Assembly (NCBI GenBank): GCA_036172245.1
Contig: JAYWIR010000002.1
Coordinates: 1,984,001-2,048,000, forward strand
Length of the DNA stretch: 64,000 nucleotides
Reading direction: 5' to 3'
From: Raillietiella orientalis
Taxonomy: Eukaryota
Part shown: one piece after another, positions 1 through 64,000 of the stretch
How the letters are laid out: every line of letters starts with the position of its first letter
Position numbering within the stretch: the stretch's first letter is position 1
Notes under the pieces: model-generated
The model's input: only the letters and a program-made list of their open reading frames with translations
Database searches by the model: none
Told to the model about the DNA's origin: nothing
Made by a program: the position numbers and the translations under genes

Positions 1-2829
1 GAATTCAGAGGCCCCTAAAGGTCGACTTCCAGCCAACTGCCCTTCGAGCATAGACTACGAATCCGTACCAACATCCACTAAAAGCGAGGTGCCTTCGGTA
101 GATTTTGGTAAGGTTGGCGCAGCTTTTACTAAGCGTCGACTCAACTCGGTGCTTCGCCCACTCTTGCTCCCGTGGGAATCCATTTAAAGACCGTGGTGGT
201 CATCGGAAAGTCCCCAAGCGACGGTGAGCTCATTTCTCAAGCGCGGAAGAGCTTGGCCTGGCGTGTTTCCCGCAAGCTCAGGATATTTAGCAGCAGAATA
301 CCGAGAGCATCCTCAGAACGATGTGCCGGGATTCCAGGTGGATAAAGAGGATAAAGGAGGCATTTCAGGGCATCCATGTCCCCTGGGCTGGAGCCTGCAT
401 CATGTGCTGCGGAAAGGAAAATGAAAAATAAATAAATACGTGGGCGAACCCCAAAGCTACGGGACAGCGATGAGAATCCTATCTGCTCCTAAGGCAAGCG
501 AGCACGCGATAGGAACGGACAAATCGAGGTTCATTTGCAAAATTGTCCTCCAAAGAGGACTGCTACGATGGAGCAGTTTTTTCCTTCTTTCCCGCAAAAG
601 ATTTGTAATTCCGTCGTGTAAGTGCAGCACGCTGAGACATGCTGCTGCCAATGACGGAAGTTTCCGGTTTGGACTGTTGCGTTATACGGGCAGTTAAATT
701 CCGTTTCTAAGGAGACCGTGAGCTTATCTTTATCGATTCCCTCAGAAAAAGAAAAGAGAAGAGGAAGAGAAGCAAAGGAAACAGCAGCTTGCGAAGCCTT
801 TTTTCAGACGTCAGTCACTGCGGCGATGGATTATCACAGCAAGAAGTCGGCCAGTACCTGCTTTGCAGAGCCGCAGCTCCCGCTACGTACGGAAGTGACT
901 GCGTGTGGAAGATTAATGCAGGGAGATGCCCGGAATCTCGCCTGCCGAAGGGTTTATACGCGGTCCTCGGGGGAACATCTCACTGCTTTCGACCCGAGCG
1001 TCTCCGCCGCGTTGCGCCGTCTTTCGTCTGCGCTTGCGCCTGCGCGCGCCGGAGGGAAGATAGGGGTGTTTCGGCTGCTCGCCACCTTGACCCGTTAGTC
1101 AGGACAACGCGCCTCTCCTTGATGGGTAGAGGTGCTCCGTTTCCCTGAGTGGGACGCGTAGCGGGAGTGGCATGACGCAGCTCGCCATCCCTCCCGACGT
1201 CCAGACCGCGCTTGCGCGCGGCACGAGAGCGCTGCCCCGAATTCCCAGGGTGCGCATCCCCAGGGACCGGGAACGCTCCGCTTCCCATAAAACTTTCAGC
1301 GTGCTCGGGCGGGTTGCGGGGGCGGGAGGGCCGTCCGCTCGGCGGTGCCCGCGAGGGCGTGTGCCTGTGGAGAACACACCGGATGACTTCACGGCGAAAC
1401 GCGGCGGCAGACCCTGCTGTGCGCGAGACGAAGGGCGCGGGAACGCCCGTCCCGCTGAGGTTCTTCTCATCTTTCCTTCCTCCTTCCTTCGGGAGAGTCC
1501 GCCAACAGCGGGTTGCCTAGGCAGCGGATGAACTTGCCCGATGACCTCCTGTGGGTAACCTTGATCCGGGGCGCAGAACGGAGGAAGCAAGGAAGAGAGG
1601 AAAAGCGAAATCCGACCGGCGCCACTTCACCTCGTGCGCTGGCTCCGAGAGACTGAGGATGGCAGAAAGGACTGGGAGACACGATCCTACTGGGTAGCGG
1701 GGCGTGGGGAAACGCTCATCTCGAAGGAAGGGAGGAAGGAGAGGATGCAGAAGCGGGTCGGGAGGAACGGGAAAAGGAGAATGGGGGTGTGCCCCTGAGA
1801 GGAGGAGCCCTCCATCCCCGGAGATGCCAAGCGTCCGCGAAGAGAGGGAAGGCCCTTCCGCCTCTCTGCTCAGGACCAGCTGCGGCCGCCGATGTCCACT
1901 CCGCGCCGGGCAGTGAGGAACGGGAAGGAGGAGTGTCTCTCTGAAGGGGCATGGAACACAGTAGGCCCCCCCCGGGGGGGAGGGTACAGTCAATCCCTTC
2001 CCTGGATGGTTCTGACGGGAAGCTGCTGCCTGCTTTCCGCATCTCGCTCGCGAAGGGGAGGGTAGGAGGCACACGAGACCACTCTCCCCCTCCTCCTGCT
2101 TCCACCTCTCCACCCTCCTTCCCACGGGAGGGGACACCTTCCCGTTGGACAATATCCGACTGCCACGGATGCGGAGGGGGGAGGGAGGAGGATGCGACGT
2201 GGCCTTGCTAGAGGCAAGGTCACTATGGCACGGAAGCGAGGGGAAAAGGAAAGGGGAGGACAGGAGGAAGAGGAAGGGAGGAAGAATGGGGAGGACAGGA
2301 GGAAGAGGAACGGAGGAGGAGGAAGCCGGCAATTCTGGCAGAGGAACATCGGCTGCTCCCCCTCGAGAAGTTGCGGGGGTTGGTCGGGGAGGGTACCCAT
2401 TCCCATCTCACCGCGTATGATCTCCCCTCCTCCCCACAGTTCGGCCAGGAATCCAACTTTTTCGGAATTGACTCCAGAGCTGAATGTGGCGCACGTCTTT
2501 GGAGGAGCACAGAAGGAGCGGGGGCATCAGGATGCTTAGGACGGTGGGGGCCGCTCGATGCACTCCAGGGAGAGTCTCTACCCGCTGCTGTCGCCAATGC
2601 GCGCCCGCCTAGGGAGCTCGTGACTCGCCAAACCGACCGGAGAGTCCACGCAGGCACCGAGCTTAAAAAGTCGCGATGACGTCACAACGATCTAGTAGAA
2701 CGCCGCGACGTGCGAAAGCCATCTCACGCTACGAAGCTGCCCTCCTGCCCTGCAGAAAACACCGTGGGTGATCGCGTGAGGTCTTTCCCCAGTCCGACGA
2801 GCGGTGGGGTAATCCAGCAAAGATGCCAT

Positions 2830-4900
2830 AATAACAAAATAACATGAAAACAGATGGATTACTGCATTCAGGTTGGTGTCACAGGCGCTGGAGGCACTTA
2901 CCCTTGTGTCTGGCGCTCCGCTGGTTCACTCTACACGTGGGGTCCTCGCCTTTGGAATTAAGTTTGTGCAAGAAAGGCAAATGGGAGGTTGGCTTTCTAT
3001 ATTTTTTCAGAATTCAGCAGTAGATACAGGGATCTTACCACAGCCTGGATGCCAGTCTCCCTCTTCAAAAGTTCCATCAAGATGTTCCCGGCTGCTATTT
3101 TTAGATATCCCTTTGGAGTTTGGTCCTCCTTCCGAGGATGCGCGGGACGGCGATGGTAGCCCTCGGCATGGGGTTGTACTTCGGGGCATTCTCTTATCCT
3201 TGCAATAGTTCTCTCAGGACTTCCAACTTATGTGTCCCTGGAGACCCGCCGCCTTTCCCGTCTTCGAGCCACGCACGAGGCACGTGTTTTCCAGAGTTCT
3301 TCCGAATGGACGCAGCTCTGCCATTTCAATTTCCTGACCAAGATCGGGACACAGGATCTCTCTATGACAGGATACCAGGAGGTCATCCACCGGAGGCAGG
3401 TCGGAGTTCCAGAGGGTAGCCCCAATCGCAAATGGGCTGAGGGTCGATATTTTACAGCTGACTCTTATTAGCCCCAACGCTTCTTCGTCCCTCATTACAT
3501 GGCTTTCCAGAGCCATGGGATTACCCTTGGTCCCTTCAGACTTGCCACAGTTCCTGGAATTTCTGAACTTGTAGGTTGCCCAGCCCTGAATCTGACTGTA
3601 GTGCAAGAGCAGTCTCGCTTCGTGGGCGTTGTCTCTTAGCGTAGACTGCTCGCAATCCTGGTAAAGCGCGGTCCTAAGGATCCATGCCTCCATGGCTTCT
3701 TCTCTCAGCTCCCCTTTCTTTTGTTTTTACTTTTGACGCAGGTCTACTGAGGAGAAGCTGTTTCCTCAGTCGGGTCCACTGCCCTGCTTTCCCGGAAATG
3801 GCGGCCACCATGCATTTGTTCCTCTTGGATGCACCTTTCTGTTGATATGCGACTATTTGTCCCAGTCGGTTATGTGGCTCAATCAATGGTCAGGGATCTT
3901 CGAGCGGGGTGGCACATGCGATTTCCCGCATTCCAGTGCCACCCACCTCCCGCGGAAGGCATAAATTTTTTTCCACACTTAGCATTCCTTCTTTCCACAG
4001 CAGCGATCGCACCATTTCCGTCAGTTTCTTGGTCGCCTTGCCGAGCACCAAGCAGAAGCCGCGCCCAACAGAAAGTTGGGTGCCAAGACTACCCTCCATG
4101 GGACCACAGTCCCCTCCTTGAGGTGAACGGAAGACCTGCTGTATTTGGTCATTCCCTCACTGATCGCCGCTGTTGCACCCGGCGACGAATACAACGAACG
4201 ACGCATATCCCATGTGCACTCCAGGTAAGTAACGTTGTCGATTATCCCAAATCCGTTTGGGTAGCGATCTCCAGGATCGCTGGTTTCTACTTGTCGGGAT
4301 TTATCTGCAGTCTAGTCCAGAGTCTTTCATCTCAGTGAGGGAGAAAAGCGCCTCCTGATCTTTCTCTTCTCTCGTGTCAAAGAGATCACTGGCCTGGGCC
4401 AGAAACGTGACGGACTCTTTTCCGAGTCGAGTGTCCCCAAGTTTACTGCCCATGGTGGCAGAGGTTCCTGTCGCCAACTCCGTCTAGAAGACGAAAAGTA
4501 TGCCAGTCAGGGCATCTCCTTGAAGGATTCTTCTTTCCATTGAGATAGCTGATGCAAATGAGGAAGTTGGCCTCGTCGAGGACGGATTCTACGTATGCCC
4601 GGGAGCCCAATTTCCGTCCTCCTTCAAGCAGTCAAATTTTCCCAGGATTCTGAGAATCATCTCCTGGTCCATCGAGTCGAATGCCTTTTGGATGTCGTTT
4701 CGTCGCAGGGCCACATCGTTTCCTGCGATCCTGTTGATTATTAGGAGGACTTGGAAGCACTTGAAGTTCTCCCATGTGTGGGTTCTGGGGTCTCAACATT
4801 TTATGCGGAAGAGATCACTGACCCCAGCATTTTCCTCATTTTCTTAGCCTGGATGTTCTGCAGCCATTTCACATCTGTGCTCAGGGCCGAGATCACGCGA
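2830..4900 (-). mobile_element. Decayed non-LTR retrotransposon (L1/Tx1-like) reverse transcriptase region
   Basis: Minus-strand translation gives DIQKAFDSMDQEMILRIL (D..KAFD), ILQGDALTGILF (QGD.LS..LF), FLAQASDL (degenerate YADD) and VTYL, interrupted by stops and frameshifts. Boundaries approximate. Confidence 0.75.
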
Positions 4901-6324
4901 AGTGCTGATGCGCAAACAGGCAGCCGGCGAGCAAATCGAGGAGCGGCATCACCAAGGTGACGACGAAGTGGATCGTCAACAATGAGTTAGGCTGGAGTTG
5001 CCTGGCAAACAATACGACAGATGTTCGGCCCTTCAAACAACTGCGAAATGAACTCAGATCCCCCCTCCCCTATGGCAGTGAGTGCCTACAATTTCCCACC
5101 GCGAAAAGGTCAACGGAAAAGGCGCGGGGCAAGAAGTCTGCTTTATAACTCCGTGATAGAAGGAAAAGCAGGCAAGCAAGACTACGGTAAACCATGTTTC
5201 CACACTGCCACCAAAAAACATCAGGCTATAAAAGTCCAAGCAGACGACTTTACTCTGGAGTCTCTGCGTGCTGGGAGACACACGCAAGGAGCAGGGATGA
5301 GGACACCTCTTGTTCCCTGTAAGGAAAATGCGTCTTTCAGCGGCATCGAACGCTGTTCTGACGGTGTTAACTGCTACATGAGAAAACCGAATTCATCCGA
5401 GCGAATGCAACATAAAAGAACAATCGAATTTCGAGGGCATATGCTGATGAAGGTGAACTTCCTAACGAAGAGTATGCGCAGCAATTAAAACGGTAGCTGA
5501 CGTGTTCTAGGACTCGGGGATCTGCGCTAATCACGCCAAGCAGCTTCTGTAACATTTATGGTGTGTCAGTTACTTAGACTGCATGTTGTCTACGAGGTTG
5601 GATATATGTGAAAGATCATTCTTTTTATTACAGGGACGAATGGTACGTTGGTCACGACATAGTCGCTTCGGTACTTCCAGACTGCGTTGGTATTTTCACT
5701 TTCTCATTAAAACTTTCTCTATTAGCTCGGCCATTTGGAGAAATTCGATTTAATTGAGAAGACATCCGAAAATGTTACGGATTTTTGAGATCCCACTCCT
5801 GCTGAGCTTTCGTTTCGTTGCATCCGTCTCAGAGTCCTAGTGCCACTCAAGATAATTTGTATTTTGTACATGGCATCACTCAAAGTTCTATCATCTGAGT
5901 AATCTCCACATTCACCTCATTGCTCAGAAAATTTCCTGTTAAGGACTCTTCTAATTGAGCTCATGTCCATGAACGGTGTCTCTAGGATATGTCCAGCCGA
6001 AGTGTGTATGAAAGGTGTCTTTATAATTGCATTGCAGCCATGAGTCATTGAGTAAATGCAATATACGATTCATCCTTTCGTTATACATTGGTTTTAGGAG
6101 GCTTTTGTTATGGATTTTTTTTTTACATTGAGCTTTCGGTAATCCATTTTCCTACGGGCTTGTCAGGAATGATCTTTTGTGCTACTAAATGTTTCCGTGC
6201 AGATAATTCTGTTGTGGCGGCACATGGCTGAGAAATTTTTGGCTTCGTGTGGCAGCCTTTCCAGAATGAATCGTCACGATTGAGCACGAAGCTGCATAAC
6301 CAAAAGTAAAGTTCCTTTATCTCT

Positions 6325-6345
6325 AGAGAGAGAGAGAGAGAGAGA
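6325..6345. repeat. (AG)n microsatellite
   Basis: About 10 AG units. Confidence 0.8.
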
Positions 6346-6873
6346 TTAGTTGTTCGACTCGTAGAGGCTGTGGTGGTGCCATAGATGCAGTTCACTTCCC
6401 ACTTGCTCTTATTTAGGGCAAATTGTGTGTGGTTCCCTCAATTTTCCCAATTTCTTTAACCGAACGTCTTTCTTGCGAAATAAGAAAGCCGTCAGAACTG
6501 CTGCTTTGCAGCTTTTCACCTAATGGGATGGATGAAGGCTTCATTTAGGCAGGAAAACAGATATTAAAAATACTGACGACGTGTTCTGAACTGTTTGACG
6601 ATTCGACGAACTTCACAAACTTTGCCAGGCTCTCCCTTGTTACTGTTCTCAATAAAAAGGGACTGCACAAGGCCAAACTCCCCACTTATAATTTTTCAGG
6701 AACCCCCGGTCTTGCAATGCCACTTGCTACGAAGAATAGGTCTTTGAGGCACACTGATCTGATGCTAACAGAAGATACCACAAAGAGGAAATTTGGTGTT
6801 TTCGAAGCACACCGGTTATTTTCATGTGCACGAACGCATGTACAAATTAAGAAAAACCTGCATTTCTAATGTA

Positions 6874-6879
6874 TTTATT
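6874..6879 (-). terminator. Candidate AATAAA polyadenylation signal for TM9SF3 (alternative at 7201-7206)
   Basis: TTTATT on the plus strand about 370 nt past the stop codon. Confidence 0.35.
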
Positions 6880-7249
6880 CACATACAAAGTACACAAGTT
6901 ACAAGATATAATACGCTATGCGCCAGGATTTCCTACTGATCTGGTCATGGATTAGTTACAACAAGCATTTCAGATTGGAAACTTGGCTAAACACGCACTT
7001 TGATTTGATTTAAACTCACAAAACACAATTTCTTAGTTTTCTTCACAGAGTTGGGAAATATCTGTTAAAAAACAAATATATGATTAAAAACCATTAAAAC
7101 TTTAAGCCCCAAACTAATTCGGGGGACTCCCCAAATCTACAGGATACATACATAAGGCACGTGGCTGTTCAGAATGCAATTTTTAATTCCGAAAATCATA
7201 TTTATTTATTTTTTAGGATATCAGCGATCACATATGTTGTTCATATAAC

Positions 7250-10200
7250 TCAGTCGATCTTTACAGTCGAGTAAATTTTGTGAGCAAATAAACTGCTTCC
7301 TATAAAACCAAAAGTTCCACACATAATACCCAGTGAAAGACTGAAAAGGGCCATATGTCCAAAATAGAACACTGTTTGGAAAAAACCATACATCCTGAAA
7401 CAAGAATCATAAGCACACCAAATGCGGCAACTTGAGTGTGCAACTCACTTCGTTTTGAAATAAAAATAGTAAATGCAATAAAAGTACACATAGATAGCTG
7501 TGGAAGCTCCTGACAAAAAACTTGTCCATTGCCAGCGGTAGTCCTCTGCATTTAATAAGAAGTAGGTAGATACAATGGTCACACATATAGTAACTACAAT
7601 TAAGATCAGAAACACCAGCAACATGAATCCGTATACATAGTAAATCTTGTAGGCCCAAAATGATGTAAAAATAAAATACCTAGAAAAAAAACACTCTCTT
7701 TGATGTTGTTTCTATGCAAACTTACATCTCAATAAAGATTGAGCCAAATGGGAGAATTCCACCAAGTGGGATAACAAACTCAGTTTGCATAAACCATTTC
7801 TTCTCAGGAATTGGTCTTGGAACGGCATTCACCCGGCAAGGATAATTTGGTTGTCCTGCCAAATTCCGACCAAGTACTGTACCTACAAGAGTCAGGGGAA
7901 GAATGGCAAATAAACAAATACAGGATATGGTAACCTAGAAAAAAAGGAGAAAAAAAAAAAAACGGGATTTTCTATTCTGTTATTTTATGAAGACCAAATT
8001 TACCATAGTGCCAAAGGGTATAGCACGGGAAGCATGATAGCTGATGGCTACAAAGTTTATCAAGAAGCTTGTGCCACATACTAATGCAGGAATAAGAAAT
8101 GCTGAAAGCAGCATTTGCTGAATCCATAGTTGGCCTCCCATTCTTGAATACAAGCTACCACCAAAATATCCATTAACAGGGGAAGTGATGGCATAAATGG
8201 AAATAGCAGTGCTGATCAGAGAACCTCGTCTATTGCAAAACAAAAACCCTGAGAACACTTTTGGTTATTACATGTACTCACTCTGTGTAGAGTTCTCCCA
8301 AAATAGCTGTAATGATCACTAGTAAGGATACTAATGACATCTGATAGCCAGAACCAATTAAAGCACTAAGTAGAAGGCGATGAGGAGGTGGGCGGAACAC
8401 ATCTCCATGCACCTGCTTCCAGCCATATTCATCACCCAAATCTCGTTCCTGGGAAAGCACTTCAATGTGTTTCAAATGATCAATTGTATAAATGTCTTTA
8501 ACTCACAAGGCTCTCCAAATCACCATCTTTGCTATAACGGGCATAGTCTTTATGCAGAGTACGCAGCAAGATTATGGCAACCAAACCAACAAGGAATACA
8601 ACCATCATGAAGGAATTGAAAATGGAGAACCAATGGATCTAAACAACCATGACCTTCTCCTCAAGCCACAAACTTACACGATGTTGGAAGAAGTATGGAT
8701 CTAAATATTTGTCAAAGCGATCTTGGAATCTTCTGGATGAAGGAGTCCATACTACTTCATATGTCTGACTGATTTTTGTAGCTTTGTCCAATAAAAATTT
8801 ATTCTGTGATGTTAGGTTAGCCTCCACAATCTGGTCACCATTATAGCTCAGATCGAACTTCTTATGAGTCCATATAAAATATTTGTCATTTTCTATATCA
8901 CCCACAACTCCTGAAGGTATTGATAGCAAACATCGGAAATGTCATATGCATGCAATGTACCCCAAACAGGTAGATCATCAATGAACATCTGATACCAATA
9001 GTGGTTCTTGATTGCATACTGAAGACTTCGTAGTTGTTCCTCATTCAATTCCATTTCACAATAAATGGTGGAGACCTGATTGACTACAACAAAGTTATCT
9101 GCATCAGCACTGGCAGTTTACCTTTGAAGCCAACTTCCAGACCACTATGTTCAAGCTCAACACCTTGAATGGCTTCCCCTAAAGTTTCATGGTAGTGATT
9201 GATATCCTGCTTAGTTCCATGGCAAAAAGGAAGAGAAAAAAATCTGTATCTTTCCTGACGATTATGATAAGGACCAACTGTGTCCATCCATATGATCACT
9301 TCATCACCTGGTTTATACTGGAATTAAAAAGAATAACACTTTGAAGACACAATTGTCATGTGCATAGCTGATCATATTTAAACCTTCAAAACTTAGGTGC
9401 AACAAAAACAACACAATTATTTCGAAAGTTCTCATCTTTCCTACCAGAAAAATGAATGTTAGTTATTATTATCCTTGTCAGTTATAGGTTCCTAGACAAC
9501 TAGTTTTAAACTGCCAACTAAGAACACTTGATATGGTTTTGTTAAGGAAGCACAGAAAGACAAACAGGCCCAAGATTTTTCACCCAAATAATGTTATTTG
9601 ATTCAAAATTTTCAAATGCACATTTATGGAAGAAAATTTGTAACATAAAAGAAGTGACTGATGACATCTTTGCAACATATAACTAGACAACTCGTGATGA
9701 GTACTTCAAAAATTCCAAAAATACCAACTGCATATCCGAAAAAAAAATACTCATGTTTTCATTTGTGTCTAACAGTCAATAGTTTCGCTGTTTTAAATGC
9801 TTCTTTGCTTCCTAAGTATTTCAGCTCCAAAAAATCACTACTTTTCTAAAACTTTATACTGAATTCACGTTTTTCTAGTAACTCTCACTATGAAAACATC
9901 ATATCATCTAAACATGCATTTCATACATACAATGATTCTATGCAATATTTGAAACCACAAATATCTCCAAACGATCTCTTTCTTACTCTTAGTCAAGTTA
10001 GTCCTTTGTGCAATTTTTTTGCATGCTTATGCACCATGGTGTTGAAACACCTATCATAACCTACCCCTCTGATTTTTTCCATGGGTCTTTGAGTCTTTAA
10101 TCTAATAAACCTTCTTATTCTGATCAGAATGCACTTAATTTTTAATTCTTATTATTGAATGCTCCACAATTGTAACACAAAGTGCCTTTTAGCATAAATA

Positions 10201-12238
10201 ACAAAATGAAAACACTCTTAGATGGAAATTCAATTTTTTAAATTGTTAGAAATGAACTATTTTCTGCAATTGAATACATCCCAAGCAACTCAATTAACAT
10301 GGATCCATTCAATAGCAAATAAAGGAACTTCTAAAAACTCAACTTGGAACATATTCCTTCATGCAATGAACCAATGAACCTCACCTCTTACTAGATGCTG
10401 AAGTATCATCATCAGGCTATTAGCTAGTTCTCTTACTTAATTGTAAAAACATTCCACAAGGAGGTTCTATTCATCTATAAAATCTACCCACCAGCTTCCA
10501 TTAATTGATAAGTAATGCAGGGAAAAAAAAAAACACACACACACACACCTACTGAAATGTTAAGAAATATCATGCTTTATGTGTCTTCAGTTATTTGGTA
10601 AAGTCTTTGTCATTTTCACTGATAGTAGCATTATCATCATCAAAACTCTCTTTCTTGTTCTCATTCCAAAGGGGAAGTTTATCATTTCAACTTCAACATT
10701 AAGGCAACTACCATGCTTATAAAAGTAATGCTCTGAATACACGAAATGAACACTATACCAATATGAGAGAAATACATTAATGACTATCTACTAATCAATA
10801 AAAAAACTGCTTATAACATGGGGGAAGAATTCAAATTTCAAATCAGGTGATCATACATGGATTGTACTTTCCTATGCTCCAATCCCTCAAAAGCAAAACA
10901 TAGGCTAATATTGTGGTTCTTTTCTGCTTTTCTCTAATTCTTCCTTTTCTCATCTTGATCTGCAGAAAAAATACTCAAATTTATGATTTTCCAAACTACT
11001 ACATTGCTATATTACACTGCAATCTGTGTTCAAAAATTACATATGATTTAAATTGTGTGTATGACTACTTTTGAGACCAGTATCAAATGAACCTTGAAAA
11101 ACTGAATTCCTGAAAACTGTTTCGATCTCATGAAACCATAAATATCTTTTAAGAGTATTTAACTGACGATATTATGAACCAGAGGTTGTAAAAAAGTATT
11201 TTGTTGTATAAAACAATAAATTTTTAAAATTCCCCCCATAAATCTATTCAAAATTCTGGTCTTTTCTGATGGATGCTTTTACATCATTTTTCATGCATGG
11301 TTCTTTCTTCCTAATTAAATGCTAGCTGCCAAAATGCCTCAATACTTGTTTTTTTTCTTCTTTCCTTCAAAGAACTCAATTCGAGATTTCATTTGGGATC
11401 AACTATGGAATTAGTTGATCAGCACATCATAATCACATTATTTGTCTTTGCCTTCTTGCATCTTACCTTTGTTCATCTAATTGAATCTTCATGAAAATCA
11501 AAATGATACAACAAATATTCTCAGCCTCCACTGAATGCAAAACACATTACTTTCCCACCTGACTTATGATTTTCAAGTTATGAATATCAATAGTGAAATG
11601 TATATTCATATGACAAACCAGATGAATTTGGATTTTCTTCAGCAATGCATGAAACCTTGGGGTCAATAAATAATGCTACCTAAGCTCGAAATGCATGAAT
11701 CCTATCGTGACATCACATACATTTTCTTGTAGATTTGTTGTTTAAAACTGTCATCGTGGGTTCTTACAAATTATTACATAGCTGTGGGTCATCTGCACAA
11801 AAGGGGTGCACTTCTTTGCAAAGCACCACAGGTACCACAAAATAAAAGGGCAAGAATAAAATGGCAAAACAGAAACTGAAAGAAATGAATATACATCAAG
11901 CATGGAAAAAATTATGATGAAGCTAAGCTCTTCATGATATTTTATTATACCTCGATTCTCTAAAGACATGCCAAATGTCTCATAACCGTTACAAATATCA
12001 AACTATCAGATTTTGTACCTGAAATACACTTTATTTCATATTTAACTTTCAATCTGAAACTGTGAAATACCTCAAGGAAATAGGGAATAAGGAGGAGACG
12101 GAAACAAATATGAAAACAAAAAAATAATCTGATTAAGACCATACGAACCTTATGTGTATGCTCGTCACTCTGGACTTTATCACATATCAACAATATAAAT
12201 ACACTTAGAACAAAACAGAAAAACATGATATACTGCAT
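7250..12238 (-). CDS. TM9SF3: Transmembrane 9 superfamily member 3 (nonaspanin), 583 aa, 10 coding exons
   Basis: Exons read by hand, all GT-AG with consistent phase: 12238-12149, 9317-9122, 9083-8961, 8910-8678, 8638-8507, 8448-8282, 8229-8004, 7934-7726, 7679-7449, 7394-7250 (1752 nt incl. TGA). Signal peptide followed by DEHTHKY. Motifs [71 protein letters not shown] and C-terminal KIYSTVKID (KxD/E Golgi-retention end) are typical of TM9SF3. Confidence 0.96.
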
Positions 12239-12329
12239 ACGATGGGCTTCAGGTAATATTATACACAAGAGCTTTGAAAGATCATTATCACGATGAAATG
12301 CTCAAATTCAAAACAATAATTATTTACAT

Positions 12330-12559
12330 CTGTAAGCAAGAACACGTGAAACAATAGCAATTATGTGCAAAGCAATGTCGACACAAAAACTTTCACAACT
12401 CCCAATTATTTACTCCTTTCAGATTACTTTCCCATCTTTCACATTTTCACACCATTCATTGTCAGTGATACTCATTTTAAGGAGCTTTCTGTTGTTTTAT
12501 GAGCACGTAATTTCCTTGAACACCAAACAACTGAACCCCGGTTTATCCACGTATCTTAC
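12330..12559 (-). other. Probable 5'-UTR intron of TM9SF3
   Basis: Minus-strand donor C|GTAAGA at 12559 and acceptor TTCTTGCTTACAG at 12330, about 90 nt upstream of the ATG. Inference only. Confidence 0.45.
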
Positions 12560-14959
12560 GTCGGGTATGCCGCTGCAACACAAAACGCTTCGAACGTACG
12601 ATAATGAAAATCTTGCTTTTGGTCCACACACGCAGGAGGAACCTCAAGCTGTTCCCTGAAACCTTTGCTTTCATATTCAAAATACAGCGTTTCGAACAAA
12701 ATCTATGCATGGCAGGTGTTTTCCTTCACCGGAGGCTGGGAAACGAAATATCATCAATTATTACTTGGTTGATTCCATATTTTACAAGGATCCACTTCCT
12801 TTCAAAACACTACTTGTTACCAGAACGAAAATCTCGAACCTAATGTTTTCCTAATGTTTTCCTTTTCCCCGTTTAGACGGGCGTTTCAACACGTGGAAAG
12901 TAGGAATAAAAAACCCGTTGATGGGAATTCCAGAGTCTGCCTTTCCCTTTGTGAGCCTTTTCGTTTCAAGCAGAAAATCGAAGAATCGACACAACAACGA
13001 CCTGAAGCACAAATTGAAAGCGAAAGTATTCCCTGACATTATGGAACAGAACTATCGAAATTCAGTCAATCGAGTGGAAATTTCATCGGGCTGAACTCTA
13101 TTCGACGAATGACACGACGGCATTGCATTCTCTTTAGGGAAAAAAAACTAGTTTATGTTTCAGAGAAAGATAACCTTATCACTTTATATATTTTTAAGAA
13201 CATTTCCAATATCAGAGGATGCAGAACCCCAAACATATCACATCATGTGGATAAAGAGCATCTACACTGATGGTTCATGACCGAAGTAAATGTAATTGAT
13301 AATGTAAACTCAGGAGACTTAAATACAAAGTAATGAACGTCGGCTGATTCAGGAAAAATCCTACAAGGCAACTTGCTAATTAGGTTTTCGAAATCCTTTA
13401 CACTGTTACCACTTATATATCAGGGGCATAATTCATTCACTTAAATACAATTTAGTAGGTGGAATACATTCTTAATTCTCCTGGAAGAAGTGGATTTAGA
13501 AAACTCAGAAAGCAAGAAGGAAGAGAGGGACGGAGATGCCACAAAAGATACTGACCTACCGTTTTTCGTGGGAAAGATTTTGCATAATTAATCTTTCAAA
13601 TGATACATTCAAATTCTAATCCGAGATTCTCATTATACACTAACGGTGAGCCTAACAGTGCAGCATGAAATCCTTAAAACGTTTTATCACTTTGTAGATA
13701 TCACTTTGCACTTCGAATATTCCTATTTATGTTGCTATTACCATTAACAAATGCTTAAATCAAGCGGTTAAATGTTAGTGAGTTTTGAAACCTTCCAGTA
13801 CTTTCAAGTGGTTTTAAGAGATCAGTTATTTAAAAACAGAAATCGACGCATACCCATTTACTTTTTGAAAATCGGAGCAACTAGCTTAAGTAAACAAAGG
13901 TGTAGAAAGATAAAGAATTCAGTGAATGAAGTTTGTATCACAGAAAGGATGACAGCAAAAGGAACTATCTACCTTACCAGAATGTCCTACAAGCACTGTA
14001 TGCTAAACACAGTTCACTTTCAGCTGGCCAAAATGGTGCAGGATTGTTCTGAATTTTGTTCACAGCATATGACTGAAATTCTTGGTCTAGATCAAGAATT
14101 GGCATTTCGAAGGTTCTCATGGGCATGAGTTTGGGGAGTATTAATACTTCAATTCAAGATCCAAAGCATTAAGTTCTGAGGCAAACAAAGCATAAAAAGC
14201 ATCGAATTTCTTTCCATGCAAAAAGCTAAAACGGTTTTAAAGGTCTCATTTGATTTATCGATACTGGAAACCCATGTGGAGAATGAACGGAATGAGCCTA
14301 AGGGGCGAAAAGAGTTTTGCAGAAGTAAATGTTGCAACTCACAAACTGCTTGAAACGAGAAACACTAAAAGCAAGTGAAGAAATCATGGGCTCGATCTGG
14401 GGGCGCGGAAGTCGTCTCCCAAAGACAACAGCGGGAAGAGCAAAAATGGAATTGCTCCTCTTGAGCGCACAGAACCAACAGTGCTGAATTTCAAGGACTC
14501 GAAATGCATGTTAATTGCTCAATTATATGAAAATTACTTCGCTCTTCAATGGAGCTCTTCCAGGAGGTGCCTAGGAAAGAAAGTTTTGATGATGAAAGTT
14601 GCATTCACATTCGCATTTCAGGAAGGAGTCCATCCATCCGCAAAATTTATCATTTGTGGTTCTGGATCAGGCATCCCACGTTCGCGTTCTGCTAGTGAAG
14701 ACATTTGCAAGCAATCCAAGGATACACCTCCCAAGACAAAGAGGGTGCCTCGAACGCAGCTTCGATCTCCCCAGCTGGGGAAATCAGAGCGGAACAGCAC
14801 CCCGCAGCTCATCCGGTGTTCCCAGCACACGACAAAGTGGCAGCGCTGCGATGAGAACCCGGCAGGGCACCACGAGGAGCGACCCCTGGCCCGCTAACGG
14901 CAGTGCTTGGTTGCAGGAAACCATTCGCACACGGGCCCAAAAGAACGAAGCGAGCCAGA

Positions 14960-15985
14960 TGCGGCGGCGACGTCATCGTGCAGCCCACCACACGTGCGTG
15001 GAATGAAAGGACCTCTCCAGCCACGGCTCTGTCCTACCTCAGGGAGAACCTGGGCAGTAGTCAGCCGGCCAAATGGGAGATCCGTTGTGAAATCTTCGGC
15101 AAAGAGAAGGAATTAGGTGGCTGGACCAGCTAACAGACGCTGCAACCCACCAAGTGCCCCACCGAAGGGACTATTGCTCTGGGACTAGCTGCTGGGAATC
15201 CCGCAGGAAGACCTCGAGTGTCTCCGAGCTCTGAAGAACAACCGGGCCCGCCCCTCAAAGTGGCAGAAGCGACACTTCTGGTGTTGCACTGGGGTCTCCC
15301 GTGCGGCGCCCACCGGTCTCACTGGACGAGGGGAGTTGTGGACCTGAACAGAGGCAGATGCAGGAAATGCAAATACCTCCTGCAGCTGCTTTTGGACCGT
15401 GTTCCCCTCCGGTCCCTGTGGTTGCGATTCGCAACGGTACGAGGTGCAGCGACGGACAATCCCAGGGACTCCTCTTCGTGCGCGATGCCCCTTCGCCTAG
15501 CAGCACAGGGCTGCTAGGGATGCGTTAGAATGGGTACCAGGTTCCTTCCGGCAACGAGTGGCCCCCGGGAGGAAGTCTGCGAGGGGTTGTGGCGGCCTGG
15601 AGCTACGCGAGAGGAGGACGGCGTGACAGGGACGCCATCTACTTCTCCCTGAGTTTTGTGAGGACGGCAGCTAGATGGCCCCACTTGGGACATACTCAGA
15701 AGGAATCTGGCGGCATCTTGGAAAGGATTCAGAGGACACCCTCCAGCACCCAGTGATCCCCTCCCAACCTCCCCCCCCCCAATCTTTTTTAAATACTTTT
15801 TTTGTTTGATTTGTTCTTTGTTCACTTCCTCCCCCTCCGCTGCCGAGGTGAACCTCGCCAGTCTGCGTGCCGGTCACTCTGCAAGTTCCGAAAATTCTAG
15901 GACTTTGTAGGACCGGTGGCCCTGCAGAAGTTTGTTTATTATTTTTTTATAATAAACGCCCCGGCGCAACCGGGTGTGAAACGAG
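14960..15985 (+). mobile_element. 3' end of a Tx1/L1-like LINE (zf-RVT-like region plus 3' UTR), copy A
   Basis: LLVLHWGLPCGAHRSHWTRG..RCRKC..LLLD cysteine-rich motif. Nucleotide homology to 27700-28735, including the 3' UTR motifs. Confidence 0.7.
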
Positions 15986-18900
15986 GAGCGACCTCGTTCT
16001 TTTCGAGTCACTGCTCGGCTTGCGCACGGTTTGACCGGGTCGGCGAACAGTGGCATCCCTGTGTTGCCGTGAGAAGGTCCTCTCCCCTCCTGAAGATTCG
16101 TTTTAGCCGCCGCTGCTGCATCTTGTGGTTGCGCGCCGTCCGCAAGTGGGACTTCCAATGGTTCGCGGGCGAGGAGGGAGAACTATTCCGGCAGTGGACC
16201 CTTGAATGGACTCGGGAGGAGACCCTCGGTCGGGGACAGGGGAAGCCGACTTGGTGTGGCCCGCTGCCCGACGTTGGAAGGGAGGACGGCGTGCCTAAGA
16301 CTGCCGGGAGCGACGTGATCTAGGAGGCCGACCGTCTCGGAGGGAAAACGGGCTTGGAGGTGCAGCAGCAAGCCGTCAGCGGGGGAGCCGCGGGCGCTGC
16401 CGCAGGTGGTGGCGACAGCAGGGACGTTTCGGGACGCCGGTGTGCGCGGCCCCATGCGAGGGGGAGGGCGTGAGACCGGACCGGGAGGGCGCGCCTCGAT
16501 GTCTCCCTTCCACCTGCCGCGGCAGCCATCGGGCTCCAGGGGATTCGCTCGCCGCGCATGCGCGCCACTTGAAGCAGCAGCACCACGCGAGTCGCTTGCC
16601 GCGGTCGGCGGCGGAGTGTCCAAGAGGCGACTACGCAGCCCGGAAGTGGGTCGGTGCTTCCGCCGCCGCGGGGAGAGGCAGTGAAACGGAGAAGGGCTCT
16701 TGGAGCCTCTCAGCAGGGAGAGAGCGAGAGAGAAATCCCCGGAGGACGCGGACGAGGCACCATAGCAGATGGAGAAGAGGGAGTTCTGTAATGATGATGA
16801 TGACGATGATGAGGGGGAAGGGGAGGAGGAGGAAAAGGAAGAGACAGCATTCTTTCGGTTCCTTGGCAACCCCCGCAGGCATCGTGCTCGTTCCCTCCCC
16901 GCCCCGGCGATTTTATCGTCGGCCCCCTTGGCACCTTCCTTGTGGGATGCTCGGCTGGATGCAGGAGGAAGAAAACTCCTGGCGCCCGACCCACTCTGCT
17001 CTCTGATTACTGGGCTGTATTTTCTCTCTCTCTCCTCTTTTCCTCCCCCATTTCTTTTCATCCCTCTCCTCCCCTCTCCTCCTGCTCTCCCCTGCCCACA
17101 GCTTCGCGTGAGCTTCTCAGCCTTGATGACGATGCCCATGCTCGAGCTTCGATCGGTTCCGGGAGGGACTCGCGGCCGGCCAGGTATCCATGGGTACCCC
17201 GGTCAGTCGTCCAATCCGCTGCCGCCGCCCTGTGCGTGTCCCGAGAGGGGGGTACATCAGCTCGTGGTCCACTCACGCTCCTGGGGACTAATTTTTTTTT
17301 CTTCCCCCTCCCCCCCCCTCCTTCGTGGAAGGATGTGTTCTGGGGTCGGAGTGCCAAGAGTGCGTAGAGACGCCACCGCCGATGGTGACGGGGTCGTCTC
17401 TGGAGGCAGCGAACTCCCCCTTCCCCTTCCGTTCCAGGTCGCATTGCTGCTGCTGTTCCCTCGGAGTGCAACGGGCGAAACCATCTGAGCTGGAGATGCC
17501 TGAGGAAGTGCGGATCCTCTTCCACTGCTGGTGCCGGTGCAGTGCTGTCCTGCCACTCTGGCTGTGGCAGACCTCAAAACTGCCAGTGGACCAGCCCACG
17601 TACGCGGTCAGCGACCTAAGAGGGTGTACGGTGTACGAGGCTTTCCGGTGCTCCCGGAAACCAGGAAGCGGATGGAAACTGGAAGGGGCAGTGGAGCTAA
17701 GGCAGCTCTGCCGGGATCGTGGAGGTCATTCCTGCACCCGACTAAGAGACACGCAGATGCACGGCCCACAGCGTTGGTCCCGCCGGCCTCGCGAGAGTCG
17801 ATCATTGTTCATAGCTTCTTGCAGCTGCCTCTACTGCTGCCGGGACGATCTCCTCCTGCGACCCCATTACTCGCGCCTGTGACGCATCCCTCCTGCTCCA
17901 GATGGCCTGGTATCGCGTGCTTCCCAAACCTCACACGCCTCTGTTCCCCCCCTCCTTTCGCGCGTGCAACTTTTCCAGCTAACTTTTGCTGGCTCTGTTC
18001 CCCACACATTTCGCTTCCCTTCCCTCTTTCTGACCAGATCCGTGAGCCGCTTTCATTGTACCGACGAACAGGGCAGCATCACCCCACGTGGAGCAGATTC
18101 TCCGGATTGTCTCCAAAGGGAATCTCCTTCCTCATTCTCTCCGGAGGGAACACACAGGAAGGGGGCTGGTCCTCTCCATTTCATCTCCTCCGAAGGGAAC
18201 CCGGGAAAGGATCCGCTAGGAGGAATTTCTTCCAAGCGTGGGAGTGTTGACGAGCATGGCTGCCCAAGTCCAAAGAAAATCCCCGCAGTCTTTCCGATAA
18301 AGTGGAGCCACCTGCGGGTGCGATCCACAGCCACCCTTGTCCATTCGCAAGGATCCAGCAGTGCAGCCGTAAACAAAGAGCCCCTTATCCCACCCCACTC
18401 CTCCTCCTCGCACGCCTTCCTCCGCCACAGCACGGCGGCCGCTGGAGCTCCCCCTCGTTTCCAATGGGACTCACGCGAGCGCGTGAAGGCGAACCCATGC
18501 CAGCAGCTCCCTCTTCTTCTCTCAAGAATGAGACAAGAGAACCCCTGTGATGAGGCTGCCGTAAAAGGGACAACGGTTCTGGTGGTCCAGCACTCGGGAA
18601 TCCGAGCTCCCGGCTCCGGAAAGCCCGGACGCCGAAGCTTCGCTGCGGCGTCTTCCATCGAGCACCTGGACATCGGCGTTGTTCTCGTAGGGGGGGGGTG
18701 GCCGTTCCGGCTTCCCTGGAGGGACGCGGTTGCCTTGTTCCAACTGGAGAAAGAGCGACTGTTCGGATCCTCCACAAGGAAAGGGAGGAACTCTGGAACG
18801 GGATCCTCCCAAAGGTGCCTTTTGGGGCGCGGCTTTCTCTTCCGATCGACGCAGAGACACATAGCAGCAATAACAGAAAACCTATCTCGAGCTGGTGTGG

Positions 18901-20649
18901 CAGGGTCCAAGACTGCGGTCCACTCTCGCTCCGTCGCGGGCGCGAAGGGACTGGGACACACGGAGCAGTGCGTCCTGAAGGTGCTGGTCGCCTCCTGGTG
19001 GCGTCGGAGCACTGAAATGGATGGTCTCCTCTAGCCGTGTGTAGAGAGTACCAGGATCGAAGGAATTGCTGGTTCTGTTGGGAAAGAAAAAAGGAGGCCT
19101 TCATTAAAAAACTGCAGAAGTGTTTGAGAATGGACATTCCGAAGCCTTCTGGATCGAATGCAATTCATCCGGAGTTTTGGTAACTCAGTGACCCGCAAAA
19201 GTGTATCCTGGTAGGAAAAGAATATTCATAAATAATGCAGAGATCAAGCTTAGGCAATAAAGCACCCCATCGAACTTGGATCGGGAGGACGGGGACGACC
19301 TCGACTGGGACGGTGTTGTTTTGCTTCACTAGAATCAAAATGCGTATAGCCAACTGACAGCACGCCATGGGAGCCACTGTATGGAAGAGATCGTCCTAAA
19401 CAAATGTGCCACGAGACCGACATTTGCGTAGAGCGAGAACGGCAATCGCAGGAGGACGGCTGCCTCTTTCGCTTAGGGTCCGCCATGTCTTTGTGGTGCC
19501 TTAACACGATATTCCCCCTATTCCTTCCATTTATTTTAAATCATTAAGATCAATTGGAGTGGCTTGCAGTGATTTTCCATGAATTCAAGAATTCGTAGCC
19601 GTGCCGAAGCAAATTTTCTCCGTTTTCCTTGGAAGCAGCTCGGTGTTCAAAAGAATTTCCATCTTCCGAAACACCATCATCATGATCTTCCTCATCGCGT
19701 ATACACAGGGAACTCCTGACTATAAATTTCAAAATCGGGCTGCTGCTACATATTATGTTTTATCCAATCCAGACCCTGTCTCCATCTAATGTGCATCATC
19801 TTCCACCTCACAAATCCACCACCGTTCCCACAATACTTCATTACGTTTGCCTCGTACCTATCCTTCCTGCAAAACCCTTCACAGCATGCGATTTCCACTA
19901 CCTAGTGGTTCTGTTCCATCGCTAATAAATTGCATCATTCTCCCATTCCTAACAAACGTTTTAATCCCATGATGGAATAGGTGGAAATTAAAAACTAGAA
20001 AACCAACGTATGCAAAACACACACACCGTTCTTAATTATTCCTGCCATCGTAAAACTCAATTCCTACCCTTCTCCAGCCGCTCCCTACATGCAATTCCCC
20101 CGCAGATTTAACGAGCACTATTGCCTATGAAATCTCTCCACACTGCATTGTTAACAAATAGCTAAATCTATATATAACCCGAGCGTTGGCAGCGACTCGC
20201 AGCCGGTGGACGAATCACGTGCTGTCATTGTTAACAACGGGCCGAGGCCTACGCTGTGAGCGAGGCCTAATTACCCCTTGGAAGCTCCCGGCGATGCAAC
20301 TTCACCCATAAGACCTTCGAACTGGACTGCGGGATGATCCGCCGGATCATCTTTTTCCACATTCCCCATTTTTGGGGGGAATCGAAGCACGCGCGAAAGG
20401 TAAAGCTGCAGGACTCAGCAGTGGTCTTCTGGGAATCTCACCACAGAGCTACGGCAGGAGCACCGGAGACAAATGCCGAGTCCGTGTGCTCCTGCACAAC
20501 GGTCGTCGGTAGACGGAGGGAAAACAAACGAAGCAGAGACGAATGAAAAGGGGGAGAGCACTAAGCGTTTCACTTCTGGAGCTTTCGTTTCACACAAGTA
20601 GCAAAAGAAAAAAAGTCAAGCAACGGTCATGTCCTACAGGAATCGCATC

Positions 20650-23050
20650 TTATCTGACCTCAGTTGAGTGAAAATGGCATGAAACGCGTTGATTTCTCCG
20701 TTTTTCTCTTCGGAACTTCTTTTCTCCCTTCGACGGTCCACGTCGATACAAGCCGACGCCCACGTCACCGGATCTCCTAGTTTTATGCAGCTCACCTTGT
20801 TTTTGGAAAAAAGAAAAGAAAAAAATCGACATCTTCAGTGTCCTCATTCGTTCAGAGGATGAAAGATCTGTCTCAGCTACTATTGCCAGTTTCTTTCTTT
20901 CCAACTCTTTTCTCAGAGATCGCAGCTTACAGCTTCTTCCTCCTTGTTTCTGAATTCTTGGTTCTCCTGAGGCTTGTCTCCCTTCAACGGCTGCAGTTGT
21001 TCCTAGATTGAATTTCTCTGGCTGTGCTGCCCTGGAAACTGAGGAAAGGCTCCTTCCCCACTCCCTTCCCCTCCCCAGTCGCAGTCTGATTATGGGCAGC
21101 AGCAACTTTGAAAGGGACGCTCTAAACTTAAGGACTGAACTTGGTCGCGTGATCCCGGTCATCCTGCGGCGGGAATCTGGGCCGTGAATCGTTCATCGAG
21201 AAACAGCCAGCTAATAGTCTGTGTCCGAGGAGAGCAGCTCTAGCCTTTTGGCTGGTGCTGCTCCAAAATCCACCACGCGTCCGGGTGGAAAGCAGGAGAA
21301 AAGGACAAAACCGCCATTCACGCATCTTCGTTTCTGCAGCAGGCAGAGAGAGTGGAGAGAGTTGAAAACAAAGTTCCTGTAGATCTTAATTCATCACGCT
21401 GGACCAAAAACATGTTCGTTTTTTTTCTTCTTTCTTTCCTTTTCCCTCTTTCGGCGTTCGAAGGACCCGGAGATGCCCCTGCTTCAGAGTGCTGGATCGC
21501 CGCCGAGTTCGATCTTCTCGCGTGCCCACCTGAGCCGACTCTGCGTCCGCTGGAGCCGCGCGACCGAAAATCCAGGATCCGAAAACCTAGGGGCCGCTGG
21601 TGGCGTAGTATTCCTCGAGGATGGGACATGTTGTGTCGTCCACGTCGATGTCAGCGTCCGGAAGACTCAGCTGCCTCCTCGAACCCCGGAGAGGCGCCTC
21701 CCTCTCTGTAAATCAACATTTCCGTCGAGACTCCGCCCTGAAAAATCCTCGATATTGTTGCTGCTGATTCTGCAGCACTCTTCCCTAGGGACAACCTCTG
21801 GCATTCTTGTCCGCATCCCCACTGCCGAAAGCAGGGAGTGAAAGAGTTTTGCGCATAGTCGAAGGGCGAAGTTAAGGGGCGACGCCCGCTGGCATTGAGT
21901 CGGAGCATTGAGAGAGCCCGAAGTATGCTTCGAAGCTCTGCTCCTCTCTTCACTACTGGGATTTGAACCCGTGGCCTTTCGCTCGAAGTGGTATATCGTT
22001 TTGGGGATGCGGTTCGTCCGGACTCGCTCGCTCGATCCACGGAGTCGCGCGGCTCCAAAGGTCAGTGATCTCGGTCGATGGGAGGGTGCCAAGCTGGTGT
22101 CGTCCGTTCACTGCTGTGCTGGATGGCGAACGACACCACCAGCCAACTGAACTGCTTTAAGTGCGTTCTCGGAATTTCCAGCTCTTGAGGAGCGTCGCCT
22201 TTTCTGGGGATCTCGATGAGCTGACGGTGATCGTGCGCACTGAACGCCTGCGCCCCCTGGGATCTCGAGGGAAAGAGCGTGCGTTTCCAATGTCTTCCTT
22301 CAACCCTTTCCTCGCTCGCCCCCGCCTTCTGGAACGCTGCCTGCTTGACTTTGAATAGCCAAACTCATCCACCTAGCTTCGAGGAGATTCCCGTCGCCAT
22401 GGAAATCCCTCCAGAATGAGGGGCTCGACCACTGCTTCGAGTGTGCTGAAGACCAGTTCCCCTTTCCCACGGGGCGAGTTCAGGTCGCAGAGACCGCCCT
22501 GCATTGTGCTGCTATCGGTCGCTGGGCAGAATCTTCCTCGATGCGGTCGATCCAGGTTCCGTGTCGAAGGCTCTGCAAGCAACGGTGCGGCGGCCCTTGG
22601 TCCCGTGCCAACAGGAGCAGACTTGCAACATCCCCCATCTGTTCCCCAGCTTGGGCTTGGAAAACGAGGATCAATGCGATAGGCACGCAAGAATTGGCAA
22701 TCTGCAAAGTTGCGGGCGGTGGTCCTTGCTGGCAAAGAAATGGATCCTCAAGGTCATCCCGGTCCATGTTCCGTACGCATCGCATACAGGTAGCACGGGA
22801 TGACTGACTGTAAAGAGGATTTGTCCCTAGCGGGATGAATCGCAGTGAAGCTTGAGAGTTCGATCCGCGGACGAAGGTGGTGACATGATCGAGGTGGACC
22901 CGAGAGATGGATAGATGGGTAGGGAGGTGGAACAGCGAGACTGTGGAGGAACGTCTGGACCAGAATTCCTCCTCGTCCTTCTCCCCCCCTTCCTCCATGC
23001 GGAGTTGGGCTTACGCGAAAGCCGCTTGCTATGAGGACGGAATCGCCTGT
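20650..23050 (-). mobile_element. Possible decayed LINE 5' part (ORF1-like region and start of the APE endonuclease)
   Basis: TVSLFHLPTHLS followed by CMRC resembles an ORF1 RRM/knuckle. KLRSLRKELERKKLAIVAETDL..SGDVGV resembles the APE ..ETH and GGV motifs. Heavily degenerate. Confidence 0.4.
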
Positions 23051-26000
23051 CGCAGGAATCGCCTGCCTGGCGGGTAGTTCCAGCTACACGGAGCCGCGGA
23101 GGATTCTTTTGCCGAAGCTTCCTCCACCTCTCTTGGGGTGCCTTCGTGAGAAACTTCCCCTCTCCCCTTGAGAATCCGGGAATTCGAAAGTTGCACACCA
23201 CCACCGCCCCTTCTTCCTCCCCCCCCCCCCCCATTCCTGCTTGCGACTCGCTTGCGGAGGCAGCAGCGCGGTCCACACGCAACGCGATGGGAGCGATCGA
23301 TCCGCGAACCTGGAGCGACGGGGCACATGTTTGCTTTCGCAGGGAACTCGTGCTAAAGCCGACCCGGCACTCCAATTAACGGTAATCAGCACAAGGCGCT
23401 CCCATGTAAATTTACCTGCTGCGGACGCAGGAAACATTCGGGTAATCGATCCCTTTCGCGGGTTCTCTCGTAAAATGTGGTTTTAGGGCCGGTACGAAGA
23501 AGCGGGGAAGCAGCTCACGCTGTTTCACGTGTGCGCGCAGAATGTGCCGATAAAGCAAACGCGCAAACACGAGCAGCGAGAAGAGGAGAGGAGCAGAAAG
23601 ATAAAACGGATGCGGAGGGGGGACGATTTTCCAATCTCTGCCGCGCGAAACAGTCGCTGCCCGGCAACGAGCGAAAAACAGAGCTCTCCTCCAAGAGCCA
23701 ACTGGAAGAGAGAAATTCAGCTGGCAATCGGTGCGCCAAGTGCGGCTTGCGGTCAGCGCCACATGTGGTCGCAGGCTAGCGTGACTCCTGTCCTTTCCTC
23801 CCTCACCCCCTCCCGAGTCTCCAGCTTTCGTTGAGCTACGCTCCTGCAAAGACGGGAGAGGAAAAGACGAGGAAGGAGCAAGGGGGACTTCGCACCGAGC
23901 TGCGGAAAAAAGAGGGACGGTCGAGACGCGTTGGGCTAAACGAGACGGATCCCGGAAATTAATCAGAGGAGTAAACAAACGCGGATTTGAGAAATATCCT
24001 GGAGGTCGCGTCACTTCCCGAGTTGAGCAAACATCCTCCCGGATTGTTCGCGTCTTGCCACTCGGACTGGTGGCGCGAAGGAACGCTGTCGTCGCTCCCT
24101 CCCTGACATTCCCGACGGAAGCGCCAGGTTCCACAGAAAGCCGTGGTTGCCGTTCTGGCGAAGGTGGCTGGCTGCTTGTGTGCGCGAGCGCTCGGTTTTC
24201 TCGATTGATTGTAGCGAGCGAGTGTGGGGAAGTGGACAAGGTGGTGGCAAGGAAAAAGAAAAAGGCAGCTGTGGCTCGCGTGGTTTGGAAACGCGCCGAG
24301 AGTCCACGCCACTTTTTACACCTGGGGAATTTCGAAGGTTGTTCCCCTGATGTGGGAGACCGGAGCCTGTCTCGCCTGGCCCGCGGAGGTCAGGAGCCGA
24401 TCTTCATCGCTTGAGAGAGACTCGGAGTCCGGCTTCTTTACGTTGCGACCTTCGCAGAGAGAATCCGTGCCGCGCCGTTCCGCATCTTCCCATCGGGACC
24501 TCCGAGGTGGCGCAGCTGGACCTTGTCGGCGCATCCCGTGCTCCCCGTACGCTTCGGGCGGAAGCGTCTTTGCCCTCCTCCTCCGAGAGCGGGTCGATCC
24601 AGCTAGAGTGCGCAGGCAACAGCGAAAGGTCCGTCGCCTCTTCCTCTCGCGATGGATGCTCCTCTCCAGGCGAGGGAATCGGCATCTCTTTACGCGGTGC
24701 CCGGTGGCGACCCCGCCTTGCCGTCCTAACCGTGCGGCCTCAATCTTCAGGTAAGGTGGGCGGACGAAATGAAACCCTGGAGGGTCTTCCCGCTCCCTTT
24801 TGGTGCGCCGTGGAGGGGGCGTCTGCTGCTCATCGGAGTCGCGCGAGCGGCTCTGGTCGAGGAGTGACACGTGACCCCGCATCTACGGAGCCTTGAGGCG
24901 GGACACATTTCGCATATCCCAGCAGCGGAGGGAAAAGGAGGAGGAAGGCAGGGAATCCGGGGTCCAAAAAGTGAGGGGGGGAATGCATCTGTTGTTCATC
25001 GGTGGTGGAGGCTGGGGGAACTCCAGGCACTTTTTTTCTCCCGGTCAAACGGGCGCGCTTATTTCGTGGCAGAAGACAAACAACGAAGTAGAACTTGGTT
25101 TCCCAAGGCAACCAGCAGGTTTACGGGTAGGGAATCGCCGACATGCGGGTCAGTCACCAGGTCGCTCAGGGGAGACTTCTCCGATGTGAGGGGAAGCGGA
25201 AGGAGGTCGGGTATCAGGGGGGTCTTTGCTTCGGACTGCCCCTTCCTTGCTGAAACCGGCGTGGAACGCGAACGATTCCCTGGGGGTCTCTTCGTGCAGG
25301 TGGGGTCGCTTATGGGGTGACCCCACCTGCACTTAGGCACCTGCGCCTGCAGTCCTCCCGTAGGCGGCTGCCTTGCGAGGGTGGCGGCCACCTGTTTCTG
25401 CTATGCCCGGAGCTCCGGGGCCGATGGCGCACCGCCAAGACGACTCGGAACGTCGCCACGACGGCTCCCGACGGAAAGCCCGCAACGCGCGAAGAGTCCT
25501 CGCCGGCGTCCTCCGGTTGCAGCAGCGCCAAACCGGCCCTCCCTTGCAGTCCTAGGAGGGGTTGAGTGCCCCTAAGAGTCATTTCTTTCGCTGCTCCTCT
25601 TTCCTTCTAGTGCGGAACGAGCGACTCTCTAGGATCAGAGTCCCTCGCGGGAAGGCTCCACCTGCGCCCGGAGAACGAAGCTCCTCCTCCTCCCCGAAGA
25701 CTTGCAGGGACCCTCCGGACGCTCCTCCTAAGGGCGCGTCCCTGGCTGCTAGCCGCTCCCCTTCCGGCTGCAGCCGGGGGGTAGCCGTCGGTGCAGTCGC
25801 CCTCTTCCCCGGCTGCAGCAGCTCGCTTGCCGGAGGCGATCCCGCCTCGACAGTCTTCATCCACCCACCCAACCAAGAGTTGCACTCCCGCCTCCTCCTC
25901 CATTCTTCCGACCGGCTCACGTGAGCGACCAGGAACGGTGGGAGGACCATAGCTTACAGAGAATTGTCTATCACACATAACTTATAATATTATTGCTTAA

Positions 26001-26329
26001 GTGTTCCCGAAGGAAGAGAGCGAAGAGAGCCGCGAACCCCTCTGGTACCCGCCCATCTTCCTCTTCGCCATTCCGGGACTTCTCCCTCGTGCGGCAACCT
26101 CGCTCTGCAATGTCAGTCAATCAGCGGGCGCCTCCAGGGTGAGTAGGCGCGGGCCCGCTCCGTGGGGGAGTGAGGGTCAGGGGAGACGGCAGCGCACGCG
26201 CGTCCGTCCCGGACGGAGGACCCAAAACGGGAGGGGAAGGAAGGGCGGCCTAAATGCTCCTTTCCCTCCCCCTCCCCTTCCCGTTCCCCTCTCGTCCCCC
26301 ATCACTCCTAGCCGCAGCCCGCGCAAATG

Positions 26330-28735
26330 GCGGAGTACGAGACGATAATGCTGCGAGTCGAGAAAATTCCTCCCAGAGGCTCCCTACAGACCTTCTCGGG
26401 GCAGAAATCGATCCCGCGCTCTCCGTATGAAAGATGGCAACAGCGCTCCCTTCCGCCACGGAAGGCCCGCCCTGCGGAGGGAAAGGACTGCGGCTTTCTC
26501 GGGGAAGGGAGGGGGTAGGCAATCGTTATCGCTCACCCCCCTGAGAGGAGGAACCGGCAGGCATCTCCAGCGACCACCTAGGAACAAAACTCTCCTCCCG
26601 GCGACGACGACCTCCGTGGGTCGCCGGTCGGGTGCCTGGAGCTGGGTTGGAGACGACTTCCCCCGCAGAGTGGACTGATCCACCGTCCGCGCCAGCAGCT
26701 CACACTGGGACCCCGTGTTTTCGGTCACTGGAAAACAGCGGATCGGCGTTCTAGGTCACGCTCTGCCTGGCTGCGCTCAGCCTCCCATTCCGTCTCCCGA
26801 GGCGACGAGACCTTCGGCGGGCTTTCCCGGAGGCGGCGACGAGCCCTCGGGGACGACTCCTTCCTGCTCCCCGGGAGCGCCTCCGGTGTGATGGAGGTGA
26901 GGGCCGCCTCCCTCCCTTAGCATCCCTCGGCTCCGCTCATGCGCGAAATTCCCTTGGGAATTCTCCCTCCGTGAATTTTCTCGGATCCGCCCAGGGGAAC
27001 CTCCGCCCCTTCTCCTCTTCGAACCGCACCCGCCTTTCGGAAGAGTGGAGGTGGACGGAGAGTCAGAAGCGCGCTGCAGCGATGGAGACACCGGTCCTCC
27101 CCGGGCCCCTCGGTGCTCCTGTCGGACTCTTCCTCCTGCCAACCGGAGTTCCCCGATGCTCGCTCCACTGTCCGCCCCTATTGTCGTTTTCGCTTCTCCT
27201 TTTTGTTTTGGTTTTTGTTTTTTTTTTGGTTTTTGCACGCGTAAGGCAGCGCTTCCTCCGGCCGGAAGGCACCGCCGCAAGTCCCGGCATCCCCGTCGCA
27301 CGCTTCTTCCTGCTCCCGTTGCGCGCCTGCAGCGAAACTGCTCCGGGCGGGGAAGAAGCGGAGCTCCCGCTGGAGGTTTGCCGCGCCCGCATCCGCTTCT
27401 TGGACGTGGAGTGGGCGGGCGCCCTCCAGGCTCTCTTCCGAACTCCTGCAACAACTGCTCGTTCAAGGAAATTCTCGAACGTCCCCGGAAGAGTGAGCGG
27501 GCAGGAAGAACCTCCCTCGCCGCAACGCTGCCCTCTCTGGGGGAGCGTACGGGCAGGAGGAGCCTTCTAGCAAGATGGAAGTTATCCATGGAGATCTCTG
27601 GAGGGAGGAAAGGAAAACTGCGTGGGTGGACGACGGGACAGCTCACGAACGCCGCGACCCCGAGTGCTCCATCCCCCGAGGACTATTTGCTCTGGAACGT
27701 GCTGCTGGGTACTCCGCGGGAAGATCTACAGGGGTCCTCCGTACTCTTGGACACCCGCACCCTCCCATTGAGGTGGCAGGAATCTGCATTGATGCTGCTA
27801 CACTGGGGTCTCCCGTGCCACGCTCGCAGACGTCACTGGACCCGGGCGTGTGTGGACCCGAACTGTGTCAGGTGAGGGGAGCGCGAATCCCTCGTGCACC
27901 TGCTTGTGGACTGTGTTGCCCTCCGATCCCTTTGGGAACTCTTCGCCGCGACCCTAGGAGCACCCGGCGGCAGCGTGTCCCAAACTTTCCCCATGACGGA
28001 ACACATTCACAAAGACTGAACTTTTAGCGGAGCACTTTGGTTATTTATAGGGTAGGTAGATATTCATAATAAATAAACGAAGCAAGCAAATGTTAAAGTT
28101 AAGAAAACAAAGCAAACAATTTGTTCTCAAATTTTAATTATTAAAATTTTCATAATTTTTCACGGAGCAGTTATTGACTTTCCGCGGAACACCTGCGTTC
28201 CACGGGACATAGTTTGGCAAACGCTGCCCTCCGGCAACCACAGGGACGCCGTTAGACCACGCTTCATACGCACCGCCCTTCGGCTGGCAGTCTCGTTAGC
28301 ATCTTTCTGCTGCCCACGGGGGATTGCGGCGTCCTGGAGCGATGCAGGAAGAGGACAAAGCAACAGAGATGCCATCCACTTTGCCGTCCGCTTCATGAGG
28401 ATGGCAACAAGATGGCCCCACCTGGAAATTATGCAGGGAAAACTTGCCAGCATCTTCGGAGGATGCGGAGGACTGTCCCCAGCAGAACGTGATCCCTTTC
28501 CTCCCACCCCTCTCCCCAAGTTTACTTATTTATTTTTATTTTTGTATGTATGTTTTGTACTTTTTTTCCCTTTTTGCTTGCCCATTCCCCCCCTGCTGCC
28601 GAGGCGAACCACACCGGTCTGCGTACCGGCAACCCGGCAGGTTCCTTTAAAAATGAGAGTGGCTGGACCACTGGTCCTACCACGCAGATTGCGAATGTTT
28701 ATTTTTATTAACCCGGCGCACCCGGATGGAAATCC
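26330..28735 (+). mobile_element. Decayed 3' half of the same LINE family, copy B (interrupted by a MITE)
   Basis: LMLLHWGLPCHARRRHWTRACVDPNCVR*GERESLVHLLVDC (zf-RVT-like CCHC). Shares GATGGCCCCAC, CTGCCGAGG.GAACC and CCGGCGCA.CCGG with copy A. Confidence 0.7.
27971..28226. mobile_element. Non-autonomous hAT (Charlie-like) MITE, 256 bp
   Basis: Imperfect TIRs CAGCGTGTCCCAAACT / AGTTTGGCAAACGCTG, degenerate 8-bp TSD CCCGGCGG / CCCTCCGG, AT-rich core and subterminal CGGAACAC twice. Removing it restores colinearity with LINE copy A. Confidence 0.75.
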
Positions 28736-28842
28736 AGGCTCCGAACCATCTCCCTGCCTTGCGCCCACTCATGCCGATGATTCCTGCCGAGATTGTGTAG
28801 CAAAAGGAAAACGTCCAGGTCTTCAGTGCTTTTTCTTTTCTT

Positions 28843-28848
28843 TTTATT
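28843..28848 (-). terminator. Candidate ChAT AATAAA signal (alternative at 28698-28703)
   Basis: TTTATT on the plus strand about 330 nt after the ChAT stop codon. Confidence 0.35.
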
Positions 28849-29175
28849 TTTTTTTAAAACAAAAGTTCAGGCAACAATAGACTTGCGTGAGCGTACATCA
28901 ACAATGTGTAAACATGTTCAACAGGATGCAACTTGCCTGCAGCATCGAAAACTCGCAAATACGTTAACTCCACTATACGTGAGCACACATCAACAATGTA
29001 TACACGCTTTCAACAATGCAAATTTATCTAAGCACTGAAAACTCGTAAACACTCATAACTACAATCGATTCCTAGCCTACGAAACTATGACAGCAACGTG
29101 AGAAGTGCGGAACGGTCATTTCTGGCAACGAGCCACCTGATGAAATCATTGTTGCCATCACCGCTACTTTCCACA

Positions 29176-32100
29176 TTACGCTGTGTCTGGGTCCGCGGAA
29201 AGTAATTCCTTGAGTTCGTCCAGAGTGCCTTGAAGTTGTTTGGAAAAATTGTCGGAGGATGTGAATTCGCAAGACTTGAAGCAGCAAATGGAGAACAGCA
29301 TCCTATTGCCTTTTAGATTATAGCAAACTCCATAGCCGTCTGGCACTACCGGTCCGTAACACATGAACGATTCTCCTGTTGTGGTAACCTGAAAAAGAGA
29401 GAGAGGAGAGAGAGAGGGGGGGGAGGAGGACAAAAAAGACATGCGACCCGGTAAGGGCCATCGCCGAGGAGAAGGGTACGCACCTTGCTTCGCAGGTGGT
29501 TGGAGCAGACGAGAGCGTGCATGGAAACCATGATAAACTGGCAGCTAACCTTTGGCTCGGGGATGAAGTTAAGGAAAAGATATGAGACGGAAAGCCACAG
29601 TACAGGCTGGCAGGATCCTGATCTGGCAGATTCTGTCGCTCTGTCCCATGTCACAGTTGGCAAGAAAGGGAGGAGGCCTGCACCTTTCAATCGATTGCTC
29701 CTCTCATCAGTACGTAGAGAGATGAGTGTTGCTTCTACAGGCTCGTGCCTTATGTCCACAATGTTCTGTCAGTCAGCCCTGAACGGCAGATACTACCAGA
29801 GCCCTTACACCATCTGTTCCTCTTAGATCGAGGACGAATGGAACGGATAGCTGGAGTCTATTAAAGAAGGATGCTCCCGCGCCGGGAACCAAAGTTGCCA
29901 CATCCGCGGTCCACCTCGAGAGCGGAAGGGGAGCTGTGCGGCGTGTTTCCGGCATTCTCTGTCCAAAGGGACAGTTCTCTTCCGAGGTCTCCGTGACGCA
30001 CCCCCAACAGGAGGCGTTCGGCTCCTCCTCCTTGCCTGGTTCACCACGTGAGTCTCGAACGCCACGAAGGAGAATCCAGCACTCCGATCGGGGGTGAAAG
30101 AGGAGGCTCTTCGCTCGATCTCCGCATCCGGCGTCCCTCGTGGGCGTCCGCTTCTGCCGCGGCCCTCCCCGGGTGCACTGCTGCCACGGCGAGCTCAACT
30201 CTGCTACGGCCCTCTTCGGAAGATCGAGGCACTGGAAAGACGCAGGCAGCGGCTCCTCTCACGGAAGCTGCGCTGCCGACGCCTGCGTCTCCCCTCGGAA
30301 GTGAGCGCGGCAGCAGCAAGCGGCAGCCTTCGTACTTTTTGCGGTCCAGAGGAACTCTCCTGCCGTGTTTTCCCGTGCTGCTCGTCATCCGTGAAATCGA
30401 AACCCCGCGTCCCGTGTAGCAGCAGCAGCGTGTGTCCTGTTACACCCGGGAATACTTGTCACGGGGATGCTCGTCCGTTTAATTCAATCGATGGGTCCCC
30501 CTGATCAGCTTTCTGCGATGCGTGAGGGCACTGTTTTCTTACGCGGAGCAGCTCCCTCCGTCCGATCCGACGAGAAGGGCTCCAGGGAAGGACGGGATGG
30601 AGGAAACGTGCCGACCGCTCCCCTTTAGTCTCCCTCCTTTGCTCCCGGCCAGGATCCGCCCCGGTCTGGGCCGTGTGCTCGGAAACCGAAGGAATGACAA
30701 CTAGCTGCTACCACCACCGCGGCTCTTTTCTTTCCGGCTCGGAATTCCTCCCTGCGTGTCTCTTCCTCTTCTGTGCGACAAGAGGAGGAAGGGCTCATTC
30801 GGGCTTCGCCCGCTGATGGTGTCGCGAAGAAAGCTTCGAGGAATCGAGGACAGAGAAGAGGAGGAAGAGGACCCAAGGAAACCGGGAGGAACGAGAATGT
30901 GTGTGTGTCGAGGGTGGGGGAGAGATGGGAAAGGGAAAGGGAACGTCTTCCTGCTTCGACAGCAGCTTCCGTAGAAGAGAGCTGGTGTGTCTCCCTGCCC
31001 GGCACGTCCCCTCTCCCTGCGCCCGCTCTTCAAAGAGGCCAACGGGGCGCGCCCTGCATTCGGCGGAGGAACAACAGTCCGAGGAAGATGCCAAGCAGAC
31101 CGCCCCTTTTCTCTTCCCCTTCGGGACGCTCCGCTTCTCCCGGAAGACTGGGCTACGCGTCCCCCGCGTTTCCCTATGCGAGTGAAGTGCCCCCCCCTCG
31201 CGGAGTGTCTGCAGCGGTGTCGACTGTCCAGCGCGACACGGGCGGTCGTCCACATTCGTCGCCGCCCTTAGATTGAGGGTCTCCGGATGAGAATGGAGGA
31301 GGTGCGGGATGGAAGGAGAGGAACAGTAGCCGGAGGAGGAAGGAGGCGGCCACCCACTGTGGCTCTCCGGCTCTGGAAGCGATGCCCGCACCGAGCCACC
31401 GTGCGCCTTCGTGGTCCTCTAGGTAACGCCGCCGCCGCCGCCGCCGCCGCGGCTGCTCTTCCCTCCCTGCCCTTGGGTCGGCGGGGACTGTTTCCTCGTG
31501 TGTGCCGCCGCCGCCGAAAGAGGATGCGCGGTCGCGGACGCGAATGCTGCCGGGAGGACGGGGAGAGGAAGGGGGAGGGATGGCGCGGCGGTGCCGCTTT
31601 GGATCTCTTCGACAAGGGTCAAGCAAGGGGTGCCGCAGCGTACCTGCGACGTCGACAGCCTGAAGCGGTTCACGAGCTGAAAGCTTGCGTCCCGGAACAC
31701 CTCCGGGGTCTGCTCGCCGAGGCACTTCGCAGCCTCCCTGAGCCCCAGCAGGTGGATGTCGATTCCCTGGCCGCTGATGTTTTCGTTCATGATCTCCTCC
31801 TGCTTACTCATGGCCTCCCGGAGCAGCACCAGCTTCTCGCGGGTCTGGCAGGATGGAGGGGACGGCGTCGGGGGGTGAGGGGTCTCCTGGGGAGCCCTAC
31901 TCACCGGCGTTCCCTCGTCGCACATGGCAACGACGAACCTGCGAGACTCGTCGGTGGTAGACCGGATGCAGTCCACCCTCCCCAGCCGGAAGCGCCTCGT
32001 GGACGCGCTCTCGTAGGTGGGGACGAGCTCCTGGTGCAGCCTGGAACCCCGGCGTTTTCTCTCTCCTCTCTTCCCGAAAAACGCTCCGGATCCTCGCCCG

Positions 32101-35100
32101 CACACGTCCCTATATTTCGTCCTGGGAAATCCGAACCGCTCTCGGCAATGCGCGCCGGTGCTCGCCCTGTTCCGCTAGAGGGGGAAGGATATGGGAGGAA
32201 CGGGGACGGTGGAAGGGAGAGAAGGAGCAGGAGTCTGGATGCTGTGCTCCTCCCCGGACCTGCCTTTTCCCGAGCCTCCTGAACGCAGAGGGAGGGAGGT
32301 TCCGCGAGGATGGAGACGCCGACCGCGGTGGGCTCGCCGAGAGCTCAGAAAAATCCTCTTCCTCCTCCTTCACCCCCCCCCTTCCGCTCTCCCTCATGCT
32401 ATGTGGAATGGCACCCCGCGACCACCAGAGCGTGATTCGTCCGGAGAGACGCCTCTGGCGCGGGCAACGTGGAAGCCAGCTGCAGGCGGTAGATGCGCGG
32501 GCTCCTACGGTCGCATCGCCACCCTGCGTCGGTGGCGCCCTGTGCGACGTGCTGCACCTTTGGCGTGTCTCCTGAGCTTTCGCATCCGCGCACCTCGGCA
32601 CTGGAAAATGACGCGGCGCGCGCTGGCGAGACACCCCCGCGATGCCTCTGGAATTCACGTCAGTCGGGGGAAGGGGTAGGGGGCACATCGCCGCAAGTTC
32701 CTGGCTCCCTTCCCGTGGACTCCACCCAGGAAAGAAGCAAAAGAGGAGGAGGAGGAAAAGGAGACCTGGAAGACTGCAGGTGACTGAAGGAAACGCTGAA
32801 GGTTTCGCGGATTCTTCAGCACTTTGGATGCTCGTCTGCCTGCTCGCCAGCTCTGTACCGTGATGCAATGAGCCATGTCGGTTTCCAGGTCCCGTAGCGA
32901 TGCGTACTTACTCGAACGATGGTGATCCGTACTGCTTCTATGCATGATATGTACATGTCTTGCAATAGAAGCACGAAGCTGAACGCGAAATCAAAAGATC
33001 CGCGGGCCCACGGCTAGGCTGAGCTCTCCCTCACACGTGTCTCTCGCGCAGCATTGTTGAACCCCCCCTCCCCCCTTCCCTTCCAGCGTATTTTTAAATC
33101 GCAAGAGGAAAGGGTCCTCCTTACGTGGCAGTTGTCGCTATGGAAACGAACGGCGAAGTTCTGTCAAGTGGATTTTCCGATGGGTTGTAACGCACGTTTC
33201 TGCTCTCTGTTCCCAGCATCCCTCTTGACGATTTCATCTCGGGAGCTCAGAAGGACCAAACCGAATTTTAAGAAGGCCCTTACGTTGTTGCTTCCTCCTC
33301 TTCACTGATTGACTTAGTCCGCTTCCGGAGGCTTCATTTCCGTCACGGCGTGTCTGAGAGTGTGGTCAGCCGCAGGAAACAAAGGTGCGGGAAAGAGTCA
33401 TCCCGATTCGGTGATGCAGCATCAGTTGGCCGTCTTGCCTTCTCAAGCTTTTTTTTTTTTTTCTCTTGTTTTCTTTTTCCCGTGTCTCCGTTCCGGAGGA
33501 TGCCTCCTCCTCCCTCGCGGCCTCTTCGATTCTTTTCGGTCGGACGATCCTTCTTGGATTCCGTGACCACGTCTCAAGAAAATGAAATTCCCGAGACCAA
33601 GACGCGGATGTGGGAAAGCATCCGTACGAGGTTTCAGGCAGTGGCGTCGTCACGAGAAACCAGAGGGGGCGGACAGAAGCGAGTGGATCCGGGGAGATGG
33701 AGAGGGGGGGGGGGGGGGAGGCTCTCCTGTGTCCTGACTCCCGGGTCGGGTGCGAGGTGCGAGTTCCCTGCACCGCGATCCTCCCCGCGAGTTCGTATGC
33801 GGAGGGAGGAAGGGATGACAAGGAACGCGGAGAGAACGCAGCCAGCCACCCCCAGCGTCCGTCTTCCCCAGGAAAGATGGTAGAGACACTCTTCGGAGGG
33901 CTGCTGCGGATACGCCCACCCCGCGAGAAGGGAGGGGAGGAATTCCGAGTGCACGTCCTTTTTTTTTTTTTTCCATTTTTCCTCCTCTCCCTCCGTGATG
34001 CCAGCCAGCGTGCTCAAGGGATGAGGGGGAAGGAAAAAAAGGAGGCCCGCTTCCTCTTCCCAGGATCGAAGCCTTCCGAATCCTCCCACAATGCGTCTTC
34101 CCGTCGGGACGTGGGGTCGCGCCTGCGCAGGAGGAGAAAGGAGAAAGAACAGGAGGGAAACGTGCATGTTTGCGGGGAGGGAAAAGAAGGCCGGATGTTC
34201 TGCAAGCGCGACCAGTCAGCGCAGGCGCGCAGCCTCCCCACTCCCTTTTTTGGGGGGGGTTCGCTGCAGCAAAAGAAAGCGCGCGATCGTTTCGCGCAGG
34301 AGCGCGTGGAGCGTCCGAGTCGGTCGGAGCTTCTTGGCGGAAGATCCGCCTCCCTTGTCCGTGCCCGGACTTCGGGTCGCAAAAAACTCTCCAGAATCCC
34401 TCCTATCCTCCCTCCCCTTCCCCTCTCCCTCCCTCTCTTCCACCCCGAGCACGGCGCCCCGGTCATCATCCGCGCCGGCGTCTCGCGCGCTCGGGAGTCT
34501 CGGGAGGTGAGCAGGCAGGCGGGGTGACCGTGGCAACGGGGCGGAGCGCTGCACTCTCCTCTCCCTGTGCTGCCGTTGCGAGACATGGATGCCGCCTGGA
34601 GGGCATGTGCTCCCCCCCACCCGCCAGTCCGAAGCAGGAAGGGGAGCACGGGGTGTACCGGTGTCTTCGCGCGCCGCCCTCCCGCCCCATCTCGCCTTCC
34701 TTTCCCGGAGGCTCACCTGTAGTGGGCAAGCTGCAGGGCGAGCTGTACGAACGCGTCCGGGCTGCAGCGACTACCCTTGACGAACTCCTTCCCGTACCCG
34801 CCGTAGCGGAGGACGCACAGGTCCACGTCCTCGCAGACCCTGGCAATACAAAAGAAGAGACTTTCGCGCGAAGGTGCCGCAGGGGGAACCCCCCTTTTTG
34901 CAAGAAGTTCCCCCCTCCCCGCTCCTCCCGCGTTCCATATGGGATCGTGAGCGTCGCCGACATGCAGCTGCTCCTCCCTGAGGAGGGCGTACCTCCCGGC
35001 TGGTAGTTCTCCTGCCCATGAAGGTCGAGGGAGGCAGCGGAGGGCACTGCCGCCGGATACCTTCCAGGCCCCCGCGTGGCTGCCTCACTCTTCGCCGCCC

Positions 35101-38100
35101 AGCCCTTTCGTGTGGGGTCCGGTGAGGTTACCTGGCCCTTCCCTCCTCCTCCTCCTCCTCCTTTGAATCCTTTTCGGCGTCGAGGGTCCGTCCCCTTCCC
35201 CGGAACAACCTCTCCAGGGGACGCACGGGAGCGGAGCAGGAGGAGGAGCGGGCGAAAGCTCTGGCCTCCTGCTGCCCCCAGAGTCTGGGGCCTACCGGGC
35301 TGCGGGAAAACCCGCGCTCGCTTCGGGCATACGCGGGGCCGAGGAGGGGTAAGGGACGGGGGTTGAACCCCAGCGCAGGATCCCCGGGGTGTCTGCGTGC
35401 GTGTGCGCGCGTTTGCTGCTCCGCGACGGAGGCGGGGCGTTGCGAGGCAACGGCAGGGTGGGGTGGAGTGGGGGATGGACGTTCCCTAAGGACGCCCTCC
35501 TCCGCTCACGGAACACCTCCTCCGTCTCCAGGCAGGCGCGCAAACGCCCTCCGCAGCCGCAGTCCTTCCCCTCCGCAGGGCGGGCCTTCCGTGGAGGAAG
35601 GGGAGCGCCGCCGCCATCTTTCATCCGGAGAGCGCGGAATTGATTTCTGCCGGGAAGGACTTCAGGGAGCTCCTGGAAGAAAGTTCCTCGACTCGCAGTA
35701 TCGATGGGTCTTTCGGGACGAAGAGGGAGGCCCTGGTACACGAGCTGCTTCCTTCCCTTCATTCCCGGCCGTACCTCCCCTCCTCCCGAAATCCCACCTC
35801 CTTGCTCACCCGGATCCTCCCCAAATCCAGCTCCATCCCCATTTAACCCTCATCCTTGCTTCTCCTTGATCTCCGTTCACACCCCTCGCTCACCCTCTCT
35901 CTTACTCCCCCACTCCTCTCCTTACTCTCACCTCCATCCTCACCCCTTTCCCATCCTCTGGACTCCGAGAATCCTTCCGTTGACCTCAGCTTTACCTCAC
36001 CGCCCTCTTGCTCCCTTTCTCACCTACTGCCCCCACCTCACTTTCATTCTCCCCCCATCTGACCCTCATCTTTACCCTCACCCATCCTCTGGTTTCAGGG
36101 AGCCCGCTCTGTATAGCAAGGGAGGCTCACGAGAGGGCGTGACGGGAACACAGGTCCATTCTCCCGTGGACATCCAGGATTTCCCCCCTCTTCCTCTCTG
36201 CAAAGCCTCGTCTCGATACCCCTTTCCCGTCCACCTTTTCCCGAAGGGCGAAAAGGCGCGTCGGTTGGTGCGTACCTCTCCAGGTTGTCTCCCGCGCTGT
36301 TGATGCGCTCCAACAGCTCGTCGTCCACATTCCAGTGGAGTCTCTCGACGGCGGGAGAGCCGGCGCAGTCCAGAGACTCGCCGTCCCGCGAATCGGCGCC
36401 CACGCCGCTGGAGAGGATCTTCTCCATCATCTGCACCACCACGACCCCTTCGGCAGGGGAGTGCTCGTAGCAGAGGCTGCATGCGCCGTCGTCTGCCAGA
36501 ATCACCTACAAGACGCGCGGGAGCCGCTTCCTCGTCTCCCCTTACTCCTGAGAGCCACCGGGAGGAGGAGAAGGAGGGAGGGAGGAGGAAGAAGAAAGGG
36601 GAGGAAGAGGAAGAAGGGAGGAGGAAGAGGAAGGGGTCTTGAGATTGGCCCGGCAGTCACGTCGTCAAAGAAGTGCTAAAGGGAGGCACGCGGGTGCACT
36701 CAGCTTTCAAAGAGATCCAGGCGGAAGAGAAGCGTGTAGGGGGAAGAGGTTCGGTTCCGCCACACTCCCTCATCGGGGGGGGGGGGGGGGAGATGAAGAC
36801 ACGGAGGAACAATTCGCTACTTCGAGAGGAGGATGCAACGCAAGAGTCGGTGCCTGTAAATGCTCGAGGGCGGCAGGCAGACCGACCTGTCCTCACCCGA
36901 CCGCCGAACGGTGGCATGCTCGCCGCCGCTGCCGGGGGAGGGCTTCAGGGTCTCCGTGGCAACCCGGTGCGCGGCGGTCCGCACGGCTGCCCTACCGCGC
37001 TCCCTCCTCTTCCTCCTCCTCGTGTCTTCATCATGATCCAGGATCGAGTGAAGGAGCTCTCCTTCCTTCCCTCTGCCCCGCCTTCAGGATGCCCTCCTGC
37101 AGCCCACCTGGATAGTCTTGTCGTACCACCGGTTGCCTCCGTTCCGCCGCGTTCCGCCTCCGTGCAGCGCCTGCAGCGCCCTCTCGATGTCGTCGCCGGC
37201 TCCACCACCCCCAGCACTCTCGTCCAGGCACACCAGGAAGAGACTGCTCTCGATGTCTTCCAAGGACGCCTTGTTGTCTGGATCTGCGGGGTGTCACGCG
37301 CGGGAAGGCTGGATTACAACTCCCGGGAGGGGCGAGAGGGAGCACGCGTTGCCCCCCGCCGCGACCCTCTTGACCCGGCTCCGAGCTCTTCTCTCTCGGT
37401 CCTGCATCTCCCGGACGGAAATCTTCCGATATCGCGACGTCCGGCGAGGTCGCCGAGAGCCTCCTCCTCCGAGAAGGGCAGTGGCAGAGCGGGAGAGGGC
37501 CACGACCTCTTCCCGCTTCCCTCCTCCTTCTCAGGGCTCCGTTTCCAGTGCGCGGACCGGAAGCTCTCTCCCTCGAGTCCCCGGGAGCCAGGAGGGGAGA
37601 AAGAGGGGAAGCAGGGGTGCTGCCCGCAGGCCCTTCCCTTCCCCACTCCTGCGCACTCACCGCTCAGGAGCATTCCGCGGGCGCGGGCCCACAGGTCCCT
37701 CCTCTCTGTGGTCAGCAGCCCCACGCTGGGATATGGCGCCTCCCGGCCCGCCCTTCGCTTCACCTCCTCCAGCATGGAAGCCACCTGCTTTTCGCCCACG
37801 GCCCTCCCGCCGACCCTCAGCGGCACCTTGAAGAACTGAAAGCATGCGGGCGTGAGGGCGGGCTCCGGGATGAAGGGAAGGGAGGGAGGGAAAGGGGGAG
37901 TTTTCCTCCTTTCCCTCACTCCTGCAGGCCGGAGGGGGCGTTTCTGGCCCCTGTGGTTTCTCTGGCTAAGGGTCGGGGGCCTGCCTGGTTCCTGCGTCCC
38001 ACGATGATGTGGTCCCCCGGAGTCTCTCCCTCCTCTAGGTGGTCCCGGTCGTCTCCCGGAATCCTGCAGGTTACGAACAGCCGTCGGTACTGTTCCATGC

Positions 38101-38658
38101 AGAGGGGCTGGCGCCCCCCCCGACCGGTCGAGTGCTCCTGTGGGAGCGCGTCGCTGCAACGAGAGGGGTTCTCGCTCGGAGTCCTCCACCTCCGCCCCAC
38201 TCCGGGCGGGGCGGGGCGGCAATGGTCGCCCACCTCTGGATGCTCTCCTGGAAGGAGAGGAGTCTGCGAATCATGGCGGCCGCCCAAGACGCGGCGGTGG
38301 GGCCGGCGCGGGACTCCAGGACCATCCCCGGGCTGGAGTGGACGGGCAGGGATGCCCGGTTTCTCAGGTACATGTCTTCCAGCCACCACTCGTACGCCTG
38401 GGAACGAGGTTGAGGCGGGGCCGGCAGGCAGGGCTCACCCACCCAGTTCTCCTCCTGCTCCTGCCTGCGGCGCAGGAATGCCTGCAGGCGTTCACCGCAG
38501 GCCCCCGGCCGCAGGAACGCCTCCGTCAGGCGGCGCGTCTCCTCGTAGCCCGCGGGGTCCACCAGCGTCCTGACCACCTCCAGGTAGCGGCCCATCGTCC
38601 TGCCCAGGTCGGGGATGGGTAGCTTGGGCGGAGCCGGCGCCGGCGGGGCAGGCGGCAT
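29176..38658 (-). CDS. ChAT: Choline O-acetyltransferase, core exons (600 aa from ATG 38658; probably N-terminally extended)
   Basis: Phase-consistent exons: 38658-38443, 38397-38234, 38153-37985 (GC donor), 37835-37661, 37283-37108, 36505-36276, 34839-34717, 32040-31905, 31844-31644, 29388-29176 (TAA). Motifs PKLPIPDL, ENW/AYEWWLEDMYL, LPVHSSPG, PLCMEQY, NRWYDKTIQ, catalytic YEHSPAEG (His codon 36463-36461), SPDAFVQLALQLA, TYESASTRRFRLGRVDCIR, LSTSQ and CYGPVVPDGYG. VDC (rather than carnitine-type TET) and linkage to VAChT indicate ChAT rather than a carnitine acyltransferase. Confidence 0.95.
34860..35715 (-). mobile_element. Inverted fragment of the same LINE family inside a ChAT intron
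   Basis: 35560-35710 is a close reverse-complement match to 26345-26495 (ATGAAAGATGGC, CCACGGAAGGCCCGCCCTGCGGAGGG..AAGGACTGCGGC). Weaker similarity to 27290-27600 continues toward 34860. Confidence 0.65.
35835..36090. repeat. C/T-rich low-complexity tract (CTCACC/CCTCAT-like units) in a ChAT intron
   Basis: About 250 nt almost devoid of G on the plus strand. Confidence 0.6.
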
Positions 38659-39107
38659 CTCCGCCTCCTCCCTTCCTTCCTTCCTTCCCGCCTCGGGGCC
38701 TGGCGGCGGCAGACAGACGGGCGTTGCTCGCTCGCTGGACGAAGGCGGCGCTGCTTCCCCCCTTCCCTTCTTTCCTCCCCACCGCCCTTTTCGCGCTGCT
38801 GCTGCTTTGAGCACCTCCCCTCTCCCCCACGTCCTCCCTGAGGTTCTTCGCCTCCTTAGCCACGCTGGAGACGCCGTCCCTTCCAGCAGGGAAACGTCCG
38901 CCGAGTGCTCCGCCTCAGCTGCGACCTCTGGGTCGAGCACCCTCCTCCGGAAACAAGGAGACGTCCGGGAACTGCTGGGGGAAAAGGCACGTACGGACGC
39001 CCTGCCACCAGCAGACGGTGCTCGGTTTGGCGGTGGGACGCTCGCGGTTTGCCGGTGGGTGTTCTTTGCCGTGGCCACGCGATTGTTTGCAAGGGCCTAG
39101 GCTTTAC

Positions 39108-39132
39108 TTTTGTTCAAGTGCACCGGCCGATG
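39108..39132 (-). CDS. ChAT: Putative 25-nt ChAT microexon (HRPVHLNK + 1 nt)
   Basis: Strong acceptor (long T-rich tract ending TTTTTACAG, AG at 39134-39133) and donor AAA|GTAAAG at 39107. Phase 0 in and phase 1 out, matching a phase-1 acceptor (GCCGCCAG, exon start 38699) in the ChAT frame. Confidence 0.5.
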
Positions 39133-41849
39133 CTGTAAAAATAAAAGAAAAAAAAAAAACGCTCAGTTCGGCACCGTGCACGTGACTAGGAAAGCGCTCC
39201 TGCTCCTGTGATCATCGCGGATTATCCCTCGACTGTCCTTATCGGAACATCTGATTAACGGACTCCCATGTGCAATGATGTGTTTAGTTTACGTGACTTT
39301 GCCTCATCATTTTGCGTACTACGAAAGCGACAATTCCTGCTCCCACGTAATCCAGCGAGCACCGAAGAGCGAAAAAACTGTGGACCCTTGGGGTTGATCC
39401 TCATTTCCATCCCCACTTTTAAACGAGGATTCTTCTTTATCAGAGGAATTCTCTCGGGTAGGAGTTTTTTATTTTGTCTTTCCCTTTCCCCTATCTTGAA
39501 AGGAATTCCGATTTCTCCTCTCCGTCTCTTAGTAGCACACGACACTCCTTCACAGTAGAGAGGCTGTTTGATTTGCCTCCTCCCAGTCATCTACGGTTCC
39601 CGAATCTTTTTTTTTTTTTCTTCCTGTTGCCTTAATTCCTTTTTGTTTTGTCGCGCCACCCACGAGGGAACCTTCCGCGCCCCCGCTTGCTGCGCGGTGC
39701 CGTTCGAAACCGCGGCCACGCTCGGCTGGGAAAGCATGGGCGTAGGGAAAAAAGCAGAGCCCTAGCCGCCCTCTTAAGGTTCTCGATTTTGCTAAAGACT
39801 TCCGATGGGACTGCCTCAGAAACGGTTTGACCCAGCAAGCCGGCTCACACACTTCCGACCGAAACGGTTTGCGTAAGGTTTCCCTAGGAACGCGGGAGAC
39901 ATTTATCCCGATTGTACGTTTATCGCATGGAGGTAAACGAGTTCTCCCAGCTGAAGAGGCAGATTGGTCGTAAGTCCCTGACTTCTTTTCGCTTCAGTCC
40001 TTTGCCCAGAAAGCCGACAGATTTTTCCGCCAATAGAAGGTGTTGAAGGTGATTTTTGTGGTCCAAGAGTTCCCAATCGCAGGAGGTCCTCTGCTTTCGA
40101 AATGGAGAATCCACCGGCTTCTCTAGAATGAGTTGCTGCGATCTCAAAGTCAGCTTCTTTAGCCAGGCGTGAACGCTCGCCTTTTAACGAGGGGACCGTG
40201 GAATGTCCAGAGTCGAAGCAGCCTGTCGTTTGAGGCTTTCTAAGGTGGCTGCGTCCACGAAGGAATCGGGGAGGCAGGAGAGCGCCGAATGCTCACGTCC
40301 TCCCAGCCCTGGATCGGTTGGTTGAGATGAAACAACACGTGCTCTCATTCGAAGGAATGGTTTTTCCCAGCAACATTGAAGGAAAGAAAAACGAAACAAA
40401 ACGCGCGCCCTCGCCACACGCTGGAAGAACACCTTGATGGAGACGGAACGAAAGGGAGGCGGCAATCCAGAAGGCCACCCGGTGCCTTGCGGCGGCATGC
40501 GCGACGCCATCTCCGATGCGGCATCACCACTTCTTCCACGTGGCGGTGGTCTCGAAGTCGGACTCGGTCAGCTTCCGTGAGATGTTAGTGCGACCGAGAG
40601 GAAGTTGGATCCCGGTGGCGGATCTGCGAGGACGCACCCTTCCCCGCAACCTGCCGTTTGCCAGCGGGATTTTTTCTTGGGTTCCAGGGACGTAAACAAT
40701 CTCTGCGGCTGAATGAAGCTTGGAACTGGACCCAGACCGAAGTCATAGGTGTGCTTGAAGACGGAGCCAGTTGTTGGGTGCGGAGTGACCTCCAGTTCCA
40801 TTCGCGTCTGTTTCCTTTCTTTGCGGCTGTCAGTTTCTTCAAATGAATATTCTTTTTTCGTTTTTCGTTCAGCTGGTCCATTTAAGGCGGATGGAAACCT
40901 CTTAAGGCTGCCTTCTTTCCGTATAAATGTGAAGAGAGCAAATGAATAGCAGCCGACGCCTCTACATTTTTCTATAAATAGCGAGTATTAAGCTGTTGAG
41001 CTAGCTATTTCAGGCCTCCCCAGCACCCTCGGAAACCCTCTCCGAGGCATAGATCTATCAGTATGGGGTGAAAAACCCGTCGATGTCTCAAAATGAGTTC
41101 TGGGAACCTTTGTTCTTGATCCCCTGGACGTATCTGCGCCACTGGTCACGATGCATGCTGTTGCCAAAGCCTGACCCTTGTCACTGGAGATATCCTGCTA
41201 GGCCGATCTTCCATTTCCATGCAGACAGCAGGTGGTCCGTTCTGTTTCGATGGCTGGCTCGGTTTCCGCTGCGCAGTGATTCAGTGATGACGCTCGAGGC
41301 GTCCTTGCGTGCTCCACAAAGTCGTTTCACACATCAACTGACACCAGCACGTCTTGTGCGTCTGCGATGATGAAGGTACCTTGCTCTTGCGGCTACTGCT
41401 GCCTCTATGGCACCTTCAGTCTTGACCTGAGCGCGTTTCAAGCAGACTAAGGTTCTTCTTTACAGACTGGATGTTTTCTGCACACCGCATGAGAGCAAGC
41501 TCCCCCCTTCCTCGGCTCCCTTTTCCGTTTCGCGAAAATTTGGTTCCCGAACCTTTCTAAAAGGCTTCCCGTCCCCTTTTTGAGGCATCCGTCCTTGGGG
41601 ATTGGGCAAAAACTATCGACTCCAGGTGGAGTTTTTTTTTGGGGGGAGGGGGATCACCTTCATTCTGATGTTCGACTCTTCTTTCCCCGAATGAAGCAGT
41701 GGGAAGCAGGAAAAGTTTCCATCATGCCAAAAGAGTTGACTTCTTTGGAAACAAAGTTTCCTGGAGTGACTTCTTGCTCGTTAAGAAGGAAGAAGGATTT
41801 GGCTAATTTGGCATATTCCAACGCGCGCTCAATTTATTACCAGGTTTCC

Positions 41850-42130
41850 CTTCCCTTCGGGCGGATTCGAAGTAATCCGCAAGGATTACATCAAAGGTTA
41901 ATACAGGATTCCTGTTAATCTCCCTTTCCTTATCAGATTGCCATTGCCCGAAGACCCCGAGCACGGGCTGATTGCAGGCTGCACGCACGATAGGGCGAGT
42001 CACAATCGGCAATTTGCTTCGTAGGACTTGAAACTTTCCCGGTTCAAGAAAAAAGGAGGAATTTCCTCCCCTCTCCTTGCGAAGGTGCGGGCGTTCTTTA
42101 TCGAACGTTTCCCCTCCAAAATCCATCCGT
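41850..42130 (-). mobile_element. Possible degenerate LTR-retrotransposon aspartic protease remnant
   Basis: GGNSSFF...IVRAACNQPVLGVFGQ...FDVILADYF resembles the (D)SGA..SF / V..AN..V.V.G / DVILG.DF pattern. The catalytic Asp is not preserved. Confidence 0.3.
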
Positions 42131-42939
42131 CCCTCTTGATACTTGTCTGAGAATAGGGGAGGGGGAGGGAGTGATTTTTTGCTCCAGCCAGCACGTTAGG
42201 AAACCTCTGGAAAGTTCTCGGGGTAGGAGAACACCCGGAGAATCAGGAATTCGGTTTGCTCCTCTCTTCAGCGCTAGGCAGATGTGGAGTCAGCTCCTTT
42301 TTTCCCCCTGATGACGAGGGCAATCATGTGACCGTGGTTTCGGTGTGGATCGCTATGTGGGTTCTTTGAACAATTAGCAGACCCCAGGATGCTCGGAATT
42401 CAAAGAGGATCGGCAGCTCAGACTTGAGGCGCTCGGAGTCCTTCTCTAAGGAAAATTTCTTGCTATTCTCTCTTTCTTTCTTTTGATGGCGTTTAATTCC
42501 ACCGACTTCTCATCCGTCGTTTGCATGCGATCCCTGTTCAGACTGCTCCAGGATGATCGAAAAAAGTTTCCCGCGTGAGATCTGAAAATTTCTAAGGACC
42601 GGCCGCCCTGCCCTCGCATTGCCTGAGGCAAATTCGGATTAGGGGTGTACGAGTTGCAAGAAGAGTACCCAGCGCATTTGGATAGTAGTGGAGGTGGCTA
42701 GTAAATATCCGCGGTGGAATAGTGGATGTCTTTTGATCGCTGAAGCGAAAGAGCTGGAGGTTCCTTCCGAAAAAGGCAGAAACATGGAAACGCGCAAGGA
42801 CTTGTTTTCTTTGCCCCGTTTCATACACGGGATGGCTAGTTTTGCTGGACCGACGTGTCAGGGGAAAGCAGCTTCCGTGGTCTGGTTGTTGGCAGGTGTG
42901 TACCAAAGTAGAGTGGGCAACTGGGAGGCCCGCGCTGGA

Positions 42940-43010
42940 GCCCGTGGTGGCTACGGCGGTCTCCGCGCGCGTTTGCACCAAGCGTTAGGGGTTCGAATCC
43001 CACCCGGGGA
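42940..43010 (+). ncRNA. tRNA-like element (tRNA pseudogene or SINE head)
   Basis: A-box-like TGGCTACGGCGG and B-box GGTTCGAATCCC at tRNA spacing, with partly complementary CCCG..GG/CCGGGG ends. T and anticodon stems have mismatches. Confidence 0.5.
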
Positions 43011-43124
43011 AGGATCGACTCTGAGAACGGGAGGTGCATCGTGGGTCTCGAGTCCTCACGCAGGGCGACGCTGGTTGGCCTGCAGGCTCGGATGTGGCAC
43101 CAGTGGGAAGCCCCTCGGATGCCC

Positions 43125-43370
43125 CTGTTGACTGGTCGGAATTGGAAGTCGACAATCCAGGGTCCTTCCGGGAATCAAAGAGTGCGGGTTGTCTTCGGGG
43201 TTCCCCTTTGGTTGCGCAAATGGAGCCGCTTCCCCCCTCGTAGGGGAATGGGACCCTCCATCGCGTGCCATGAAGATGGTTGATAGCCCCATCTGGGGGT
43301 TGCCTTTCCAAAGTGTGAAGAAGCGCGCTGCTCGCTTCGGGCAGCGCCCTTCAGAGAAATCGGGAAGCTG
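43125..43370 (-). repeat. Dispersed repeat, inverted homologue of 57690-57940
   Basis: Reverse complement shares TCCCGATTTC.CTGAAGGGCGC, CGAGCAGC.CGCTTCTTC.CACT.TGGA, GAACCCCGAAGA and GAAGGACCC..TCGACTT.CAAT with 57690-57940. Confidence 0.7.
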
Positions 43371-46300
43371 AAGGGAGGGACGAGAACACCCCCTACGAAG
43401 CGTCCCTTCGGGGTTCTCTTCAGAGGAGGAAACGAGGAGCGGTTCCCTTGCGGGTTCCCTCCGGAGAAGGAATTCCAAAAGAGGATCCCTTCCAGGTTCC
43501 CTTCAGAGGAGAAATAATACAGGTGTTTCCTCCCTGGGAGTCCCTCCGGATGGAAAAAGGAAGAGGTTCTTTTCGACGTTCCCTTAGGAGAGAACCAGGG
43601 TGGAGGATTCCTTTCGGAGCTCCCTACCAAGAGTAGGAGGAACGGACTGCTTCCACCGAAGCATTCCTGGATTCATAGGGTGGTCCCTCCGGGGTTACTT
43701 CCTAACTTGAAGAGTCACGCGCACCCCCGGGTGGTGTGGACAGCGTCAATGAGCTCCGTGTGAGCCGCCAGGCAAACAATTCTTCAGTACTTTGCCTTGT
43801 AGGCTTTGCCAAGGGAATCAACTGACCATCCTGTTCAGCGATTGATTTTTAATTTCAAAGGCATCAAACAAGGAATGGTTTTCGCACCTCCCCCTCCCCC
43901 TAAAGTAATACTTAATAAAGCAGTGGGTGTTGTTCACAAAATAGGTCCGCTCACAAGTCTGAATCAAATGGGAATTCAGAGAAGAATTTTTTCTGCGGGC
44001 TCCGTGCAGAGATCCTGGCCAACAGTGGCTCCGAAGCTCCACATCGGCAATTACTGGAAACTGTGGAGCATGAAAGGATAAGGCAGACGAAGGTCCACAC
44101 ATTTCCCGAGCCCCGCGCCGCGCAATTTCCCCTTAGGAACTCGATTTCCCCTTCTCCCCCTTTTTTTTTGGCAGGCGTACCTGTGATCGGAAGGGGAACG
44201 GAGATGGCGCTGCGAAACTTTCAGTGGTCTCTGAGTTCACGCAACGTGCGCAAGGAAACCTTTTCGTAGTTCAGGTGGAGCTGCTGAAACCGTTCTTTGA
44301 CGAGGCTGACAGAGCAAATCTGGTGACCTGCAACCTTTGGCATTTTCAGACATTCCTCGTTCCATTCGGGAGGTCACTCCGCGGTATTTGTGGGTGGGTG
44401 ACTACTTGCAGATCCCCCTTTCTCCCCCCTCCCCTACGGAAGCCGCAGGCGAAAGTTTGCTCCGTATTCTCGCACTCAGGAATCTCTCTGACTGAAAGTC
44501 CCTTCAGCGTGCGCGGCACCGGTTACGGAGTCGCTGCTCCGACGTCAGGAATCGGCACTCCTCGGGCGAGAGCGTCACCTGGGCGATATTGATTTTTCGC
44601 TTTCGAGAACGATTCCCGCTTCTGGATTCCCATAAGGGAGGCGCGGACCGAGCCAAGTGCTCCCCAAGGTTTTGAGAGCCACACGCACTCCTCCCCCCCG
44701 CACGGGAGCCCACGAGAGTCGAAGAGCTCCGAGCTTTCTCGGGACCACTCGGGGAGGATGAGAGCACCAGCGCTTCGCCGTCTTCCTGAGACGAGCCAGA
44801 AGATGCCAAGCGGGAAGCATTCGTGGAGAAAGGATGGGGAGCCGCTGCCCCTGGATCCTCTGAGATTCGGCGCCGTGGCGACGTCGGTCGGTCTGAGCGG
44901 CGGCCTCATAGACACCCCGTCGTTTCCGGTTGCGCTCCTTCCTGCCCGCGAGGCGGCGATGAAGCGATAGGGATATCGGTTGGCTTTTCTGAGTCCGAAG
45001 CAGCCCGGTCGCGAGGTCTCAGTTCGCCATCGGGACGTCTGCCGGCGGCGGCATGGGAGCAGCCGTAAGTCTCTCCCTCATCCCTGGGTCTTTGTCTGAG
45101 CTGCGGAGGGGGATGGCGATGCTTGGGAAACTCGTCACGAGCGCGCGTTCCCTCGGCTGCTTTCCTGGAGCCCCCCTCCCAGCACGTTTCTGGGCGAGAG
45201 GGCCCAAAAGCCCTCTGGAGCCCCGGAGCGTCCGCTTGCGGAGGCGGCGACCGCCCACTTCGGTGCGTGCGCGCGCGCGCCCGGGACAATAGCCTACTCG
45301 CCATCGTCCCGAGGCGAAATCCGCGCGACCACTGTCCCATCCCGGTTTCGGCCGCAGCCCTCGCTCGAGCCCCTTTCTTTCCCTTTCCGCCTCCTCCTCT
45401 CTTCGCCTGTTCCCGTTTTATTTCGTCCCGTTTTTTTTTTTTTCCGCTTGATTTTTCCTGAGCGCTTCAAACAATTACGGGCCAATCGGCAGTCGTATTT
45501 GTGGGGGGAGGGGAACAGTGGGGTCTGGAGATGGGCGCTCATCCCCGAATCCGCAAATCTAATCATTTTCCTTAACGGGAAATTGCTTCATCAGCTGAAG
45601 AGGAGGAAAAGGGACGGGAGGAGGAGGAAAGAAGGAAGCGCGCAGAAACGGCGGGGTCGTGCCCGGCGGCCTCCAGACCGGGAGCGTCTCCCGCGGAGAC
45701 TGGAGGCGTTCCTGCGAAGGCGCGAAGGAAGGGGAAGGGACAGGCGGTGGACCTTTGGATGGATGTCGCTCCAGGTGGTGCCTTCGCTTGCGCTCCCTCC
45801 CCCTATCTTCAGGCTCCAGAGCTTCCGGGGGGGAGACGGATGGACGAAGTTCCGGCTCCCCTCAGATACATCCACCGGGCTCCTCCTAGTCTGCCGCAGG
45901 GACTGAGCTGGAGCCACGTAACGGCGGCGCCGTCTTCCTCTCTCAACCTGCCGCACAAGGGTTCTTCCCCCGCTCGCCCTCTCGGAGACGCCCGGAGCTC
46001 CGCGGCCTCTGAGGCGGGAAGGGCGGTGGCGGCGGCTCCGCACGAGACGCAGCCTGCCTGCTCCTGGAGGCGGGATCGCTTGCTTTCCCTCCAGGCTCTC
46101 TCCTGAACGCCCTGGGGACCCTCCCTCTGCGAGCTTCCGGCGGCTCCGCGTGAGGAGTCGTAGTCAGGGGTTGAGCCGAGGATTCTCGCCGGCGCTGCAG
46201 CCCAAGGGAGAAAAAATCAATATGAAGGAGCAGCAGACCTCCGAAGCCTCCAGTCTCGCAGTCTGGACAGGGAGGGAGGGTAACCGAGGCGCCCTTCGGG

Positions 46301-49300
46301 AAGCGAGGAACGAACCCCACCATCCCATCATACCCGTCTGTCTCCTCTTTTTCCTCTCCCTTTTTGGCTTCCCGCGGCGGTGGCAGCAGCGGCGGAAGTC
46401 GCAACCTCTTTTCTACCACCACCGCTCGACTCCCTTTCCTCATCCTCGTAGGCCCGAAGTGTTGATGGTGCTTCCACCGGTGAGAGGGCTGCGTGGACGC
46501 GGGGCAGTGCTTCGTGGAGCGGAGAGCGTCCTGCCGGATGTGCCCCTCTCCCCATCCCTCCGCTTACCTGACGGGCCAATCCCTCCGCGCGAACGAAAGG
46601 AGGCGCGTCCCGCCCCCTCAATCCTCCTATCCCCGCGGCACTCCATCTTTCTCACCGCCCTCAATGCTTCCCTTCGCTCGGGGAGGAACGTCCCCTGGCA
46701 TCCCCACGCTCCGGGGTGCTTCGGCGGCTCGCTGAAGACGCGCGATTCGTCTTTTTAGGTGAGACAGGAGAAGAGTGGGGAAGGGAAAGGAGGGGGACAT
46801 GCATACGCCACCACCTTCCTTATGCTGCTAAGGGTACGAGGAAGAAGGAGAAGTGGGGTGTGGACACTCGCCCTGTGGCCCCCCTCCGCCTCTTCCAGAC
46901 ACCTAAAAACCCCTGCGTTCCTTCTGTTGCTGCTTCGGGGGGGCTGGACAAAGTGGGCGGTGACCCTAACACCTCGAAGGCGAAAGGACTCCGTGTTGCG
47001 TTATCCTCCACCTTGACCCCCACCCACGACGTGGGAAAAGTAGGCTTCGAACGGGGGTTCCCGCCGGTCTGAGAGGGAGAGGGAAGGACGGGGGGAGCAG
47101 AGCCGCCTTTTGAGATGGCTCCGGGAGGTCATCGGTGGTTTCCGGTGCCTCCCTGGCTCCACGCGAGGGACGACCCTCTCTCGTGCCCCTCCCGGATTTA
47201 ACCTCGGAGCCAGCGGCGATTCCCCGCTCACTGACTCGCTGTCCGGGATGGGACACGAGGGAGGGGATATCCGGGCGCAGGTTCCCTCTTCCCTCAGTCT
47301 GAAGGACGGAGAGGGTTTTAAGAGTCTTGCTCTGGGCATCCCGTGATGCTGGAATGCCTCTCGATGCCAACTCCTGCAGCTCCTATTTGCCTTCCCCACC
47401 AGGATGCATCCCACGGCCTGTGAGTCAGCCTCCACGTCTCCCCTCCAGCTTCCTCGGGAAGATGGGCCAGGGCCGCAGAGTCTCTCACCCTCGCCGAAGT
47501 ACCCCTGGAAGCCTGGGAAGCGTCAGCGGACAGGAGGCGTGTCCTTCCGCTTTCCGGAACACACGCGAGCGGGGGGGCTGACTGCCCCACCTCGGTGACC
47601 CTCGCTTCTCCACAGGCTGCGGGTGGGTAACGGGGAAAGGGGAGAGGAGGGGACGGGAAACGGAGTAAGGGAAAGGAAAACCCTTCTGGGCGCTCGTTTC
47701 TCTAGGGAGGCTCCCGCTGGCATTCAGTTCCTTCAGCTGGCAAACCTGGGGATCTTTCAGAGGGTTCCCTCCCCCCTCCGGTTCGTCTTCCCTCCCCATC
47801 CGATGCCATCTGGAGATCCTGTCTCCCCCCCCCCCACACACACACCAGAGCCAGGACACTTTCGTGCTTCGACCCACCTTCGCAAGTCTTCCCTCCTCGC
47901 GGCAGTCGGAAAGGCAGTGCGCGCCCGACTTCCGCGGTCTCCTCGCCCTCGTGAGTTACGCAGCAAAGGCTCGGGCTGGTGCTTTTCCGCACTTTCGAGG
48001 GCGAGGAGCTTTCGCTGTCCTGAGAGGTAAGCCGTCCTCCTCCCCCTCCTTCCCTTCCTTCCTCCTCCTCTTCCGGAAGATCTCAATCTCCACCCTGACG
48101 AAGCCGCGCGGGAAGCTGCCATGGAAACGCGCCGTCCCTTCTTACCTTTCCCTCTTCTACCATGCGGACCGTTACCTATGAGTAGGGGTGAAATGTTGTC
48201 TCTTCTTCCTTTTTTCCCCTTTCGTCCACCCATGATCTCTTCCCTCTTCGCGGCATTCTCCCAGCGGTGGAAGCGTTCCCTAGCCGGATCTCCCAGCTAC
48301 CACCGGAATAAAAACAAGTGGGAGAGAGAAGGGAATTGGCCGCTTTCACCCTTCTCCCTAGTTCCCCTCCCGTATCCTTGGAGATCCCTTGTTACCACTT
48401 CGTCTCCTGCGTTTGTGGAGATGTGGTCCTCCGTCGAGAAGCTGCTCCGAGAAGCTCCAAGGGACCCGAAAACCCAATGATCCCCACGACCTTAGCAGGG
48501 CAGTGGCAGATGCGCTCGGAGACCCTCTCTCCAAGAGGGAAAGGGTGCAGATGACAGAGAAACCTTTCCCTCCTTCCCGTAAACCCTCCAACAAAAGGCA
48601 AGTGAGTGGCCTTCGCCGGGTCTTTGATTTCCATTTTATTCAAGCGGAAGCCATCCGGTTCCAAGCACACCGTTAGACCTCTCTCCATTCCAAGGAGAGG
48701 CGGTCTCTCGGACCCCCCCATCCCCTTGACGCCTCTCCTTTTACTCGCTCCTCGGGAAAGTCTTCCCTTGAGTGAGACTTGAGACCTGGCTTGGAAGCGC
48801 GGAAGCTGCGGAAATCTCCCGCGGATCGAAGGGCACAAAGAGAGAGAGGGGGAGAGGAAGGATAGCGAGGAGCGGAGGGGGTGCGAGCGAGGGAACGGGG
48901 GTGAAATTGGTGGTGGTGGGGACTCACGGAAAAAAAAGAAAAAAAAAAAAAGAGTGTAGCGAGTGCACGCGAAAGACAAGAAAGGAGCTTATGGACTCTC
49001 ACGCATCTGGTCGAGAAGCCATCCCGGAGGATGACGCTCCCCCAAAAAACGTCTCACTCCCCCCCTGCTCCTCCCTTCAAGAGGAGCATCTAGCAAGCAA
49101 GATGGTCAAAGATACCGCATAGGAGCAGAGAGAGAAAGAGGGAGAGGGAGGGGTGAGAAGAAAGGAAAACAAATAAATAGATAATCCAGATATCTGTGCA
49201 TCCAGATACCGGGAGCATTTTCTCGTGTGCGCAGGGAAAAACCGTGAAGTCATGCTCGACTCAACCGGTTCTTTGCCGATTATTGCTTTTTTACCGGCTT

Positions 49301-50296
49301 CGCGGTTCCCTCGGACCGCGGACGCCTGCGGGAACGATCCCTATTCCGGAGCGAACCTCCCAGGCAAGGCGCCCTTCATCTCTCTTTTCTTCTCTTCCCC
49401 CCCTGGTTGCCGTGAGCGGTGGAAGTGGGAAGGAAAAAGAAGAGGAGAAGGAGGAGGAGGGCGAAGAGGAAGACCCCATCCCTCCTCCAAGGCGAGAGGA
49501 CGGACGGAACACATAGACAACGAACAAACGCTCAACGAACGACGGGGATGGACGTGGATGAAAGCCGGGCGAGGCGACTCAGGCGGTAAGAAGTCTCCAG
49601 AAAAAGGAAGAAGAGACAGAGGATTGCTACTACGACAACGACTTTTGCTGCGACATGAAAGAGGGCGGGAGAGGCGCGCCTGAGCCTGGGGGGGCTACTG
49701 CCTCTGCAGGCTTCTTTCCGCGCGTGCGCGGGAGCGCAGTGAGGTCTACACGAAGACACCGAGGACCAGGACGAGGAGAAATGGGTGAACGAAGGGGAGA
49801 GTTCGATATGTCTGATTCTTAGTTTGTTCAGAGGTCACGTGACCCCCGCAATGTAGAGAGAAAATAGAAGAGGAGGAGAAACCTCGCTGCTGCTGCTCGT
49901 TGGAGATTCGACAGTTGACTCCTCCCCGGAAGAGTTCTCCGGGCTGCTTGAGAGCAAGCTCAGCAGCAGCAGCAGAAGAAGAACCGAAAGTTCTAGAAAT
50001 CCTTCCCAGTAGCAAGCTGGGACAACCGCTAGCGCAGCAAGAGCGCGGACGTGGGATAAGGAGGGGGGCTGGGGAGGGAAAGTGGAGGGTAAAGTGAACG
50101 GAAGCTCCTCCGAGAACCTATCCTGGTCTTCAGACCATCACTGAACCACTGGAAAGGAACGGGGATTTGTTTTGGTCTTCCTGCGACAAGAATTCTCCTG
50201 GGACGTTATCTCGAATGGTGGAGCAGATGGCGGGTCGGAGGAGAAAAACAAGAACTAAACAAGAGGAGGGAACCAGGAGCATCTGCAAACTCCACC

Positions 50297-52120
50297 TCAC
50301 TTGTCTTGGAGGTCGGCGAAGTTCCTCTCGAACGGGTTGGTTCGGCGGTGATCGCTGACGCGGAAAGGGTTGTACGGCGCTTCCGGAGGAGACGCCACCG
50401 GCGCCTTCCCGCTGGCGGCAGCCACATCCGAGCTACCGAAGGAGAACTGCAGTTGCTCTTCCGGGATGCGAGAGCGCCTGCCTTTGTCGTCGTCCGCCTC
50501 TTCCGGGTCGCTCTTCCTCCTCGAGGAGAGGACGTGCCTCTCCATGGCAGCCCTCACGTCATCGAGGGCGGCCTTCCCCGCACGACTGCCGCCGTCTCGG
50601 AGCGAGAATCGTTCTTCCGGATCGCCGTCCTCCTCCCCGTCACCGTCCTCCTCGTCGAAGGCCTTGTAATCGTAGATGTGCCTGAGGGCCCACAGAGCAG
50701 GGATGTACAGCAGGTTGGACAGGGCGATGAGGAAGTTGAGGGCAGTGAACCCAATGGACTCCACGATCCCTCCCGCTATGACGGGCCCGATGGCGTAGGC
50801 GAACGAATACGAGATGTCCGCTATGGCGTAGATGCTGCCATACACGGACACGTACCGTAGGTCCACGAGGTAGCCCAGCGTGGGCAGCAGGGCGGTGTCG
50901 ATGATGGCGATGCCGAAGCACAGGATCGATATGGGCAGCATGAGGACCCAGTAGTTCTTGGAGAAGGGCACTATGACACAACTCAGCCCTTCTAGGGCGA
51001 GCCCCACAGCCGCCATGGCGTACTGGTAGTGTGGGTACCTGCCCGCCAGCTTGATGGTTAAGAGCACACCCGCCAGGTGAGGCAGGAACGCGGGCAGCCA
51101 AATCATTCCCATCTGCCAGTTTTCGATGTCTGTCATCGTGTCCATCATCCACACGGAGATGGTGGGCTCGAGGAAAGCGAGGGACACGTTGGCCGTGCAG
51201 AGCGCGCCAGCGCAGATGGCGATGTGCTGGTCCATGAGCAGCCTCCAGATGGGGGTCCCCTTCGGGCGCTTGTAACCCTTCTTCTTCATCTGCTGCTTGA
51301 TGGGCTTCATGATGAACATCAGCATGAGCCCGTCCACCAGGCAGAGAAGGGAGAGCATGAGGAACGGGAGCTCCTTGCCCGCGAACTCGTACAAGAGTCC
51401 TCCGAAAGGAGGAGACACCAGAGAGCCGAACGAGATGAACGCCAGGGCGATGCCCAGCGCCCGGGTCCTCTCGTTCTCCTCAGTGAAGCGGTCGGCTATC
51501 ATCGCCAGCCCCGAGGTGTCCGCGAAGGCCGATCCCACCCCTTGCAGACTCCTCGCGAAGAACAGCAGCCCGTAGCTGGAGCTGCACGCGAACACGGACG
51601 TGGAGAGGAACATAATGGTGAGTCCGATCATCATGGGGACGTCGTAGCCGATCCTGTCGATCACCGCCCCGGAGAACGGGTTTACCATGAGCTGTACGAT
51701 GGCCTTCGACGCGAACAGGAAGCCGATCGCCGACTCCTCCCCTTCGTACACCGTCACCCCTTTTATCACCCGGGACGAGGTCTGATTCGAGGCTGCTACT
51801 GAGGTGGCGGCTGCGTCGCTGGAGTTGACGGTGCTGTTGGCGTACCACACGTCTTCGGGGACCATCTCCTTCCTACCTCCGACCGTGTGCGTGTCCCAGG
51901 AGCCTATCTTCCGCAGGTAGTCTGGGATGATGGGCACGATGACCATGTACAACATGTTATCCAGCAGGAGAGCTATGGAAACGATCACCAGGATCAGCTT
52001 TCTCTGTTCCTTGGGCTCCTCCAGTCTCTGGTGGATTCTGTTCTTCGCCCACACGAGAGGAGGAGGCAGGGGCACATCTTCCCACTCGAAGCGCTTGTTG
52101 ATAATGGGAACCACAGGCAT
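50297..52120 (-). CDS. VAChT: Vesicular acetylcholine transporter (SLC18A3/unc-17 orthologue), intronless ORF, 607 aa
   Basis: 12-TM MFS protein with LVIVSIALLLDNMLYMVIVPIIPDYL, N-glycosylation sequons in luminal loop 1 (NST, NSS, NQT), LFASKAIVQL, ARSLQGVGSAFADTSG, LAFLEPTI and YGSIYAIADISYS. Located 5' of the ChAT core exons on the same strand. Confidence 0.97.
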   Translation of the reverse strand: MPVVPIINKRFEWEDVPLPPPLVWAKNRIHQRLEEPKEQRKLILVIVSIALLLDNMLYMVIVPIIPDYLRKIGSWDTHTVGGRKEMVPEDVWYANSTVNSSDAAATSVAASNQTSSRVIKGVTVYEGEESAIGFLFASKAIVQLMVNPFSGAVIDRIGYDVPMMIGLTIMFLSTSVFACSSSYGLLFFARSLQGVGSAFADTSGLAMIADRFTEENERTRALGIALAFISFGSLVSPPFGGLLYEFAGKELPFLMLSLLCLVDGLMLMFIMKPIKQQMKKKGYKRPKGTPIWRLLMDQHIAICAGALCTANVSLAFLEPTISVWMMDTMTDIENWQMGMIWLPAFLPHLAGVLLTIKLAGRYPHYQYAMAAVGLALEGLSCVIVPFSKNYWVLMLPISILCFGIAIIDTALLPTLGYLVDLRYVSVYGSIYAIADISYSFAYAIGPVIAGGIVESIGFTALNFLIALSNLLYIPALWALRHIYDYKAFDEEDGDGEEDGDPEERFSLRDGGSRAGKAALDDVRAAMERHVLSSRRKSDPEEADDDKGRRSRIPEEQLQFSFGSSDVAAASGKAPVASPPEAPYNPFRVSDHRRTNPFERNFADLQDK

Positions 52121-52374
52121 CCTCTTTCCTCAGGAAGCGTTCAAATAAGGAGAGGCTTCTGGGAGGAGATTCCTCGACAATTGCGAGTGTCCAGCCGGCG
52201 ACGACCCGTGGTCCACGTCACGCCGCGCTCTTTGGTTGGGTGCTCTCTGGCGTCGTGCGTCCGCATCCCTCCCCCTCTCTCTCTCTTTTCTATACCAGCA
52301 GCAACCGTAGTCTGAAGACGACGACGACTCCGCAACTGAGAGTCTCCATGAGAAAATGTCTTCCTCACTTGGTC

Positions 52375-52430
52375 CTTGAGAAAAAGAAGAGGAAGGGAGA
52401 GAGAGAGAGAGAGAGAAGAAAAAAAAATAA
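52375..52430 (-). promoter_or_regulatory. Polypyrimidine tract and putative VAChT 3' splice acceptor (includes (CT)n microsatellite)
   Basis: About 50-nt pyrimidine run ending TTTTTCTCAAG; the exon would start at 52374, 254 nt before the VAChT ATG. Confidence 0.5.
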
Positions 52431-52650
52431 AAATCAACTTTTGGTGGTGACTGGGGCAGCAACTGCAGCATGCTTTTGTTTCTTTTATGCAGAGCAAACC
52501 GCTCGACTCCCCGCCTTCGCGAGGGCGACTGGCGCTACATCAGCTGGGTTGTCCAGGGAGACGCTTGACTGCGTTCAGCGGGGAACGGTCGCGTACCGCG
52601 AGAAGGCGGCGCACAGTCCGCCTTCTCGCGCCCGCCTGTGGCTTTCTTAC

Positions 52651-52827
52651 GGCTCGCAGGTCCAGCTCGAACTCCGTGAAGGGGTCCTTTAGTAGAGGGG
52701 AGCGATCGTTGCACTGAGCGAGCGCTGGCCGCGATAGGGCCATCCATCGGGTCCACCACCAGCTTCCAAAGGCACGGCGACCACAACTACGAGAGTTCGC
52801 GACTACACCGGAAGCTGCTCCATCCAT
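52651..52827 (-). CDS. ChAT: Putative shared ChAT/VAChT upstream exon, encoding the ChAT N-terminus MDGAASG...DPFTEFELDLRA (59 aa)
   Basis: ATG at 52827 follows a pyrimidine tract/CAG (52835-52834). Exon ends at a phase-0 donor GCC|GTAAGA (52650), just 5' of VAChT, as expected for the shared first exon of a cholinergic locus. Confidence 0.55.
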
Positions 52828-55800
52828 GTCAAACTGGAGGGGGGAGAAGGAGGAGGAGAACGGGGGGAGAGAGAGGGCGGTAAGGTTGTCGTTGTCCTTG
52901 CCGCGCGGGATTTGAACTGACCAAATCAGAGGCGAGTTAGAGAGGCAAGCGAATAGAACTGCCAATCATGTCCCGGTGAGTGGAAATGCTTGAGACAGCG
53001 AAGGAACGGAGACGATAGAAAGGAAAATAGAAATAGGGAGAAAAGGACAGCCAGTGCTTTCCCTTGGGCGTGCGCCATTCTTTCCGCTTCCCATCGGGGG
53101 AAAGTTCCGGAGGCGCCGCCTCCCTCCCGGTCGGTCCAGTGAAGCAACCTGGGGGAGAGCCGATCTCGTTCCCACCCTCGGTGACGCCGCCAGCCCTTTC
53201 CCTGATCCGCTTCGGGAGTCGCCTCGCCTTTCAGGGAACGAAGGGGGCAAAAGGGGTTCCTTTTGAGGAGTCTTCCCGGGGGAACGCTCCCTCCATCGGT
53301 CGAGGGACGACGCCACTCTGCGACAACGACGCTCCCCCCCTCATTCCCTCCTCTGGGTCAAGCGGCGGCGTTCCCCTCCCGAGAGGCGGAGAGGATCTGC
53401 GGATCTGCTCCTCAGCTCCCTTTCCGCGAACGCGCCCCTTCCGTCGAGAGAACACCCCCCCCCCACACACACACACAGACACCCTGAGCTCGCGAGCCAC
53501 GGAAGAAACCCCGGGACTACTCGGATCCGGGAATCCCTTCCTCCTCCCATCGTCCAAGCATCATCTAAGAAGACTCCCCTGGGGTTAGACGACCTTCACT
53601 GGACCTTCTGGAGGAGGACCAGAGGGGGGTTAGCAGCAAGCAGAGAGCGCCACCCTTCGGGGGAGCGAGACGGAAGGAGGGGTTGCTCCCTGCCCAGGTT
53701 CATGTTTAATGGCCCCCTGCCCTGTCCCATTCCGGGGCGTGCGGTTGGTGACCTTCGTTTTCGGGAAGGAACGGCGCTGCCTGTCCCCTGCCCCACTGCT
53801 GCCCGGCAAACCGCTCAGCACCGTGATGGCCGGGGAGAGGTGGGTGCGCGCTCCTTCCGCCCTCGAGTCTCTATGATGACTCCGAACGAAAAAGATCCAT
53901 CTCTCTTGCCTCCCCCACCTCCCCCACTTCTCCATGCTCCTTCCGAAAAACGCGAGCCCCAGAGGCAGTGTTTCACACGGAGGACCCAGCCGCGTTTCCA
54001 CCGACGGGGGAGACGGCTCAGCACCGAGGTGGTCTCCTCCTCTCCGCCGCCAAAGCCATCTGTTCTCCGGGACTCCCTCGCGCGCGCCCTTTCCCTACCT
54101 CTCCCCTCCTCCTTCCACTTGCGGGCGTCATGCCGGTCGGACGCCGCAGGTAGGGGAGACCCCTTTCCTCTGCCCCTGTGATGACCTCCGAACAGCCTCC
54201 GACGCTGCGCTGTCTTCCGCTGCCCGTGGGCAACCCCTGTCTGCTTTCGCTCGACCGCGTCTACCACTGAGGCGCCCTCCCCTGAGCTCTGCGGCGATGC
54301 AGGGTCGATCTTCCCCGCCGTTCCCTTCAGGACATGGCCCGCGACGGGTGATCCTCGTAAAGGGAAAGTCCTGCCGCCGCCACCCCGCCGCAAAGTCGGG
54401 AAGACTTGCGCAGGTAACGCGATCGGCAGTCCCGCTTCCTCCTCTTCGGGATGCCAGGGGCGATCTGCGGGGAAAGCTGGTTCCAGGAGGAACAGCGTCT
54501 CCCCACCCACCCCTCCTCTCCTCACCCTCTCCAACGGAAAAGGAAAACAAGGGAAAACGGGAAGAAGAGTGTCCAGGAGCGAACCCAGGAAGCGGAGGAT
54601 TTCCGGGTCCGGCCTATCGATTCCTTCCCTGCCTGGTTTCTCTGCAGAAAGAGGCCGCAGGAGCGTGGGTCAAAACGACCAGAAAAACGGCGAAAGCGCG
54701 TCCGAGGGAGGGGTCAAACTGGGATGACCTTGGGAAAAACCTCCCCGCTTCCCCCTCCCCCCGCTTTCCCATACCTTTTCCCTGCTGCGAGAACGACACC
54801 GGAAGGACGTCCCGTCGCTCATCTGCGGTGGAGCGTGGTCGGGGAGGGGTGGACCGAGAGGGAAAGAAAAAGGCTGGAGCGAGGATGCGGGGTGGTACTT
54901 CCGCGTTTTCCTTCCTCCTCGCCGCTTACTCTGCGTTCCGGGAAGGCACAGGCTGCACACGCTTTTTTTCCCTTCCCTGAGAAGGCGGCCGGGATCGGGG
55001 AGGGAGAAAGGGGAAGGGGGGGTGGAGGGAGGGAGGGGATTACTGACGAGACACTCGCCGTTTGCTCCGGAGCAAATCCATTCCTTACCGGGAACAAATC
55101 CGCGCCGCGGCAATTCCAGACTGCAATTTTTCACAGATCTGCCTGTGGGCGTTCAGGGAGAGCGCGGCGCAAACTGCGAGCAAATCCTTGCTTGGGGACC
55201 ATCCGTCGCCTCCGGAATTATCTCGCCGGCAATGAGATAAACGCCGCCGAGATCCTGCCAGCACCACAGTGATAAAGGTCCCCGAGATTCCGAGCTGGCT
55301 GCGAGAGGTTCGGTACGTCGCGGGCTTGACGAGATACCGGGAGACAGATAAGATAAAAATGGCTGGATCAGCTCGGGCGTCCGACCGAGCAGGGCAGCCC
55401 GCGGAGGGACAGAGTGAAGCGCGCGCTGGGGAAGGGGAGAGGAGGGAGGGGGGGAGGGAAGCGCACATGCTGTCACCTGACGGGGGGAGGGTGCGAACCC
55501 GTCCGGAAGCCGATTGGGGGTCACGAGCTGCGTGGGAGGAAGGAAGGGCAGGACCATGCTCGGACCTCAACGATCGGGGGAACCGAACCGCCTGGGGTGA
55601 TCTGGAAGCCACTCGGCGGCCATTGCTGCACGCGCAGAGTGCCACTCGTCGCTGGCGCCCCGAGAGGTCCTGCTTTGCTACCCTACGAATGTCTCCATTC
55701 GCTGTGCGCCTTCCTCGGTGGACCAGCCACCTTGCACCTGGGACCTTCTTCGGAGAAGCAGACCTAAGCTCCGAAATTCGCCATCTTCGAAGACGGGGGG

Positions 55801-57689
55801 AAAGTCGGCAGCACTTGAACGGTGTCAACGCTTCCCCCGAGCCAACGGCTTAGTTATCTTAGAGTGAAGGCATGGCCTTCTCACATACGACTTGGAGTTG
55901 CTTGATTGCGGCTTTCTCTGTCGAAAAACTTTCCCTTTCACAGTGAACGCAGCAACTAACGGCAGCAGGGCGGTGTCGATGATGTTTGTTCCTGTATCTC
56001 GTCGCAAGGGATCTCGGAGGCGCATAATTTTTTTTTTTGATAAGCTGCGAGCGAAATGAGCAGCTTCCACCTGCAAACTTCGCCAGTCCGGTTTCGACGG
56101 AGCCCTACATTGTCACACGGATCTAAAATGATGCGAAAAGTCGCCGCTTGGCACGGCCGAGCCTGTTTGTTTGATTGTTTCCATGGCAATCCTTCCACTC
56201 TAATAATAGGCTTCAGGCGTAACCATAGGAAATCGCGACCAAGCCTGAGCAGTGATAAAGAAAGGGGGAGGGGGGGAAAATGGCGGCAAGATCGTTGCCA
56301 TCCCCTTGGATTGCAAATATCCCCAAGTAATCAAAATCAAGAGAAGGAAAAACAAAAACAAGCAAAAGAAAGGATGAAACAAAAGGTCTGCGATCTTTTT
56401 CCCAGTGTTTGAAAGTGATGATCAAATGTATGGCTCAAGTACAAATTGTCTTTACTCAAAGTGTGGTATCATCGAGCAAAAAGGAAGGAAGAAAAAAAAA
56501 AAGGGAATGCTTCCCACATCTCAGAGTGTAGCATGTTCGTAGGCACCGCAGACGAGGGGGCGCGAGCTGGACATTTCACGCATCTCCCTGTTTATCCAGA
56601 AGGGAATTCCATGCAAAGGTAATGCGCACACCGGGAATCAATAGGCATCGCATTACAAGGAATTTGCAGCGTCGGCGTGAGGCAACGAATATCTTACCTT
56701 GGCAGAAACGGAGGCTTCTCGTAGGTCTTGCTGCTAGCCCGACTCCTAGCACATGATATCTAGGAGGCTGCAAGAATTCCAGGTGATTAATGTCCACCCG
56801 AACAGTGCAGAGCCTCTGCTGTGCTGGGAAGATCAGCTGCTTCTGCCACGGATTCAATGAGAAGAACCAGAGACGACTTCTTCCATTCCATTGGTCGCTC
56901 CGTTTCCTTACGTCAGGGATCTCCACGGCTTCATTGGATGAGAAAGCTCCGTCCCAGTTCCTCGTGCGGGGAAAGGCCTACCTTGGAATGCGTGCCGTAT
57001 CGCCGTTCCTGACTGGAATTCCTTCCCATTGGTCTGGAGAGGCAGGCAGAGGCGATTTTTTCCTGCTCCCCCTCCCGCTCTCGGAAGCGACCGGGAAAGT
57101 TGCGAGCCGCGGTGCTTCTCCCGGTTGTCTATCATGCTCAATCCGTCACTGTCGGCTGGAAGGAAAAAAATCGATACCGTCACAGACACCTGCCACGTTG
57201 CTTGAGCAACGGCGCGACGCCGCGGGAGCGCCAGCCGCAGCTTACTATAAATAGCGCGCGCGCTCATCGGGAGGACGCGATCCTCCCTTCGCGCGCCACT
57301 TCCCGTGCCTGCTTCGTGGGACGTGGGGCGGCGGCTGTTCCCCCGTCGAGATCACCTCCCCTACCACCACCACTCCCCCCGGGTCAAAGGCTCGGCTCCT
57401 CCTCATCGCTCGCCAGGGCTGCTCCCCGAAGCCGAAGGGGTCTCCCTGCCTTCCCCCTCCCTCCCTCCTCGAAGCATCCTCTCTCCGCGAGTTGCCCCCT
57501 TCCCTACTGGGGGCGGGGAGAAACCACCGCCCTTGGGCCAACCGCCGACTGGTTGGAGGCCACCCGCAAGAGGGCTGCCTCCGGTATCAACGGACCGCCA
57601 TCCTGCTTGCCGATCCTTCCCTGACGACACTTGGCTAACGCACCTCGGAGAACGTTGCTTCGACCTCCTCCCCCCTTCCCTGGATGCGA

Positions 57690-57940
57690 GACGCCTCCCG
57701 ATTTCCCTGAAGGGCGCCTCCCGGAATCGAGCAGCACGCTTCTTCTCACTCTGGAGAGACGCCAGCCAGCCAGCTCCAATGTGCTACAGATGGAGGCCTC
57801 CCCAGAGGGGAGGACACTCACCACCGGACACTTCCTAACCGGAGAGAACCCCGAAGAGAACCCCGAAGAAGAACCCGACTCCAGGAGTGTTCCCAGAAGG
57901 ACCCCGAAAGATCGACTTGCAATCCCAGCCAGTCTCGGAA
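57690..57940 (+). repeat. Dispersed repeat, homologue of 43125-43370, with short GAACCCCGAAGA tandem units
   Basis: Direct visual alignment; see the partner feature at 43125-43370. Confidence 0.7.
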
Positions 57941-59199
57941 GAGGATGGGGGGGGGAGGAACAGATCGAGCCGTTGGTGTTGGTGGGCGCCGTCCGGGGAG
58001 GCGCCCTCGAGCATCCCCCCCACGGTCCTCCCCGTCCTCTTCCCCCACGAAAACCCTGATCGACCGGCTGGAGTCGGTAGGGGAGGGTCTTCCGTGGTCA
58101 AGCGTTCCCTCTCGCTCCCACAAGGGACCGCCAGCGAGGGAACGGGAGAGAGGCGGATGGGGCTCTCCCTCTTTGTCCCTCGAACCGGCCCTCCTCGGGA
58201 CGGAGAGCTCCCAGGGGAGCCTCTTCCCCTTCGTTCCCGCCGCCGCTTCACTCCCCATGCGACGCCCCCCCTTCCCCTTTCCTGGAGAGTCGGTGAAGTG
58301 GACGCGTAGCCGATACAAGTCCTCTTCTTAGCTCCCCTACTCCCCCCGCTCCGATGCCCCTGCCGGAGAGTTCGGAGGGAGAGGTGCGTGCTGTTATCTT
58401 GGTCGTCCCTACAGAGAGAGACGTATTCTCGATAGAAAGGGAGGGACGACCACCTGCCCCCCTTTCCGCTCGGAGGAAAGACCAAAGATGGGAAGAGCGG
58501 AGGCCGCGCTTTTCTGGAGTTCCGTCCCGGCTGGAGGCCGCCGGGGCTCCTCCGGTAGATGAGGCGGCCTGGCTCGCCCCCTCAGGCATCCCGGAACAGA
58601 GCGCCTCGGGACGTGAGAGAGCAAGGAGCAGGGGAGCACACACGTCCCTCGGAGCATCGCCCGTGCAGAGGGAAAAGAGGGAAGACGCGTGCCGTTTTCC
58701 CCTTCCCCCCACCCCTCCCTTCCCTTCCCCAGGGAGAACGGGGCTCGCGGAAGGGGAACCTGGGCAGGCGTCAGTCAGGCGATTCCCGGAGGGGTGGGTG
58801 GGTGGCGAAGAGCGACCCGGGGAGATGCTCCTTGAGAAGGAGAGCTCGGGGGGGGGATCAGGAGGAGGAAGAGGAGAGCAGGGTGCCTCCCCGCTCTTTG
58901 GAGTGAGCGGAAGGAGGACTCGGGACCCCAGCGCTCCCTCGCCACCCTGCCCTTTTTCGGTAGGAAGTCGCCAGAGAGAAGGGCAAGGGTAGCGGATGAT
59001 GCAGGAAATTCCCCTTGCACCCCCCTTCCCTCTTTCCCTCTCTGTCCACAACTGTCTGCTACCAAGAGCCTGCTTCTTCCTCCTCAAGGCGCAGGGTCTC
59101 TGAAGACAAGCAGCTCCACCGCGTGAGAGGGGAAGGAGGCGAAGGAGAGGGAGAGGGTCAGGGGAGTCAGTCCGCCAGGATCGCCCGTGCACAGGAATG

Positions 59200-62100
59200 A
59201 GAGCGCGGGCTCCTTCCTGCGCGGTCGCACGGCTGTCTCAGCCATCCGGGAGATGCCCCGCGTCCTCTCTTTCCGATCCGCTCCTCCTTACGAGCTGCCT
59301 GGCCCACTTGGAGGAGCTCCCGGAGACCCCCCTTGCCCTGCTGGAACGCGCGCTCCTCTCCTCTCCCTCCTTCCTCTCCCGGCGCTCGAAAGCGCTCTTC
59401 CTTCCGTCTTCCCGGGAAGGAAGGGCTCGAGCTGCGAATGCGGCAAGTGTGCTCCGGGACTTCCTCCTCTGGGAGTTTCCGCGAATGGCAATCCTGCAGA
59501 CGTAAGAGCGATCCCGCCAGGAAAGCGGGGCACACCACGGGTTCCGTCTCGGATCTCGCAGGCTCCCGTCTTTCCTGCCATCTCTCTTCTCGCCTTTTCC
59601 TTCTGTCGCTGCTTCCCGGCCGCAACGTCTTGCTTCTCCGCGGGAGCTGGCGGGATTGATCTCGCCGTAAATCGAATCTCTGGACACCCGATGCCCAACG
59701 CCGCCACGGTCGCCTTCCAGGTGACAGATGACGGGAGGGCGGGGAGGAGATTGGTGAGACCACCTTTCCTGCACCTTCCGCGACTCGCGCGGAGCGGCCA
59801 GGAAGGGCTCGGACAGAGAGACGGGGGAGCGCGCGCACCTGGACGACGAGCTGCAGACGGGAACGCCGTACCAAGGGACGGTCCACACCACCCGAGCAAC
59901 GGGGACGGATCTTCCGTGCTCATGCGAGTGCATCAAGAGTCGTCTAGACGGAGTTGATGAGCGCTGCGAAAAATTAAGGGGAGGAAGCAACCGTAAATTA
60001 ATTTAAAAATGGAAAAAAGGGAACGAAAAATCTGAACTTGAGAGAAGCAAGGCTTGCCGGGAAAAGTGCGTTCACCTTCCTGTTTCATGTTCCGATTCCC
60101 AAGGTACATCGAAGTGTTTGGATTCCAAATTATCGTTAATGTCCCTAGGGGCGCTACGCGAGGGGATGCACGAAGCGAGGCTTTTGAAGCGTCCGTTGCC
60201 AGCGCGAACGGAAAGAGGAACGAACAAGGGATTTGCAAGGATTACGTGTGTCCACGAGTTTTTCGATCCTTTTGTTAGGTAACACGGCTACGGGTTTTCG
60301 ATTTCCTTCAAGAGCGGCACGGCAGCGTGTTCGACCGAAGACTGCCCTTTGTTTCCCAGAAGTGTTTCCAGAATCGATTCCAGCCGGCACGCAAAGCACC
60401 GCAACACGCACGCGAACGCCACGCAACCGGGAACTCCAGCGGGCCTACGTGCGTTCGTTACGTCTCGGTCGCCTTGGCACCGCGCGGTCACGTGATTCGC
60501 ACGGCGCGGGTCGGACGCTCGGTCGGCTTTCCTCCACCTTGAGAGAAACGAAACGGTCAAAATCGGAAGTCGCGTTCCGATCGGGGGCTCAAGAGATGGG
60601 TGGGGCTGTTTCTCTTGCTGTTTCACAAAGGTTACTTCCAGCAACCGGGAAACATCGTGGGGACTGTCGACCGCAGCATCGGGAAAAGTCCAGAACTTTG
60701 AAAAACCAAAGCTGCGGGGTTCAGGGCGCGTACCGGAAACGGTCGCGACCGTCCGCCGACTTTCTGCGACGCGCACGCAGCACGCAGTGAACGCGAAAAG
60801 TTAAAGGGAAGGAAAAGTCGCGGCTTCCTGCGGACTCCTGGAAAGCCGCAGATTCAGGAGACGGACGGAAAGCTTCCTTCCATCTTGGGTAACGCCGACG
60901 AAGGAGGGAGCAGACGCGGACAAAAGCAAAGCAGCTGCTTCAGAAAAGCTTAACAAAACGATTCTTCCAGCCTTGCCCAGGTGTGGAAATATGTAGTTAA
61001 TCAAACATCGGACATTTCCAGAAATCCGTGGACGGGGGGCCAGAAGCCCCTCGCTTCCCATGAGAAAGGGACTGTGCAACTCTCGAAACCATTTGCAACG
61101 CTAGTTGCGAAATCCAGTGCTTCCTCTTGCACCGTCGGATTTTGTGCCCAAAGGTCTTTCGATGGACACACTCATAAGGACGAAACGTGCCAGCTGACCT
61201 CGGGTCGTGGATTTGAACAGCAAGCTGGACTCTCTCCAGGCCGGTTCGTCGCTGTGCGCAGGACGTGCCCGGGAAGAACCACGCGCCCAGGTTCAATGCG
61301 AACAAGGGTCGGATCCGCTGCTCTGTCGGCTACCCGGAATGATCTGCCCGCTGACGGTTCCGAGACGGGGAAGAATCCAAGTTTCGAACCCGGATGGGGA
61401 AAACAGAAAATGCAAGCAGCGGGAGCAGAGGTGAGTCCCTCTCTTCCCCCCCAGTGACTTGGATGAACGGATCCGCTAAAAGACTCGGGGTTCGAGGCAC
61501 TCAGGGAGCTTCCGGAAGCTCCGCGAGGCAGGAAAAGCGAGAGAGCAAGGGATCCGAGAGGCGTGGAAGACAAGCAGCAGTAGATGCCCCAGCTGGACTA
61601 GCGGCCTGACGCAGACAGGACAGCCCAACTTCGTGCTTTAGCCCCACCGAGAGCCCTGCAGACAGCTCTCTCCCTGACCAATGTGTCGTCCCCCTTTCTT
61701 AAGCCTCCCGTTGCCAGCGGCGCATCTTCCCTTCCGAGAAGCAGCACTCGTCCCGGACGTCCGACGCATCGGATTTTCGAAGGCCGCAGTGAGGTGAACC
61801 CAGCCCCTGGGATTTCGTCAGCACCAAACCCGTGTATGACCTGAGGGGCGTGATCCAACGCGCTACCAGTGGTACCAATGCGCGATCAGTGGACCACGCA
61901 CTGTTCTTGCAGTCCCCGGGGCTTGTAGTCCTGCGTTCACGTCTCGACGGACTCTGTAAGATCGCGACCATCCCCCACCCCATACTCTCCATCTCCCTAA
62001 TTCTTCCTGAACCACGTTGATCGGTTTCGCCGAATGCCCGCAGGAGTACTCGGAGAATGTCCGACTCCACGTCCTTTGGGAGACAAAGCTCAGGGCTCCA

Positions 62101-62250
62101 GGAGGGTCCTGACTCCCTAACTTGGTTAGCGGGCCCGTCCGTCAGGTGACTGTGACGCTTAGGGGAGCGTGGGAAGAGAGCTCCCTCCCCGAAAGAGCAC
62201 AAGAGCTCGATACCCGCCGTATCTGGTCCTCTTCGAGGATGGAGGAGGCT
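59200..62250 (-). mobile_element. Possible decayed Tx1-like LINE remnants
   Basis: LPKDVESDILRVLLRAFGE (about 62030-62090) resembles Tx1 ORF1, and KGGLTNL (about 59750) resembles the post-RT GGL motif. Fragmentary. Confidence 0.35.
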
Positions 62251-64000
62251 TCAGAGGAAACGGAAGAAAGCAGCTCTGGGACCCGTTTCTTCCCGGTGGG
62301 AAGCGAAGAGAGGAGGAGGTTCCTGCGATTCTGGTTGCTTCCCGGAAAACTCCGATAGGAAAGTGCTGAGAAAGGTGGGGGGCGCTCACTGGGAACGGAC
62401 ACGGGACGAGGGCCTAAGGAAAGAAACAGGGCGTCTGAAGCCCTTCCTATCTCACCTATCACGTCTCTCCTGAGCTCCAGAGGCAGGGGAAGCGCGGTAG
62501 GGAGGGAGATGAAGTGACCTCCCGGAAGTGACTTCGACGAGGGTGGAAGGAATGAGGAAAGGTGAGCAGTGATCAGGAGCAGTTTTCTGCCAGGAACGCA
62601 CTCCGCGTCCCTCGTGACCACAAGGACAGAGGGACGGAATGGGGGGGTGAGGAGTGTCGAAGTTGGGATGGCAGTGTCTGCCCTTCTCGTCCCTTTCCCC
62701 AGCGGACGTCCACGAGGTCGCCTCTGCCCAGATCGGGAGAGCACTGAGGGGTGGGGATGCTCCTACCCCATTCCCTCCCTTCTTCTACCCCTCCCAGGAT
62801 GCTCTGGGACTCGTCGACGGACCTTTCTCGGTTGGCAGTTGCTTCTGCAAGGATGTCCTTTAGGGTCGTGGGTCGACTTGGCACCATCGGTGGGAACTGC
62901 GTTCTATTAGTGTCCCGCCTGGAGATCCCTTTCCAGCCCCGCTGGAGTCCTCTAGGAGGTTGGGAGGGGAGGGAAGGGAGGAAGAGGGACGTAGCAGCAG
63001 ATAGAGAGGGGTCGGGGAGAGGGGAGAATCAAGCCTTTCCGACCTTGTTCCTCCCCTCTCCCTGCCCGGAGCATCCGAGGTCCCGGGAAAGCCTCCAGCC
63101 TCCTGAGAGCGGGAGGAGAACGCGGCTGTCTCCCTTCCCTCGTCAGAATGGAGTCTTTCCTCCCCCGGGAGAGAAGGGAGCTTGGAGGGTTGTCAGACCC
63201 TTGTTCTCTCCCCCCCGCTTCTCCCCTTTCATCGGGGCGTTTCCTCGGGCCGAATTAACGAACTTTAATGAGCAGCCGCGCTGGTTCCCCGTTCCCAGGG
63301 CTGCGCCGGAGGCTGATTAAATTTTCATCGGGAATTCCTTGCGCTCTGTTCCTGCAGGGCGTTCCCGATGGATGCGAAGAACTCTAGGATTTTTATTTCT
63401 CTCCTCCCTGCCTCCTCTTCCCCTCTCTCTTCTACCTTCTCTCCTTGCGGCTCTGCACCCTGATGAGCCCCTGCTTGAAACAAGCAGATCTAATGAGCTG
63501 GCTCGCCCGTTTCCTTGGGAAGGAGTAGGAAAGGGAGAAGGAAAAAATGGGGAAGGGGAGGTGAAAGACGAAGGGATGCCCCTATCCCTTGCTCTCTCCC
63601 TTCCCTGAGTTTTAGTCCCTTTCGTGCTCCTTTTCCTTGTGTTCCGGAACGACGAGATTGGGGATTGAGCTTGCGTCCACCGAGGCGCAAGCCAAGAGTC
63701 CCTCTTCCACTTGCCCTCTCGTGAGTGCTGGGTTCGCACCTCGGCCCACCTTCCCTTCAGTCCCCATCGCGTCCAACCCCGCCAGGAGCCGTGTTGATGC
63801 TAGAAAGGAGCACCCATCACCTTTTCTTCCTGGAAGAGCCAAGCTTGGAGGCGCTGCCCGCACGCGATCCACCGACTTCTATTTCTTCCTCTCTTCTCCC
63901 GTCCTCCATCCCCTTCCCCCTTTCCAAGAGCCCCTCTGGTGCTTTTCACGTACCAGAGGCACCGTTTCCGTAGATCCTTCCCCCCCCAAAGTCCGCAGCT

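Follow-up and report, generated by a model that had tools for sequence, protein, structure and literature searches.

The arrangement in which the vesicular acetylcholine transporter gene (VAChT) is followed on the same strand by the choline O-acetyltransferase gene (ChAT) is known in worms, flies, moths, ticks and vertebrates. In C. elegans unc-17/cha-1 and vertebrate SLC18A3/CHAT, intron 1 of the enzyme gene houses the transporter, and the two genes have a 5' noncoding exon in common. In the ticks Ixodes scapularis and I. ricinus an 82-bp exon 1, confirmed by RT-PCR, is common to ChAT and VAChT; the VAChT ORF lies whole in one exon, on the same strand, within ChAT intron 1; and the 16 exons of ChAT include a mutually exclusive pair (PMC7524744). 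In Drosophila, the VAChT coding region also lies in the first ChAT intron and a common precursor has been proposed (Kitamoto et al., 1998, as cited in PMC5342825), while ChAT is listed among the genes with non-AUG starts (PMC4528330). According to a further study, shared exons 'usually encode 5'-UTR', exons 1 and 2 of Bombyx and Heliconius being UTR only (bioRxiv 10.1101/2021.03.29.437568).

The locus described here lies in a window of 64,000 nucleotides, the whole stretch of DNA that was analysed. Its layout is compatible with that described for Ixodes, including acceptor-like sites before both downstream units, but ChAT has 10 coding exons here against 16 exons there, and the shared exon is predicted here from splice-like motifs. 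With Bombyx mori, Danaus and Heliconius it would share the order of shared upstream exons, VAChT exon and ChAT-specific exons, and with Drosophila the nesting of the VAChT coding region in the first ChAT intron. The same nesting principle applies in unc-17/cha-1 and SLC18A3/CHAT.

Gene order and identity

Judged from its sequence, the region is a normal bilaterian cholinergic locus with VAChT upstream of ChAT on the minus strand. VAChT occupies 52120-50297 and the ChAT coding exons 38658-29176, so that VAChT lies upstream of every conserved ChAT coding exon, with a gap of ~11 kb between VAChT and the ChAT core. The ChAT core begins at ATG 38658, has its stop at 29176 and comprises 10 coding exons (600 aa; coding sequence 1803 nt).

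50297..52120, minus strand: VAChT (SLC18A3-type) ORF, intronless, 607 aa plus stop
38443..38658, minus strand: ChAT coding exon 1, from ATG 38658; Pfam Carn_acyltransf position 1 falls here; KLPIPDL from 38625
38234..38397, minus strand: ChAT coding exon 2, preceded by a 45-nt intron
37985..38153, minus strand: ChAT coding exon 3, preceded by an 80-nt intron; GC donor at its end (CAG/GCAGGC)
37661..37835, minus strand: ChAT coding exon 4
37108..37283, minus strand: ChAT coding exon 5, Pfam match
36276..36505, minus strand: ChAT coding exon 6, with the catalytic-histidine motif YEHSPAEG
34717..34839, minus strand: ChAT coding exon 7, Pfam match
31905..32040, minus strand: ChAT coding exon 8
31644..31844, minus strand: ChAT coding exon 9, preceded by a 60-nt intron
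29176..29388, minus strand: last ChAT coding exon and stop, with a 61-nt pyrimidine tract plus CAG in front

The VAChT frame is uninterrupted over 607 codons, aligns from M1 with 13 homologues and matches Pfam MFS_1 (E 2.2e-38). Its identity to proteins named vesicular acetylcholine transporter is 55-69% (best E 2.6e-214), and all top matches, with E of 1e-194 to 1e-214, carry that name. On homology, the second gene is a choline O-acetyltransferase gene, its best matches all carrying ChAT names. Nine stop-to-stop ORF pieces jointly cover profile positions 1-573 of Carn_acyltransf (PF00755), and residues 11-594 of the assembled 600-aa protein align with proteins named choline O-acetyltransferase. 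The best match, an insect ChAT (P0340), extends nearly end to end with 49% identity over 616 columns (504 bits), and YEHSPAEG in exon 6 aligns with the same motif in insect ChAT.

The original prediction of a cholinergic locus with VAChT directly 5' of ChAT on the same strand is borne out by the Pfam matches and the named homologues, and the whole VAChT ORF does lie, as it had stated, inside the 13.5-kb interval 52650-39133. For comparison we used 80 metagenome VAChT loci (514,535 nt), the closest relative having 69% VAChT identity; the first conserved ChAT exon lies downstream of VAChT on the same strand in 6 of these 80 loci. The locus is a further instance of a textbook conserved gene arrangement, and its value for annotation lies in a clean 10-exon, 600-aa ChAT model and an intronless VAChT from an apparently unannotated, GC-rich, arthropod-like genome.

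The ChAT start region

ChAT translation most likely starts at ATG 38658, 11 codons before the conserved KLPIPDL. Homology to relatives begins at residue 11 counted from this ATG, which stands at the position where homologues start, and the maximal coding-score segment begins at 38670, within 4 codons of it. A plain ATG 11 codons before the conserved domain differs from the non-AUG start reported for Drosophila ChAT (PMC4528330). The locus also differs from those of Lepidoptera, whose exons 3' of VAChT encode the long N-terminal extension of insect ChAT (bioRxiv 10.1101/2021.03.29.437568), the insect N-terminal motif being absent from this window: an HMM of 23 insect ChAT N-termini gave a best E of 2.3 against 2166 ORF fragments of the window, at a place other than the upstream exon candidate discussed below. 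The region in front of ATG 38658 contains the following features.

39133..39160, minus strand: T-rich polypyrimidine tract with terminal CAG; the long intron that contains VAChT likely ends here
39108..39132, minus strand: proposed microexon of 25 nt, with a weak donor-like AAA/GTAAAG and an in-frame TAG at 39099-39097
38659..38699, minus strand: stretch of 41 nt from the acceptor-like CCGCCAG/G to ATG 38658; 5' UTR, or codons 69-81 of the originally predicted protein

The ChAT frame stays open for 146 codons 5' of ATG 38658, with a noncoding-like codon score of -0.31 per codon; the 13 codons between 38699 and 38659 score +0.04 per codon, a neutral value. The interval 39215-38658 holds no upstream ATG, which fits a 5' UTR without being significant, since 44% of the dinucleotide-shuffled versions of 39132-38659 likewise lack one. 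In the acceptor ending at 39133, T fills 19 of the 22 positions in front of the YAG. No other acceptor-like site of the minus strand is as T-rich, in agreement with the strong acceptor originally predicted at 39132. This acceptor probably opens the first ChAT-specific exon. In three of the six related loci that hold both genes (L077, L030 and L025), the exon with the LPxLPVP motif lacks an in-frame ATG, which implies that ChAT starts in an upstream exon there and that split starts occur in the family.

Upstream exon candidate and proposed leader splicing

Strong acceptor-like sites before both the VAChT leader and the ChAT start region imply at least one 5' exon upstream. We consider it rather probable that this is an ordinary cholinergic locus in which ChAT is translated from ATG 38658 and a noncoding leader is spliced alternatively to VAChT or ChAT. 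The features on which such splicing could draw are these.

52831..52886, minus strand: C/T-rich tract ending in CAG, whose AG (52835-52834) lies 6 nt before ATG 52827
52651..52833, minus strand: candidate upstream 5' exon (e1), with ATG 52827, a 59-codon frame and the donor-like GCC/GTAAGA
52374..52438, minus strand: acceptor-like pyrimidine tract before the VAChT leader, 65 nt, composed of a T run and a CT repeat and closed by AAG
52121..52373, minus strand: putative 5' leader of VAChT; its upstream ATGs, 52349 and 52266, open 19 and 41 codons

The leader would consist of at least one short exon 5' of VAChT, the best candidate being 52833-52651, with donors after 52651 or after 52597, where a second donor-like site (GCG/GTACGC) is also in phase 0. 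Spliced to the pyrimidine-tract acceptor at 52374, the leader would yield the VAChT mRNA; spliced beyond VAChT, to the T-rich acceptor 39132 or, with lower likelihood, to 38699, it would yield the ChAT mRNA. The ORF of ATG 52827 would then be an upstream ORF outside ChAT, and the 25 nt after 39132 would begin a 5'-UTR exon. A transcription start 5' of 52827 would give both mRNAs a long uORF, of 136 or 70 codons, which is awkward for a plain leader.

Much depends on whether e1 codes for protein, as was originally proposed with e1 as a shared exon encoding the ChAT N-terminus. ATG 52827 and its 59-codon open frame to 52651, followed by GTAAGA, are present as described, and this first ATG of e1 (52827-52825) has a good initiation context (GACATGG, with G at -3 and G at +4). 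By rough arithmetic, an open frame of 59 codons after an ATG is expected at ~15% by chance at this G+C, within the reach of coincidence but mildly in favour of coding. The proposal nevertheless finds no support in codon periodicity, codon score or homology. GC by codon position is flat in e1 (.63/.61/.61), whereas VAChT has.57/.42/.84 and GC3 is.91-.92 in those GC-rich pieces of ChAT exons that were tested. The codon score of e1, -0.128 per codon, ranks at the 95th percentile among 1221 noncoding windows free of stops and at the 1.4th among 219 coding windows; this test is not clean, the genuine last ChAT exon scoring -0.123 per codon, like e1, though in lower-GC DNA. A coding scan at >=12 bits recovered VAChT and 9 of the 10 ChAT exons and found no segment on the minus strand between 52.2 and 64 kb. 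No Pfam match and no usable atlas match was obtained for e1; Pfam matched 0 of the 54 ORFs of 52.1-64 kb, and tblastn of the 59-aa exon against the 80 VAChT loci (514,535 nt), the check suggested with the original prediction, gave no match at E<=1e-3. The e1 peptide is also unusual in having five tryptophans in 59 residues. We conclude that e1 is probably a noncoding leader or a uORF.

A different reading is that no exon is shared and the two genes have separate promoters, ChAT transcription beginning at ~39.2-38.7 kb and the T-tract at 39160-39137 being a promoter element or a simple repeat. In vertebrates, ChAT is also transcribed from promoters 3' of VAChT, and pyrimidine tracts are common in the window, the minus strand having 11 and the plus strand 6. 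However, the tract at 39160-39133 is the most T-rich such site on its strand and ends in a textbook TTTTTACAG, and the 65-nt pyrimidine tract before the VAChT leader implies an upstream exon. In addition, a shared 5' exon is present in every invertebrate locus described in the available text of two reports (PMC7524744; bioRxiv 10.1101/2021.03.29.437568). We regard separate promoters as unlikely.

For a leader spliced alternatively to VAChT and ChAT, the acceptor-like tract just before e1, one of the 11 minus-strand tracts with >=92% pyrimidine in 50 nt, suggests that e1 may be an internal 5' exon rather than the first exon. Such a layout would fit the two shared leader exons of Lepidoptera (bioRxiv 10.1101/2021.03.29.437568).

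Possible routes to a longer ChAT protein

An N-terminal extension of ChAT could in principle be reached by several upstream routes: from e1 to a phase-0 acceptor such as 38691, through a donor at 39124, or from an unrecognised coding exon at 39-50 kb or beyond 53 kb. Twelve phase-0 acceptor-like AGs are compatible with the phase-0 donor, further pyrimidine-tract/CAG sites lie in the interval (e.g. 45594 and 46827), and an upstream start exon is needed in three of the six related loci. Against this, the scan of the minus strand found nothing coding-like at >=12 bits from 50.3 to 38.7 kb, nor 5' of 52.2 kb, Pfam matches were found in 0 of 40 ORFs at 39.5-50.1 kb and 0 of 54 at 52.1-64 kb, and the first conserved exon already has an ATG where homologues start. 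Such an extension is very unlikely.

The original prediction took one specific route, in which e1 supplies 59 N-terminal ChAT residues, a microexon at 39132-39108 carries the frame from phase 0 to phase 1 and the acceptor at 38699 completes a 681-aa ChAT, skipping or reading through the microexon leaving the 600-aa form. Its motifs and frame counts are all correct: the 25-nt stretch 39132-39108 followed by GTAAAG, the CCGCCAG ending at 38700, the TAG at 39099-39097 and ATG 38658 are present, and 177 + 25 + 41 nt plus the 1803-nt coding sequence do form an open frame of 681 codons. The very strong acceptor at 39132, the initiation context of ATG 52827, whose frame is open to the donor, and the split start codons of three of the six related loci also speak for it.

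The join itself is where this route does poorly. Each of the nine ChAT donors supported by homology carries G at both -1 and +5, and AAA/GTAAAG has neither. An in-frame join is expected by chance: of the 694 GT/AG pairs that lie 3' of acceptor 39132, 30 keep the frame of ATG 52827 open and in register with ChAT. Because the 146 codons ahead of the ChAT ATG contain no stop in its frame, the donor at 39108 is in frame with 18 acceptors. The 33 nt between acceptor 39132 and the TAG contain two GTs, at 39124 and 39108, no more than chance would provide. Nucleotide similarity to the microexon region was found in none of the 80 related VAChT loci. As a frame bridge, the microexon appears from the letters to be a coincidence of frame, without other support, and its proposed role as a switch between long and short ChAT is pure conjecture. 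With the noncoding-range codon score of e1, its lack of periodicity and of homology to any ChAT N-terminus or any family, its five tryptophans, and the 136-codon ORF that ATG 52827 would open in transcripts spliced for VAChT, with its end 20 nt 5' of the VAChT start codon, we hold this route to be very unlikely.

Were it true, microexon inclusion would determine whether the 600-aa core enzyme or a 681-aa ChAT bearing a novel, tryptophan-rich N-terminus is made, a lineage-specific case of splicing-coupled choice of the ChAT N-terminus, and translation of ChAT and VAChT would be linked via a shared start codon, with the 136-codon uORF on the VAChT mRNA. This would matter to specialists of the cholinergic locus and would leave the general picture unchanged. 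The 25 nt after 39132 are more likely the start of a longer 5'-UTR exon than a microexon.

Coding content of the cholinergic locus

The cholinergic locus is real, complete in its coding parts and ordinary. VAChT is a single ORF with an MFS_1 domain (Pfam search, E 2.2e-38), and its M1 is where the alignment with 13 named homologues starts. It shares 55-69% identity with named vesicular acetylcholine transporter proteins, mostly from arthropods, at E values down to 2.6e-214; because no match exceeds 69%, the collections searched contain neither this species nor any close relative. Downstream of VAChT on the (-) strand, nine stop-to-stop ORF pieces match Carn_acyltransf and jointly span profile positions 1-573 (Pfam). 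To build the ChAT exon model we used named insect ChATs, along with unnamed representatives, as tblastn queries and enumerated frame-preserving GT/GC-AG pairs. The ten exons total 1803 nt and read through 600 codons to the terminal stop without an internal one. Residues 11-594 align with proteins named choline O-acetyltransferase (best P0340, a database protein, 49% identity), and the catalytic-histidine motif, YEHSPAEG, is that of insect ChATs.

Coding features of VAChT and ChAT
ATG 52120 to stop 50299-50297, (-), VAChT ORF, 607 codons, uninterrupted; from MFS_1 and named homologues
38658-38443, (-), ChAT coding exon 1; begins with ATG 38658
38397-38234, (-), ChAT coding exon 2; tblastn and splice-pair enumeration
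38153-37985, (-), ChAT coding exon 3; GC donor
37835-37661, (-), ChAT coding exon 4; tblastn and splice-pair enumeration
37283-37108, (-), ChAT coding exon 5; tblastn and splice-pair enumeration
36505-36276, (-), ChAT coding exon 6; holds the catalytic-histidine motif
34839-34717, (-), ChAT coding exon 7; tblastn and splice-pair enumeration
32040-31905, (-), ChAT coding exon 8; tblastn and splice-pair enumeration
31844-31644, (-), ChAT coding exon 9; tblastn and splice-pair enumeration
29388-29176, (-), ChAT coding exon 10; stop codon included

The intron after exon 3 (37984-37836) is GC-AG, CAG/GCAGGC being the only donor consistent with both frame and homology; the nearest GT donor would remove six conserved residues. 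Three other, very short introns, 38442-38398 (45 nt), 38233-38154 (80 nt) and 31904-31845 (60 nt), are each translatable in frame and stop-free; annotation based on ORFs would run straight across them.

Judged from sequence, the VAChT-ChAT gene order is conserved: the first conserved ChAT exon lies downstream of the VAChT relative, on the same strand, in 6 of 80 metagenome contigs encoding such a relative. Two public predicted proteins, P0167 (1165 aa) and P0228 (1360 aa), have a VAChT-matching first part followed by a ChAT-matching one, and are probably gene-prediction fusions over nested cholinergic loci of other species.

Coding potential of the upstream exon

The original prediction joined 52827-52651, the 59-codon ATG part of a candidate 5' exon, e1 (52833-52651, -), through a 25-nt microexon (39132-39108, -) to an acceptor at 38699, yielding a 681-aa ChAT. 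Its coordinates and frames are correct. ATG 52827, which stands in a good initiation context, opens a frame of 59 codons that extends to 52651, where GTAAGA follows; a T-rich tract and CAG precede 39132, and the 25 nt to 39108 are followed by GTAAAG; CCGCCAG before 38699, TAG 39099-39097 and ATG 38658 are all present; and the joined frame is open for 681 codons.

However, the evidence leans against e1 encoding the ChAT N-terminus. GC by codon position is flat in e1 (.63/.61/.61), in contrast to the adjacent VAChT (.57/.42/.84), and GC3 is.91-.92 in the GC-rich ChAT exon pieces tested. On a codon log-odds score setting VAChT and ChAT against introns and the VAChT-ChAT interval, e1 obtains -0.128 per codon. 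Against 1221 stop-free noncoding windows of 59 codons this value stands at the 95th percentile, and against 219 coding windows at the 1.4th; the coding windows were drawn from the training genes and make the separation somewhat optimistic. The codon test is not clean, since a genuine exon, the last of ChAT, obtains -0.123 per codon in DNA of lower GC. A maximal-segment scan at a threshold of at least 12 bits recovers VAChT and nine of the ten ChAT exons, and finds nothing on the (-) strand at 52.2-64 kb; the peak in frame 0 of e1 is 9.3 bits over 11 codons, at noise level.

Homology searches point the same way. The 59-aa e1 peptide has no Pfam match, no usable neighbour in the ESM Atlas and, in the tblastn check that had been proposed for it, no match at E<=1e-3 among the 80 VAChT loci. 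Its best match at loose settings (E 0.016) lies inside a VAChT ORF and is noise. A nucleotide search of the same loci with the e1 and microexon regions returned nothing meaningful. These regions have no self-similarity elsewhere in the window, so neither is a repeat. An N-terminal motif is common to long isoforms of insect ChAT: among 120 proteins examined, 42 have at least 25 residues before the LPxLPVP motif, with a GW-type motif in 23 of those 42. An HMM of these 23 N-termini found none of the 2166 window ORF fragments (best E=2.3, at 4156-3893). The insect motif occurs in only 2 of 150 unnamed representatives and appears to be restricted to insects, so that its absence from the window is weak evidence.

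The route to the ChAT start codon

Microexons tend to require strong flanking splice sites. Acceptor 39132 is richer in T than any other acceptor-like site on the (-) strand (19 of the 22 bases before YAG) and is one of 11 sites passing a looser acceptor filter. The proposed donor, AAA/GTAAAG, has neither the G at -1 nor the G at +5 found in all nine homology-fixed ChAT donors (TGG/GTGGGT, GAG/GTGGGC, CAG/GCAGGC, GCG/GTGAGT, CAG/GTGGGC, GAG/GTACGC, CAG/GTGAGC, CCG/GTGAGT and CAG/GTACGC), which argues against the microexon bridge. Nor does the in-frame join count in its favor. Upstream of ATG 38658 the ChAT frame runs 146 codons without a stop, and other frames in the surrounding GC-rich DNA are likewise open. 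Given acceptor 39132, only the GTs at 39124 and 39108, both ahead of the TAG, can hold the frame of ATG 52827 open, with 12 in-frame acceptor-like AGs for donor 39124 and 18 for donor 39108. With 30 of 694 pairs workable, a frame-compatible solution is expected regardless of its use, and the join is not above chance.

A simpler reading would be that the exon opening at 39132 is 690 nt long, ending at 38443, with a 5' UTR of 474 nt. This putative UTR (39132-38659) contains no ATG; ATG depletion fails as a UTR signal, dinucleotide shuffles averaging 0.66 ATG with a probability of 0.44 of having none. In the maximal-segment scan, coding signal for the first ChAT exon sets in at 38670, four codons ahead of ATG 38658. 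The 72-aa exon used as a query for longer-protein candidates gave no match at E<=1e-3. The window shares with three of the six two-gene loci (L074, L039 and L078) an in-frame ATG within the same ORF as the LPxLPVP-motif exon. In the other three (L077, L030 and L025), which are eukaryotic metagenome contigs, this exon starts at an acceptor-like AG two to three codons before the motif and has no in-frame ATG, so the ChAT start codon there lies in an upstream exon. Like the good context of ATG 52827 and its open frame up to the donor, this leaves some room for the original prediction.

A Bombyx preprint describes shared exons as generally encoding 5'-UTR, exons 1-2 of Bombyx and Heliconius being UTR only (bioRxiv 10.1101/2021.03.29.437568). 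In Ixodes, an 82-bp shared exon is confirmed by RT-PCR and the VAChT ORF sits inside ChAT intron 1 (PMC7524744). In Drosophila, VAChT lies within ChAT intron 1 (PMC5342825), and fly ChAT appears in a list of non-AUG starts (PMC4528330).

We favor, as a reasonably probable reading, that translation of ChAT begins at ATG 38658 and that the shared leader upstream is noncoding. Separate promoters for VAChT and ChAT, with no shared exon, are unlikely. Some other upstream coding route to ChAT is highly improbable, and the exact model of e1 plus the 25-nt microexon more improbable still.

Leader features and surroundings

A C/T-rich tract of 56 nt (52886-52831, -) ends in CAG 6 nt before ATG 52827. 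TCAGTT at 52920-52915 is a candidate arthropod-type initiator-like motif. The tract and CAG suggest that a further 5' exon may precede e1 (52833-52651), making e1 an internal leader exon; such a layout would be similar to that of moths, with their two shared exons that are UTR only (bioRxiv 10.1101/2021.03.29.437568).

With the putative junction 52651>52374, ATG 52827 opens a 136-codon ORF whose TGA, 52143-52141, lies 20 nt ahead of the VAChT ATG. Given a transcription start upstream of 52827 and use of the junction, the VAChT mRNA would carry this ORF. Two further ATGs stand upstream in the VAChT leader, at 52349 and 52266. The upstream ATGs fit either a regulated leader or a transcription start downstream of 52743, and discriminate weakly between models.

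Among ORFs of at least 120 aa, Pfam matched none of 40 in the VAChT-ChAT interval (39.5-50.1 kb) and none of 54 upstream of VAChT (52.1-64 kb). The interval holds several further pyrimidine-tract/CAG sites on the (-) strand (first exon bases 45594, 46827 and 50254, for example), which could mark alternative 5' exons or nothing. The window is eukaryotic DNA, mostly of GC 0.48-0.65; an AT-rich block (0.32-0.38) occupies 6-14 kb. Inside this block, in sharp compositional contrast, is a compact TM9SF/EMP70 gene at about 9323-7448 (-); seven ORF pieces match EMP70 (Pfam) at E 5e-10 to 2e-30, and an eighth does so weakly (E 0.0017).
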